Assembly (NCBI GenBank): GCA_965178125.1
Contig: OZ237741.1
Span: 1,054,001-1,118,000, forward strand
Direction: 5' to 3'
Origin: Bilabrum cf. latius
Taxonomy: Eukaryota
Length of the DNA: 64,000 nucleotides
How positions within the stretch are numbered: the first letter of the stretch is position 1; the number at the start of each line of letters is the position of its first letter. Below are positions 1 through 64,000 of the stretch, in pieces. The notes below the pieces were generated by a model. The model was not told the origin of the DNA. It saw nothing but the letters and a program-made list of their open reading frames with translations, and did no database searches. The position numbers were made by a program, and so were the translations under genes.

Positions 1-696
1 GGTGCGAGAAGCAATTTCGCTGGGCATGCGCATGCTGTCTCGGCTATCAATGCGGCTTGCTCCTGCTACTCGTTCACTTGGACCGGCTCTACTTGAATTG
101 GCGGGGAGTGATAGATCATCCCACAGTTTGTGAGCCCATACGGTTGCCATCTGTCGCCCGCGATCATCTGAGCCCGCGTGGGGAGGTAGACAGCACTAGC
201 TGGTGTCCCACCACAGGGGCCACATGCAGAGCAACAGCGATCTAGCCAGGGTTACCACGCAATGGCTGTTCAGGTTCTCGCCATTCACGGTCAAATGGGA
301 CTCATAGATGCACTCTTGGCAAGGCATCCAGTTTACACGATTGATGTCTTTCGTTTGACCCGCGGACTCAACTTGCGCCTCTAAACCTGGTTGGCTAGGA
401 TCAGCACCCGACTGCTGCGAAGAGCCATCTTCAGTGCGTGAAGTCGCCCGAACATCTTCAAGTATCGAGGCCCAAGCTCGAAGCCAACAAGATGATGCAG
501 CAGAAAGTAGCGCAAGGCACACGACAAGACCAACAACGGCTGCAGGATCTGTCGGTCGAGCAGACATGATAGATGGTGCATCACCGGCACCTAAGGCACG
601 AGGCGACAGGCAGAACCCAAATACCACGACTGCAAATAATGCAGTTGAGACGGCCCAGCATGAAATTATTGGCAAATTGCTGACCCCTACTGCCAT
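1..696 (-). CDS. 5' part of a membrane protein paralogous to the 1562-9625 gene (runs off the window)
   Basis: ATG at 696 (MAVGVSNLPIISCWAVSTALFAVVVFG) aligns with the start of the 9625 gene (MTQDASSLPIKIFWAIVTALFAVVVLG). Nucleotide similarity is clear over ~190-690 versus ~9125-9620. The frame stays open to base 1 through one TAG (196-198). Confidence 0.8.
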
Positions 697-988
697 GACT
701 TGCGCTACTTCACTTCTACTGTCCGTTTGCTCTTCACCAGCTGCTGTGTGCCGGGTCAAGATTGGAGAGTGGTGATTCGAAATCAAGTCATGAAGGAGAA
801 AAGTACATAAATTCAAAACGAGCTTAATTTTCCCCGACAACACCGCAAAACTAGCGCAGCAACATCTCACCTCTCGAGATCACCGCAGCCCATGCAGATA
901 TGACATCCAGTTCCTGCACGAACCAATTACTCTAGTTGAATTGCACGAGCAGTATAATCACAATTTCTGAGCTACAGGCAATGTTTTG

Positions 989-1612
989 ATGGCAATCGAG
1001 AGAGCAATGGAGGACCAAAATCACAGAAGCTTTACGTGTCTTCATCATTCATTTCTAGACGGTCGCAAGGCCGTGCGACGTCCGGCGATAATCTCTACGC
1101 CGGACGAGAACGGCATCGTGGACGTCGTCTTTGAGCTGAACGGCGAGCAAAGAAAGATCGGTGTCACCGACGCTGAGTTTGCCAAGTCTGGCATGGCAAA
1201 GACGGTCAGAAAGGCGGACAAGGGCAAGCGAGGCGAGCTCGGTGCTCCCATGCCCGGCGTGGTGGTGGCTGTGAAGGTAGCGGTCGGAGACGAGGTCAAG
1301 GAGGGTGAGCCGTTCGTTACGCTGAGCGCGATGAAGATGGAGACGGTGGTGGGTGCACCCACTGACGGTGTCGTGAAGGAGGTATGCATCGGGACCGGCG
1401 ACACGGTGTCGGCCGGCGACGTGCTCGCGGTTGTGGGGGATACCGAGTTGCTTGTGTTTCATTATAGGGATATACCTAGTCTGGAGCGACAATTTATGCA
1501 CATCACCTCTGTCCAAGGCATCGTATTGGGAGCCCTGCAGCCAAGCTTCACGTGCTGTCAATCAGGTTTCGCCATCCTAAGAAGACGTCCGCCCAGTCCG
1601 ACTGGACTCTGA
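989..1612 (+). pseudogene. Isolated C-terminal fragment of pyruvate carboxylase (biotinyl-carrier domain); gene fragment or small stand-alone biotin-carrier ORF
   Basis: ~1090-1440 encodes VVFELNGEQRKI...KADKG...GAPMPGVVV...LSAMKMET (biotinylated Lys motif), typical of the pyruvate carboxylase C-terminus. An in-frame TGA lies at 968-970, with no carboxylase or transferase domains upstream. The ORF tail overlaps the 3' end of the opposite-strand gene (1562-1612). Confidence 0.6.
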
Positions 1613-4600
1613 CATGCCATTCCCACCCGACTCGCTAAGCTCCTGCACACTTGGCAAAGAAGCAACCGCAAAGCGACCCCAAGGATGTCGACCAGCTGGC
1701 TTGTGCCCTCCTGCGGCCTCTGTAATGGTCACCACACAACGGGCTGACGGATCACGAGCACCTCCTGCTGAGCCAGCGGCGGTAGCTGCCGCTTCATGCT
1801 CGCTGCCTTGTGCATCATCGAGTGGCAGACCGCTAGAGTCAGCTCCACGTACCGATCCACCAGCCCCTTGCCCCCGCAGCCTAGTTCTCATCTCTTCTTC
1901 TTTGTCAAGCAGCTTCACCCTCGCTTCTGACCTACTCACTCCAAGGGCCTCCAAATCTCTGTAGGCTGCCTGCTCCGCAGCAAGTTGTCCGATGACGACG
2001 TGGCGACAGTAGTACAAGCTGGACCACAGAATGCGGATGTGAAGCCTCCGACTGTACACCTCCAGGATGGCTCGCTCCTCTGCCTCCCGAGATTCCCGAA
2101 TCCTGTTCTTGCGCGCTTGCTTGGCTGATAGTGCCGATGTGGCTGCGTGTTGCTGCTTGACCTTTGGTACGCTTCCAGGCGAGCTGACTGCAGGCTAAGC
2201 TTCAGTCGCACCGATGCAATGGTGCGCAGCTGGGATCGAATCAAGCACTAGCCCGCTGGTTGTAGCGGTATTTGCACTTGATCCAGTGCCATCAGGAGCA
2301 CGATCGATGTCCCAGCGCTATTGAATCAATCGCTGCAGCTGCTGCTCGACTTCTGGATCGCTGGTAGCACCGGGCGGTCGCGTCACAGTGAGGCTTTTGC
2401 CAATTCGAAGCACCTCTCGACGCACTACTGCAGCGGCTGAGTTCTCGGGCAGCAGGAATGGATGCGCTGCCAAGATGCCTGCGTCGTACCGCAGGCTGGC
2501 AATAGGCTCCAGCAGCCCACGGAGCAGGTCCACACATTGAGGACTGATGTCTCGTGGGAGCATCCTCCAGCTCACGCGCCCCACCCGTGCAGCAGCAGCT
2601 TGCTGGTTGGCCGTGAGCCCATTGAACGGGAGCTTACCAGACACGAGCCAGAAGAGCGTCACCCCAAGCGAGAAGTAGTCGCTGGCCTTCTGTCCCTGGT
2701 GCATGAAGAGCTCAGGGGCCATATACATCGGAGTGCCGGCGATGCCTGCAGCAAAGGGGCGCTACTCGCGATGGATGACATCGCCATTTCGTGAGGCTCT
2801 GTCACCGCTTAGCTGATTTGGTATCAATGAAGACGACCGCCCAGAAGTCCTACCAGATGCAGGTGCATTGCTGCTTGCTTCGGGTAGTTGATTCTGGGCT
2901 GCGGCAATATCAACACTTGCAGGCCTCGTTAAAGCCTCGCCACCTGCTGCGCTGTCATCAGCTGGCTCGGGGAACAGGAAGCCGAGCAATCTGCTGGATG
3001 CGGCTGCAGCGACACCCTCGAGATCTCTGTCAGTGGATATATGATCATTTGGCATGCTCAAAATGAACGATCGGTACACATGCGATGCGTCTTGTATATC
3101 GAGTGCTGCAGATTCACCTGGCCTAACTCCCTCATTCTACATCTCAAATGCTGCGCCGGCGTCCTCAAGCTCGACCATACTACCAGCAATACCACCACCA
3201 GTTGATTTGACGAGAACGACTGCGTCAAACAAATCCGGCTCCTCCCGCAGAAGGGATCTGCCCTGCAGTATTGAGGATACTGAGGTGACTGCCAGCAGCC
3301 CACTGGAGGCGGACTCGAGCAAGTTCGCCAGCCTTGATGGTGAGACAGCATAAGGTGATGCTACATCAGACGTGCCCGTAATCAGCAGGACTGCCATGGC
3401 ACACTTGGGATAATACAATTGCACTTGAATTCCGTCCAAGTCTAATCTTCTAGTGGCTGCACTCGAACCAAAGCCCAGAGTCTTGCAGCTATTGTTGGCT
3501 GCAATGCCGCCGGAAAGGTTCAAATCTGCTCTTGGCAGCAGCAGCGGCAGGGCAAGCCTGACCTCGTCGTGGTGCAAGAGCTCCTGGGGTTGCCACACCG
3601 CCATTGCGCCCCTGGGATCTGAGCTGAAGCTGTGCCCAGGTACATTAGTCCTTGATACTCCCGCCCATTGGGACGAACGAGACGACATGAAGTCTCCAGA
3701 GCTATCACGGGTCACGCTTGCCAACTCGGGTTCAATTTCAAAGCTGCCGGAACCAATGGCTCCAGACCCACTATCTGTCGACGTTACAGAATTGTCGCGA
3801 CGAGCGGCTGATGCTGAGTTGATCGCTGGAATCTACACGGCCAATCCAAAGTCAATCAGCCGAGCATCCTGCATGCTGGACATGAGCACATTCGAGGGCT
3901 TCAGGTCCCGGTGCAACACCCCGGCGTGATGCAGCTTCGCAATCGTCCTGGCCAAGCTCCTTGCGATCGAACGCACATCCGATTCATCGACGCGCCACCG
4001 GCCCGGCTAGCCACGCACGAGGTCGCGCAGATTGGAGCCGGTGACTCGCTCCAGCACGATGGCAACTCTGGGCCCATCCACGACGACCCCGAAGATGCGG
4101 CAGGGTCCCGGGATATTCTCAGCGGCTGCCCGCGCGAGTGTCACCACCTCGTTGCGGATGACGTCAGCCCGCAAAGATGCCCGCCTGGCTGTGTGGCCAG
4201 CCGAGAACGAGCGATCCGAAAGCTCGCCCGGATTGCCGCTGCGAACGCTGATCTTCAGAGCCACATGCTTGCCGGTAGCTCGGTGCTGAGCGGCGTATAC
4301 TTTAGCAAATCCACCCTCGCCCAAGAGCTTCAAGAGCTTGAAGTCATCAAAGGACATCCACGATCTGCTTTCAAGCACAGCATTGGGGGAGTGGCCTGCA
4401 CTAGAGCGCTCTTCGGCATGGATCGCCCTTCCAACTACATAATACGCTGCAGGCGTAGTGGTATTCAACGCAACGCTGTTTGGATGCGCGCCCTGAGTAT
4501 CGCCGCACGAAGCTCCAGCAGGGCAGGCTGACATATCCACAGCCGGTACGGAGCCGTCTTGGATCAAGATACGATGCACAGTTTTTGACGATCCACCAGG

Positions 4601-7600
4601 CCGGGTCTCATGATTTGCATCGCCTACCTACAGCAGCCACGCGGCCACTTCCGTGCGCGCCTGACTGCCTTCTCCAGCCCTAAGGGCTACCGACAGCGCA
4701 TCTCGCCAAGCCCTTGCCCACGCAGGTGGCGCAAACTGCTGCGGTTGATCATCACCAGGAGCTGGGACCTCAGATACCCTCCAAGTGCCAGGCGTTGTTT
4801 CCTCAACCATGCACACTGCATACGAAGTACCATCCCAGTGAAGACCTGCCGTGACTGCTGGAATCAATGGCAGTGATTGGCTGCATTGCAGCACACCTTC
4901 CCACTCCAAGCCAACAGCATTGGAATCCGCGCAGTCATCTCTATGCATCATGCAAGCAATCCAGGGATGCTATTCGCGAACTGCCACAGCCACTGCGGGA
5001 GACAAGCTGACGCCCGTGGCATCTGCATGGGTCGCTTGTGCTGATCCAGATATCGACATGCTGCTGGCAATGGCCCCACCCGCACCCTGCCCACTATCCC
5101 CGTACTCTACATTGACGGGGTCGTGCCCGACGAGCCAAGCACACACTTCGCCCGTGGCGATACCGATCGAAGGTACAATCCCTACGCGCATCTACTCCAG
5201 CGTGTGGCGCACAGAAGCAGCCAGCTGGCATGCCCCAAGCACAGCCAGAGTGCTGGCATTGCTGCCTGTAGAGAGCACACTATCAGTTTGCACCTCGGAT
5301 TGACTGTCGAACCAGCCGAGCTGAATCGTGTCAGGCCCCACACTGACGCGAAGTGCTCCGAACTGCGCACACACCTGGTCGATTGACCTGCCGATGCGTC
5401 GAAACAGCGCTAGGGTAGCAAGGGGCCCCGCAAGATCGCTGACCTGAGCAAATCGGCGCAACCGCAAGGTCAAAATAGCGCCTGCGCCAAGAGACGCTGG
5501 TTGTCCGGCTATGGGTAGTGTCTGTTGGGGGGAGGCAATATCACCGAAACGCGATCCAGAGGTTGCGGTCAACTTGGCCAGAACTTGTCTTGGCATCAGC
5601 GTGGTCGCAGCTCGCTCCATCAGCTAGCGCTGCTACTCCTGACTCTTGCGTGTGCTCTTCGCAGCATGCCTCACCCTTGTCAGAAGGGCAAGCGACTCGC
5701 TGCTGTCGATGAAGTGCGTCAAAGCAAACTGCACGACGTACACCGATGCTACTACAGTATTGGCGATTCGCAGCACATTGACGTTGCTTTCGGCTGCGTC
5801 ACCAAGAAACTCGTTGCACCTGTCAGGCGCTGCTGCTGGGCCAAGGATCCAGCTGCGGATTGCAAGGTATAGGCCGTTCCCGGATGACATACCTAGGCCG
5901 ACCACGGCGAGAACTGTCCATACAGATGCCCCACAAGTTTTAATTATGCTGATAGCAAACAACATGGTCGCAATGACAGATGTGTTGTTCAACAAGGTGT
6001 TGTTCTGCGCTGTGCAAGTCGCAACGACGATGTCTAGTCGCGTCAGCAGCTTGTTGGCGGCTTGAGCAATCGTCGTAGCTGCAACAAGAGCTATGCTTTC
6101 TCTCTACGAAATGCTACCACAATGAGCATATGTGTATGCACCACGTGCAACCATCACTATGCTGACGAGTAACATGGGAAGGTAGATGAGGAAGATAGGG
6201 AGCCAGCCCACTGATGGGGAGTCGGGCGCAACACCGGCCTGCTCGTCAGCAGCTCTTTCAATACGATTCATGATCACGGCCCCTAGGATGCAATCGATAA
6301 GCTAACCAACTCCAAGAAGTCCAGCAATTGCTGGAGATTCCAGCACCATTCCTGTAGAGGCGTGGTAGCCTGGAGGAGAACCCCACGCACCGCTGCGCTT
6401 TTCACATTTGCGAGCCGAACGGTCTTTTTCGCTGCCTGCCTGAGGTAGAATGATAGCAGACAAAGGCCCAAGCCTCGATTCTATAGCTTTTGATGCGGCA
6501 AATCTACTCGATGTAATAGTTGTCATCGGCAAGAGTTGTGCGGTGCTGTCCTTGCTGCTACGATTTGCACCGTGCAAGAACCGCACCGCCCAACGGGGCG
6601 GGAGCCACTCACTCGGCGACCTGGGTCGGACAGTGAGCTGGTATGAAGCGAGAGCGTCCTTGTCAATAACACTGAATAGAAGCTCTCGAATGGATCTTGC
6701 ACACTCCTGCGCAGAGATTGTCCGTTCTGCCGTTGGACTGGATTGTTGCTTGCGTTCGTCAGCAAAGCACAACACGACGCACTATTCACCAGTTTCATCC
6801 ACTGGCCCACGCCTCTCGTGATGATGCGCAAACTATGCAGCAGCAGCCGCACCACCGGCAGCCGTAGTTGGGCTTGACCCTCCTGGCGTGTGTCTCTTGT
6901 TTGCCACACCGTGACTGGCAGACTGCACCCGATTCTTGGGCCTGCCCTACTTCAGCATGGAACGAAGCGTCTTGCATGCCGCAAGCACTCGCTACAGGCG
7001 CTTCAAATCGAGGGTATAGCGTAAACGGTTCGCCTCCTACTCTTCCTGATGGACATCATGAGACACGATTGCCAAGTGCCATTGCACGGCCGATTCGGTT
7101 GCCGCTTGCATGGATTTGAGCGTGCTATCAATACGGTCACACGTCCTGTGACCCAACACAACGTGGCACACTGCATCAAGCTAAGGACCCGCCCCAACCA
7201 GAGTAGCACCGCACAATCGCTTGGCCTCGTCCATGCCGCCCCCGAAGGCGTGCCACTCTTGCGGCTGCTGCTACTCGCCCAGCAGTCCGATGGACATCGA
7301 GCTCTGCGAAGAGGACGGGTAGGACACTCCAGCAATCAATGTGTAGTCCGTTGCATCACGCGACCTAATGGACGCAGATAGTGCGTGCTCGATCGCGCAC
7401 AGGCACTGGAACGCTGTCACATCCCGCTGCTCGCTGTGGCCAAGGATAGGAGCCTGCCTCGCTGGTGTCCTCAAGCCGATGGCTCCAATCCAAGTAGCAG
7501 ACTAGACACAGGGCAATGCTACCGCTGCAACGCTTGTATTGTCAACTGTTCTGGGCATGGGGGGAGAATTTGCATGAGTCTCTGGGTGGTGTGGCACCCA

Positions 7601-9625
7601 GGTGTCGATTTTGTCCATGGAGAGAGCTTGCGCAAAGTCCTGAAACGGAAACTGCGCAAGCCACGCAAGCGACTGCCTTTGTGACCCATTTATCAGTCCC
7701 ATAGCGGTAATGGGGATTTCCAAGCCGTGGCCTCGACCCCTGACTTGCATAGCCGAACGGAACAGCTCTGAGGCCCTGCGCAGCACGCCAGCGCTCTGCA
7801 TCGCCGCAGCCCTGGGCTTTAGGTTTTGGCCCAGAAAGTCGTATCGATCAAAGAGTGAGCAGAGGGCTGCCTGTCCCTCGCGAGCATCTGAATGCTCTGA
7901 ATGGATGCCAGACGCTCCAACAGATGCGTCCGGTCGTTCTACATTGCGAGTCAGTCGTGCTGCCAGAACCACAGGCTTGGTCTCGAATGCAGTGACACCA
8001 GCATCTAGACATTCCTGCGCAAATGACGGCACCTGGCTCACCACTGTGCGCAAAATGGCAGTCTGTTGCCGACGGGCCGCAATGATAGACTGCAGTAGCT
8101 CGGACTCGGCCATCTCAGCACGCCATCGGAGGTACACGGAATCGATGCCCATGGCGATGGGCAATAGCAGTGAGTCAAATATTGTGATTGAGAGAAGAGA
8201 CAAGGTGATACCGAGCCCGTTCAGTCCTACAGGACTCGCGAAGTCATACCTCGTGGCAGCTGGAAGCAGGTCAATGTCCCCACGACCGAGAGGCCAGGCA
8301 TCCCCAAGGCTGCTGATCACTGCGTGTAGCACTGCTGTCCAGATCGTGTAGAATAGCTGCAGGCCGACCCATGGAATAGCCGCCCTATCATAGTCCAGTC
8401 TGGCCAGCGCGGGCCATAGAATCCACATGGAGAGGACCTTATTGCTGCCCCTACCTGGCCCAACGAACAGGTCCAGTGCCATGCCCAGGATCGTGAACAG
8501 GACAAGCGTACCGACTGGGATGCCAATCATCCCGAGGAATCGGATCGCTTCTAGTAGTCTCTCCTTTGGCATCACTGCAGCGCGCCTTTCGAATTGTAAT
8601 GCACTGCTAGTTCCACTTGTGGCGGCGTTGCGCTGACCCTGCCGTTGCCCAAATGTCGGCGACTCTGCGACCATTGATTCGCTGGACGCAGCAAGTCCTA
8701 TGCTCTACGTGCGCTCCTCGCTATGTATCTAGTTAACGGTCGGCTTGCCAACGTCACCGGAAACCTCAAATGACCTTGCTTCAGGCGCCAAAGCGTGCGT
8801 TGCCGTGTCGTGCTGACCAACGGCAACCTCGCCTTCGAGCATGGTCTCGTCAACGGACTCTTCAGAGGGCAGAACCTGGTGTACTCCTGCCAAGGAAGCT
8901 CGCTGGGGTGATTTTGACTGACGCGCGGCTCTATTACCTGGCTTCGTGCAGGAGGAAATCGCTTGTGGACCGTGTGGCCTAGTGGAGCCATGCCGCCTAG
9001 CTCCGACCACTTGCGCGCTAGGACCACTTTTACTGGCACTATCGGGGTCTGATAGTTTCTACCATAGCCTAATAGCCCAACGGACCGTCATTTGTTGGTC
9101 CGTAGCACCTGCAAGCGGACAGCACAAGCTAGTGTCCCACCACAGGGGCCACATGCAGAGCAACAGCGACCTTGCCAGTGTTACCACGCAATGGCTGTTC
9201 AATTTTGCGTCATCCTCGGTCACATGGGACTAACAAATACACTCCTAGCAAGGCATCCAGCTCGCATGGCGGGTGTCTGGCGTGGGATTCAGCAACTTGG
9301 GACGCTACCGGAGCTGGCGTGAGCGGTCAGCTTGCTACTGGAGGGCAGAGCCACCATCCTCAGCGCGCAAAGTCCCCCGGCCGCCTTCCAGTGCTGAAGA
9401 CCAAGCACGAAGCCAGCATGAGGATGCCGCAGAAATCAGCGCCATGCACACGACAAGAGCCGGAACGGCTGCATGATCTGTCGGTCGAGCAGACATGATA
9501 GATGGTGCATCACCAGCGTTAAGGACACGAGGTGACACAGAAAACCCCAACACTACCACCGCGAATAAGGCAGTTACAATGGCCCAAAATATTTTTATTG
9601 GCAAGCTACTGGCATCTTGTGTCAT
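1562..9625 (-). CDS. ~2687-aa multi-pass membrane protein with degenerate class III nucleotide-cyclase-like domains and a C-terminal Ser/Thr kinase with a large activation-segment insert
   Basis: One frame from ATG 9625 to TGA 1562, interrupted only by 29 TAG codons (manual count) and by no TAA or TGA. Hydrophobic clusters lie at ~9430-9590, ~8150-8530 and ~5700-6200. Cyclase-like segments include ERAATTLMPRQV...LRVSVGPD...SIGIATGEVCAWLVG. Kinase motifs are GEGGFAKV, VALK, HRDLKPSN, DFG, GTPMYMAPE and DYFSLGV. Confidence 0.85.
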
Positions 9626-10099
9626 ACCTTGCTCGTACTTCCAACTGTAGTTCTGCTCCTTCAACAGCCTTCGTTAACCGAAGCGAATCTTGAGAGCTTG
9701 TTTATTTCACAAAGAAAAAAATACCTCGGGTGATTTCAATGATAACTGAGCAAGCCTGGCAACCACAAGCAATCACCGCGATTGTTGCATACCACCGCAG
9801 CAGGCTGTCCCACCTCCACAAACAGACTAAAAATTCCACGGTAGGGCAATCAAACGTCGCAGATGTTGCAAGTACTACAGCTGACAGGCACGGACGAACT
9901 GATAGTGATAGATCTACTGGCTGGAAGGCAAGAGTTGCGAATAAGTCTAGATTAAAGCTTCATCTTTCATTAAAGGTGAATGGACTTCGTTTGTGTCAAC
10001 TGGTTCATGGTGGTCGCGTGGTATGCCGCAGGATGCAATGTACTAGTTACGTCGCCAGTGCTGCATTTTCGACTCGCACCATCTAGAGCCCCCACAGCC

Positions 10100-11896
10100 T
10101 CAGGAAACTCGCTTTCGCTTGGAGCCCATCGGTCCCTCGACACCATCACCGGCAAGCTCGGCATTCTTTACGTCGAGCACGAGCATGTGGCCGGGCTTGT
10201 GCGTGATCGCGACGGGCAGCATGGCGTTCTCCAGGGCGGCCTGAGGAGTTACTCCGCATGCCCAGAACACAGGCAACTCGCCTTCTCTGATCTCAACAGG
10301 GTCACCAAAGTCGGGCTTGCTCAGGTCATCGATGCCCAGTGACCTCGCACCGCCCACCTGCACCGGAGCACCGTGCACCCTGGGGAACTGCGAGGTCACT
10401 TTCACGGCCAGCTCTGCCTGCTCTTCCGTCATCGGGCGCATGCTCACTACCAAAGGACCCCGGAATGGACCCGATGAGGTGCACTGCACGGTGGTGCGGT
10501 ACATAGGGACGTTGCAGCCGGCTTCCACGTGTCTCACGGGGACCCCCGCGCGCAGCAGCGCCTCCTCGAACGAAAATGAGCAGCCGAGGAGGAAACCCAC
10601 CCACCTTTCACTCTGCCCACCTGTGCTAGTTTTGGCTGCGGACGAGGAGGTCGCCCGACTCGGGCTGCTGCCGATGTCAAGGCTGCTTGCTGTTGCACCT
10701 GCCGGGCGGTCCACTGCGGAGCTGGAGTTGGCCCCAGCGCCGGAACACGGGCCCGAGCTTGAGCCTGAGCTTGAGCTTGAGCCTGAGCTTGAGCTTGAGC
10801 TAGAGCTTGAGCTAGAGCTGGAGCCTGAGCTGGAGCTAGACAATGGAACAGGCGGGGCAATTTCGGAGTCATCCACAGCTGTTTGGGAGCTGCTAGGACC
10901 GGCGTCGGCTCCCCGCATCCACTGCTCCACCTCGGCTGCACCCCCGTCGGCTGACTTGCGACCACCTCGCCAGAGCACGTACCTAGGCACGGTCGTGCAA
11001 ATGCTCGAGTACTCAGTCTCGCGGATGAGAACCTTCGCTTGGAGATCCTCTGGGTTCGCCGCGGGGCCAACCTCCTCGATGAGTGGGCACGGCTTGGGGT
11101 TGAGCTAGCAGAAGCGGCGGAAATCGTCGGCGTGAGACTCCGGCAGGATGACCAGGTTTGCCTGCGCGTAGCCGTGGCAGTGCCCGCACGTCGGCCCAGT
11201 GAACTCGCCTCTGGAAGCTGCACGGCGGAGATCTGCCGGGGCTGAGAATGGGCCGGCAGCAGACGTTCCGCTGCTCGATGCAGCTGCAGCAGCTGGTGCG
11301 CCATGCTCATGCTGCTGCTTTGGTGCTTCACGGCGCCTACGTTTCGAGGGGCTTGGACTACTCTCCAGCTAAGTGACAGAGGAAACGATATCGTTCACAC
11401 GTTTCACAGTCGCGGCAGGGAAGCTCTAATATACGCTCTCTGGGGCCACCGCGTACACACCAGCAGCTCCAGCCCCGACCTTAACACCCGTCGCTGCCTT
11501 TCCCGATGATTTGGCTTCGAGTCGAATCACATTGACGCCTTCAGCTTCTAGCATAGCGACTTTCTTTTGAATCTTCGCCGATTTTGGGTCTGTCTCACCG
11601 GCAAAGCCTCCAATCTGGCGGTTTGCAGCCACAACACGGTGACAGGGAACCCTGGGAGCAAACGGATTATTTTTCAAAGCCTGGCCTACGCTTCGAGCCC
11701 CTCCAGGCGGCATTCCGAGGGCATTTGCAATGGCCCCGTACGTGGTCACTTTAGAAGCTGGCACCGCATGACAAAGCAGCAGCACTTTCTGCCGGAAGGC
11801 GGATAAGCCTGTCTTCAATCCAATAGAAACTACCTCGCTTGGGAGTATTCGATCAGAAATGTCCCTGCCTGGAACGATGCCATGCCACAGCGACAT
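10100..11896 (-). CDS. 598-aa fusion of an O6-alkylguanine-DNA alkyltransferase (MGMT/Ogt) domain and a DUF1445 (YcsI / D-glutamate cyclase-like) domain
   Basis: N-terminal KVTTYGAIA...[10 protein letters not shown]....VPCHRVV is the MGMT active site. The same frame continues through TAGs at 11426, 11369 and 11105 into [11 protein letters not shown]...[39 protein letters not shown] and FWACGVTPQ (DUF1445). Ends at TGA 10100. Confidence 0.88.
10755..10840. repeat. Imperfect (GAGCTT/GAGCCT)n hexamer repeat encoding a poly-Ser insert in the DUF1445 domain
   Basis: Visible hexamer run; translates as [10 protein letters not shown]... on the coding (-) strand. Confidence 0.85.
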
Positions 11897-12275
11897 GGAA
11901 TTCAGCTGCGCCGGGATTATTCGAGAGCAGAGTCTCTGCGAAGCTAAATAAGACGGAGCATAAGATTGAAGACCTTAGCTTCATGTTACGCAATGAAAAA
12001 TGTCAGGTGAGGGTCTATAGCTCTCACCAAGAGGCAAAATACACAGGTGGTGCAAAGTGCAAAGTGCAACTGGCGATCCAATTTAACCAATTTTAAAACG
12101 CAACCTCTCCGTCGCCGATCGCACAGAAACAAAAGCCAGTTCACTGATAGACAACGCTGCACAACGCAGAACATTGAGAATCAACAACAATGCGATACAC
12201 CGCAGTGAATCCGAGGTGTCGCGTGGACATTAAAACAACACACACCCCATCCCAGGCCAGCCGACTGGCCACTCG

Positions 12276-15200
12276 TCACGATTGCAGCAGCCTCCGCTGC
12301 TCATCGGTGAGTCCCTCCTCCTGATGCACATGGCCCCGTCTCTTTCTCCTCACTTTGACTGCCCTTGCACCGCCCATAAGGGGCTCGCCACCGCGCGGGG
12401 ACGCCACAGGAACGCCCGTCCCCCTACCTCCGGAATGTTTGCCACTAATGCTAGTCCTGGTCGCAGGTCTTTGGTCTGCGTCCAGCCCCTAAGCAATACC
12501 TGCAAGGTCTAGATCATCCCCATCAAGATCAGGGAGAGCACCTGTCGCCCGCAGCATCATCGTGGCCTGTGCCACACCTGCCTTCGTGCCCTCTTCCAAT
12601 GGAATCAACGCAGCCCCAGCATCAGCCGAAGCCGAAGCCCCACTCGCACTCTTCACTCCGCGAGAGCGTCCCAGCTCGCTACTGTGGACATTGCTAGAGT
12701 TGGAGTGTGTGGCTGCAATGTGAGCTAGCGCTGAAGCAAGAGTCAGCTCGACAATCGGCGACTAGTTCTAGCCTAGGAGCCTCGCTTTGGCAGCATTAGG
12801 CACCGGTCCATTCGACCCACCATTGATCGGCCCAGTAACGCCGGGAAAAAGGTTGGCAATACCGTCGGCACCAGCACCGCCAGCACTACCTGCCATTACG
12901 TCAGCAGCTGCAGCAGTAGCAGCAGGTGCAGATGCAGCCCCGAGCTCCCAGCCAGCGACAACGCCAGCCAGTCCAACGAGCAGGGTCGATAGGCCAGTAA
13001 TCGCTAGCCGGGCTGCCTTGCTGCGAGCACTTCCTTCATCCTCCTCCGCGAGGCTGTCTGCCATCGCCTGCAGTCCATGCGAAATCACGTCTCGTTTGTG
13101 CCTCTGCGATTCAATGTGCCGTGCGCCATCGCCCTTGGTGAAACTCCGAGTAGTATCCACCGACATGGCTGACTCGTTCATCGAGCTGTGGCTCCTTAGT
13201 CGAGTCTGTTTGTCCCTGCTCTCGTCTCCTAACGCCTTCTTTGGCCTGGCGTGGACGTGCGCGCCTGGCCCGATCGCAGAGGAGCTGTCAGACTCTGCCG
13301 ACCCCAGCCTTCTGAGACCCGCAAAGGACTTGAGGCCCTGCGGGCTGAGCGTGGCCATCGGAGACATGCGGGGCCTTGCTTCACCAGTCCCTGCCGCACC
13401 CTCACCCGCACTCGCTGGGACAGTCTCGCTGCTTTCCCTTGCGAGAAAGAGCCAACGCCGCACCGAGGGCCGCCGCATTGCAGTCGAGAAATTTCGCGAG
13501 GCAGGCAGTCTCCAGTGTCGAGCCAGCACCTCCCAACGAGCAGACACACTGATGGCCTTGTGAGCAAGCCGGTCCAACCTATCCCCGGAATGATCAGGGG
13601 CCTCGTTCCCGGCCTCATCGACGTAGGTCCAAGGCCACTGCGTGTCTCGAATCTGGACCCAGCTGGTGCGCGCGCTGGGGCGCCGCAGCGAGTCCAAGAA
13701 TGGATCTAAATGCGAATCTGGTAGCCTGCACGCAGCCTACGCCAATCGCGCGACTGCAGCCCGCCCCATCGCCAGTACGTCCTTTGGCCTGAGTCCCAGC
13801 GCAGCCGTGTGGGCGCATCGCGTGGCGTCGCAGGCCGCAGCAACGGCTCGAGATAGGCGCAGCAGCACGCTCAAGGTCGTCAGCTGGGCTTCCTTCGCCA
13901 TATTAGATCCGCTTCCCGCAAGGTGTTCGTCTGGTCGTCTCCACTGATGCACTGCCTTGCACCGCATGTCCAGCTATTTACGCTGCCAAGAGGACAAGGA
14001 GAGGGCGCCCGCGCCCCGGGCGTGTCCTTCCGACCTCACCATTGTCCGATCGTCGTCACCCTCTTCTGCATCCAAGAATTCGTCGCCCTCCAGCGCACTC
14101 GACGCGGCTCTGAGCAACTTCTCACCTTCGCTGGATGCGATCCCCGCAGTGATCGGCTCTTGCTGCGAGTGTGAGCTCTGGGACGGCGAGCCAGACGACT
14201 CCAAATGTGAGCCGATACCATGCTGCTGCTGCTACTACTGATGCTAGTAGTGATCCTCAATGAACTGGTTTAGTTGCTGCACCTAAAGGGGGCCACTTGG
14301 GGCGGCCTGGGACACTGCGTGCAATCCGGCTCCTTGAGAACCAACGGGCCGGCGAAGAACTGCCAGGGCCCGACTGACTATCGTCCTGGCAGGGACCAAT
14401 AGGTCGTCCTAGTCGCCGATTGTGTCGCTTTCCGCCTCAAGCCGCACCTGCAAGCCCACTAGCATGACTGGCCATGGTGATGAGCGGGCCGCTGCAGGGC
14501 CATGGTCGCACAGCGCGGCAGCGGCAGCAATTGCTGCAGCCAATGCTAGCCCCTCGTCCTGCTTGACCCGTCCTGCAGCGACATGGCTGGCGAGCAGAGC
14601 AGCCATGGTCCGCTCTGGATGCGCCGCACAGCTAAGAAAACTCTTGGCCTCAAGTGCATACCAATCAGCTGTGCGAGTTTCTGGGTGCTCCGAAGCATCC
14701 TGGTTCTGCTGGGCAGCAGCTAGTACGCAAGCCGTGCAAAGGACATACGCAGGTTGCAGCTAGTTTTCTGCATGCCCAGTTGCGCCAGAAGGATCACCGC
14801 TGCTGTTAGTAGATGTTATTCTCCGGTTGCTGCTCGTCGATCTCGAAGTCCTGAACACGGAGCTCCTCTGCAGGCTGGCTTTGCCCATCGCGTGTCGGTA
14901 CTGCCACTTTTTGGCTCCTGCCGCAAATATTTCGGCGAGCGCGCGGCTCACTAGCACCTCAGCATCCTTCGCTAGAACCTTCCAGGCGTCGACGCCATTA
15001 TCTGCCCAGAGCCTGTCCGCAAGCTCGGCCGCCGTGCTGCCTGACTCCCCGGGCCGACACCCGGCATTGATAGCATGAGTCATTGAAAGGACTTCTCGCA
15101 AACAGCTTTTGTGCGCTACGACAAGCGCTCGGTCATCCGTGCCGTCGACCAGCAGAGATGCACTGAGTCGGAGCACATGAGGTAGGGCGGCACCCCCTTG

Positions 15201-17939
15201 TTCCCTGTCCAGAGCAAGCCAGCACGCGGGTCCGAACTCCCGCCACAGGGCCTTGGCCGCTCCTCGCTCCGTGAGGGTGCCTTGGAATTCCTGTTGAGAA
15301 TCGTCCGATCCACCAGATGCATCGAAGTCTGCATCATCGACCCCTCTAGACACAGTAGCGCTATAGCGCTGCAGCTCGATCAGGTGCAGCCTCCTGGCAT
15401 GGCGTCTTGCAACCATCAATGTATCAGGCTCGATTGAAGGGCCATCTAGAGCGTTTGAAACAGATGTTTCAGGCTGCATAATCTGTCCCGACTGATAAAG
15501 GGACGTCTCCTCGGCAGCTGCCGATCGAGCTGCACCGGACTCAGCAGAAGATCGCCTCCTCGGAGTGAAGGCCCCACCGGCCTGTGACTCGCCGTGTGCG
15601 AGGCCAGCTGCCTCTGCCAGCTATAGAGTGCCCTTTCGTTCCATGATGCGACCAGCTGGCTGCCCATCTAAAACCACGGCAGACCCGCCTTCTCCCTTGA
15701 GGCCAATATGTGCGCGAGCTCCACCGGGCGGTGAGAGGGGTGGAGAGACGCCAGGACTGCTATCCGGAGAGCTGCCCGGACTAGCCACTAGACGAATCTC
15801 CGGGAGAGCACCTGACTTCTAAATAAGTGAAGAAGACTTGTCATGATCGCTCTATAGATTTGACGTTGCCTATTTCGATGGTGTTGCGATGACGGTAGCT
15901 TGCGGCAGAGCAGTCGGCGCCCGAGGGAGTGCCGTTGGAGGGTTGGTGTGCTTCCCACTGCCAATGGACGAGGGCATGCCGCCCCCTGATCGGTTGCTTG
16001 TCGCTTTTACAGGACCGCGTTTCACGAGTGACATGCCCTGTGCAATGCTGCCCCACAGCAGCGGTTGCTCTGTCCGTGTTACTGCCGTGACAGGGCCTCC
16101 GTGACGCGAGTCGGAAGCATCTCCATGCTAAACCTGCACAGCCGCCGCTAGCAAGGACTTCAGGCTACTGGAAGTCGAGCCCGAATCCTGCAATCGTTGC
16201 ATCTCGGACAATTTCATGGGTCGCTTGGACCTGTACCCAGCCTCAGTGACAGCAACAGCAGAAGGCAGCTCGCCCTGCAATCCTGCAACAGCAGAAGGCA
16301 GCTCGCCCTGCAATCCTGCAACAGCAGAAGGCAGCTCGCCCTGCAATCCTGCAACAGCAGAGGGCAGCTCGCTCTGCAATCCTGGAAACTCGCCCTGCAA
16401 TCCTGGAAACTCGCCCTGCAATCCTGGAAACTCGCCCTGCAATCCTGGAAACTCGCCCTGCAATCCTGGAAACTCGCCCTGCAATCCTGGAAACTCGCCC
16501 TCGCCTCCGGCCTCAATGCCGGATGAAGCGGCAGATTGCGCCCCGGCTTGGCCTCCTATCGAGTCAGCACGCAGAGATTCATCGCTGCTCGGCAGTTGGT
16601 CCTCTTGTTGGAAGCATTGGTCGAGCTCGTCTGCCTCTACAAGCGGCACGGGGAGCCCTTCCAGCCACTCAGCCAGCAGCACGACGAGCGCTTCGGGCTC
16701 GCTGCTGTCGGGGAACAAATCCCACTCTCCGCGCTCCAGGCCCTGCCGCACCTCCTGTAGCCGTGTGTCCAGCCCCGCAGAAGCCCGCATTCCCAGCCTC
16801 TTTGTCCCAACGACGCATGCAAGCACCCAGGCCAGCTTTGGCACAGACCCTGTGGCCTCTGCCAGGGCATCCTCTAGGTTCTCGCAGGCCTCCAGTACCG
16901 TCCGGGGAACAAATGCGAGCCGGCGCTGGTCGCGACCATGAAGAAACTGCTGCTACGCGCTGACCACCGCAGCCATTGCCTCCGCGGCTTGTTCCCTGTC
17001 GATCGCAGTGGTGGTGGTGCTCGAGCCTGATGTGGCGGCGAGGGGTGCCACGGCGGCTGGGTCCCGGCGCTGCCCGCTCGTTCCGCTGGCCGACGGTTTG
17101 GGCACAAACGCGATGCTTCCGGCGACTGATTTCCGCACTTGGGTGAGGTGCTCCTGGAACTTGTGCACGAACGACACCTGGCTGCTCGTTTGGACCGTGC
17201 CTGGCCTCTCCTTGCGACAGAACGCGACTGCCTCCTCGGCCGTGTCAAAGACCCTGGCGTACAAAAAGTAGCAAGCGATCGCAAGGCCTGTTCGGCCATA
17301 TCCGGCATGACAGTGCACAGCAACTTTTTTCTTGCTGACCCTGATGGCAAAATCGATTGCCTGCGCGATATCCATCGCCATATCGAGGGAGGGCCGCATC
17401 ATGTCTTCCCAACCGAAATTGAAGAACGCGATGCCTCGCTCTTCAAAAGTTGATGGTTCGTACGAGAAGCCAGACGGTTGCAGTCCATCGCCACACCAAG
17501 GGTGCTCGCCTGGCTCCTACAAGTTTATAATGGCTCCTACGTTGAGTCGAATCATCGCACTCAGCGCCCCAGCTTCCCTTAATGTGCGCTCTGAGGGACG
17601 CTGCATCCCAATGATATCTTTTCCTACCCACTACGAATGCAAAAACGGTATCGCTTCTGTCCCACCAAGCTACTTGTATGCATTTACACCACAGCGCCTG
17701 CACCAATAGCTGCCACAGAACGTACAACGAAGGAGCAGCTTTTGTGACCATGGCTCAAGTTCATACCCTGCCAACGCTGGCCCTCTGGGCTAGATGCGAA
17801 ATCTGAAAGATTCACCTTTTGATAGCCCGTTCCGCGCAGCATCCCCGTCTCCTTGTGGTTTCGCGGTGTTTTCAGCTTCAAGAGGGTCCTTTGGGGTATC
17901 CAAGCTCCCTACATGGATCGGAGTGACCTTAGATGACAT
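12276..17939 (-). CDS. PTPDC1: ~1887-aa PTPDC1-like dual-specificity protein phosphatase with long low-complexity C-terminus
   Basis: ATG 17939 to TGA 12276 in one frame with only TAG interruptions. Motifs: CTFCGSYWC, LHS*WVGKDIIGMQRPS, IINL*EPGEHPWCGDGL..SGFSYEP, FFNFGWED, catalytic VAVHCHAGYGRTG, RPGTVQT. Confidence 0.88.
16252..16500. repeat. Coding compound minisatellite: ~4 x 33 bp (LQGELPSAVAG) plus ~6 x 21 bp (LQGEFPG)
   Basis: Directly visible tandem units that share the core ctcgccctgcaatcctg; no spacers. Confidence 0.92.
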
Positions 17940-18067
17940 TGGTTGCAGCAAATGGCGCAAAAAATTTGCACGCTCGTGTGAATTGAGTCAATACAATGTG
18001 CAATCGAAACAAGTTGCAGATGCACTCGTCACGGGCTTGCGACCACAGTAGATCTAAGCCGGCGGGA

Positions 18068-19918
18068 TCAAGCGGTGGGGTCATACGTCCTGCAAGACCC
18101 CCCCCCTTCACACACATTGCCCTGCATGGACACATCGGTGCACGACTTCGACACGCCAAAGTCTCCAGGGCCCGGCGGAGACCCGCCCACTCGATCCACT
18201 CGGCAGCTGTCAATGGTGAGGCCAGCGACTCCGATGGCCCGCACGCCCGCCTGCCCGTTGTCGGGAACAAAGGTCACGCCGCGCACGGTCACGTTCCTGT
18301 GCTGTGTCCCCACGATGGGGACAATCCCCTTGGTGCTTGAGGGGCGCCCCCCCTCCCATGCAGGCACCTAAGCCGCAAAGTACACGTCCGCCCCATTGGA
18401 GGCGGCCCCGTAGCTGCATCCCAGCACCTGCGAGTCCTCCAAGGTCCAGTTGCCCCTGGACACCACGTCTGCCTCGAACCAGTGCACCCCGGCATCGGGC
18501 ATCACCTGGATCGCAGGCCCGGAGGTCTGGTTGAATACGCAGCCCTGCACGGCAACATTGCTTGCCTTCAGAATGGCGCCGCGCGCCCTGTTCCGCTCGA
18601 ATCGATTGTTCCTCAGCGTGATGGACCTCGGTTGGTTGTTCAGGTTCAGCACCAGGTCCCAGACGCCGGTGCCCATGCCCGCTGGTACCGGCAGGGGGGC
18701 CGAGAAATTGATCCAGCCGTGGACGGGGTGCGGGCCCGGGCTAGCCAGGGCCACTGCGCCGGGGCCCATTCCGTATGCCTTAAATGTGGAACGGTTGTAG
18801 AAGAGGAGTGAGTCCCCCACTTCGCCCACGAAGGGGTTCATGGCCCCCCTCTGCCACACCTGGGCCGATTTCCGGTCGGGCGAGATGACCCGCATCTCCC
18901 AGTACCTCGAAGGGATGTTGATTCCGTCGTCTCCCTGCCCCTCGTACACGGTGTTGGAGATGTGCACGTCCCCGCCGCGGCAGCTCGTCAGGTGGGTGCC
19001 GTCTGCCGTGATGGACATGGGTCGCAGGACGCAGGCACCGCCGCTGGATACCGCGGAGTCGCATTTTTTCTTGATCTGAAGGCCGTCGATTTCCACTCCG
19101 GTGCATGCCTCGCATACGATGCCCATGCCTGGCACCGTCCACAGGGTTACGTTGCTCACCTGGAAGCCTTGCACCGCGCTGCCGGTGATTCCGTTCAGGC
19201 CGTACACCTGGTGCCGCAATATGTACCACGCATCGTCGCCCGTAGGCATGTTCTTAACGTCCTCCAAGAACACTTGCACCGGGGCAGGTGATCCATGTTC
19301 GGAGCGACCCGGCAGCCAGGCCAGTGTCTTTTGAGCTGGTGGCAAGAAGTAGTCGTCCACGCCCGCTGCAGCTGGACGCTATCGCATCATATCATACTGC
19401 AATACAGACTGCACAAAGTTAACCCAAGGCGTTGCCCCAAGAGACGTCGCTCCAGCGGGAGCTGGGTAGCGAGCTGGATCCTCAACAGTTAAGAACGTCC
19501 CGCTGCTGTTGGCAGCAGTTGCCCTGGCCAGCGTATAAGGAAGCCTGGCCATATCAACCTCAAAGTCCTTGAAAATCACACCTGTACCACCGTATGCCGA
19601 AAACAGCCCTGTAAGTCCTTGCAGCATGAGTGTGCTGGATCTGCCGTCGAACGTGAAGGGATGCATCGATGAACCAGGTGGAATGTTTATGCTGAGAATC
19701 GAGCCTGAGCCATCGCTGCCCGGCAGCGGGTACACTGCAGACTAATCCAACATGACAGTGCAAGGGGCGGAGGAGACTGAACCAGCACACCGATCTATTG
19801 CGGCCTGGATCTCGGTTGTGCACGAGCCGCTCGCCGCACACGAAGACGCGACGGGCACGACAGTCGAAGAAACAAAAGTGGCAGCCGTGAGTAGCAGGAC
19901 TATGGTGCCAGATATCAT
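18068..19918 (-). CDS. 616-aa secreted GH110-like (alpha-1,3-galactosidase family) right-handed beta-helix glycosidase
   Basis: Signal-peptide-like MISGTIVLLLTAATFVSS. GH110-type motifs ADGTHLTSCRG..HISNTVYEGQGDDGINI and NNRFERNRARGAILK. Three in-frame TAGs (19742, 19379, 18368); TGA stop at 18068. Confidence 0.75.
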
Positions 19919-20025
19919 CTTGGAGGACCGAAACAAGAGTGTTGCCCCCGTTCATCAGTGTGCGGAACCGCCTCAAGGAAATCGGCGCCGCGCAACACAC
20001 AACAAAAGCAGTTCTGCGCGATTGC

Positions 20026-22245
20026 TCATATTTCTCGGCCTCGGAGCAGCTTTGAGGCAAGCAGAAGCGCCCGAGGGACGTGAAATGCCCCCTTGTACGC
20101 GCCCCCAACGAACGAGTGGGTCGGCCGCCCGTCTCTCGAGACATACCCCAGCCACTCGCCCCCTACCCTGTCCCTGGCACCATCACCCACTAGCTACGTG
20201 GCGGGGTTGGCTGGCTTGTCGTCCGTCCCACTCGATCCACCTTTTGGCCCTGCAAGCGCTTGCAAGCGGCCCGATGGCCGGGTCGCGATGTGCTCGTCGA
20301 TCCATCGGGCTGCAAGGGCGGCCAACTCAAGCCAGGGGGTCCCGCCCTATTTCTCTTTCTCTTCATCTTCATCTTTAGCCTTAGCTTCATCTTCGCTCTT
20401 CCCGCCTTCGCCGCTTGCGGGCAAATCGCTCGCCACAAGACCGGCGCCGGCACCCCTGCCAGCCAGCGCGTGTCCCATGCTGCACGCAACCAACGCCTCA
20501 CAGTGAGGCCACCACAGCTTCATGTCCCACTCCAGCTACTGGGGACACACACCACCGGCATCCAGGAAGTACAGAATGCCGCCCTCTCCGCCGGGCCTCT
20601 CCCTGGCGAGCAGCCTGCCTCGATTGATCAGGGCGGCCACACTACGAGCAGCCCTTGTGGACGCTGCGTGCGGCCCCGCCCTCTCCATGCCGCCCTCCCC
20701 CACGATAGCACAAATCGCAGGGGGTGTATCACCGTCCCAGCCAGCGGCGAAACATGTTGCGATTGTTCGCAAGCACCTGGCTCGTATGGTGACAGCAGCA
20801 GCGGCGGCGGCATCGGCACCGGCAACACTGGAGCTCGGGTCCCTCGATGGAGCAGCAGCAGTCGTAGTTGCTGCACCGGCAGCTGCAGCAGCGCTATCAC
20901 CCGTAGATTTTTCAGAACCGGATCCAGACCGTCCCCTCATTCTGCGCTCCAGCCCCAGCACATCGGCTGCTTCCTCCGGGTACTTTGACAGGTAGTCCAG
21001 CATGAACCAGCCCGCCTCGATCGCGTGACCAGGGTTGAACTGCCTGCTGCCCGCAGTCGACAGGTCGTGCGTGCCATCCGATCGCACGCACTCTAGCATG
21101 ATACCATTGCCGCTGCCTCCATCCAGCTGGTGCAGAAGCACTGCGGCCGCCATCTCAACCCGCTGCTGCTTCCCAGTCAGCCCCTTGAATGCGTCCACCT
21201 CCTCCTCGGCACCGTGCTGCAAAAAGTCCATCATCACTGACAGAGAAATCATCGGAACAGCCAGTGGCCACGCATGCGATGCACCGTGTGACGAGTGCAC
21301 CGGCCTGCCAAGCGCGGCGGGGTCTTTGCTCCACGCAAGCACCCTGCGAAACAACCCGCCTGCAGCGCATTGCAGAGCATCGTGCGTCCGCTCCCACGAG
21401 ACTGCACCGGTGGTGCCCGCCCCCTGTGCCGCACTCGCCCCAGCTTCATCTGAAGCTTCATCTGAAGTGGCAGCGGCAGTGGCAGCGGCAGTCGCAGCAG
21501 AGCCTTGCGCGGCGAGGGAAGGGGCCAACCCCGCTCCCGCCAGTCCGCTCTCCAGCCCTACCAAGGCATCCTCCCAGTACTTGCACACCGTCTTGTTGAA
21601 TGAGGACTCTTCGGTGGCACCTAGGGCAGACTTATTGGACGGGTCACAACCTGTGCCACGAGCACCGCTGGCATGGGCGCCTGCAGTGCAGAGCGCTTTC
21701 AGAGCCCGGGCTGTTTCTGCGAATGCCATTGCCACGAAGCACGCTCCAAACACTTTCCTCTGCTCTCCAGCCACGGCTCCATCTCGTGTCAACGCGAAAT
21801 AAACGCGGCCCGCCCCGTGGCCGTCATCCGGGGCATCCTACCTTCGAATCGCGTGCTGCGCAAGAAAGCTGCAACCTCGCAGAGCCGACAAGAGGAGCAA
21901 CGCGCGGCATTCGCCAGCATCCTTCGGGATGAACGGTAGATCCGCTTTGGTGGTGGACGATAGCTCTGGCGTCGAGGTGCTCCGTACAAGTGGTGAAAAC
22001 GACTCGATCGATTGCTGTAGCCCGTCCGCAGTAGCTTCCAATGCTAGCTTCGAGAACATCCAGCACTGCCTGCCCTGCAACCATACATGCTTTGTTGTCT
22101 CAGTGATTACCCCATCGCCATCAACGTTGTTGAAAAAGCCCCCAATAGTGAAGTCAATAGTGTGCCCGATCCAAAAGGGTAGAACTCCACGGTACAGCTA
22201 ATTATCGCACCATCGTGCCAATTCATCAGAGGGAGTTGTTGCCAT
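20026..22245 (-). CDS. RENBP: 739-aa N-acylglucosamine 2-epimerase (AGE / renin-binding protein family) with Ala/Gly-rich insertions
   Basis: Motifs VLPFW...GGFFNNVDGDG, KHVWLQGRQCWM, NPGHAIEAGWF, GGILYFLDA..CPQ*LEWDMKLWWPHCEA and GEWLGY...KGAFHVPRAL, all in one frame across TAGs; TGA stop at 20026. Confidence 0.92.
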
Positions 22246-22424
22246 TGTAATTTCACGTGTCTGGATATTATCACGCTGGCACGCTTTGCGACTATATCGA
22301 TCTTCGCCCTTCGAGTCCTGCGCCGGTATTTGAGGTTCCGCAAGACCCCAGGTGGTAGCAGCAGGCTCAAATTGACCCCTAAGGGTATCACAATGCCTGA
22401 TTATTGTTGATTCGTTCTGATTCT

Positions 22425-23447
22425 ATGGCGTAGGTTGGGCGGAGGGGTCTTGCAGCAGATAGTTCTGAGGCGGATGGCTCGCCCGGGAGCAAGCCTGCTG
22501 AACCAACTGCAACAGCTGCGGCAATCAAGGACCCGAGGGGATACCTATCGGCGTATTGGCCAGAAGTACCCGATTCAGAGTGTAAATTCATATTGACGTT
22601 CTTGCACGGTGTATACGAGGAGGTTTCATTGTAGGTTGGGGCACTTGAAGTTGATTCGGTGCAGCTTGCCGAAATAGGAGGCGGCCCAATTGTGGACAAA
22701 CTGATCAGTGCTAGCAGAGTCGCAACGTCTATTTTTCATCTCGACGCATCTACAGACTCGCTGTTGGAAGTTCAGAAGGTTTGCAATGGCTCGCCAGATG
22801 CGTTCGACTGGGGTACTAGGTTCCAGTACATTGCGGCTTTGGAGGGCAGCACAGCCACAGACGTTCGAGCTCGTTTCATTGAGACCCCGCTTAAAACTGG
22901 TTTGATCAACTTATTCGCTAGCTAGGGATTAGAGTCCTAGCTTCCCGCCGGTTTCCACTAGGCTCATTGCGGCGGGACCAGCGATGCATCAAGAAGCCCT
23001 GCCAGGGGCGTGCGAATCGTGTCGTCCCACTCTGTCGCAGAGTGCATCACTCAGTCCATGAAGGACTTCAGAATGGTGCTGGGGCGAATTGCTGGGCTGT
23101 GCTGCGAGCCAGGGGACCACCTGATCATGTCCGTTAACACCAACACCACCGAGTGGTCGGGAGGAGATCGCAGCATCCCGGCAACCCCTGTGACCAGGGA
23201 ACAAGTGCTCGAACTGCTAGGTTCGCTTGGCTTCCAAATTATGCGAACAGCGGAGCACACCACCGATGAGGAAGAGGACACTGCGATGCCATCCACAGTG
23301 GCTCTGTGGGCAGTCAAGGGTGACGACACGGAGGAGGCAGCCACAGGCGCGGGCAGCAAGACCCCTGCAGAGGCCACGGCAATCAGTGCCGGTGGCTGTA
23401 CAGACCCCGAGTCCATCGGGGCGAAGACGGGCGGCGAGGCAGAATGA
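22425..23447 (+). CDS. 340-aa NNMT/PNMT/TEMT-family small-molecule N-methyltransferase
   Basis: Motifs DPRGYLSAYW, LAEIGGGP...LISAS (SAM motif I) and AFDWG....YIAALEG. The first ATG is 22425 (ATG GCG TAG GTT). Five in-frame TAGs; TGA stop at 23445-23447. Confidence 0.8.
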
Positions 23448-23663
23448 GACCTAGCACGCCAGCAGCACACTGCAGTGAGAATGCCGCTGGAGAGCACTGC
23501 TAGCAGGATACCGATCAAGTGAGCTCTTTTGCGAGTCGAATTTTGAGTCCCGCCCCAGATCGGGTGGAATGCTTGGTCGTATCCATATGTAGGAAAGATG
23601 AATCAAATCACATCGTTCTCATGTATCCATGACATGTATCATGCCCGGCCGCGACGATTGGGA

Positions 23664-26600
23664 TCACGTACCTGCACCACCGGTGGCTTCCCCACCCTCC
23701 TTGCCGCCCTCTGCTCCCTCCTTCTTGGAGCCTTCGAGGCTCTCCCACGTGACTTCAAAGAGCTCTGCGTGGCTGACCAGGTAGTCCCCCGCGGAACCAG
23801 CCAGCAGCCAATTGGCAGCTTTTTCCATATCGCCGTCGTTCTCATCCAGGGCAGCCTTGTAGATCCCCGCCGGCATGTCGCTGCCGCTGAGCTCTTGCAG
23901 CTGCTTCATCTTGGCGATCACTTCGGGAGCAATCGTCTCCTTGCTGCCCCCTGCCCCGGCAGCATCACCAGCCGCGGTCTCTTCGTCTGCGCCAATGTAG
24001 GCCGCCCACAGCCGATCGGCCTCGGGGTCGATGCCGATCTTGTCGAGCCCAGCCTTGACCTCTCCCCTCATACGGACGAGAGTCTCCCGGTGGCTCTTGT
24101 TGGTGGACGTCTTGGCCTCCTCGATCCACTTGTCGATCTATTGAAGGATGTACGGCCCCTTGATCTGAAAGTGCGCCTTGATGACGTCCTCGAAGCCCTT
24201 GTACGGCTTCTGCAGCATGTCGATCATGCCGCACTGGATGGACCTCTCGCGGATGTGCTCGTACCCTCCATTGTCCTCATACCGGTTGATGCGATCTCCG
24301 CTAGGCGTGCCGCGGGACTGCTCCACGCTGGGCTCGTTGAAAGCTGGCTCGGGGACGAGGATGAGACCCTGGATGCTCACCAGGACCTGCTGCATGGTGG
24401 ACTGCTTGGTCCACCCCTCGGCCTTGCCGCCCCCGCTCCAGGTCCCAAGCAAGGACAGGCACACCTTGCCGTTGGCGTACAAGCTGCGAGAAAGTAAGAA
24501 AGGTGCAATGGTTTTAGAAGAGATGGAGAGGACAAATAAACCCGACATTGCTCGCAAGGAAATTTCGGCAGTCAGGAGGAACCAACGTAGGTAGACGAAG
24601 TCTGGGCGCGTTCTGCTCACTTGGGGTTCAGGCGCATCCTGCCACCATGCGTGGTCACAATGTTGCACTCAGGCGGCCCCTTGGGATAGTCCTTCTTGGC
24701 CAAGATGTCGAACACGAGGGCGGCGCTGTCGTAGGGCGTGTCCTCCACCCCGCCGATGAAGGCTCGCATGACGTACGGCCTGCGCTTGTCGTACCGCACC
24801 ACGATGCTGGAGGCCCACGAGTTTGGCAGGCCGGTTGTCATCGCTCTCGTCTCGTTCATGACCCGCTGGGTGACTGCTGGCTTGTACTTGCCCTGCGACT
24901 TCATCTTTGAGAGGTACTTGTACCCTGGCCCCGCCAGAGCCTTCATGCTGGTGCACAGGTTCAGGTCTGCCATCCTCTCTGCGTACAGCTTCTTCAGAGC
25001 CTCAAGAGCTGCGCTGGAGCTGGGAGCCGGTCCACCAGCACCAGCCCCAGAGGCGGCCGGCCCTTCGTCCTGCCCATCTCGGGACGATGCCCGGGCCAGC
25101 CTCGCCGCAGCCAGCTTCTCCTTATGCTTCTTAACGGCCTCCTCGGCATCTTTCGTCGTCGAGACGATCATGCGCATCACGCTGACCGCCACAGGGTCAA
25201 CCTGGGGCCGCTCCAGTGCGCCACCGTCGCTGCCTGTGCTAGACTCCCGCATAGCAAGCGGAGCACTTGTCAGCAGCGGGTTGCTTCCACCTGGCTTGCC
25301 AGCGCTCGCTGATTCCCCGCCAGCGGGTGGCACCTCCCCAGTCTTGCCGTCATCCTCGTCCTCATCAATGGTCTCCAAAAACTGGCGGCAGGTCCGAGCT
25401 AGCCGCTTCATTGAGGCGAGAATACCTTCTTCTGCATCTGCGATCACAACCCTCGAATCACCAGCAGCCTCCTCCTAGCTGGCACCACCTGCAGCAGCAG
25501 CAGAAGCGGACGTGCCAGAGGCACTCTTGTCCGCCTCCAGGCCAGCTCCATCGCCGCCGGTATCTGTCTTGGCTTCGGTCGAGCCGTCCGGATTCGACTC
25601 GCCAGCGGATGCACCTTCGCCCTTCGTTGACAATGAGCCCGCCGATGGCCTTGAGGTCGTGCTGGCGGCGGCGGCGGCAGCACTCGCACCAGTGTCTAGC
25701 GTGCTGTCAGCGTCATTCGCGTAGATCGCATCCATTGGCTCTAGCACGGAGGGACCCCCGGGGCACCTACCCAGAGCGCGCACCAGAGCAACCATGCCCG
25801 TGAACACTGCGGGCTCGTCCCTGATGTCCGGCTCACCCTGATGACTCATAGCCCGGATCAGCTTGGGGACGCAGGACGACTGCATGCAGCGCAGCAGAGC
25901 CTCCGTTCCGGCAACAGGCGCGCTGCTTGACGAGTCGTCTCCAAGTGCCTCCACCAGCAAGCTGGCCGCTCGGATGGCAACGGCGGACTGTTCCCTGCGT
26001 AGACGCTGCCTCTCTACGATGGATTGATCGATGCCTTGATCTGCACCACCCTCATCTCCGTCGTAGCCGTACCCAGTGCCTTTAGCCCACGGCCGTTTCT
26101 TCCCATCATCTGCTTCCCGTGCTAGCCTCTTCTTCTCCTCAGCTCTCCACTGGATGCGTCGCTGCGCCTCAAGCGCATCCTCGTCCTGCACGTGCCCTAG
26201 GCCATCTACATGCCTTGGCTTGATGTCTCTCGCACCGCTCAGGAGGAGTAGGATGCCGTCTAGGACACCTGCTTCCACACACGCTGCAGCGAGCTGGCTG
26301 CGGTTCTGCCTCGGTATGCCGCGTAGGGACTGCAGCACTGGCTTGAGGAGCAGATTTTCAGGGTCTTTCGCTGCTTCAGGGGAGCTGAGCCCTGGCTTGA
26401 TGAAGAGAGGCATAGAGTCGACGTACGGCAGACCGGCCTCGTACGGGGGCGCCACTTGGCTGGGTGTGGAAGCCTTGAGAAGAAGGCCGTCGGTGGACGC
26501 CTTACCGCCAGGGGAAACCGAGTCGCTGGCAAGGATTGTCAGCATCAGCGCGCTGCAATCCTGGTCGCTCCTGAAGGAGCCCCCAAAGCCAGGGATGCTG

Positions 26601-29600
26601 TCAAGCACCTGTACCAGGCGGATGAAAGACCACCAGCGGTAGGCCGGTGTGCCGTGGGGTCCCAGCATGGTATCCAAAATGTCACGGCTCCTAGCCTCCT
26701 CGACCCCAGTCTTGAGCTTGGTCTGGAGCTGCTTTACGACTAGTGTAATCTGGCTTCGAGACGCCTTCTTCGGGGCCAAGTTTTCACCGCCAGCGGTCGG
26801 TGCAGTAGAGGTCTCTTTGGTCTCAGCGATGTTACTCGGGCTCTTGGCAGGAATCGGAGCGGTTGTTTCAGATGCAGGCTCCCCAGCATCGGAGCTTGCA
26901 TGCTGAACAGCATCTTGTTTGCCAGTCTCAACATCGGCACTCTTCTCTGCCCCGTTCTCTGAGCCGACCTCGTCAGAGTCATCGCCATCTTTCTTGTCTG
27001 CACTCGGTTCGAACTCAAGCATGAGCACCGACTCCCGCGCGTCGTCGGTGCTGCTCCCTCCCCCTAGCTTCTCGATTGCATCCGCAAAGGTGAGCTGAGG
27101 ATCCACGGAAGTGGTGTCTAGGTGCTTACACAGCCTGGCACTCCACTCCATCGCATCCTTGTCATCCTCCAGGAAGGCCCGCTCGAGACTCGCGATCTTG
27201 ATGGTTGCTGGCACTCGGAGCACCAGCAACCCGGATCCCACAGCCAGTCCGAGCGTCTCACTTCTAGCTCTCACCAGCGCGGGGCCGTCGGGGACCAGGC
27301 GAGAGGCCACCGCCACGGGTGCATCCACCGCAGACAGCTGCAGTCCACCGATGCCGCCTAGGCTGTGTCCCCCTTGCTCGCTGCTCGCGCCAGAGCCACC
27401 ATCCGAAGACAGGACGGCGCCGCTCGAGTCAAGCAGAGTGCATTCGGCCACATCGACTGTGACCCCGCCAGAGGATTTCATTGGAGGCACCAGCATGCTC
27501 AGCGTGCCACCATGGCACATGGGGCCTCCGTACCCACTCCGGCAGACGTGCTCCGCGTTCTGTGCCAGCGCCTCAAGCTCGAACACATGAGATTCTTTCG
27601 GCCACTGGTCCTTGTCACTGCTTCCGGATTTTCTGTCTGCTCCCGGCTGCTGCAGATCGAGAGCCAACGAAGCGTCGTCGGCGTTGAAGGTGGCCGTGAT
27701 TCGGCATGACACTGCATCCTTGGTGACCCTGGTAGAAGCATCGATGCCTTGCAGCAGCAGCGGATGGTTCGTAGACCTAGAAACGTTAGCACCCGAAGCC
27801 TTCTTCGACCCATCTAGGTAGACTGTCACCGGCGAGCAGCCCACGCCACCTGATGGGGGTGCTGAGCCGCTCACATACTGCGAGAACGACGCGATGGACG
27901 GGGTAACCTCAACCGCAAGCCCACGAAGGGATGAACCAGGCTAGATCGAGACATCAAACACCACGCGCAGTCTTCGAGCCTTGGTGACTGCAGGCATATG
28001 CCTGATGGCTTCTAGTAGGCTGTCGTGGGCAGACTTGGCCGGGGCAAGGTGGCCTTGCTGCACAACCGTTTCGATCTTTTGCAAGTTGGTCTAAGTTGAC
28101 ATCCCCGGTGGGACGAAGTGGTCCTGCTTGTACAGCTTGCGATCGTGCCCTACAAAGCAGTGATCGTCCTTGATCGGGGAGTTGGGACTCAAATAGCCCA
28201 TCTTGGAGAGAATGTCCTGCGCGGTCCGTGGCTTCCGGAGGCTGCCAGCAAATGTGACGAACGGCCGCACGCCGACCCGGTACGAAGGCACGGTGCCATA
28301 GTACGTCGACCCGCTGTAGCTCTGTGCGCCGAAGCTTGAATAGGAAGCAGACGGCTTGCTCGATTTGGAGGAAGAGGTACTGCCACCAGCTGCGTCCATC
28401 AAGTCTCCCGTGTCCACAGTGTCCCACGCTAGCTCCTGCTCAAGCAGTCCTGACAGGCCGTCCTACTCGATCCACGCGCTGTCTTGCAAGAAGGCAAGCC
28501 CACCGGCATCGCCAGAGCCTAGGGTCAATGAAGAGCTTGGTGCAGACGAGTCCGACTTCGACCTAGTCTCGCCAAAGTGAACAGCAGTACCCTACACCTT
28601 TGGAATCTAGACCGCCCCGAGCGACCTGTGCGACATCACAAAAGGCTTTCTCAGCTCGTTTGGCGCGTCTTCCTTGGTGCATGCATCATGCATTCTGTAC
28701 AGCGCGACCCTCTGCTTGATAGAAAGAGTGATGCCAGGGCAGGTCTTATCGAATGCCTGACTCTTCTTCTGGTAGGCAGCGTCAAAGCCCTGGATGGCCT
28801 TGACAGACAGGTAAAGGGCCGTGGGGCTGTCCTCTGCTGGAAGGAGCTCCTTCTCCTCTCCAGCGAGAGCCCCCGACTCGTCTCCTTGCGAACCCTGGAG
28901 CAACGCGGCCAGCTGCTCGTCGGCAGCCTGCTCCACTGCCTGCTGCAGGACATCCTGGGAGGCTGCATTCCCGGCGTCGCCCATTTCTTCAGCAGGACCT
29001 CCGGCTCCCGAGACGGCCGTCTTGCCGCTCTCACTAGAACCGGTGCCTGCTGTCCCTGCCTTGCTGTTCGGCACAGCAAGATCTGTGCTCCCGCTTGCTC
29101 CCACAAGTCTCTGAAGCCAGGTAGCTCGGCGAGCCCGCTTCTCTGGAGTGATCGCCAGCGCCTTCTGGCTGGACAGGATAGAGATCTTGGGTGACATGTA
29201 CATCCAGTCTGTACCCCGCGATGGCCCTCGCACCACAACAGTGATGAGGTCTGCAGTGAGGGCCTGCTGCCGCAGCAGAGCCGCGGAGAACCCGTGCGGT
29301 CCCTATTCCTGGGACTCGAGTGCATCCGAGAGCACCTCGGACGCGCACACCTGAGCCGCGGTATTGTGCGAGCACACTCCCCGCACAAATCGCAGTGCCA
29401 CTGCCTGGGCCAACGGCGTGAAGTGATCGCTGCCGGAAACGACGAAGGCTCGGATGACCGGTTCCAGGCACACCTTGCCCAGCTCCTACTTGATTGCCCG
29501 TGACCCCAGAGCAGCCGACTCCAAGAAGCGCAAGAGTGCGGCCACCAGCAGCGAACGAAAGCTAAGAACACGAGCTATTTTCTCGACGTGCGACCTCGCG

Positions 29601-32600
29601 GCACTGCCTCCTGCCTCAAGCGCACTGGCCCTCGTCGCTGCAGCGAGCGCCCCAGCGTCGGACTCGGCCAACTCCTGCTGAGATCTGGTCGACGATGCCA
29701 TCACGGCGGCGCAGATCTAATTCACAGCATCAACTGCCCCCAGAAACACGGGAGACAGTGCGCTGCTGCTGCTCTCACTCGAGACAGTGGCGATTGGAAG
29801 CGAACACAACGATGCGAGCGCGCCTGCCACGCGAAGTTGGGCTAGCAGAGCTTCGGGTGGCGCTTCAGGAGATGGCTCTCCATCATCGAGTTCCGCGGAC
29901 GTTGTACCGGCGGCAGCAGCGGCGCTGGCCGATAATGGCTTCGCTTCGGCAGTGGCCCCCACACCGTTGTCAGCTTCAAGTTCAACTGGATCTGTGCTAG
30001 CGTGGGCTGCAGCTGCAACCATAGAGTCCACACAGCCGCCCATCACCCCGAGTGCATCTGCAATGGCACCATCAAGCGTGGAGCGCGGGGTGCTGCCAGC
30101 GTCGCCAATGAGGTCTTTGCCGTCCCACCCGCGCAGGATATACAGGGCTTGGCACAGGATCGCAGTGGCGACAGACTATCCCCGTGACAGCGGGTTGTTC
30201 CCCGCTGCGACTTTAGCAGCCAGTTCAACGCAGCGGAACAGCTTCTTGGGCACATCGGTGCCCCTCAGGTGACTGAGCAAGCTGCGCATGTTTCGTGTCC
30301 CACACTCCGTAAACACTGTTGCAACTCGCTCCGCATCTCGGATATGCGTGCCCAACGAACGGATCGACGAAGTTGCCTCGGGGAGTCCCATCGCACTACC
30401 TGAATCTGATCCCGCCCCGCTCGCTGCGGGACAGCTCGGATGCCTGCTCTCGTCAGGGGACTGACCCGCGAGAGATTGTAGGGCCACGGAGGCCCTATCA
30501 AGCACGCTACTGAGAATGATCTCAGCTGAGCGCTTGGGAGGCAAGAGAGATTGCTTGGCTACGTCTTTGCTCACAGAGGTGCACGCGCAGCCCATCTCAG
30601 CGATCGTGCCCAGGATCAACATGCCAGTGGTCTGCTGCAGCCTCGCAGACTCTGCATTATCTGGCATGGTAGTCTCGCAGTAGCGGCGCAGCACATGCTC
30701 GTCCTTACAATAGGCCATTGCGGTGCCCACGTAGATGCAGTGGATGTAAGAGGCAGCGACGTCTTCACAGCGCAGTATGTGCTGCAGCACCCGCTCGCAG
30801 GACTCTGCCAGCTCGCCTTGCCGCAGCAAACTGTGCGACGAGAGCGTGGTCGCCATCATCGTGTCCACGATCCCGTGTGACGAGTCGATAACATCCTCGC
30901 TGGAAACCGTGTCAGGCTGCTCCATGGGATCTACTGTGGCACTGACGTGGAAGATGGTCGCAGGCGCCGCCACGAAGAAGGACACTGCCAGCTGCAAGAG
31001 CGGCCTGTCTCCGCTTAGCAGGCGCTTCGTTGGAACCTTCAGGCGCGCAACGACGAGCCGCGGCCCGCTTGAACCGGCGTCGATGACACTGTCCTAGTCA
31101 GCCTCCTTGAACACGGCTTGGCCGAGGCCAAGCTCAACCACGCCTCCCTTGCCCACCTGGCTGCCTTCCTCCACTGAGCCCTCGCTGCTGGCATGCACAA
31201 CGCTGGCCCGAAGGATAGGGTACCTGTCCTTCCTACTGGAGTAGTGCACGATCGAGCGCACAGCGGCTGCACTCAGTACGATCCACATCTCGATCTGCAC
31301 GGTGCCCCTAGTGTCAATTGGCGAGCCCTTCGACAGGTCAGTCTCGAGGAGCACCTTCCAGAACTCGCTGGCGGCAAATGTGGCCTCCAGGCACTTGGAC
31401 GACCGGTCTCCGTCCCACGACACGTCCTGCTTGATAGCAGTCAGTTCGCTCGACTTCAGGCCCCTGCTTCGTATCGTGGCAGTGGGAAGATCGTCCCCAC
31501 TATCAATCTTGGACACAAAGCCTTGGTGCACCATCTCGTGCTGCACCTGGTTAGATAGTGTGAACTTATGGTCTTCAGAGGGCTCGGCTGATCGTATACG
31601 TGGCAGCTCCTCCGGCTCTGCTGCACCTGTCTTGGACTGCTCGGGTCCTTTTGTGGTTGCCTCTGCAGCGGTTTCGACTTGGAAACCACCCTGATGTTCT
31701 GCAGAGCTGCTGCTCGAGGCATCCATCTCCGTGCTTGGTTTACTGGCTGACCCTTCCACTGTCTGCAGGCTATCAAAGAACTTGGTGCAATGCTGCAGGT
31801 CAGCCCTCCCTCCCAGCACCCCGACCACCCGTACCCCCCTTGCAATGAGGTCTCGACGAGCCGCGGGCTCTTCACCGGTATCTCCAGTGAGCGATCGGCT
31901 GACGCCACTGCTGTCTCCCTAATCGGTCCCAAGACGAGGCACGAGCTGGCACACGGCCTGGTCAAACGTAGACGCCAGATCAGAGATCTAGTCCTCGTCC
32001 AGGAGGTGCACCACCGTAACCAGCAAGTTCCGCAGCAGGTCAGACCTGTAGTAGCCAGATTTCATGGCTACGTCCGGGTTCCAATGAGCCAGCTGCTTGA
32101 TCACCTCTGCATATACAAGACGCAGCGCGTCGGAGCTCGGCTTGAAGTCGAAGGCAACTAGCTTCCGCGCAATATCGACAAAGGTTGTAAGGCCTCCGGT
32201 GTCGTCCGACGGAAGGCACTGCTTCGCGTCGGTTGAACAGAAGCGCACCATGTCTGCCACGAAAGTCTTGGTCCTGCTCTTATCCATACGTACGAGTGCC
32301 CTGTTCGGCGGATTCGCTGAGTCGTCTGCACCGAGCAGAGATGCCGGCATGCCGAGCTGCTTCATGAAGTACACGATCCTGTACTAGTACTCCAGGGAGG
32401 AAACCGTAGTCGAGCAGTAGTTCAGGTAGACTCGCTTGCCGCTGCCTGAGGCCGCCCCGGATCGCATCTTATCAAAGACGCGGAGGCAGGTGAGCATCCC
32501 GAGGTGCACAGATCTGCGGAGGTAGACGGCCGCCTGCGTCTGCAGCTGGGCCCTACTGGGCTCTGACATGCACGACTTCACAAAGTCCTTGTCCATGAGC

Positions 32601-35600
32601 TTCTCGATCATGACAACGGCGCAATACACGGCATCCACCCCCACGTTGATGCAAGCAGCTTGCAGAGAGCTCGATACCGGTTCATAGCCGGCTTCGTTCG
32701 CAAAGCTAGCACCGTTGTCGTGCAGCATCACGTTCATCACCTGCAGGTTGGTCATGCTCTTGCAAGCACACAGCATGGCAGCTGTCAGGTGGTGCGCGAT
32801 AATCTTCGGAGCTGCATCATCCTCTGCATCGGAGCCGGCGGCCGCACTCGTCACCACCGCAGACGTGTCCACAGGAAGTCCAACCATCTCAAGCACCTTT
32901 TCGCAGCCAGAGAGAGACTTGGAACGCGACACGCTGCCGAGCTTGCGGAACAGCCTCGTGCTGAGCGCGAGAAGCTCTTTCAGCTGATTGTCCCTGCGCT
33001 TGCGACCCTCGGTGTCGGCCTGGTGGCCCGCGGAGCTCGAGGAGCTGCTCCTGCGAAGTGGAGCTGCGGGCCCAAGTGCATCGCTCTGACAGTCGCCGTC
33101 AAGTTCCGATTCTGGCAGGAGGGCCGTATCATAGCGAGGCAATAAACCGGCAACGATGCGGGCAAGAAGGCCGCAAATAGTGCTGTTCCAGTCGTCGCAG
33201 TTCCACTCCGGGACCGGCACGGCTAGCTTTCCTTGCCTGCTCTGGATGCACATGACACCCATGACGCCTACATCGCTCAAACGACCCGAGCACAAGAACC
33301 CCACGATGGATTCCAGCGATACACACATGGGGTCCGACTTTCGGACAGCTGAAGAACCGCAAGCGGCCAGATACTCAGCCATGCGCGCGACCGCGTTGAT
33401 CTCCTGGCGCAGCCGGGTGGCCGGCTTGGTTTGAGCAGTGGCTGCCGCTGTGGCCGACGGTTGCGCTAGCACCACCTGCATGGCATCATTCAGAAGTCCA
33501 GCGTCCTCCAGATCTCCAGCAGGTGCGACGTTCTCAATGATCCTCGAGGCGATGCCGTCTGAAGCTGCATCGATCTCGCTGGCGGACAGCTGGGTGGATA
33601 CCCCCGCCGGCGACTCTGCCGAGCTGCTACTGCTGCCGCCTAATCCCATCGTATCAGCGATGGTGCGGAGCGACTGCAGCAGCCCTAGAGCCATTGTACG
33701 GATGCGATCGCTGCGCTGGCGGAGCGCTGCAGCCAGTAGACAATCATCGTCACCGCCATCCGTGGAATCCCCAAGCAAGGCACGCAGTGCACGTGCAGCG
33801 GCGTCCAACACAGGCTGCGTTGGCCCCCTCTGGCTCTTGTGCTCCACGACAGCAGAGCGCACGACATTCAGCTGCACCAAAGCAGGCTCCAGGACCTTGC
33901 AAATCTACTGCGGCTCCGCGCCCTGCGCTCGCTTCAGCAGAGCAGTGGCTGATTGCAGGGGCGCCGTTAGCCAAGACAGGCGGACGTCTGGCGAGGCCAC
34001 CTCAGCGAAGGCGTCGACTGCCTTAGCAAAAAGCTCTTGGATACGAATGCCAAGGCGCATTGCGGCCACTGAATGCGACGCGGCGCCAGACTGCTGCTGC
34101 ACCATGGCCAAAGCAACCAGACCAACTGCGCTGGGCCTGTCTTCTGAAGCGATAACTACACCTTGCTCCGCCTCTTGACTTCTTTGGGTTGCATCATCAG
34201 TTGCCATAGAGCATATTGCTGCTTTGAGCAGCTCAAGCCCGATCAAAGGCTCAAATCCGTGATCTGCTCTTTGGTGCAGCACCGAGAATGCGTGCAGAAA
34301 CGAAGCGCTTGCCGACTCGACCGAGCCATGCTCAGCAGCACCTCGAATGATTGCAGCCAGCCCCTCGGCAGCGCTTTCGGGCTCGATGTAGCCGGCCTGC
34401 ACGAGGCAAACCATCTGCTGCACCACCCTTAGCACCACGCTGGGACTACGAACCAGGTCGCCCAATCGCTGCACGGCATCAGCCAGTACCGCTGACGAGT
34501 CCGCACCACTGCAGATCCATGCAAGCAGGCTAGCTAGAGTTGGCACCTTTGACTCCGAAACCGCGACCGTGGCCAGCAGAGAACGCACCTCTAGTCCGGC
34601 CCGCCGCGCGGCCGCCCGTGTGATGAGCATCTGCGGCTACGCGATCCCGGTGACCCTCATCCACGAATTGCGAACTGACGATGCCGCGGGGAGCAGGGGG
34701 TGTTCCGCCGTTTCGCTAGTGTTGTCCACTGCCTTTGACAGAATGTCCACAACTGACGCTGATACTTTCTTTTGCGATGCAGAGGCCAACGACGTGCCCG
34801 TCTCATCGTCCAGCATTCTGCGCTTGCGTATTGGGCTTGCAAGCCACGGTTTCCCGCCCACGGCAGTCATTGCAGCAACCTGTGACAGGAACTGATTGCA
34901 AGTGTGATCCATGGATCCACATGCTTCCACAAGTACTCTTTCCGCGTCTGCAAGGCTGGATGCCACCTTGTCGTGGATCGGTATTACATCTGCCCCCCCG
35001 GCTCCCGAGGCCGGCCCCGCCGGCTCTCCCAGTGCCTCTTCTGCAGCCCCGATTGGCTGCAGGATAAGGTGGCACGACGTGGCTGTGCCTGACACCGATG
35101 TCGCGCCGGCAGCAACAGATATGGTCAAGTAACGTCCGCGCGCAGAAGCATTCTTGGCAATAAATCCTCCGTCTTTCGCGTCTCCGCTAGCGTCCTCGTC
35201 GGCTACTGGGAAGCAGCTGGACTCCGTCCATTCTGCAATCATGTCGGGCGTTTCCTGTGGATACACATCGCACGTAAATCCACTTGGATGAGTTGGACAG
35301 GCGCATACAACGGCACTGCGAGCTGCTCTAATGGCATCGGCGGACTTCTTGGAGGACAGGGGCTCGCCCAAGCCGACTGAGCTTGTGACCGGAGCCAAGA
35401 GCGACAGCCCTGGCAACTTTCTGGGTAGCGAAAGTGCCAGTCTCGATCCTGAGAATGTGGAGCCCTCCTGCAGGGTGGCACTCGTCACAAGCTGGCCCTC
35501 CTTGACACCGGACCAATCGAACGAACCTGCATTAGCCAGCTTGCTGCAGGACACGAGCTCTACTCTGGGACCCTGCTCATCGGAAGGTCTTCCGGGGCTC

Positions 35601-38600
35601 GCCTCCCATTCATTGCTGTCCTTCTCGCACGCAAAGGCTACGAGTGGGCGGAGAAGCTTGCCCACATTGTCCACAACCTCCACCGCCCGAAGCTCCGAAT
35701 CGGAGGACCACGCAAGTGAATCGGCCTCCTCATCAGCCTCGCCGGATACGGCCACTGTCGCATCTGGCTCGCTGGTAGGTGCAGAATCGACGTCGTCTTC
35801 AAATCGCAGTCTCTTGCTACCACTCATGCTCTTGCTGCTGCTCTGGAAGCTGGTCGAGGCTGCCACACCATCCTACGACTTGATTCCTATCCGAACGACG
35901 CTGGGCTTGCCCACCCGTTTTTCGTACACAATTCGCACGGTAGCCTTGGTGAACTTCTTCGGAGCGGGAACTGTCCGGTGCAAGTTGGTGACCAGGCCCA
36001 CCTGCTTTGGCATTGTGCCTTCCTTAGGCTGGACGACGACACCAGACCACGCGTTCACGAGGACAGCGCCTCTCTCCAGCCAAGCCATCCCCTTGACTCC
36101 ATACCTGGGATCGTAGGACTAAAAAGGGTTCCCGTTCTGGTCCTTCGCTTGGCTGACTGGGCTATTACCAGCTGGAAGATGTCTAATGAGTATCCCGTTG
36201 TCATCCGAACCCAAGCCGATCCACGCATCCGCGATAGAGTCCGCCTCTACAACCCAGCGCATTTCCCAGCGACCCGTAGTCGCCTGGAGCACGGGACCGA
36301 CGAACGAGAAAGCGATGCTATCTTCGCGAACACCTGAGCGCCCCGTGGACCTGCCTTCTGCAAGGCGCTTGCTCTCGATGGTGTACTCGAGGTTCCGCTC
36401 CACGGTTGCAGACACCGATTTCTGCTCGCTGCCACGGTAGGTACGAGCCAAGAAGGCCTTTTCTGTGGCCATTGCAAGCGTTTTATTTGCATGGACACAG
36501 TGCGAATGATTGTCCTCCTGGTCAGCGATGTCCACGCGCAGCTATTCAGTCTTGGACGACTACAGCTGCAACGGCTCCTCAGTCAGCGCCACCTGCATTT
36601 GGACCCCGTTCTGAAACCTGCCCTCGCCGTACACTCGGAGCACTATGTTGACAGCATCGATCTGGCACATAGTTCCGAGGTCGAACTGAACCGCAGACTC
36701 TCCGTGAACGGCCGAAGTCACGCCAAGCTTGGCCTCAATCGCACCGCCGCCTAAGCCAGCAGCAACGCCGTGCCTCTGGGGGGTAGCTCCAGCATCTGCG
36801 AGGACCTTGGGGTCGTTCTAATCGGCTTTTGACGCGAGCATCAGCTGAGCGGCAGCAATTTGGGCTGCAAGCGAGGATCTAATGCACCTGACACTGCCAT
36901 CGCCAGCACGGCACAACAGCACAGGCACCATATTGACTGGGCGCGCGAGATTCGTGTCGCATAGCAGTGGCACTTCATCTGGCCGGATGCTACCGGTCAC
37001 GGGCCAAGAGCCCGGATCGATCTCAGCGAACTCAGACCGTAGCAGCGCGTCAGTGGATCGATCGTCAGAGCTGGGGGAGCTCGTGGCAAACCTGAGGGCC
37101 AATTCGGCCAATTTCAATGAGGCTCGCTGCCAAGCGCTCCCTTGGCCATCCGAGGACACGTGCTCTTCCTGTTGCTTGCTTTCCTCCGCGCCGGCACCGC
37201 TGGAAGCGGAGGACGTTGAGCTACCCGCCATGAGTGCTCGCGCAACGGTGAGGACCGACTCGAGAGCCACGAGGGGTACATCGAGTGCGTGGGACGCGAC
37301 AGTAGACCCACCTAGCTCCTCTCCAAAAGACTTGGAAAGCGAAGCCAGGACCATGGCTCTAAGGCTGTCAGCCGCTTCTAAGAATCGTTGGTCTGCCCCT
37401 TGGTCCTCCTTGGCATGGCTGTACATGGTGGTGATTAGACTGGCTCCCGCTCGAGCGACATCGAGATCGTCCACGTTGACGCAATACTAGAAGATACCAG
37501 CGGCAGTCCGACAGAAATCGCTCGCTTCAATGTGGAAACTCGTGTCAGAACCACTGGTGTGCGCAAGCAGCCCAGCGATGGCGAGGAGACGTGATTGCAT
37601 GCTGCCAACCCCGAATGGCCTGCTGCAATTTGGCTGGGCGAGAGCACCTAAAATGTGTTCTATCATTCCGGGGCTTCCAATGTACTTGACCCGACCAGCA
37701 ACGGACCATTTGGGCGGTTCCATCGGTGAAGAGCTGTCCGAGCCTGCCACGTGTTGCATGGACAGAGACAACGAGTCGGCATGCCAGCAAGTCCCCGTGC
37801 TAGTCCCCGGCTCTGCTCCTTCCTCCGGAGACGAGACCACGACGACGAGGCCTCGGGCAGGCCATCCGGGAGGAACTGCGATCGACGTGGGTCGAGAGTG
37901 ATTCTAGCTTAGAGGCATGATCTCATCGTACACAGCCTCACCAAGCAGTGCGTGCGGGGCTTCGATACTCTCGCACAGCTGCAGATCGCTGATGCTCATG
38001 CCACTGTTGGCCTACCCAGCCTCAACCTGACGCCAGGCAGGCATGGGGTACAAGCGGATGCGCACGCCTGGGCTCAAGTTTCCAGAGCTTGACTTCTCCG
38101 ATGCTGGTGCCGGAACAGTGCGAATAGCAATCATATCTTTCGTCTTGCTCTGGGCTCTGTCCATCTGGGTCCAAATCCGGGGGCACGGAATCTCAAGGTC
38201 GCTGGGTTCACTCGACCTCGCCTTATCGACAGATACGCTCGACGTTCGGCCCATAGCTGACGAGTCGCCCATTGAAGCAGCAATAGCGGCTGCAAATCTC
38301 TCATCTTCCGTCATTGAGTCTAACGGACGACCTTCTGCAGTTGCTTTGTGTCCCGACGAGGCTCCATCGGCAGCAGCCCCGCCCGCCGCAACCGCAGCCA
38401 CATCGGCAGCAGCAAGACCACTGATCACATCCCTGTCTTGGTAGTAGCCCCCTGATAGGCACACTGTGCTGGGCTGCGTGAACATGAGCAACCCATCGCG
38501 CGCAGTCTCCTTGTTGTTTAGTACCAAGGCCTGGGATTCTGACACGGCGTGTGGTGCGGACTGCCACGCCCAGCTCACTGGCAAGCTAGCTGACTCGCTC

Positions 38601-41600
38601 GAGACTTTCTCGCCGAAGAGCCGGAATACGTGCAGGTTTGAGGAACCGATGCACCCAGGTTGCGTTCCGGCGCATGCAAGGAGGCACGACTCATCGTCTC
38701 CGCCTATCATGTCGCTTTGTCTTACGAATGCCTCTGTAGACGAGCACTTCACAAACCTCACGGCTTTCCCAATCCGTACGATGGCGAGTTTTGAGCTATC
38801 TGCGCACAGTGACAGGTCGATTGCTTCGCTACCGGGACGGAGAGGCCCCGGACGCTCGTAGTACGACTCGAAAGAGCCGTCCTGGTCGATCCCCTTGGAC
38901 TCCCACTCGTGCCAGCCGTCCAGCTTGGGCATGGGCTGCCCTGGCAGTGCAGCTGCACGGAGAGCCCCGTAGGGCTAATTCCTCCAGACATCACCCAGCA
39001 GAGGGCTAGAGCGCAATGCCACGTGCTCGCTGGCGAACTCCTGGATCAGCCTTGTCATGTCACTTGATGACGATAGGCCCCCCGGTTCCCGCGGTGCTGG
39101 GACGCACGTGATGGGGTACGCTGTCCTGCGGTACGGCACCTTGTTCTGGCCGCTTACAGTGTAGTGGCGCGACACCAAAATTGCATGGCCCTGATGACTG
39201 CGGTACGTTACTAAGATCGGTCTGGTGGATGCGAGGGATGCAGCTGCCATCGCGCTAGCCTTTTGCTGCTCATCGCCCTTGAGGGTCATTTTGGGCTCGT
39301 CATCAAACACAGCAGACGCTTCATCAAGCACTTCATCGGCAGGAAGCGGCTGCACAGCCTTCTTCTGCCCGGATATTCCAATCACCGGCAACCAATGGGG
39401 CACTGGTGCTGCCTGTGGATCATCACCGATTACCAGAAATCCGCGCCCGAACACCTGGTATGAGGTTGGCGAACCGAACGGTCCTCCAGACTTCGACACG
39501 CCGCCAATGAACCAAATATTCACGGGTCCAGAGGATGGGAACTTGGTTTTCTTGATTGCAGCAATACCACTGCTTTGGTCGACCGGCTTGCATCCGTAAA
39601 AGCGAGGGTCTGACACATTGTGCGAAGACTGCACCCACGAGATCACTGTTTCAGCAGGTACAGAAGGACTGCTCGCAAACACCCGCAAGCTCTTTATCTG
39701 CTAGAACTGGAATTTGCGGCTGTCAGAAGCTCCGGGCTGGACCCCCACGCGCACCCACACCCCAGGCGAAACCGCGAACTCGATAGGGATGTCATCTTCC
39801 GGCCAGCCTGCAATCGGCTTGATGCTGCTGCACACGTGGTGGGGACCCAGATGGAATACAGAATCTGCAGCGTGCGGATACCGCTGCTCACCAGCATGCA
39901 TGTAAGCAGCGGGTGCTTTGATAGCTTTCGAGGGCTTAGGGAAGCGAACCGTTGCCGCTGCCTTGACGGCCATCACGGGCCCCTGCCACTGCTCGTTCTC
40001 GGGCTCCCTCGAGGCTAGTGCCCTGGCGGCTGCATCGACTGCGTCACTATACTGTTGCGGCATAGAATCCGACCGAACGTTCCCAGCAGCACCAGAGAGA
40101 GCAGCGAAGCTTACCGCCACGAGCGGAGAAGTAGTGTTGCTGAAGGAAGTCTTGTGCTCCCTCGGGACTACAGCCGAAGCAGATGACAACTTTGAATTCA
40201 AGCTGGACACCTGGCCTGAAGTAGTGAGCGCCTCCACGTCTGCGGGGCCCCGCAAAGGCGAAGCAAGGCCAACGGCTCGACGACCGTTCGGCTGCAGCCA
40301 GATGCACTTCTACAGCGCCTCTGGGGCAGCGTCCTCGAGCACCCCAGAGAGGGCCAGATCCAGTCTTGCTGGGATCGAGGTCATTCCATTGCGGTGCCAT
40401 AACATTGCACCAACGCCGCTTTTGCGCTGCGTGCCATCCGGTCCTGATCGTTGCAGAGTGAGGTCGCCCGGCATGAGCTGGAGGGTCTGCTTGGTGCGGT
40501 CAGGGGTGCTCGGCAGCGGCAGCCTCCCAGACAGCTCGTGGCTACGGCTCCCGAACCGCGCTAGGTACGTCTCGGAGGCCTCGCTGTCCATACCTCGAAA
40601 TAGCTTCAGCACGTGGGAAGTGCCGATTTCCGTGCCCTCAAGGATCGTTTGCAGGATCGTGTTCCGGTCCTCCTCAGTGGGTTCCTGGCCAGATTTATCG
40701 AGGAAATCGCGCACGTCAGTGGCGGCACGAATGGTGCGAGCTTGCAGCAGGTGGCACTGCCCGGTACTTGTGGCGTACATTCCAGCAGCGAAGGTACGGC
40801 TGGGCAAGTAGGTGTGCTCGAAGCACAGACTCGTCACGTCGCCGTCCCCATCCACAACTAGATCCTGTTGCTCCACGCCATCCATCTAAGACTTGGCAGC
40901 CTAATCTATGGGAAGCATGCTAATGGTACCCTGGCCATCACGACCCTTGCGTGCAACAACCAAGTACCTCTCGTACGAATGCAGCGTCTCTGCATCAGTA
41001 GCAGAGTAGGCCTGCATCTCCATGCTCGAATCAGCGACGAATTCACTGCAGGAAAAAGCCACTCCCTGCATCGCAGCTGGCGCAGGTCCATCGTATGACA
41101 GCTTCTCTACCTCCATAGTAAAAGAAGGGTGCGCCCCCACAGTCTGGCGCGCTGTGGCAGCAAACAGACGGCCGGATTCAGCACCGCCGCAAGCACAGCT
41201 GATTGCCACCCCGGTTTCGAACGGAATGGCTTGCATACCGACGCCAGACAACAACTTGCCATTGCCTTCGTCGAGCTCGCTCTCTAGCACAACCTGCAGG
41301 TTTGATGGCTTCGGGCTACCGTGAGAAGCACTCGCGGTGCTGCCCGCAAGCAGCCTCAGTTTTGTGGTCCCGTCGGCAGACTGCACGAGTGCAAACACCA
41401 GCAGCCCGTCACTCCACGCAGGGCGAATCGGGGCCGCCAGCATGGTGCGGATGCTCGGGCCGTCCACGACCGGCTTGCTTTGGAGTCGAGCGAGAGCTGC
41501 CCTGGCGTGGCCTAGGTCCTGCTGCGTCACCGCTTTCTAGCCGCCTTCCTTGTTCGCACGGTCGGAACCGCCAGATATGAGGTGCTGGATATCCTGCCCT

Positions 41601-44600
41601 GCGATGCTGCACACGTCCACTGAATCCACCAGGACGTACTTGTGCTCCTCCTCGGACACGGCCAGGCGGCAGAGAGTAAACTTGGTTCCAGAACTAGAAA
41701 CATACGATGGCTGGCCCGGTTGATTCCAGGGGCACACGTAGCGCAAGGGCACGCCTCGAAACGGACCGCCAGTGGCCGTGCATAGCTCGCCTGGGATCTC
41801 CGGTGTAGCTCGGTGGCATTCGGACAGCTGGACCAGCTCGGGCCCAGAGCAGTCAAAGTCATCGTCGTCAGGCAGGGCGTACAACGCATCCATGTCTGCA
41901 CCCAGGAGCCCCGTCACCACTGCCCGCACGCCGTCGTCCCCAACGGCAAGCGAGGACCACGCAGTCGGCGGCTTCTTGATGGTGACTGCTAGACCCACGG
42001 ATGCCCAGTTCACCCACTGCCTGTCGTGGGCCGGTGTCTCCATCCACTCTAGGATAGCCAACTGCTGGCTGTCTTGCTCTGCCTAGAGCTTGGACGGGTG
42101 CACCGTGCAGTAGTAGTCACCCGAAGAGCGGCCCATATCAGACAATAGCTTGAAAGTGTACGCGATCGAGCTGGCGGATGCGTCGGAATGGCATTCCTCT
42201 GCAGGAGTACTATCGTGCTGGTCACCGCTGGTTCCTGCTCCAGAAGCAGCAGGGGGAGGTGCTTCTGATCCGCGGCCCTGTGACGCATCCGAAGCACCGC
42301 GCGAGTTGCTAGGCTCGTGCCCCGACGCCAGATGCGACCGATCCACAATGGCCTGTAGAGAGACTAGTTTCTCGCCTTCCGCGGCCAGCACGGCTCCAGG
42401 CGACCCCGCCGCAACGAGCCTCGCGACCTCGACTGGTTCGGAATTGTCTGGGAACGCCACGATGGATCCCTGGCCGCGATCATCCGCAGCAAGGACGGCT
42501 CGCACCGTATCGTGCTCGTGTCTGCTGACCCGGTGGTCTCCCGCGTCGAGCACAGGGACCAGGTGCCGAATTCGAGCAGAGGACTCGAGACTTCCCATCT
42601 CGGCCAGGTCCACTGGGCCGTGAAGGGCAGGTAGGACGGCTTGAGCGGGCACGTTATGGATGGCGGTCCTCCACCTGGGATCGTCCAGCCAGGCAAGGCT
42701 CGTGTTCACGCCATTGATACCAAGGGCGTGGCAGATGGGAAGGAAGCCTGCCTTGAGCCACTCGGAGGGGACGATGGACTAGTCCTCGCAGTCATCAGAG
42801 CTGATGCACTTGGCCCACTCAAGCCCCCTGAGGAAGGCCTTGGCGTGATCCCTGGCCTCTGCCGCATCTGTGAAGAGCAGGATGTTGCAAGCTACGATGA
42901 AGTATCGGGCGGGCTTCGGCTCGGGCAGAACTGAGCTTGCCTGCCTGGAAGCGGGCGGTGCGCTGACGTCACCTGCTCCGGAGCTAGGGCCATCTGAAGC
43001 TTCGTGCTGCACCGGAACTACAAGAGGCACGTAGCCCTGTTTTGCGAGGGCCTGCACCCGGAGCAGCAGCTGCTTGTACTGCATCGCTCTGCGGTGATCT
43101 GCAGGCTCGAAACTGGCGGCGGTGGATGCGGCGGCCGATGCCGCACTCTCCGCAGGTGCAGCAGCAAGTGCATTGCCATCATCGCTTTGACCAGGCGATG
43201 CACTGGACGCGTCTGCGACGTCTCCCGCACCCGCACCTTCCTCCTCCTGCTCCTTCTTCACCCCACTCCCCTTGCTGTCACCCTTAGACTCAGCAGTAGC
43301 TGACGTGCCGTCCAGGTGGGCCTGGATGAGAGCATGGACTCTCAGCACAGGGTCGCGCGCGCTCCACCCGTGATCTGGCACCATAACGTGGTCTTGCGAG
43401 TACTTGCCGATTCTGACAGGGGCTCCCGAGGCCTGCTTTGCGTCGGGTTTCTTGACGAAAAGGTCCGATGGAACCGTCTCAAGCACCTCGTATGCCGTAC
43501 GTTCCGAGGGATCCTTGGATTTCTGCGCTGCCTCCTCGTCTTGGAGGCCCTTGGGCGTCTCTCCAGAGGCCCAATCTAGCTTCAAGCCGGAGAATTTCTT
43601 GCCCTCCACCAGCGCATCCTCCACGGAGGGCTCCAGCTTCTTGCCTCCGTCCCCGTGCAGGCCTGAATCCTGCAGAGCCGCTTGCCTCTCCAGCTCCGTG
43701 GCGCCCTCCTCCGCCTTTCGAAGGGCTGTCCAGCGACGGATCTCGTTGCCGTTCGCAGACATGAGGTAGAGCCACTGCATCAGGCGAGCTTGCTCGTGAA
43801 GCAGAGGAGGCTCCGCACCCCGGGGCGAGTCGTCATCGGGCCGCTGTTGCTCACCCTGGTCTCCGCCCGCTGCCGCAGCGGCGGAGGCCGATTCTCCTCG
43901 ATACATGAGCGCTGAGATGGCCTTAAAAGCGAGCGCGAATTTCCACTCGTCACTCGGGTGCGAGGCCAGCCACATTCGCGAAGCAAGTGCTCGGAGGGCA
44001 GCGCTCTGCGTGAAGCCCTTGTGCGGGGCTTGGTCAGCGTTGCAAGGAGGCAATGGTGCCCGTAGCAAAGCCGGGCGAGCCGTCAAATCATGCCAGTTCT
44101 TGAAAATTCCAGCGTCTGTGCCGGAATGCAGTTCTTGGGTGAGCACGCTGTGCAGATCGGCTGCGAGCTCGTCGTCGATCAGGAGAGCCCCCACGGGCCG
44201 GCGGATCTCTTCGCCGGGAACACCAGCTGTTCTTGAGGCGGCCTCCTTTGATGCCTTGATCTGGTCGAGTCTCTCCAGCAAGTGAGCGTCATCCAAGGCT
44301 TTGCTCGTCCGCTCGGAGAGCTTCCCAGCACGCTGCAACAAAGATATCGCTTCGTGCAGAAGGGCTCCCTCAGCGGGTGTCAACTGCAGTGGATAAAGAG
44401 ATTATGTGCGATAGGTAGTTGATGCATCACACATTATTAACCCGAAAAGAACACCGTGATCGCAGCCGCAGCCAGGCACGAGGATCGCCCCTCAATGGCA
44501 TCTTTCGTCTCCTCGATAGCGACTCACGAGCAAATGCGCCTCTGCAGCTTTTGTGTCATCGCGCTAGGCAGCAGCACTTCCTTCAGTGCGCATGATATCT

Positions 44601-45066
44601 CTAGCCTGCAAGATTCAACAGGAGTTCAAGTTTGGAGAGCACATACCGGCTCACTGCCAGAGCTGTACCAATCGGGCAAGCAGGCGAGCAAACTGCGTGG
44701 TAGACAATTCATCAGAATTCTTACATCCACTAAAGACCCGCCTTGTTGGCAGACATGTATCGTACGAAGCACAGCGTTGAAATTTGAAATCAAACTGTCG
44801 TGAGTGGCAGCAAGATTCCCCAATTGGGGCGCACCAGCAGCCGGGACTACCGAGTCATAGGCTAGACATCCAGTCACACCATTCAAGGCGGTGCACTATA
44901 CACCAGCAGACGAAGCTTGAGCAATTAGCGTGCGTGCATGCCGCGATTCTCCAAGCGATCCAACCTGGCACATTGACAGTACAGTATCGAGAGATACTCC
45001 CGCGCCCGGCTTATTGAGCAGTCCATCATCAAGACCAGTCGAAATTGCATCAACGAGCCGAAGCAT
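23664..45066 (-). CDS. Giant (~7000 aa) BIRC6/BRUCE-like E2/E3 hybrid ubiquitin-conjugating enzyme with UIM-like and C-terminal UBA-like motifs
   Basis: Proposed exons 45066-44725, 44605-44528, 44383-24621 and 24483-23664. The 19.7-kb exon has more than 30 TAGs and no TAA or TGA. Motifs: BIRC6-type WAKGTGYG; UBC domain DTPYDS...YPKGPP...RLNPN|LYANGKVCLSLLGTW...QVLVSIQGLIL..EPAFNEP with catalytic Cys; UIM-like MTEDERFAAAIAASM (~38270-38317). The two 5' exons are less certain. Confidence 0.85.
24484..24620 (-). other. Spliceosomal intron (137 nt) inside the UBC domain
   Basis: GTGAGC...TTTCTCGCAG; its removal restores the conserved RLNPNLYANGKVC motif. Confidence 0.93.
44384..44724 (-). other. 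Two predicted phase-0 introns (44724-44606 and 44527-44384) flanking a 78-nt exon
   Basis: GTAAGA...TTGCAG and GTGAGT...CTGCAG; joining keeps the frame. No homology support is available for this region. Confidence 0.6.
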
Positions 45067-45359
45067 TGCTCCAGACTCTGCCTAAGTTGCCCCCGTTCTT
45101 GCGAGGTGTTCAAGCCGGGAAGAGACGCGACTGCATGTGATGATCGTGGTACCAGCGGGGCAGCGTTGCCAGCACAACAGTTTTCATTATATTCAAGATG
45201 CCCAGACGTAAGGGTAATAAATCTAGCAAAGCCCAGAAGGGGGCGGGCAGGGGCTAGGGGCAGCCAAAGGTCGCTCTGGATGCCAAGCCAGAAGCGACGG
45301 CCGTAGATGACCTGATTTCCTTCGATTCTGGCGAATCACCGGCCTATGAGGACGATTAG

Positions 45360-48300
45360 ATGCCCTCTAAAGAAGAATTTGAAGCGCTGCTTGCCTCAAA
45401 TCCGGATGTTCTGCAACAAATGATCGCGGATGGCCTCATTGTTGAGGATGATCGCGACGAGATGGGCCCAACTGGCGCGGTGAACGACCAAGACGCCTCG
45501 GTGGACGCCCTCCCGCGGCAGGGCTCGAGCGGGATCATTCCAGGATAGCCATTGACGCTCCCAGAGGGGATGGGTAGCCCAGGAGGTCTGGCTAGAAGCG
45601 ACAGACGCCGTCCAGGCAGAGGCGGCCAAGGCGGATCCGCGGGTGGTATCCCGCAGATGCTGCGAATGCCATCAAACGACGAAGTCCACGAGACACTCGC
45701 AGATGAAGATGAGAGATGGACGCAAACTCTTAAGCGTGCTATTCCCAGCGTTGTGGTGATCCAGACGCACTCGCTCAACAACTTGGAAGGCGAATCAAGC
45801 GCAAGTCAGTCGACAGGAACCGGGTAAGCTTGCATTAAGACGCCAAGTCCTGCTGGAGGACTCCTGCTCAACTTTTCCATATTTCACGAATCCGTACCTG
45901 ATGTCGTTACTATTCGCCCATCTTGCAGGTTTGTTGTCGACTCTCGGCTGGGGCTCGTGCTGACCAATCGGCATGTGGCCTCGATCGGCCCAGCGACGCT
46001 CACCGTGACCTTTCAGTCGAACGAGGACGCCGAGGCAAGGCTCGTATACGTGGACCCCTTGCACGACTTTGCCTTTTTGCAGGCCGACCTCACCCACCTC
46101 TCCCGGGAGACGCTCCCACTCCGGGCCATCCGTCTGAACCCGGTGGGGGCGAGGGTTGGCACGGAGGTGCGGGTGATCGGCAACGATGACGCAGAGAAGC
46201 TCTCGATCCTCAGGGGAACGCTCTCCAGGGTGGACCGGGCGGCGCCCGAGTACGCCCCGTTTGGGTTTGTCGATCACCTGACGCACTACCTGCTGGCTGC
46301 CTCTGCCACGAGCGGGGGCAGCAGCGGCAGCCCGGTCCTGAACGTGTACGGCGAGGCAGTGGGTCTGAACGCGGGAGGGTCCACGAGGAGCTCGAACGCC
46401 ATGTACCTGCCGCTCTACCGCGTGGCTCGCGCCCTGGCCGTCCTGCAGCAGGGCAACCTGCCACGCAGAGGGTACGCCGGCGCTCAAGTGCACCACGTCC
46501 AGATGCACGAGTGCACCCAGCTCGGAGTGCCGCGCAAGGTGATGAAGTGGCTCACGGAGCACGGCAGGGGAAGGTATGGCATCGATCCGGGGGCGCCCGT
46601 AGGAACCAGCGACGGCGGCAGTGCGCTTGGCGGTGCTGGTGACCCGCGCGGGCACTCTCCCTGGGGATCAGCGGAACCAGGCGAGACGGGGGTCGCTGCC
46701 GACCTCGTCGCGCGCAAGCGGTCCATGGACGGTCTCAGCGCGCCCCCCGGCGTGAAAGACGCAAAGACCAGCACCGCGGTGAGCGGCATGCTCACCGTGC
46801 ACCAGCTGCTGCCGGGTGCTCCTGCCAGAGGGGATCCCTTGGGCGCTCTCAGGAACGAGCCAGGCATGCGTGCCCTGGGTCCCGACAGCGGGTGGGGGGC
46901 TCCGGAGGCGGGGATCCTCGGCGAGGTGGAGGGACAGGCCGGCAGTGGTGCTGCCGCCGCTGCCGGCGACGAGGGCGCTGGTGACGACGGGGAAGACACG
47001 GGCGGTGCAGGGTCGGGCGAGTCCGACGCCAGGCTTCGGGTGGGTGATGTCCTCCTGTCTATCAATGGGAGGCCGCTCGTAAGCTTCCTACCGCTCGAGG
47101 AGGAGTGCGACGCAGCGATGGAGCGGCTGCAGGTGCCGCCCCCCACGAGTGTTGCGCAGCCGCGCGACGAGGACTGCGACAGCGACGACCAATCCGAGGA
47201 CGAAGATGGCGATGGGCACAGCCGGCCAGATGGCAGTGGCGCCAAGGGTGAAAGCGCCGAGCCTGACGGTGCTATCGCTCGAAGCCTGAACGCGGAAGAG
47301 GCTGCTCTGGGTGGCGATCACGAAGCGACGGAAATGGGCGCATCGTGCAGCGCCGCCGGCGCCGCTGCCACCGCCTGGAGCGCCAAAGACGCCCAGCGGG
47401 CGGCAGCAGAAACCACCACCGCCGAGATGGAGAGGCTGGCTCAGCTTGCATCGCAGCGGGAGGGAGACGCCATCGGAGCTTTGCTGGACTCACTGCCAGC
47501 GTGCTGCGAAGCCGGCGAAGACGGCCCCCCGCCCGGTGTCGTGGTACTAGACGTGCTGCGAGGCACCAGCAGAGCTCTCCGGCTGGCTGTCCCAGTCATG
47601 GACGCGCACTCGTTGATTCCTCGCAGAGCGCTGCAGATCGGGGAGTGCCTCGTGCATGAGCTAAGCCTGTTCCAGAGGCTCTTTTTGCAGCTGCCCGTCG
47701 GATCGCTGTGCATCGCGGCCAACGGGACCGTCTTCCACGAGATCTCGGACGAGGTGCCCGGCACCGCCAAGTTCCTACGGAGGATCAACGGAAAGTACGT
47801 GCGCTGTCTTGGCGATGTGGCTGCAGCCCTCGCCGAGGTTGGGGACGGACAGCCGTTTCTGTACGACGTCACGCACGCGCAGGTGCCTGCCATCGAGTCG
47901 CACCCCCTGAAGAGTGTTCTGCATTGGAGCCTCGGAATCGCTAGGGTGCTCTCAAGGGACCCCGCCGCCTCCATTACGGAGGCCCATCGCGCAGCCAAGG
48001 CGTGGTCCTCGTTCCTGGATCGCATGGAGTAGATGGACCGGGGCAGTGGGCAGCTGGCCAGTCCGGGGCTTGGTGTGGGCGTGCCACATGGCGGAGTGCC
48101 AGGTGCCCCTGCGATCACGTTCCGGTCGGCCTGGACGCAGTCGCCGCTGCCAGAGCCGAGCACCGTGGGTGCAAGCGCTGGCGATGACGACGATTCCGAC
48201 TACGATGCCGTGCAACAGGCGCGTGATCGGCTGGCACGCGAGCTTCGGTCCACTCTGGCGCCGCTCACAGCCGGTGAGAGCGCGGCGGGTCACCAGGCCG

Positions 48301-51300
48301 CCATCAGTGCGGGCCTCACCGCAGCGCACGCTGGCAAGTGGGTCAAGAAGGCTGCGAGCGGGTCCATCATCAGGAGCAAGTCATCGTCCACCGCAAAAGC
48401 CGAGACCCAGCGGAAGTCGGCGCTGGACGAGCAGACGGATGCAGCCAACGCCGCCATGCGCCGCCGCCTGGCGTATGCCCGAAAGAAGGCACCCCGGAGC
48501 CTGGGCAAGGCGCTTGCAAAGTCGCTGCACCCAACCCTGCGTCCGCATGCTCTGCTCAAGAAGTCCGAGCTCCTCGACAGGGACGCCGCCCTTCGCAGCC
48601 AGGAGGCGCAGGCGAAGCTGGCTGCCAGTCGGGCGGAGGCAAAGAACGTTGGGGATGACGAGGACGAGGACGATGCGGGAGGTCCCCAGGACGATGCCGA
48701 GGAGCTTGGGGCTGAACTCGAGGCGATGCTCGAAGAGGAAGAGGAGGATGGGGAAGAAGGTAGCGGCGGTGGTGCTGGGAGCGGTGCGACCAAATCGGGT
48801 GGTGCCGGTGGCAAGTCCGGCGGCCGCAAGTCAGCTTCGTCCAAGCCGCCGCTGCCCTGGCAGGCCTCTGTCGCCCTCCGCAGCCTGGTTGTGGTGGAAA
48901 CGCGCATCGTGGCGCCAATCGAGGGCACGTCCTCCGCATCCAGCAGCGGCAGCGACCTCGCATCAATGCTTGGTATGGGCCCGAGCGGGATCGACATGGT
49001 GACCAAGGGGACGGGCATCGTCGTGTCGCGGGAGCTGGGCCTCGTGCTCGTCTCGAGGGCACTGTGCCCGGTGCTGCTGTGCTCCTGCTCCATCCGCATG
49101 CACACCACCCGCATCCCGGCGAGGCCGGTGTTTTTGTCACCCACGGCTGGGTTCGCGCTCCTTCAGTTCGATACCGGTGCTCTCCGGTGGAAAGAGCGAG
49201 GCCTGTGCCTGCCTCCCAACCCGTCGCTTCCCGCTTTGGCGAGGAGGGATGGGTCCACCACCTCGCAGCCGGGCGACGGTTTCGGCCCCGCATCTAACCG
49301 CAAGCGCCGCCACGCCGCCATAGGCAAGGCTCGGGGCGGCAGCGAGGGTGCTGAGGAGGACGGCGTCGACGATGAACTCATGCTGAGGCCGAGATGGGCT
49401 GCTCCAGACGACCAGACCGCCGCGTTTGTGGCCTTTCTCGAGGCGGATGACAAGGGCAGGGTGTCGAGGGCAGCGCCCGTCACGCTGGAAGTGTCCGGCA
49501 CGGGCGGGGTGCTGGACTCTTTGTACGAGAAGGCCGCGGTCACGGGCGTGACTGCCTCCGCTGGCCTCGTGCGATGTGCTCCCACCGCTCGGGCTTCCGC
49601 TTCCTGGACGAACGGGTCCAGCTTCGCGGCGCTGGTGAACGCGCGCGCTGAGCTTGTGGGCGTCATGTCCGCAAGCGTGGTGCCGGCGTGCATGTTTGCC
49701 GAAACGATCCGGCAGGTGTGCGAGCGCATGGTGCACGGGTCCAAGGCACCACTGAGCCTGGGGCGATTGCCAGTCACGCTGGAGAGCATCGGGTTCGGGC
49801 CGGCGGGCGAGAACTACGGGCTGCCTCAGGACATGGTGGACCGCTGCTCCAAGGACGGTGCGCGGGGGTGGTCGATCTCCCGCGTGTCGAGGGTCGAGAC
49901 ACCCCCGTCTGCAGCTGCGGCTGCCGCCTCACAGTACGCCGTGCCCAAGTCGATCGAGTCTTTGCCGCGCGTGTCTGAGGGAGACTTCATCCTCTCGCTG
50001 CTGCCAACCGAAGAGGACGAGGCCATGAGGAAGCAGCACCGAGCCGCCGTGCAGGCAGCCATCGAAGGCGCCCGCGGTGTCGGCAAGCTGGCCTGGTTGA
50101 AGACGGAGCGGTCGGCCATGACTGCCGTCCTGGCCGCCTTTGCAGCGCCATTCCAGTTCGTCTGGTCGGTCGCTGGGGTCGCTGCCCAAGACGTCCCAGC
50201 TGCCGCGCTCTACGGTGGACACGCAGTGGGTAGCGCTATCGGTTTGGCGGGTGCTTCGGTCGGGGGTAGTGCGAAGCGGTAGAGAGGGGCGCTGCAGGAG
50301 GCGCTCTGGAGGGTCGCTGCGCGCCCAGGGTCACCCCTTTAGTGGCTCTCGCCCTTCTCGTCAGCCGACAGGATGCTTGCGGGCATGTCAGCATCGTCGG
50401 ACGAGCGCATGGCGCTGCGGGCGTACATGGAGCTGCGGTGGCAAGACGAGATGCGGCTCTTCCGGGAGCACGCCGTCGGCTCGACCGGGACCCTTCCGGT
50501 GGGCATGGAAGGCGTGCGCGCCATCGTGGAACGGAGGGGCGGTCTGGCTCCTCTGCCCGGCCCGATGCGGGCGCCTGGTGCACCACCTGCCCGGGGTCCT
50601 GCCGCCGTGCTGCTGGCCGACCAGGGAGAAAGGGTGGACGAGCCGTTGAGCCTGGCGGTGCGTGCCCAGCACAGGTCTGCTCTCCGTGCCGTGGTGTGGC
50701 GCGCGGGCGAGGCTCTCGAGGTCGCGGTGCCGTGTGTGGACGTGTTCGGGCGGTCAGGGCGCGGCGCTGGCGCGCGCGAGGTGCTGTGCTGGTGCGGGAT
50801 GTACTTCCACCGCGTCGACCCTGCGCTGCTGCAGCGCGCACAGCTGCCCAAGCTGGAGCTCGACACGCCTGCGGAGCGGGAGGAGGTCAGGGCCTGGCTG
50901 GGGCTCGAGCATCCCGCCCAGGACGGGGAGGCTGCCGCGGGCCCATCAAGTCGGGAACCAACGCACGGTGTGATGGTCTCGTACGTCGACGCGGGCGCTC
51001 CCGGACAGGAGGTGCTCGCCACCGATGCGGCCAACTTCGTGTCCAGGGTGGCAGGCCGCCCCGTGCCAACGATGCGGGCGCTACGGGCCGTGGTGGCGCA
51101 GGTCGGCCACAGGCAGAGCGTGCGGATCGACACGATCAACGCATAGGACGGCACCAAAGAGGTGGGCGCACTGCGGACGGACTATTTGCTGCACCCCACA
51201 AGGTACCTCGTGCACACGGCGCCGCAGTTTGAGCTAAAGCAGGTGCTCGGCATGCCCCCGGTGGAGCTGCCGGCCCAGCTGGAGAACAACTGGGCAGAGA

Positions 51301-52274
51301 GGGTGAACGGGAGTGCACCAGTCGCGGCGCAGTCTGGCTAGCAGAGCCAGGTTGCACCCGCAGGAGCTGCGGGAAGCAAGGCTCCCGCCGGTCTCCGGGC
51401 TCGCATCGGCTCAACCGGCAGCCACGGCAGCTAGAGCGTCGGCCTTGAGAGACAGTCCAGCCTGGCGCTGTGGCAGGGAGGAGAAGGCAACTCGCAGGAG
51501 GGGGGGCTTGAAGGAGGGGCCTCCCTCGAGCTGGGTCCCGCCGCTGGTGGTGGCAGCGCGGGTGCTGGCCGTGGTGCAGCGAAGCAGGGGCAGCGTGATG
51601 ACCTGCTGGCGGGTAATCCGGACACTTTCGGTCGCACCAGCAGCAGCAGCGGCGGCGGCAGCGGCGCCAGCGGTGGGAGCAGGAAGCACCAGGCGCGTGT
51701 TGACGTGTACCTCTTCGGAGATGGGGCACCTGCCCACAGGCTGGTCGCGAGCTCAGAGGGACAGAAAGCCGCCACTAGTGGGAGCCGCGGCGGGCAGTCT
51801 GGCCCGCGTCCCTCGCCTTTGCCCAAGATCGAGAGTGAGGTGGAGCACCCAACCCCCGCAGCCTTGCTCGAGGAGCGCACAAAGGGCGCCATGGATGCAG
51901 ACGGGGCGGGCAAGGGGCCAGTGGGCTCACTGGTGTCGAACGTACAGCCCTATTTGGCGAGTGCGTGGGGCTGGACCAAGACGGGAGCCGTGGCGGCGGG
52001 CGCCATCACTTGCGTTGTGGTGGTGAGCGTGGTGTCGGCGGGGGCAGTGGTCGGTCTGGCACCAGAGGAAAGCCTGAAGCGTGCCGGTTTTATGATGTGG
52101 GGCAGCGTGAAGGATCTGATGAGGGATGCCGCCGACAAGGCCATGGCAGTGGCAGATCGGGCCAAGGAGGTAGCTGACCGAGCGAGGGCGCACGCGGACC
52201 GAGCGCGCGAGCACGCCAAATCAGTCGCCTAGCAGGCCAAGGATCGTATTTCCAAGCACACCTCTCGGTACTGA
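45360..52274 (+). CDS. NMA111: ~2269-aa Nma111/Ynm3-like HtrA-family serine protease with PDZ-like regions and a C-terminal hydrophobic segment
   Basis: Exons 45360-45823 and 45929-52274. Motifs TG|FVVD..LGLVLTNRHV, DPLHDFAF, EKLSILRGTLSRVDRAAPEY and GGSSGSPV (His/Asp/Ser triad). A second degenerate protease-like segment reads KGTGIVVSRELGLVLVSR. Eight in-frame TAGs; TGA at 52272-52274. Confidence 0.85.
45824..45928 (+). other. Spliceosomal intron (105 nt)
   Basis: GTAAGC...TCTTGCAG; its removal gives the conserved TGFVVD. Confidence 0.92.
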
Positions 52275-52522
52275 ATTGAGTTGTCATGCACAGCAGTCTC
52301 TGAACAGGGCAAGCACTCGTTCTCACAGAGGGTGGCAATTCACGGTGACTACTAGTAGCGGAACCTCATCGGAATCGCACACGATCCACGCCACAAGAAA
52401 AGCAGCGCTGCAAGCCTACTGCAACACGCCCAACGCATCATAGCAAAAGTAATCCCCTTTAAGGTGTCAAGCGCTCTTCTTTGTCCAGTCAGTAGATACT
52501 ATCCAGTTGAATTCAGCGCACC

Positions 52523-55500
52523 ATGTGAGAGTATGCTACTTCCATGCCCTTCCACAAGCGATTGGGCGACAGGGACGTCTGCAAGAATTATGGGACAGCC
52601 TCTATGTTTAATGTGCAGGGAAGGCGCCTTGCTGCGCCAATCTGGCGCGGGAAATCTGCAAGCTCTGGAGAATATACTGGACAGGGGGGCCGACCCGAAT
52701 TGCTAGGACGCTGTGAGACTTTTCATTCCGTAATTGGGTGCTTTAGCGATAAATGCTGTGCAGGAATGTTTTCCCGTCGAACTTCATCGCACAACTCGCA
52801 GAAAACTGGCTACACGCCGCTGCACCAGAGCGCAAAATTTGGCCATTCTGAGTGCTGCCGTTTGCTGCTTGATAGAGGAGCGAATATTGCATTCCGCACC
52901 GTAAGAGTTGGTTCAGACTTGTGCCCACGCCTGCCATACTTCGCAGGGATTGCTGTTCAAGAGCTGTGATATCCCGTTCTTGACCTCGCAGAAGTTGTTG
53001 TAGCTCTCTGCGCTGCATCTCGCGGCTAGTACTGGCCAAGTAGATTGCATACGCGTACTTGTATCATCAGGGGCACACACAGATGCAGCAGATGCAGTGA
53101 GATATTTTGCAGTCTAGCAGTGGTTCAAATCGCGATTCGGTGAGACAACTGCGTGATCTGTTTCATCTCTATCCGCGCAGAATGGCGATACTCCATTGCA
53201 CATCGCGTGCTGGCGGAATAAGCATGCCAGTATAGTCGAGCTAGTGCGGCTTGGTGCAAACGTATCGGCAACGAATAAGGTATGGCAACGACAGCCAAGC
53301 AATACATAAAAAGGTCGAACCTCGCCAGTTTACCAGTTTCCCGCTCTGGTTTGTTCGTTAAATCATGATCATGCTTCGTAGGAAGGCAAGACAGCACCAG
53401 AAGTAGCTGATGGTCATGGGCACGCTGAGGCTGCTGCGCTGTGCAGGGTCGATCGAAGCGCAGCAAGTGCCGCAAGTGGACCAATTCGGCGTGCACCCGC
53501 AGCAGCCACCGGCGCCGGTCCCGAGCAGCCATCTGCTCGCACCCCTCCTCCACCACGTGGTCCCCGACCAGATCATATAACGCCTGTCACGCCAGCATCA
53601 GGTCAAACGGCGTCAGCGGGGCCTCAACAGGCGAGCACCATCCGGCCGTCGCCAGCTCCGCCACTGCCACCCTCGATGCCTCGCCAGTGTGCTAGGCCTC
53701 CGCCCATTCATGCTGAACTATCTCGCGCATAGCAAGAGCTGAGAGTTCAATCTGCAAGAGTCCATGCATTGCAGGGACAGCTGAGGACGATGGATGTCGA
53801 GATGGCCGCCAAGGAGGCCCAGGCCAAGCAGCAGCTGGAGGACGCAGCGCAGCGACTGCAGGCCAAGGAGGAGGAGATGGCCGCCAAGGAGGCCCAGGCC
53901 GAGCAGCAGCTGGAGGACGCAGCGCAGAGACTGCAGGCCAAGGAGGAAGAGATGGCAGCAACACAGGGTGCATATGACACAGTGCGCCGGGCAAGCGAAT
54001 AGCTCACCGAGCAAATGATCGAGCTTGGAGACGAGAATCGGCGACTCCGCAAGTTGGTGCCAAGTACTCTGCTCGAGCGTGCGTGCGCGAAACTGTGCAA
54101 GGATTGGCAGTCTGGTCAATCACCCATGCACCCGGGTTTGGCACAACTGGAGGATGGTTCCATCACATCCACTGCAAGGGAGCCGCTCGAGATGGTGCTT
54201 GCATGGAGACATATCGTGCAACGCTTCGGAAGTCAGCTGCTTCGACAAGTAGGCACGCTTGCGCTCAAGTCGCAGGAGGTAGCCATGGGCATAGTGTCTA
54301 AACAATGCGAGCAGCACAACGAGTACATCCACGTTATTGAGTGGAAGGAGCTCCCACAAAAGGACTGGTTCGCTGGGCAGAGGGGACTGCTGCAGTACAC
54401 CGAATCGGGTGGGGAAGCTGGCGGGCGAGGCGCATCAGTGCTTGACCTCTCGTCTGTGCAGCCACCGGAAGCGCTAGAGAGGGGGCTTGCTGACGGGCGA
54501 CTAGACATCGTGTGTACTGCTGCCAATCCGCGCATCGCTGGCGCAGTGGCTAGATTTGAGCCACGGTAGCGTCCGAACGACAGAAGCCTGCTGGAGATCG
54601 AAAAGGGCCGAATCCCGCCGTTGAACATCAAGACAGGAAAGGAAGGCGCCGTGCAAGGCGTAAATGGCTTTGTATTTGCTGCAGAAATGGCAGTAGATGG
54701 GGACGATGAGGCAGCCGTGCTGCTCAATGACAAGCCACTGCAACTGGCGCTGAAGGCCATCCTCCCAATGCGCCGGGCCAACCAGTACCAGATAGACTTT
54801 ACGAAGGACCATCGTTCGGAGTGGATAGGCCCGACCCTGGCTAGCAAACACCCTAACCTTGTGCCGCTGCAATCATGGTTCATCGGTTCGTCCATGCTCA
54901 TCGTGCCATGGATAGGGGCGCCTTTTCTGGAGAGTGGCGTCGGTGTGCGACGGACCACGTGGATAGCCATGCCTCGGTATGCGGACAGTCTCAAGTCTGC
55001 GGTTGAGGCGGTACCATGCACAGGGCCCAGGGAGGCTGCACTGTGGTTGCTGTAGGCACTTGAAGCGACTCAGCACATGGTGTAGCGCGGGCTGGCTCAC
55101 AACGATGTGAAGCCAGACAACTTCTTCCTAGCAGGCGACGGCCGTCTCCTGCTAGGTGACTTCGGGTGTAGCGGTTGTCTATTCAGCGGTGGTGTGCTGG
55201 ACGGTCTGATGCAACGGTACGGCAGGACCATACGTGATGCCCGTCTGCTGGAAGATGCGCGAGACGATGGTTCAGGTCCAGCAGTAGGAGCCTCAGCTGC
55301 TGCAGACGCTGTGCCAACCTCGACTAGCCGTACAGAGGCAGAGGTATTCAGGGGATCTGGACCGGGGTCCAAGCACATCGCGTGGAGTTCGTCTGGGATG
55401 GAGACGCTCATGCCACCGGGCGGCGCACCGGTTGCGAAGGCACCCGAGCTGTTCGCCATGTCGCAAGGGACGCTACAGACCGACGCGAGGGGAGATCGAC

Positions 55501-56312
55501 TCGAAACCATGGCTCAGGCCTACGAGATGGCGGACGCGTGGGCGGCAGCGCGAACCATCTGGGAGGTTGTAAGCGGAGATGATCCAGCGAGGCAGGTCCC
55601 TGACAATTCCATGCTGTACGACAGAGTTCCTCGACTGCCACAGGCTGGGTGGGAGCTGGAAGCCATCCTGAGAGGGCTGCTGCAGTCCAGGCCCTCGAAC
55701 AGACTCCCCCCTGCGGTTGCCATACAGGCGCTCAGGGCGCTTCTGTACGGCCCCGACAATTGGCCAGAGATAGAACAAGCGGCCGTACAGCACAGGAGGC
55801 GGATGGAGTCCCGTGTACCGCCGAGCGGCCGGCCGGGTGCAGGTGCAGCACACCCGGAAGCTGGCCCAGCACCTGGTGCTGGGTCAACGCATGGCGCGTC
55901 GGTTGGGACACGCGGTGCAGTAGGTGCATCCGCTGCTGCTGCAAGTGGGGGCGCTAATGAGGCGGAATCTGCGGCTGAACTGCACTGTGAGTCGTCGTTG
56001 CTCCCTTACGTTGAGATGCAGCTGTGCGAGTGCGCGACCGCGGACAGCAAGACAGGTGTTGAGGCAGCCACTGCATCGCTCAGCTTTGGCTTGGTAGGCC
56101 CAGCAGCGCGTGTGCGGCTACCTGCAGGCAGCTGCGCGTATGAGCAGTTCTAGTGGGGCCGGCGACGGACTGTCCGGGGGGAAGCAAGCATGTGGGATCG
56201 GCAGGTCCGTAGGCAGTTGCTCACGCGTGGACGGTCCGCCTCGGAGGCGGCTGTGCAGTTAGAGGCCGACTGCGCTGCACTGGTGCGAGCAACGAGGGAG
56301 TATGCTGAATGA
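52523..56312 (+). CDS. Ankyrin-repeat, coiled-coil, PINK1-like protein kinase
   Basis: Exons ~52619-52712, 52802-52900, 52992-53096, 53181-53279 and 53382-56312. Ankyrin motifs GADPNC*D, GYTPLH, SALHLAA and GDTPLHIAC. Kinase motifs LALK, HPNLV, LL*ALEATQHMV*RGLAHNDVKPDN, DFGC, APE and YEMADAWA. TGA at 56310-56312. The start is uncertain (52523 split ATG, or 52533/52590/52611). Confidence 0.82.
53799..53958 (+). repeat. Tandem 75-bp duplication encoding coiled-coil unit EMAAKEAQA(K/E)QQLEDAAQRLQAKEE
   Basis: Two near-identical copies plus the start of a third. Confidence 0.9.
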
Positions 56313-56377
56313 GTTCACCATAGTGTATGTTTCTCCCTCTCTACCTGTCTAGAAATGCTGCGCCCATTGTTCGGTTA

Positions 56378-56486
56378 TGCGTCCCCCTCCCGTGCCCAAG
56401 CGTGGGGGGGGGGCGGGGGGATCCTACGCTTGGGCACATGGTCAATACCCCAAGCGTAGGGTGCCCAAGCGTGGGAGGGGGACGCA
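56378..56486. repeat. 109-bp intergenic element with 14-bp perfect terminal inverted repeats and four internal CCCAAGCGT motifs (MITE-like)
   Basis: TGCGTCCCCCTCCC (56378-56391) and GGGAGGGGGACGCA (56473-56486). Internal copies lie near 56392, 56423 (inverted), 56448 and 56461. No target-site duplication seen. Confidence 0.6.
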
Positions 56487-56596
56487 GTGCTTCAAGTTGA
56501 CCCTACTTAGTAAATCAGATTTCAGATTTCGCAAAAGATTCAATTTCAGAGTTCTTTGGCGTCATTGCTAATGTAGAGATCATAAACAATAGGCCA

Positions 56597-58357
56597 ATGT
56601 CGTCGTTGATCCATGTCAAGCTGCCATCGGGTGACAGCTTTGATATGAAGTTAGAGCCGGAGTGCACAGTCGGAGATGTCCAGAAAATGGCTGCCACTGC
56701 TGAGGGTCTGCCGGAATGGTTTTCACAGCATTTGCTTCTGTATAACGAACATAATGCACTGGAATTGTCTGAATGGCCAGACAGCTTCCTCCGAGAGCAT
56801 GTGTTGGGCGATCGACCTTGCGTGGCCGTCATCGCTCCAGAGTTTATTGCCAGATCAAACAAGCATTCCTTGGCCTCAGCAGTGCACGCGAGCAGTGCTA
56901 AGCATAGTGAGCGCATTCGACGCAATACTGCCAGATCCTCTTAGTACAGTTCCGAAGAGCTTGAGCTGTCAGCAAGAGCTGCCATGTAGATGGGGAATGC
57001 AATTCATGGTGCCGTTGAGAACGCCTTGGAACGCATGCATGGCGGAGTGCCGCCGGAGGACGCAGCGAAAAAGCTTGGAGCAATTATCAAAGCGCAGGCA
57101 GGCGTTCTTCACGAATTTGAACAGGGCAGCATCGCCGAGCTAAGGAGCCGCTTCGCTGCGATCGTCTCTGAGACGAATAGAGTTGATTGCGAGGCGGAGC
57201 GGCAGCTCCCACGCGAGCCTGGCGAGACTCTTAAACGCTCCCTTTCAGAATGGCACCGCCGGGAAGCATCGGTGCGGCTGTATTTGTCTGCATATGCAGC
57301 TTGGCAGCGCTGTCTGGTGGAGCTTGATGCCGCCGCGAACCCGGCTTTTTCCAGGTCGAACGAGACCGCGGGGTATGCCAGGGTTCGCGCCGGCGATTTA
57401 TTCCCCGATTTTGGCGCGCTGCTAGGATTGCGATTTGGAGGACAGTCGTCTAGTCACTCGGCTGCCGTCTGCGAGGCCGAGAACGGGGGTGTGCTAGGGA
57501 GTGCGACAGATTCGTTCGAGTCTTTCAGGTTTCAACGCGAAGAGATGCAACTCAATGGCAGCAGCAGCAGCAGCAGCAACCCCGGCTGCCGTTCCACCCT
57601 CCTAGTCCTGTCGCGCCACTTCGGGTGACGCCCGTGACGGCAGCACGTGGCCGCCCTCCACTCTCGCAGGGTGGAGCTGAGCGGCGCGGGCTGCCGCGTC
57701 ATCGTGGGAAGCTTCTGTCCCGACCTCGCCCTGGCCGCACAGTGGTCTCGGGAGGTCGGTGCCCTCGAATTCGAGCACGTCATCAGCCCAGCAACGGAAT
57801 CGATGAGTCCAGAAACCTCTACAGGTGAAGCAGACGGTTCGGGAGCTTCGGGTGCTGGTGCCACAGAGGCTGCCATTGGTGGAGCTGGAGACAGCTCTTC
57901 GCCGTCTCACTCATCCGCCTCTCCGGCAGCATTAGGTACCGCGCGGCCCACCGGAAAGGCTGGGGCCCTGTACACGTGCCTGGGTTTGCGTCGGTCCGTG
58001 GCAGGCGTGTGGCAGCCATCAGCTCTGGAGATGTACGGCGACGTAGCCGGGCGTGGGGAGGAGCTCCACTCATCACACGGCCAGGATCCGCATCAGCTCG
58101 GGGGCGATTTCCTGGTCGGGCCGGACGGCCGGCTCGTGCTTGCCTACTATTCGCAGGACTCGATGGACCGTCCCTCCGTCGATTCGCTGCTAGCGGCCGC
58201 CAGATCAGTCTGCAAGGCACTCGATGAGGACAAATCTGAGCTTGAGGTGTCGTTAGCTCCCGCAGATCGCCCTGCTGAGGTTGCTGCAGCGAGCAGCGCG
58301 TTCCGAGTGCTCCCAGTGGGTGATGAGGCTGCTTCGACTGAGGAGGTCGCGAAGTAA
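56597..58357 (+). CDS. SELENOL: 586-aa selenoprotein L-like thioredoxin-fold (AhpC/TSA-like) protein with UxxU motif and an N-terminal ubiquitin-like-looking extension
   Basis: One frame with TAG at 56942 and 56987, and TGA at 57626 and 57635 in LLVLSRHFG-U-RP-U-RQHVAAL. It continues through LY..LGL and QLGGDFLVGPDGRLVLAYYSQDSMDRPSV to TAA 58355-58357. A SECIS follows downstream. Confidence 0.9.
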
Positions 58358-58430
58358 GCATCGAAGGCGCAACACTGTACAGGAGTGGCCCGCCGCGGGG
58401 CGCGGCAGGACCACCAGTTTTGAAAAGAAT

Positions 58431-58542
58431 GCTTCAATCCTAGAAGCAGCAGCAACCCAGTGATGGACTAATGCTAAACCGGCACCAAAGTCGGCGTACT
58501 AGTCCTGAGGAATTTCAGCTGCTGGCTTCTGGATCCTGAAGC
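58431..58542 (+). promoter_or_regulatory. Eukaryotic SECIS element (type II, GUGA/GA core) in the 3' UTR of the SelL gene
   Basis: Core GTGAT 58460-58464 and TGAG 58506-58509. Helix II is GGACTA..ATGC / GCGT..TAGTCC, with unpaired AAA at 58476-58478 and an apical mini-stem CCGGC/GTCGG. Helix I is GCTTCA.ATCC.AGAAGC.AGCAGC / GCTGCT.GCTTCT.GGAT.TGAAGC. Confidence 0.9.
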
Positions 58543-58586
58543 TACAATGTGCAGCTTCAACGCTATAGTGTACAAATATTGACCTC

Positions 58587-59105
58587 TTAAGTCTAAGATG
58601 CAGCCTCATCGGGGTCATGCATCCATACATATGCGCCATTAGATGCTGTAGTTTTCACGGTCCCGTCGGAGGACGGAGGTATAAGCCCCGACGTTCTCAA
58701 AGAGTCATCCCGAGCCAGCACTTTGCCTTCTTTATCAACTCCATGGGGCATCTTTTCAGCCAGGAAGCTCATCATGCTGGATGCTCTCGAGACTCGGCTT
58801 GCAAGAGCTTGCTGGTCGCTTTCTGTTGCTTTAGCAATCCGCTTGTCCGAGTCAAGCTTCACGTTGCTCCAATACCGGTTCATAGCCTATCTATAGCACG
58901 CCTCAGCCATGTTCAATTGACCTCTGAGGAAAAATTGCTTGCCGGCGTTTGCGAACGAAGCCGCGGTGGGCCCTTGTTGGGCAGCCTCTTCGTCGAAATC
59001 GATCGATGGACACTCAGATACCCCTGGGGCTAGCACACCTTGCTATGCGAAAGAAAATGATATAATCATGCAGAGCGTGCATACAGGAAGCCAAAGTATT
59101 CGCAT
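58587..59105 (-). CDS. 172-aa secreted hypothetical protein with a single TPR-like motif
   Basis: Signal-like MRILWLPVCTLCMIISFSFA*QG and TPR-like SFANAGKQFFLRGQLNMAEACYR*AM. Three TAGs; ends TAG ACT TAA. Confidence 0.65.
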
Positions 59106-59277
59106 GGAGTGACCAAGAGGCGGCCGAAGGAATGATGAAGCCGGTGTGTCCCCGCTAGCGGCGCCGCGCACGCGGTGGCGCAGCACGAGCTGGTTGATAT
59201 GCTTTGCCAGATGGGTGTGTACGGTTGAGATGTGATAAGCAAATACTGCTACAACAGCTAAAATAGTCTCAGAGCAC

Positions 59278-62200
59278 TCAATGCTAGTGGCCGCATTCAG
59301 TGCAATGTGCAGCCCCTGATACTCGCCGCACTGTGCACTCTCCACACCTCCCCTCCGGATCAGTGGAGAACACAGCAAGGCCTTGCTGCTGCCATTTCAA
59401 TATCTACGACCGAAGCCGCTGCGACAGGCAATAACCGCACTGGGAGCAGAAAAAGACCAGGTGCGGCTGCCGCTCGTGACACGCAGGGCATTTAGTTCGC
59501 TGCGGTTGCGGCCGAGCTTGTGGTTGCGCAGGCTGTGCCGTTCCAGACACATTCCCGGTGCTCCCTGCACTGGCAGTAGACTAAGTGGCGGCTGCTCCTG
59601 CAGCAAGGCCCCCCACTGCGCCTGAAGAGTTCGGTGCCTTTGCTGCTGCTGAGCTGGCTTCAGGCATTGATGCGGCTGCAAGTGGCGCCTATGCCGGTGC
59701 CAGAGCCGGTGCTGGTGCAGATGCAGGTGCAGGTGCAGGTGCAGGTGCAGGTGCAGGTGCAGGTGCAGGTGCAGGTGCTGGTGCTGGTGCAGGTGCAGGT
59801 GCAGGTGCAGGTGCAGGTGCAGGTGCAGGTGCAGGTGCAGGTGCAGGTGCAGGTGCAGGTGCAGGTGCAGGTGCAGGTGCAGGTGCAGGTGCAGGTGCAG
59901 GTGCAGGTGCAGGTGCAGGTGCAGGTGCAGGTGCAGGTGCAGGTGCAGGTGCAGGTGCAGGTGCAGGTGCAGGTGCAGGTGCAGGTGCAGGTGCAGGTGC
60001 AGGTGCAGGTGCAGGTGCAGGTGCAGGTGCAGGTGCAGGGGCTGGAGCAGGGGCAGGGGCTGGAGCATCAGGTGTTCGTACAGCCGTCGCAAACTCAGTC
60101 CAGATGCGATCCGGGTCGTGCCATGGCTCCAGCGCCATATCATCATCGTCGCCATCTTCGACACCACCATTGCCGACATTTGCACCACCAGCTTGCTTTA
60201 CATCTGCATGAGCAGAGTTTAATGATACACCTGATTTTGGAGTGTCTGCGTCAGATGGAGCAGGCCTGCTAACGCTGGCAGCCTGGTCTGTGGCTCCAGC
60301 CCCAAGTCCGACCGATAGCTGCATGTGAACCCCAGCGGTCAGATGCCTCTTGTGCAGCCCGAAGCCCACCGTTTGCAAGGCTTTGAATGGATCCCGACCA
60401 GCCTACTGCGCGTCACGGCACTTCTTCAGTGCCTTGTGGAGGGGCACAGCTACGGGAATAGGTGTGGGCCAGAACTTCGGGGCTGCTTCGCTGAGGCTGT
60501 CCTCATTGGCGTGCTTTCGTGCCTTCAGGCCCAGCTGCCTTAGGACGACGGAGCTGAGCTGTTGCTGCCGCTGCTGCTCCTTGTCCTGCGTACTGATGCC
60601 GTTGTTCCCGTTAGGGAGCTCTAGCCCGAGATTAGACCGGTTTGAAATGACGGCGTGCACTGCGTTTGGGTCTGCCACTGGCGATGCTGCTTTCGACTCA
60701 CCACCGGCCTGCGAGGTCTGCGCAGTAGCTGTGGCACCTGACACCAGCTAGAGCCCTGCCTGCAGCAGCCGCTGTGGCAGCACCACGAAACGCTCCAGCG
60801 GGGGCGGCACCTTGACCTCAACGCGAAGCGACCACGGCCTGGCGCCGCTCGTGCCCGCGTTGGGCTGCAGCAGGCTCACGGCCGGGACTGGCAGTTGTGG
60901 TGGCTCCATAGGCGCATTGGCAGCTTCGTGCTCGCACCCGGGCTGGCCCAGCGTGTAGAGAGGGCCGTACCATGAGCTCCAGAGGCTCAGATTCTCGCTG
61001 CTATCGGGCACTTGGGCCGGCGCGCTACCTAGCTGAGATACGGCAGCAAACTGCACAGAGTACCCGACCCCCGGTGACAGGCGACTGACGCGAAGCAGGG
61101 CAAGGACATCAGCAGCATCCAATGGACCCGAATGCTCCCTTGTCCCTGACTGGTCCGAACCAGCTCCTGAGCTTGGCCCTTTGACAGGACCCGATTCCCG
61201 CGCCTAAGTACCAACGCAGGTAATTGTACCTTCAAGTCCCGACGATGCCTTCATCGCGCTCAGTGCGAGGCTACAGCTGCGGCAGGCGTCAGCCAGCGTT
61301 GGAGTCCGAATGGTGGTTGAACCGATCCGAGCCGGTTCCCCCGCACGCCTGTGACGGCCCCACTCGACTACCACACCCGCAGGCAGCAAGAACAGATCGG
61401 CATCCCCGTTTCTAGCAGAAGGCGTCGATACGGCTGGCTCGGACTCGGATGCTCCCACCTCCTCTGAAGCATTACCGCTGTCGTCTTGGCGAAAGTTACC
61501 CTCCCGCATCTCATTTGATAGTTTCTGAAGGGCAGCCGATACTAGGTCTTCGGACAGACACGGTAGCAGCGGAAGGCCAATGGCCAGCTCGCGAACTCCC
61601 CTCCCGACCGCAACTAAACCCTATGCCTGGCTCGTCTGTCTCATCTTTGGCACACGAATCCTACCGTACCGCTCCGGCAGCCACCTTGAATGCCCCACAG
61701 CGTTGCAGAGACGAGCGGTCACTACCAGGCCTGGAGTGGTGGCTGGAACCCGCTCTAGCCAGCATTCGACGACGGACCCGTCCGGTTCCTGTTCAGCGCT
61801 GCCTATATCCATTTCTAGTTCGCTCCATTCGGAGCCAAATGTTGGCTGAGGTTCAGAGTCTCCATTGGGCTTCGTGTCGTCGGCGGAGCCACCGCTGCCA
61901 TGCGCCTCCCGCGCCTCCCAGCCGTCCACTTCTTCCTGCTGAGCAGCGCGCCAGCGCACCTCCATGCTGCGTAGTGGTGCGGCATGGTGCGCCCTGTCTC
62001 GATGAGGCAGCTGGATGGTAACCGGCCAGCTAGTAAAACCGCCGGATGCTGCCCCATCGCCGGCGCTGGGGCGGGTCCGAAGCTTGGAATGAAGCGCAAG
62101 CGATCGACGCGCGGCATCCCGAGGCACGGCCAGGGCACCGTCCTGGCCAATTACGCCCGCGAGTCCGAGCGCCAGCAGGTCAGTCGCATTCATTTGCGTC

Positions 62201-64000
62201 GAAAACTCGTGCAGCTGGGCAGTTGCAAGAGCGTCGCTGCCATCAGAGAGGCCAGTAGCCGCAAAGAGACCAATTTTGGTTGGCGATGCGGTCGGAGGGC
62301 CGAGGGTGTAGCACGGAGCACTCCATGGTCCCGCGGGCCCGGCACCCACCTCATTGGATAGGCGGGCGCGCACAGCGACGAGGAGGTCGGAAGGGATCCC
62401 AGTGATACCGGCCGTTGTTGTGCTCCTGTCCGATACCGAGGCAGCGGTGGCATCAGCGGGTGGAAGCTCGACGTGGTGAGGATTCGGGAGGGCAGAGGGC
62501 AGCTCGGGGCCGGTGTGCCCGATCGGTACCTTGCAGGTCCCCATGGGCTCCTCTCCAAGCACTCCCTGAGGCACGCGCCCCTTTCCAAAGAGCGATGGTG
62601 GGGCGGCCTGCCACTCCAGCAGAACGTGCGTGGCCGCGCCGGGCAGCACGGACTAGAACGACTCCCTGGCAGCAGCAGGGTGCGGGTGAACTTCGCCACT
62701 CTTTGATGCTTCGAGCCTAGCCCGCAATGCACTCGAGGAAGAAGACAGAAGGTCTGGCGCCCTGGATGGAGCAGCCGTGGGCCGCCCCAGCGTAGCCACG
62801 CAATCGCTGCATGGCGTTTTGGGTCCCTCCCCGGCGGCGTTGACGGTGGCCACAGCAAACTCGTACTTCGTCTCAGGGCGGAGATCACCCACGACTGCTT
62901 GATTTTCAGCGCCTTGTGACACCCCTTCGCCGTGATTGACCCCAGTGTGCATGGGGCCACTCCACTCGGGCTCTTTGCCCAATCCAGCACCGTCCCGGCC
63001 GGCTGCAGCAGCTGCACTGTTGCCTCCATCTTCGCTCGGCTTCACGGGATTGTCCCGCGCCGACTCGCCAGTTGCCCTTACACCATCGATTGCCGGCCTC
63101 CAGTAGAGCATGTACCCAGTGGGTGCGTCGTCATCATCCCCGACCTAGGCAACCCCCCAGTTGACGGTGATGCTGCTGCTGCTGCGGCTGGCGGCAACCG
63201 GGCTAGACGCCGGTGGTAGAGTCGGGGGTCCGAGCGTACGGATGCTCTCGCTCCAAGGGCCCGGAGGTCCCCGCCCGACCGTGCTTATTTCAGACAGTCT
63301 GACCTGAATGTCAGTGCCCGAAGGGAGGTGCTCTAGTCGGCCTGCCAGCGCCTGCGTGATTCCAGCAGCGGCTTGAACGCACGTATCCAAGGAAATGTCA
63401 AGTGTCCCACCCCTGCGAAACCCACCTGGCGTGCCGCCGCCATCTCCGTCCTCTCTTTCCGCTGCTTTCCATTCAAGCTGAAACGCAACGGCCGGCGATT
63501 CGATGGCGGAGGGCTTCCTCGCTGGCCACCCAACCACGAGGGCACAGCGCTCTCGATGCACCGAGACAGGCCGACCGCCCGGGTGCAGGGGCGGACCAAG
63601 CGTGCGGAAAACAGTGCTCCATTCGCCCGGCACGCCCCTGCCTGCCCCCGACTCGCCCAAAACACGCACAATGTACGCACGGCCGGGGGTCAGCCCCGCC
63701 AGCTTGGTCGCAACGGCGCTCGAGGACACCGTCACCGCTCCGCACGGGGGATCGGGGTCCTCCGTGCTGACTCCAGACCCCACCTCGGGGCGGTCTCCCC
63801 GGGCCACAAAGGCCGCCATGGCAGTCTCGGCAGCCAGGAGTCGGTCGGCTGGCACGGCATCCCCGTCTTGGATTCCTGCTGCAGCAGCATCACTAGCACC
63901 AGCACCAGCACCAGCACCAGCACGAGCGACAGGGGAAGACCCTCGATCGTCCATGCCTGCACCAGACGCGGGCGCCTGGCCTCCTTCAGACTATGACAAG
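59278..64000 (-). CDS. 3' part of a large fibronectin type III repeat protein with an (Ala-Pro)n stalk and C-terminal double zinc ribbon
   Basis: FN3 motifs GLTPGRAYIVRVLGESGAGRG, DLRPETKYEFAVATVNAAGEG and RLSPGVGYSVQFAAV. The C-terminus has CPAC...CSQCG and CGEC...CTECG. One frame with only TAG interruptions to TGA 59278; the 5' end lies outside the window. Confidence 0.82.
59708..60066. repeat. (GCAGGT)n hexamer microsatellite, ~50+ units, encoding (Ala-Pro)n on the minus strand
   Basis: Near-perfect run at 59723-60039 with degenerate flanks; in frame with the FN3 gene. Confidence 0.97.

Follow-up and report, generated by a model that had tools for sequence, protein, structure and literature searches.

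Gene content of the window

The window, meaning the whole stretch of 64,000 nt that was analysed, has a GC content of 56-68% and carries the genes and gene parts collected in Table 1. The two exons of the BIRC6-like gene g6 join across the intron as NPN-LYANGKVCLS, and the TGA at 24617 sits inside the 5' splice site, so that the true stop of this gene is the TGA at 23664-23666. Open reading frame (ORF) fragments P0009-P0015 from a relative match g6. In g7, the exons are joined as STGTG-FVVDSRLGLVLTNRHV, and the translation begins with a part that resembles serine proteases of the trypsin type (Nma111/HtrA-like), an assignment to be regarded as putative. Two further ORFs, at 57638-58357 (+) and 58587-59396 (-), end in TAA; their status as genes is weak, one having a sub-threshold match to AhpC-TSA_2 and the other no match.

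Table 1. Genes, introns, selected TAG sites and gene-sized contigs in the window
Feature	Position	Strand	Description	In-frame TAG	Stop	Support
g1 tandem paralogue, 5' part	1-879	-	60% identical to g1 over 216 aa; exits the window	1
g1	1562-9625	-	Multi-pass membrane receptor-like protein kinase, 2687 codons	29		Pfam Pkinase, E 4e-38
g1 stop	1562-1564	-	One TAG 4 codons ahead of the stop		TGA
g2	10100-11896	-	MGMT-type DNA-binding domain fused to D-glutamate cyclase, 598 codons	3	TGA	Pfam
X5 contig	10005-11906		Covers g2			0 differences
g3	12276-17939	-	PTPDC1-like dual-specificity phosphatase with long low-complexity tail, 1887 codons	21	TGA	Pfam
g4	18068-19918	-	Secreted right-handed beta-helix protein, 616 codons	3	TGA	Pfam, 39 homologues
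X5 contig	17977-19928		Covers g4			0 differences
g5	20026-22245	-	N-acylglucosamine 2-epimerase with inserts, 739 codons	5	TGA	Pfam
g6 last exon	23664-24483	-	Remaining UBC domain and tail	1		UQ_con match
g6 intron	24484-24620	-	137 nt, GTGAGC...CGCAG; splits the UBC domain; contains the TGA that ends the long ORF
g6 exon 1	24621-43975	-	Giant BIRC6-like protein, ~6452 codons	32		UBC part matches human BIRC6
g7 exon 1	45198-45823	+		3
g7 intron	45824-45928	+	105 nt, GTAAGC...TGCAG, in phase
g7 exon 2	45929-52274	+	Large protein	7	TGA
Ankyrin-repeat exon TAG	52704-52706	+	GADPNC-TAG-D, in a multi-exon gene at ~52.3-53.3 kb
g8	53676-56312	+	PINK1-like protein kinase, 878 codons	6	TGA	Pfam, PDB PINK1 alignments
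g9	56597-57628	+	Protein without known family	2	TGA
g10	59278-63954	-	1558-codon protein with repeated modules and a long (AP)n tract	10	TGA

In-frame stop codons and gene ends

Codons were counted in ten gene bodies comprising 17,902 in-frame codons, which held 118 TAG and neither TAA nor TGA. The two other frames of the same ten gene stretches contained 119 TAA and 653 TGA, corresponding to about 60 TAA and 327 TGA expected in frame without constraint, and the probability of finding none was approximately 1e-26 and 1e-142, respectively. If TAA were used like CAA, 42 in-frame occurrences would be expected. TAG makes up 118 (15%) of the 786 codons that are read as Gln when CAG, CAA and TAG are taken together.

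Under the standard code the longest stop-to-stop ORF in the window is 821 aa, whereas treating TAG as sense gives ORFs of 6594, 2703, 2148, 1903, 1573 and 1000 aa, in which Pfam domains run across the TAG sites. Treating TAA as sense extends the longest ORF to 827 aa, and the ORF gains consist only of upstream non-coding DNA or intron; the one TAA crossed in such a reading lies in the GT-AG intron of g7. With TGA as sense, only many overlapping ORFs on both strands are obtained, as expected since the DNA is GC-rich. The original prediction had described genes interrupted by TAG only and had quoted six sites, all of which are TAG in the frame given: 20536, 17517 and 11105 on the (-) strand, and 55053, 55083 and 52704 on the (+) strand. 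Its 29 TAG without TAA or TGA over 8 kb are borne out in ORF 1562-9673 (-), and its count of more than 30 TAG without TAA or TGA in a 19.7-kb exon holds for ORF 24617-44401 (-; 19,785 nt), which has 32 TAG. Interruption by TAG only, at positions where relatives have glutamine, argues that UAG is translated into an amino acid in this organism.

All ten long genes (10/10) are closed by TGA, as expected if UGA, as had been claimed, is a stop, and g2 and g5 stop at the same point as their homologues. The gene ends predicted earlier (10 TGA, 2 TAA) agree in number with those found here, both TAA-ended ORFs being the ones that are weak as genes. The further claim that UAA is not a sense codon also stands, with 0 in-frame TAA in 17,902 codons relative to the 42-60 expected and a single read-through candidate that is intronic; UAA presumably serves as an actual terminator in this organism.

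Identity of the residue specified by UAG

Where homologues could be aligned over conserved TAG columns, Gln was the residue most often found. In g2 (11105-11107) it is present in 67 of 79 bacterial homologues and in both PDB chains (2/2); the column of g3 TAG141 (17517-17519) contains Q 113, T 31, E 5 and A 1 (n = 150 homologues), and that of g5 TAG570 (20536-20538) has Q in four of seven remote homologues. The two g8 sites (55053 and 55083) are located in the helix ahead of the catalytic loop; in PDB alignments, both human and Tribolium PINK1 have Q at TAG460, and at TAG470 human PINK1 has Q and Tribolium PINK1 has A. For g4 TAG517, the four nearest homologues have Q, E, Q and Q. As a calibration, only 12 conserved columns of the three scored alignments had Q as their leading residue, relative to 479 conserved columns with a standard query codon. 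At the three conserved TAG columns (79, 150 and 7 homologues), Ser occurred in 0, 0 and 0 and Leu in 2, 0 and 1 homologues, respectively.

The surroundings of the TAG codons resemble those of Gln codons, unlike those of Ser codons: among residues at most two positions away, Gln and Ser constitute 7.6% (TAG included) and 8.3% around TAG, 6.8% and 8.4% around Gln codons, and 3.6% and 14.6% around Ser codons. A polyGln run in g3 reads CAG TAG TAG CAG CAG CAG, with TAG TAG at 14232-14237. The Gln motifs cited in the original prediction were upheld against real homologues for the D-glutamate cyclase, the PTP domain, the N-acylglucosamine 2-epimerase and PINK1, and for the ankyrin site only as far as an in-frame TAG is present. 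The central proposal, that UAG is a sense codon, most likely for Gln, agrees with the conserved-column counts, with the ends of ORF fragments in a close relative and with transcript-like contigs that keep the TAGs; judged from these sequences, glutamine is the most likely residue.

The relative is 79-95% identical to the window, and six of its seven Logan ORF fragments break off immediately ahead of a window TAG; in the remaining one, the end coincides with a Gln of the window. From the placement of these ends, its code is the same as that of the window organism.

Alternative explanations

A different residue for UAG, either serine as in Scotinosphaera or another such as Glu or Lys, appears quite improbable. 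Variation without enrichment in Gln is seen at five TAG columns, namely g3-103 (N/S/D/T/H, with N 39, S 38 and D 25; n = 141), g3-90, g4-59 (A/P), g4-180 and g5-16 (D), the first of which would suit Ser, and with equal column weights Gln is only narrowly ahead of Glu (summed log-likelihood -23.5 vs -23.7). The comparison of g1 with its tandem paralogue also weighs against Gln: opposite the TAGs stand S, A, Q, E and D, and the TAG of the paralogue itself stands opposite L. Furthermore, the 11 window TAG sites inside ORFs of the relative align with Q 4, S 4, E 2 and K 1, several of them in otherwise identical contexts, so that Gln is no commoner there than Ser. In the same alignments, Q is retained at 96 of 114 ordinary Gln codons and S at 270 of 308 Ser codons, which makes the TAG sites unusually changeable under any reading; since codons for S, E, K and Q (TCG, GAG, AAG and CAG) are each one base from TAG, the residues of the relative fit point mutation where constraint is loose. 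Ser is absent altogether from the three conserved columns, in which Gln predominates, and the Gln of human PINK1 at both g8 sites, the TAG pair inside the CAG run and the Gln-like neighbourhood likewise argue against serine.

UAG could also have a double meaning, being read as Gln inside genes and as a terminator at some gene ends, or could have been reassigned so recently that translation now passes old UAG stops and continues to a nearby UGA. This is unlikely, though the TAG 4 codons before the TGA of g1 and that 1 codon before the TGA of g10 leave room for some residual stop function: a TAG at most five codons before the stop is found in 2 of 10 genes as compared to 0.33 expected (P ~0.04), two cases being a small number. 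TAG is needed as a stop in none of the ten genes, transcript-like contigs extend 91-141 nt beyond the TGA and not beyond a TAG, and the TAGs have no special context, the following base being C in 35% of cases and in 33% after CAG. In context-dependent stop/sense codes (Condylostoma, karyorelictids and UAA in Blastocrithidia), the reassigned codon also ends genes; the window needs TAG at 0 of 10 ends, but has it shortly before the TGA in the two genes mentioned. It is extremely unlikely that the TAGs are not translated as such, owing to pseudogene lesions, assembly errors, RNA editing to CAG or occasional readthrough under the standard code, as decay or error cannot give 118 TAG with 0 TAA and 0 TGA, the same sites are kept in the relative, and up to 32 readthrough events per protein are not viable. 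The stretch is also found, with 0 differences, in long contigs from independent runs that belong to three studies, which speaks against this reading, as do the gene-sized contigs of run X5, which look like transcripts and carry the TAGs with 0 differences to the window. The X5 contigs stop at gene borders (the two in Table 1, 12141-14517 and others) and vary in depth by gene, those of X6 and X7 have a common 5' end to within 5 nt, and contigs of the DNA-like run X1 cross intergenic DNA at flat depth. What favours untranslated TAGs is that the runs carrying the stretch are not on record as RNA (X5, X6 and X7 included, X5 being rated 'RNA? (probably DNA)'), so that retention of TAG in mRNA is read from contig borders and depths.

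Comparison with known codes and possible mechanism

Taken together, the window is very probably nuclear DNA of a GC-rich, intron-poor and very compact eukaryote. In the most probable reading, its UAG is a sense codon, best assigned to Gln, and its genes are closed by UGA and probably also by UAA. This corresponds to NCBI table 15, a type of code that is rare but has been described before: one fornicate, Iotanema spirale, and three ciliates, Protocruzia tuzeti, Hartmannula sinica and Trochilia petrani, are reported to use UAG for Gln and to keep UAA and UGA as stops (PMC5304391, PMC11687900). The window is like these in that only UAG is reassigned, conserved columns carry Gln, UAA is not sense and UGA ends genes. 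It differs from them in its GC content (56-68%), in the clustering of several genes on one strand, in having GT-AG introns of 105-137 nt and a PINK1-like kinase, and in the size of its proteins, which reach thousands of residues. Such features appear to fit neither the macronucleus of a ciliate nor an anaerobic fornicate. The code may have an independent, non-ciliate origin. The earlier suggestion of a possible stramenopile is without support: the named best matches of the PTP domain, at 42-47% identity, are to one fungus, one oomycete, one green alga and Ancoracysta.

UAR = Gln (NCBI table 6), described in many ciliates, ulvophyte green algae, Hexamita, Streblomastix and Amoeboaphelidium protococcarum (PMC11687900, PMC5304391, PMC6299283), shares with the window the change from stop codon to Gln, presumably via a mutated tRNA-Gln. 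This code was rejected for the window, in which the ~42 in-frame TAA expected are entirely lacking from the 17,902 codons. A. protococcarum was likewise rejected as the source, as its genome has a GC content of 40.5% (PMC10608142) relative to 56-68% here. Reassignment of UAG only, to Leu in the rhizarian exLh and to Ser in the green alga Scotinosphaera according to PMC11687900 and PMC5304391, resembles the window in decoupling UAG from UAA in a non-ciliate nuclear genome, but the conserved columns of the window point to Gln.

Under the preferred reading of UAG as Gln, the codon would be decoded by a tRNA-Gln with anticodon CUA, one base off the normal CUG, which would not decode UAA; reading of UAG and not UAA by a CUA anticodon is described in PMC5304391. 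The 64,000-nt window contains no tRNA genes and no eRF1 gene. The N-domain motifs of the release factor eRF1 would be altered in such a way that UAG is no longer recognised and UAA and UGA still are, such changes being described for UAG-reassigned lineages in the same source (PMC5304391). TAG codons turn over fast, by one-base exchanges with CAG, TCG, GAG and AAG.

Reading frames, gene ends and gene content

The window (64 kb, GC content 56-68%, no N) had a longest stop-to-stop open reading frame (ORF) of 821 codons under the standard code. Treating TAG as sense gave ORFs of up to 6594 codons, followed by others of 2703, 2148, 1903, 1573 and 1000 codons. Reading TAA as sense gave a longest ORF of just 827 codons, that is, no gain, and reading TGA as sense produced only overlapping ORFs, tangled on both strands, as is the behaviour of GC-rich DNA. 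In-frame counts were taken over the ten gene bodies (g1-g10; 17,902 codons in total) and gave 118 TAG, 0 TAA and 0 TGA codons; the two remaining frames of the same stretches contained 286, 119 and 653, respectively. Without constraint, approximately 60 TAA and 327 TGA codons would be expected in frame, which excludes chance; under the CAA:CAG proportion, 42 in-frame TAA codons would be expected. The original prediction had described genes interrupted in frame by TAG only, and this was confirmed: TAG was present, in the frame given, at 6/6 of the sites it quoted, and its TAG numbers for two long ORFs (29, and more than 30, here counted as 32) were correct.

All ten genes end in TGA (10/10), and the ends of g2 and g5 coincide with those of their homologues. 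Two ORFs end in TAA, one with a sub-threshold Pfam match and one without a match, and comparison of a TAA-ending ORF with PDB gave no match; we infer that TAA terminates. TAG precedes the TGA stop by four codons in g1 and by one codon in g10, so that 2 of the 10 genes have a TAG close to the stop, versus 0.33 expected (P ~0.04). These near-stop TAGs could reflect chance, persisting use of UAG as a stop, or earlier UAG stops that translation has come to read through. A special termination context after TAG was ruled out, as the next base is C for 35% of TAG and 33% of CAG codons.

Gene bodies and other features of the window, with the contigs of public run X5 that cover them
Feature	Coordinates	Strand	Description	Basis	X5 contigs
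g1	1562..9625	-	protein kinase	Pfam	
g2	10100..11896 (CDS)	-	D-glutamate cyclase fused to MGMT-type DNA-binding domain	Pfam	10005-11906
g3	12276..17939	-	dual-specificity phosphatase	Pfam	12141-14517, 14491-16281, 16472-17969
g4	18068..19918 (CDS)	-	right-handed beta helix	Pfam	17977-19928
g5	20026..22245	-	N-acylglucosamine 2-epimerase	Pfam	
g6	23664..43975	-	giant BIRC6-like; UBC domain, second half in last exon (Pfam), first half matching human BIRC6 (PDB)	Pfam, PDB	
g7	45198..52274	+			
g8	53676..56312	+	kinase; best PDB matches PINK1	Pfam, PDB	
g9	56597..57628	+			
g10	59278..63954	-			
g1 N-terminal region	8700-9625	-	has tandem paralogue		
g1 tandem paralogue	1-879	-	just downstream of g1, leaving the window		
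g3 tandem repeats	16281-16472	-	GEFPGLQ and GELPSAVAGLQ		
g9 TGA to following ORF	57626-57640	+			
ORF after g9	57638-58357	+	weak AhpC/TSA_2 match; TAA end		
g10 repeat tract	59.6-60.2 kb	-	long (Ala-Pro)n		

The gene bodies g1-g10 represent real genes, with Pfam domains in g1-g6 and g8. Two GT-AG introns were identified, one in g6 (137 nt), where it interrupts the UBC domain and where the TGA closing the 19.8-kb ORF is part of the 5' splice site GTGAGC, and one in g7 (105 nt), which is in-phase and contains the sole TAA that a reading of TAA as sense would cross. The genes are clustered by strand, with a minus-strand cluster extending as far as 44 kb, a plus-strand cluster at 45-58 kb and minus-strand genes again beyond it, and the plus-strand GC skew tracks the direction of transcription, being negative at 1-44 kb, positive at 44-60 kb and negative beyond 60 kb. 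No tRNA gene and no Rfam match were found within the 64-kb window.

Several features of individual genes were observed. The tandem paralogue of g1 has 60% identity across 216 residues and an in-frame TAG of its own, and g10 carries a long dipeptide repeat tract. The TGA of g9 is followed a few codons on by an ORF in the same frame; the pair could represent a single intron-containing gene or two separate genes. The MGMT-type domain of g2 contains the motif PCHRV. The cyclase part of g2 has 56-66% identity with bacterial proteins, among them those of Gemmataceae; from sequence comparison, g2 may be a gene of bacterial origin in which the TAG at a conserved Gln was acquired later. The best named matches of the PTP domain of g3 were from Sorochytrium (a blastocladian fungus), Thraustotheca (an oomycete), Chlamydomonas and Ancoracysta (identity 42-47%). 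A homologue of g4 (46% identical) was located on a metagenome contig (L081, 21.7 kb examined) with 74% GC and densely packed long standard-code ORFs. The contig does not belong to a relative and carries no information on how far the code extends; it is probably bacterial, and g4 may be in a family common to bacteria too.

A diverged relative and transcript-like contigs

Parts of g6 are tiled, in public protein sets, by seven ORF fragments (P0009-P0015), which come from three Logan contigs, measure 173-462 aa and show 79-95% identity. In six of these, the end falls exactly one residue ahead of a TAG of the window (positions 1425, 2024, 2478, 3864, 5123 and 5345), and the seventh ends at a window Gln (position 3578). 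The agreement of fragment ends with window TAG positions indicates that a standard-code gene caller stopped at those codon positions. Judged from these breaks, which we take to be TAG, the sites appear to be common to the window and the relative, and the relative appears to read through them as well. A 671-aa relative of g5 (identity 83% by BLASTP, 85% in the alignment) is unbroken and has K, E and Q at three TAG sites of the window.

Seven public runs from three studies match the stretch, none of them recorded as RNA, and four (X1, X5, X6 and X7) were compared over 1501-21500. Second copies, 85-96% alike, are present in X1, the depth of which is doubled over g1 (20-27 at 1501-9500 versus 9-10 at 9500-21500), where short contigs carry 85-96% identical variants. 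Depth and variants suggest two diverged genome copies, collapsed in some regions and separate in others; the relative may be the second diverged copy of the same organism, or a sister strain.

In X1 the contigs cross intergenic DNA (9485-16281; from 16472 on), with an even depth of 9-10. Those of X5 end at gene borders, have 0 differences to the window and vary in depth by gene from 7 to 46. On the 5' side of g4, the contig ends of X6 (19925) and X7 (19923) differ from that of X5 by no more than 5 nt. We read X5-X7 as RNA-derived, although X5 had been rated 'RNA? (probably DNA)'. Should this hold, the mRNAs of g2, g3 and g4 retain their TAGs, which counts against editing, and the 5' and 3' untranslated regions (UTRs) measure approximately 10-30 nt and 91-141 nt, respectively. 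The neighbouring transcript-like contigs of g3 (5' end 17969) and g4 (3' end 17977) lie 8 nt apart, which together with the short 5' UTRs implies extremely tight gene packing. Contigs of both X1 and X5 break at the tandem repeats of g3.

Residues opposite in-frame TAG

For homology searches TAG was translated as X in the queries, so that the answer was unbiased, and the residues of homologues were then counted per column. In the TAG column of g2 (FRRFC-TAG-LNPKPCP), 67 of 79 bacterial homologues have Q (R 4, H 2, T 2, L 2, E 1, N 1), as do 2/2 PDB chains; in that of g3 (IINL-TAG-EPGEH), 113 of 150 representatives have Q (T 31, E 5, A 1). In g5 (CPQ-TAG-LEW), 4/7 remote homologues have Q and the remainder L, P and T; at codon 517 of g4 (TAG517) the nearest 4 of 39 homologues have Q, E, Q and Q. 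The column of TAG460 in g8 is Q in PINK1 of both human and Tribolium, and that of TAG470 is Q in human PINK1 and A in Tribolium PINK1. For calibration, three alignments were scored, a column being called conserved when the top residue reached at least 50% in at least five sequences. Conserved columns with a standard codon in the query numbered 479, and the query had the top residue in 345 of them; Q was on top in just 12 conserved columns. Columns with Q on top are thus rare, yet TAG meets one at every conserved column, which is not chance. The giant protein of g6 aligned with PDB over the UBC part only (BIRC6), where no TAG column was informative, and both TAG sites of the g1 kinase fall, in our reading, at variable kinase positions.

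Other sites do not point to Gln. Variable columns without Gln richness were seen for five TAGs: g3-103 (N 39, S 38, D 25, T 17 and H 16 among 141), g3-90, g4-59 (A, P), g4-180 (D, H, Q, N, G) and g5-16 (D in 3/4). With equal weight for all TAG columns, Gln is ahead of Glu only just. At the 11 TAG sites that lie inside its ORFs, the relative of g6 carries Q at 4, S at 4, E at 2 and K at 1; for ordinary codons in alignments with the relative, Gln is kept as Q in 96/114 and Ser as S in 270/308. Against the tandem paralogue of g1, the TAG sites meet S, A, Q, E and D, the paralogue's own TAG lying opposite L. A single base separates TAG from CAG (Q), TCG (S), GAG (E), AAG (K) and TTG (L), so that these substitutions read as point-mutation exchanges at loosely constrained sites, where TAG appears to be preferentially located.

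Sequence neighbourhood also separates Gln from Ser. Within two positions on either side of TAG, Gln (TAG included) makes up 7.6% and Ser 8.3% of residues; the corresponding values are 6.8% and 8.4% around Gln, and 3.6% and 14.6% around Ser. A polyGln run in g3 reads CAG TAG TAG CAG CAG CAG, and both this run and the neighbourhood composition agree with Gln. Ser or another residue is retained as a very improbable meaning of UAG, since the point-mutation account of the non-Gln sites is itself deduced. The reading of UAG as glutamine, put forward in the original prediction, is supported.

Known codes, putative mechanism and origin

The meanings of UAA and UAG nearly always shift jointly. In excerpts of two articles (PMC11687900, PMC5304391), NCBI table 15 (UAG as Gln; UAA and UGA as stops) is assigned to Iotanema spirale, Protocruzia tuzeti, Hartmannula sinica and Trochilia petrani, and reassignment of UAG only is listed elsewhere as Leu in the rhizarian exLh and Ser in Scotinosphaera; UAG-only nuclear reassignment is confined there to a handful of lineages, and UAG as Gln beyond the ciliates to one fornicate. 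The data support placing the code of the window in this known table 15 type. In the open full-text literature (subscription journals and supplementary files being outside the search), no GC-rich non-ciliate with only UAG as Gln was found described. Amoeboaphelidium protococcarum, which reportedly has receptor-like kinases, was considered as the source because of these and of the diverged second copies. Both TAG and TAA are cited as Gln in that species (PMC6299283 and other articles). Its genome has 40.5% GC (PMC10608142), compared with 56-68% here, and by this difference the window is not from A. protococcarum.

A tRNA with anticodon CUA decodes UAG and not UAA, stop codons are recognized by eRF1 via motifs of its N-domain, and stop-reassigned lineages have changes in these motifs (PMC5304391). 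For Iotanema, the same article reports a change of Thr32, one of the positions in contact with the third base of the stop codon. A putative tRNA-Gln(CUA), one anticodon base from tRNA-Gln(CUG), would decode UAG as Gln, and a putatively altered eRF1 would no longer bind UAG; the two together would be the simplest mechanism.

An independent, undescribed origin of UAG-only Gln, in a GC-rich, intron-poor eukaryote with a compact genome outside the ciliates and fornicates, is a tentative reading, with somewhat less than even chances. The change would be young: TAG still turns over fast between genome copies with 79-95% identity, and some putative former UAG stops lie 1-4 codons ahead of UGA. A further non-ciliate case would be an independent data point for capture of UAG by a tRNA with a CUA anticodon while eRF1 keeps UAA and UGA, and the GC-rich genome excludes AT mutation pressure as the driver here. 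How a newly captured codon spreads could be studied from the quick one-base turnover of TAG sites in the two diverged copies. Standard-code annotation fragments the genes of this genome, and in public protein sets the relative is represented by seven pieces of one gene.

Follow-up and report, generated by a model that had tools for sequence, protein, structure and literature searches.

Reading frame and stop codons of the locus

The locus described here raises the question of how a single reading frame that contains TAG twice and TGA twice, and that closes with TAA, can be read into one protein. The first-pass annotation had proposed a selenoprotein L (SelL) gene in which TAG specifies Gln, TGA specifies Sec at two positions and TAA terminates, accompanied by a SECIS element. 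Translation of 56597-58357 on the forward strand of the window (the whole stretch of DNA analysed, 64,000 nucleotides), with TAG as Q and TGA as U, gave 586 residues followed by TAA. The two TAGs, the TGA pair within RHFG-U-RP-U-RQHV and the TAA end that had been noted at first pass were all present at their codons, as follows.

56597..58357, + strand: proposed CDS, 586 residues plus TAA stop
56942..56944, + strand: TAG in frame at codon 116, taken as Gln, within the linker (aa 86-131)
56987..56989, + strand: TAG in frame at codon 131, taken as Gln, immediately 5' of ATG 56990 (Met132)
57626..57637, + strand: UxxU redox motif TGA-CGC-CCG-TGA (Sec344, Sec347), at the N-terminus of helix 1
58355..58357, + strand: TAA terminator; the frame-0 coding score past it is -0.192

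The TGA codons are numbers 344 (57626-57628) and 347 (57635-57637), and their context is LSRHFG-U-RP-U-RQHVAAL. In each of the four CDS segments frame 0 had the best coding score, a positive one, and past the TAA its score became negative. Taken as a whole, the locus is likely to be an unspliced SelL-type selenoprotein gene, whose product is probably a selenoprotein that resembles peroxiredoxins and carries a pair of adjacent selenocysteines. A single mRNA probably contains each of the three standard stop codons and puts each to a different use. The gene joins an existing family, of SelL type, and its code is a rare, UAG-only variant. As had been stated at first pass, TGA is the dominant terminator in the window: nine other gene models end in TGA, and TAA serves as terminator once, in the SelL-like gene. 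The idea that TAA was chosen for this gene as the only unambiguous stop rests on one gene.

The CDS is embedded in a colinear unit that is covered by contigs from several data sets:

56560..59122, + strand: transcript-like unit, unspliced and colinear, with leader, CDS and a 3' UTR of ~660-765 nt

Contigs of runs X5 (56560-59015), X6 (56564-59122) and X7 (56565-57002 and 56977-59119) match the window with 0 differences and no gaps, include the hairpin described below and display neither splicing nor editing. Their RNA nature is a guess, X5 having been flagged as probably DNA, and the contig ends are a weak hint. A DNA run (X1) extends beyond both ends of the unit, and X5-X7 give no cover at, for example, 56479-56559 and 59123-59316.

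TAG as a sense codon

Throughout the window, TAG is read as sense. With the standard code the longest ORF in the window was 821 aa, and reading through TAG opened ORFs of 6,594, 2,703, 2,148, 1,903 and 1,573 aa. Across the 18,858 codons of the 11 gene models of the window, TAG occurs in frame 122 times and TAA 0 times; when TAA was also read as sense, hardly any gain in ORF length resulted. The 6,594-aa ORF gave no match to a Pfam family in either half. The genome region has a GC content of 55-70% and is intron-poor.

The residue inserted at TAG is most likely Gln, judging from sequence comparison. TAG is interleaved with CAG and CAA in poly-Q runs (e.g. HYxHQxxQQQ), and at two conserved sites 5 of the 6 solved homologues have Gln opposite TAG, which is a small sample. 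One of these sites is in a GlcNAc 2-epimerase gene, where three of the four solved homologues have a conserved Q and the fourth has E; the other is in a UPF0317/D-Glu-cyclase gene, where both solved proteins have Q. Two further TAGs in the epimerase gene fall at variable positions, and those of a phosphatase gene lie outside its aligned part and are uninformative on the meaning of TAG. The single E, the variability of the other TAG sites and the fact that no tRNA, tRNA-Sec included, was found within the window leave some room for a sense codon of another identity (e.g. Glu, Leu or Tyr), which the agreement at the two conserved sites and the mixing with CAG/CAA make very unlikely. The earlier reading of TAG as a sense codon is upheld by the window-wide read-through ORFs, and its assignment to Gln is supported by the solved homologues.

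An origin from a bacterium or phage using code 15 was considered and rejected on the basis of a GT-AG intron in the neighbouring giant gene, eukaryotic domain content and the SECIS-like element in the 3' UTR.

A thioredoxin-fold domain with a predicted UxxU in place of CxxC

The part of the protein that carries the TGA pair was characterized by profile searches, structure prediction and structural comparison.

57593..58252, + strand: thioredoxin-fold AhpC-TSA_2 / PRXL2-type domain, aa 333-552 (HMMER, AF2, Foldseek)
57803..57937, + strand: low-complexity Ser/Gly/Ala insert, aa 403-447, in frame; homologues lack it (alignment A1)

HMMER searches against 1.84 billion representatives returned 338 matches at E <= 0.001, the best at 2.5e-27, and the codons after the second TGA encode sequence with 44-53% identity to relatives. 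Pfam PF13911 (AhpC-TSA_2) scored 18 bits, below its cut-off of 27. The AF2 model of the domain, made from a 64-row alignment, reached pLDDT 79.1 and pTM 0.70; in it a strand (14-19) and a helix (26-37) lie around residues 25 and 28 of P0002, the two U positions of UxxU. Foldseek placed human prostamide/prostaglandin F synthase first (9usa, E 2.5e-6), with peroxiredoxins also among the top matches. For the table-11 ORF that begins past the second TGA, the nearest cluster in the ESM atlas was a "C9orf21 protein" with PF13911 (score 0.92). A protein search with P0002 gave nine bacterial-type matches, named just "peroxiredoxin"; a search with residues 300-586 found no homologue in the length band searched, and a PDB sequence search with the domain found no relevant match.

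When homologues were aligned, the two TGAs fell opposite the CxxC of bacterial proteins and the WxxW of longer ones. In 14 of 15 related metagenome loci, which belong to several lineages, TGA-NNN-NNN-TGA itself is present (LRHFG-TGA-x-x-TGA), the remaining locus having UxxC; the placement of the TGAs on the redox cysteines, as put forward at first pass, agrees with both observations. Most of the top protein matches begin just past the motif, as would be expected of gene calls cut at TGA. The WxxW homologues, at 29-38% identity to the window protein (alignments A1 and A4), are most simply, and probably, gene calls in which TGA was taken as Trp. In a quick tree of 52 unnamed rows, hand-picked from more than 150 matches, the window protein grouped with 20 truncated rows and 7 of 8 WxxW rows and with 0 CxxC rows (SH-aLRT 95), within a sister group of protist-like sequences (SH-aLRT 90).

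The Ser/Gly/Ala insert has pLDDT below 50 in the model (P0002 residues 84-128). An intron spanning it with GT..AG borders, either 57825-57929 or 57825-57935 (105 or 111 nt), was tried and rejected: the colinear contigs retain this stretch, and other genes in the window carry similar inserts.

A SECIS-like hairpin downstream of the TAA

Downstream of the CDS lies one hairpin.

58431..58543, + strand: SECIS-like element, form 2 (fold, descriptor and Rfam SECIS_1 alignment)

Helix I pairs 58437-58457 with 58518-58535 and is followed by a 5' quartet, G58460-UGA(58461-58463)-U, which faces a 3' quartet, U58506-GA(58507-58508)-G, and by helix II; beyond these come an unpaired AAA (58476-58478) and a 5-bp mini-stem. 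The fold of 58425-58545 has a free energy of -47.2 kcal/mol against a mean of -30.6 for shuffled sequences (z = -4.55), and 0 of 200 shuffles folded as well. The distance of about 75 nt from the stop given at first pass was accurate, the outermost helix starting at 58431, 73 nt past the TAA.

A SECIS descriptor, written post hoc with the hairpin already in view, matched a single site across the two strands of the whole window (128 kb), namely this hairpin at 58431-58543. In 200 dinucleotide shuffles it matched 0.475 sites per 128 kb on average, with at least one site in 82 of them, so that ~0.002 chance sites are expected per 660-nt 3' UTR on the correct strand. The core departs from the textbook form, with GUGA instead of AUGA and UGAG on the 3' side. 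Searches with Rfam SECIS_1 reported nothing at the gathering score, and nothing at E <= 10 when 501 nt were searched; the hairpin alone aligned to the model over its full length (model 1-64, 58449-58522) at 13.5 bits (E 3.5), against a threshold of 35. The SECIS proposed at first pass is supported by the anatomy of the hairpin and by its cover by the transcript-like contigs, and it falls short of the Rfam threshold.

Among the 15 related loci, SECIS-like elements were found 3' of the gene in five (L002, L004, L012, L013 and L015), with GUGA in L002 and L015, and that of L012 scored 38.4 bits with Rfam SECIS_1, above the threshold. The search scripts found none in the other 10 loci, several of whose contigs end soon after the stop codon. 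MAFFT gave no sensible alignment of the five hairpins.

Selenocysteine, termination or readthrough at the TGAs

These data bear on how the two TGAs are read. Termination is what TGA normally brings about in the window, and Rfam calls no SECIS; the locus would then be a decayed or truncated copy, with a product of 343 aa that lacks the redox domain and a downstream frame that is a relic. This is highly improbable, given that the 239 codons past the second TGA stay open and score higher as coding sequence (0.182) than any other part of the gene, that they are 44-53% identical to relatives, that 14 of 15 loci from several lineages retain the TGA pair, and that a hairpin with SECIS anatomy follows.

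UGA-C is a leaky context, and C follows both UGAs compared with one of the nine terminator TGAs; some library homologues, in addition, have W at both positions. These features would suit readthrough in which a near-cognate or suppressor tRNA inserts Cys or Trp at the two UGAs, with no Sec involved. The W residues, however, are most simply TGA called as Trp, the other genes of the window, ~18,300 codons in all, contain no further in-frame TGA (a count set by how ORFs are constructed), and SECIS-like elements are present both in the window and in relatives, one of them above the Rfam threshold. We consider such readthrough scarcely credible, and infer that selenocysteine is inserted at UGA 344 and 347.

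The N-terminus and the start codon

The meaning of the two TAGs in this gene depends on where translation starts, and three features near the 5' end are relevant.

56571..56585, + strand: mini upstream ORF ATG-TAG-AGA-TCA-TAA, in another frame; four codons if TAG is sense
56597..56851, + strand: possible divergent ubiquitin-like (beta-grasp) domain, lineage-specific, aa 1-85
56972..57415, + strand: helical region towards the N-terminus, aa 126-273, with homology to the N-terminal extension seen in protist relatives

Within the transcript-like unit, no AUG earlier than ATG 56597 opens a long ORF, and translation probably starts at ATG 56597. A start at Met132 (ATG 56990) instead would turn the 430-nt stretch with both TAGs into a 5' leader or upstream ORF, leaving the gene with two meanings for its stop codons, not three. 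Met132 is about where the proteins of relatives begin, and the 212 residues that it would leave before UxxU are nearer to the 134-188 of relatives (285 in L012) than the 343 counted from Met1. The second TAG, moreover, immediately precedes ATG 56990, and the GC content of the region encoding aa 1-131 (51%) matches that of the flanking UTRs (52%), the remaining CDS being at 59-65%. No Pfam family, ubiquitin included, matched aa 1-131, and no similarity was seen to the long N-terminus of L012, the sole relative N-terminus that was compared directly.

Several results speak against a start at Met132. A leader of this kind would contain 11 upstream ATGs, and because TAG is no stop here, four of these would share the frame of the CDS. 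The coding score of aa 1-85 (0.145) is at the in-frame mean (0.157 +/- 0.069), and that of the linker, aa 86-131, is 0.067, with frame 0 the best and a value above the 99th percentile of off-frame windows. In hhalign, a profile of eight relatives matched the window protein with a probability of 94.6% (E 6.4e-8) from residue 126 onwards, upstream of Met132 and spanning codon 131; pairwise BLASTP comparisons of the helical region with L005 and L008 gave no significant match. The N-terminus also shows a weak resemblance to ubiquitin in sequence and in the pattern of its secondary structure. All 31 matches of aa 1-85 in the PDB (phmmer) were to ubiquitin or its variants, at ~4.6 bits per repeat, each weak, and against single-ubiquitin chains E was ~1.2-1.9. 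Single-sequence AF2 gave beta-beta-alpha-beta-beta for this segment (pLDDT 46-65), and the ESM atlas placed a ubiquitin-like cluster at rank 9 (score 0.85). The whole-protein AF2 model was poor, with a pLDDT of 38.5.

On balance a start at Met132 appears rather unlikely, and AUG 56597 is preferred. The first-pass proposal of a SelL gene with TAG as Gln, two TGAs as Sec and a SECIS element held in the parts that could be tested; its wording of three meanings in one gene hinges on the start at 56597, since both TAGs lie in the lineage-specific extension that precedes Met132.

Proposed decoding and implications

With the start at AUG 56597, decoding may be pictured as follows. The mRNA would span ~56560 to ~59015-59122, with initiation probably at AUG 56597. 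UAG 116 and UAG 131 would be read as glutamine, as everywhere in the genome, a reading for which a tRNA-Gln(CUA) and an eRF1 blind to UAG would be needed. At UGA 344 and 347, codons that otherwise are the usual terminator, the form-2 SECIS (core 58461/58507, ~830 nt 3') would recruit Sec-specific factors for the insertion of two selenocysteines, and UAA 587 would end translation. The predicted product has a possible ubiquitin-like N-terminus, a helical region and a thioredoxin-fold PRXL2/AhpC-TSA_2 domain in which UxxU replaces CxxC; as a putative oxidoreductase it would switch between a diselenide form and a form with two selenols.

A further idea, which we regard as unlikely, is that the reassignment of UAG remodelled the gene and constrains the ends of selenoprotein mRNAs. 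Both TAGs would descend from stops, of which one would have closed an upstream ubiquitin-like ORF and the other would have preceded an ancestral start at Met132. The change of UAG to Gln would have merged the upstream ORF and SelL into one protein, a gene fusion brought about by the altered code. If this idea is right, selenoprotein mRNAs would have to end in UAA, since UAG is sense and any UGA ahead of a SECIS could be recoded, and TAA would be enriched among selenoprotein genes genome-wide.

The locus is a natural and compact case for study. A stretch of 1.8 kb holds UAG as a probable sense codon, UGA as an apparent Sec codon twice within four codons and UAA as the stop, and UGA meanwhile terminates neighbouring genes. 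Such an organism would need a rare kind of eRF1, able to tell UAG from UAA, and a Sec system working beside termination at UGA. Whether UGA stops are avoided by the selenoprotein genes of such a genome is a testable rule. For annotation, standard gene callers would break the gene into four pieces, and most relatives in protein libraries are truncated at the TGA pair.

Comparison with known systems

SelL is described as a Prx-like protein with two Sec residues two residues apart and a single SECIS element (PMC3316567, PMC2398784, PMC2397514), and the use of UxxU as the SelL hallmark in the first-pass annotation fits that description. The window protein shares with the SelL of fish, invertebrates and marine bacteria the Prx-like thioredoxin fold, UxxU for CxxC and a single SECIS (a candidate here), and occurrence in aquatic organisms is common to both. 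It groups with WxxW proteins, in which TGA was probably read as Trp, and differs by its low-complexity insert and its extra, possibly ubiquitin-like, N-terminal extension. Orthology to SelL would rest on unnamed relatives, since no sequence in the comparison is named SelL.

PRXL2/SelU proteins (PRXL2B; C9orf21 = PRXL2C) have the same fold, the same Pfam family and the redox motif in the same place. PRXL2B in 9usa, whose name as a C44S/C47S mutant marks it as a CxxC protein, is 16% identical to the window protein in the structural alignment. PRXL2 proteins generally have CxxC, and their Sec forms (SelU) have one Sec; PRXL2A-C correspond to SelU1-3. As to the hairpin, GUGA-type SECIS elements were reportedly described in apicomplexans (Toxoplasma/Neospora) by Novoselov et al. 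in 2007; they share the G for A before the core UGA with the window, L002 and L015, and no relationship is implied.

The principle of the code is not new, UAR as Gln and UGA as Sec or stop being already combined in ciliates. In Tetrahymena and other ciliates with UAA and UAG as Gln, UGA is described as both Sec and stop, so that all 64 codons are translatable (PMC7409322). Likewise here, a stop codon reassigned to Gln and UGA as Sec and stop would coexist in one organism, but UAG alone is reassigned and UAA, never in frame in 18,858 codons, probably stays a stop. A Tetrahymena selenoprotein mRNA must end in UGA, whereas for one in this genome UAA would be available as an end, being neither sense nor open to recoding as Sec. 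In Amoebophrya, all three stops have been reassigned and selT, selM and selO are kept together with tRNA-Sec (PMC6394959). The genome studied here is GC-rich (55-70%) and intron-poor, unlike those of ciliates. In the literature on variant codes that was searched, no GC-rich, intron-poor lineage with a UAG=Gln code was found, which does not imply that there is none. UAG-only codes include NCBI table 15, that of Iotanema spirale (UAG as Gln) and those of some phyllopharyngean ciliates. Reassignments in which UAG and UAA differ in meaning, with UAG as Gln, are treated in two further reports (PMC5304391, PMC11687900), and the same split between UAG as Gln and UAA is seen in this window.

The SelL-like reading frame

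When TAG and TGA are read through, translation from the ATG at 56597 continues to a TAA at 58355–58357, with the TGA codons falling inside ...LSRHFG-U-RP-U-RQHVAAL....

56597–58357 (+), proposed SelL-like coding sequence, 586 residues; codons 116 and 131 are TAG, codons 344 and 347 TGA

The first-pass annotation had described two TAGs, a TGA pair at RHFG-U-RP-U-RQHV and a TAA end; the coordinates match the raw sequence and the description is accurate. The feature is real and was correctly read. C is the next base after each of the two Sec UGAs and after one of nine terminator TGAs, a sample too small to weigh.

Codon usage in the window

With all three stop codons read conventionally, no stop-to-stop frame in the 64-kb window exceeds 821 aa. 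Reading TAG as sense opened frames of 6,594, 2,703, 2,148, 1,903, 1,573, and 1,000 aa; reading TAA as sense changed little (longest frame 827 aa), and with TGA as sense the scan of the window gave no frames comparable to those opened by TAG. Across 11 gene models (18,858 codons), TAG occurs in frame 122 times and TAA not at all, alongside 526 CAG and 189 CAA codons, and poly-Q runs contain TAG. Two TAGs could be placed at well-conserved positions: in the epimerase segment CPQxLEWDMKLWWPH, TAG (x) aligns with Q in three of four solved homologues and with E in the remaining one, and within an 11-residue stretch of the D-Glu cyclase it aligns with Q in both solved homologues. The remaining TAGs examined lie at variable or unaligned positions. 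The earlier assignment of TAG to Gln is upheld by these counts and alignments, as is that of UGA as the dominant terminator, since TGA ends nine other gene models. For this window, there is good support for TAG as Gln and for TGA as the usual stop; TAA does not appear to serve as sense, and as a stop it is seen only in the SelL-like gene.

Homologues and predicted fold of the SelL-like protein

Residues 320–586 were searched with HMMER against 1.84 billion representatives (E ≤ 0.001), giving 338 relatives, the top match having an E value of 2.5e-27 and 53% identity. A motif regex applied to the best 150 of the 338 matches found CxxC in 16, all bacterial-type proteins of ~180 aa, WxxW in 8 (probably TGA called as Trp), and no motif in 116. 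The closest motif-less matches among these 150 begin immediately 3′ of the motif, as commonly happens when gene callers stop at an in-frame TGA. In the alignment, both window TGAs sit exactly on the CxxC/WxxW columns, as anticipated from their proposed position at a redox motif. Among 15 related metagenome or metatranscriptome loci (L001–L015), LRHFG-TGA-NNN-NNN-TGA is kept in 14 and the remaining one has TGA-NNN-NNN-TGC, these loci not being independent (near-identical translations within L001/L003/L009, L005–L007, L010/L011, and L014/L015).

A quick tree of 52 hand-picked rows grouped the window protein with 20 truncated rows, seven of the eight WxxW rows and no CxxC row (SH-aLRT 95); it lay inside a subgroup of 16 (SH-aLRT 90), beside a WxxW subgroup. 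AlphaFold with a 64-row alignment returned a confident thioredoxin fold (pLDDT 79.1, 157 residues ≥ 90), in which the motif follows strand 1 and precedes the start of helix 1; ~45 residues of a Ser/Gly/Ala insert are disordered. Foldseek ranked human prostamide/prostaglandin F synthase (a PRXL2 protein with CxxC) first and peroxiredoxins next, and the closest atlas cluster was "C9orf21" (PF13911); Pfam PF13911 itself scored 18 bits on the window protein, below the cut-off of 27.

SECIS-like hairpin and transcript evidence

58431–58543 (+), SECIS-like hairpin in the 3′ UTR: long helix I, internal loop, G-UGA-U (58460–58464), helix II of ~10 pairs, unpaired AAA 11 nt past the quartet, 5-bp mini-stem with a 6-nt loop (form 2), and U-GA-G (58506–58509)

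Folding of 58425–58545 is far more stable than that of shuffles (z = −4.55). A custom descriptor ([AG]UGA, helix II, unpaired AA at 8–13 nt, 3′ GA, and a helix I ≥ 6 bp long) matched this hairpin alone in 128 kb; shuffled windows gave a mean of 0.475 matches. Rfam SECIS_1 was silent on the hairpin at its gathering score, as it was when 501 nt were searched at E ≤ 10. When the hairpin alone was compared with Rfam, SECIS_1 ranked top of 4,227 families and aligned end-to-end in the expected register, at 13.5 bits against a threshold of 35 (E 3.5). The hairpin had been called a canonical SECIS; it has SECIS anatomy, but its Rfam score is below threshold. Hairpins of like design follow L002, L004, L012, L013, and L015, with GUGA in L002 and L015. 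Rfam calls only that of L012 (38.4 bits), so SECIS_1 misses most elements of this clade. A scripted search of the other 10 loci found no SECIS-like element, several of these contigs ending near the stop.

Three runs from two studies, their RNA nature being a guess, supplied contigs that agree with the window at every position, TAG and TGA codons included; whole contigs span 56560–59015, 56564–59122, and 56565–57002 plus 56977–59119. The only joints within the gene are repeat-driven, at a CAG run near 57557–57596. A DNA run extends beyond both ends of the unit, and in one of the three runs (X5) neighbouring stretches are at a different depth. There is moderate support that the putative transcript is unspliced and includes the hairpin; the coincident contig ends are a weak hint, and X5 was flagged as probably DNA.

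Translation start

56571–56585 (+), mini upstream ORF ATG-TAG-AGA-TCA-TAA in the SelL leader

The ATG at 56597 is the first with a long ORF, preceded only by this mini ORF, which is a bare ATG-stop in the standard code and a TAA-ended ORF of four codons with TAG as Gln. Initiation could instead occur at Met132 (ATG 56990), which directly follows the second TAG and lies about where the relatives' proteins begin, these carrying 134–188 residues ahead of the motif (285 in L012); in GC content, the first 131 codons also resemble the flanking UTRs, and their product has neither a Pfam match nor similarity to the L012 N terminus. Against this, a start at 56990 leaves 11 upstream AUGs, and the profile match to relatives (probability 94.6%) starts from residue 126, upstream of Met132. 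Coding scores are in-frame-like, with frame 0 best, for aa 1–85 (0.145) and 86–131 (0.067), the in-frame mean being 0.157 (sd 0.069) and the off-frame 99th percentile −0.031. Residues 5–40 align with ubiquitin residues 3–38 (all 31 PDB matches are ubiquitins, each weak alone), and the single-sequence model of the N terminus has a beta-beta-alpha-beta-beta pattern. We regard 56597 as the probable start.

A candidate third selenocysteine in relatives

In seven of the 15 related loci (L005–L008, L010–L012), TGA directly follows a conserved Cys-x-x (ECKT-TGA, ECRA-TGA, ECKE-TGA, ECVE-TGA), with a TAA or TAG 1–16 codons beyond; the pattern is also noted at the ends of proteins P0006, P0012, P0015, P0017, P0021, and P0024. 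From these patterns, a C-terminal CxxU is a possible third selenocysteine in these relatives, and it is absent from the window protein. The relatives use TAG as a stop. Apparent terminators across the 15 loci are TAG (5), TAA (3), and TGA (7); all seven TGAs, each after the conserved Cys-x-x, may themselves be Sec.

Gene content and layout

1–44401 (−), 45828–58357 (+), and 59278–64000 (−), same-strand gene blocks
10100–11974 (−), fusion of an MGMT DNA-binding domain and D-glutamate cyclase (UPF0317), the cyclase split by a poly-Ser/Gly insert of ~110 aa
22401–23447 (+), ORF of 349 codons with 5 TAG, in a 1.1-kb gap separating two minus-strand genes
23664–44401 (−), giant gene of >6,800 aa with 33 in-frame TAG, main ORF 6,594 aa
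56378–56486, G-rich palindromic element of 109 nt, between the kinase gene stop and the SelL transcript start

The long TAG-open frames, which include the MGMT fusion, carry eukaryotic domains: protein kinases, dual-specificity phosphatase, GlcNAc 2-epimerase, trypsin-like protease, and fibronectin type III. Neither half of the 6,594-aa ORF had a Pfam match. A 137-nt GT–AG intron (24620–24484, −), the sole intron seen in the window, joins this frame to a final exon, giving …NGKVCLSLLGTW…, which by eye appears to continue a ubiquitin-conjugating-enzyme-like domain as in BIRC6/BRUCE-type proteins. GC content is 55–70%, and the domains and intron point to a GC-rich, intron-poor eukaryote as the source.

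The strand switches are divergent at ~44.4–45.8 kb, where cumulative GC skew reverses, and convergent at ~58.4–59.3 kb; within blocks, six of eight spacers are short (~70–430 nt) and two are ~1.0–1.1 kb. Low-complexity inserts recur among the enzymes (MGMT/cyclase fusion, epimerase, and SelL). One plus-strand frame of 22525–23660 scores weakly positive for coding (0.079). The palindromic element, single-copy within the window, has perfect 14-nt terminal inverted repeats (TGCGTCCCCCTCCC / GGGAGGGGGACGCA) with inner palindromes nested. Short high-depth contigs and joints that skip 56381–56510 in sequencing runs suggest a MITE-like element that recurs, or is polymorphic, in the genome.

Proposed decoding and stop-codon choice

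A single SECIS would serve two UGAs, which lie 833 and 824 nt 5′ of its core; UAG would be decoded as Gln, and translation would end at a UAA 103 nt 5′ of that core. Under this code, UAG is sense and UGA can be recoded through a SECIS, whereas UAA is exempt from both. The earlier idea of TAA as the only unambiguous stop is attractive on that ground, though it draws on a single gene.

Comparison with known systems

In the cited passages, SelL is Prx-like and occurs in aquatic organisms; its two Sec, spaced two residues apart, form a diselenide and are served by a single SECIS (PMC3316567, PMC2398784, PMC2397514). The window protein, compared here with unnamed relatives rather than named SelL sequences, shares this fold and motif, and its SECIS agrees in anatomy, though not in Rfam score. 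UAG-only reassignments are rare (cf. PMC5304391, PMC11687900); a literature search found no GC-rich eukaryote combining one with Sec, a result that does not establish the code as undescribed. Reassigned stop codons alongside Sec are already known: by the cited accounts, Tetrahymena reads UAR as Gln and uses UGA as its only stop and as Sec (PMC7409322), and in Amoebophrya reassigned stop codons coexist with Sec (PMC6394959). The window protein is a new member of a known SelL-type family, in an unusual code.
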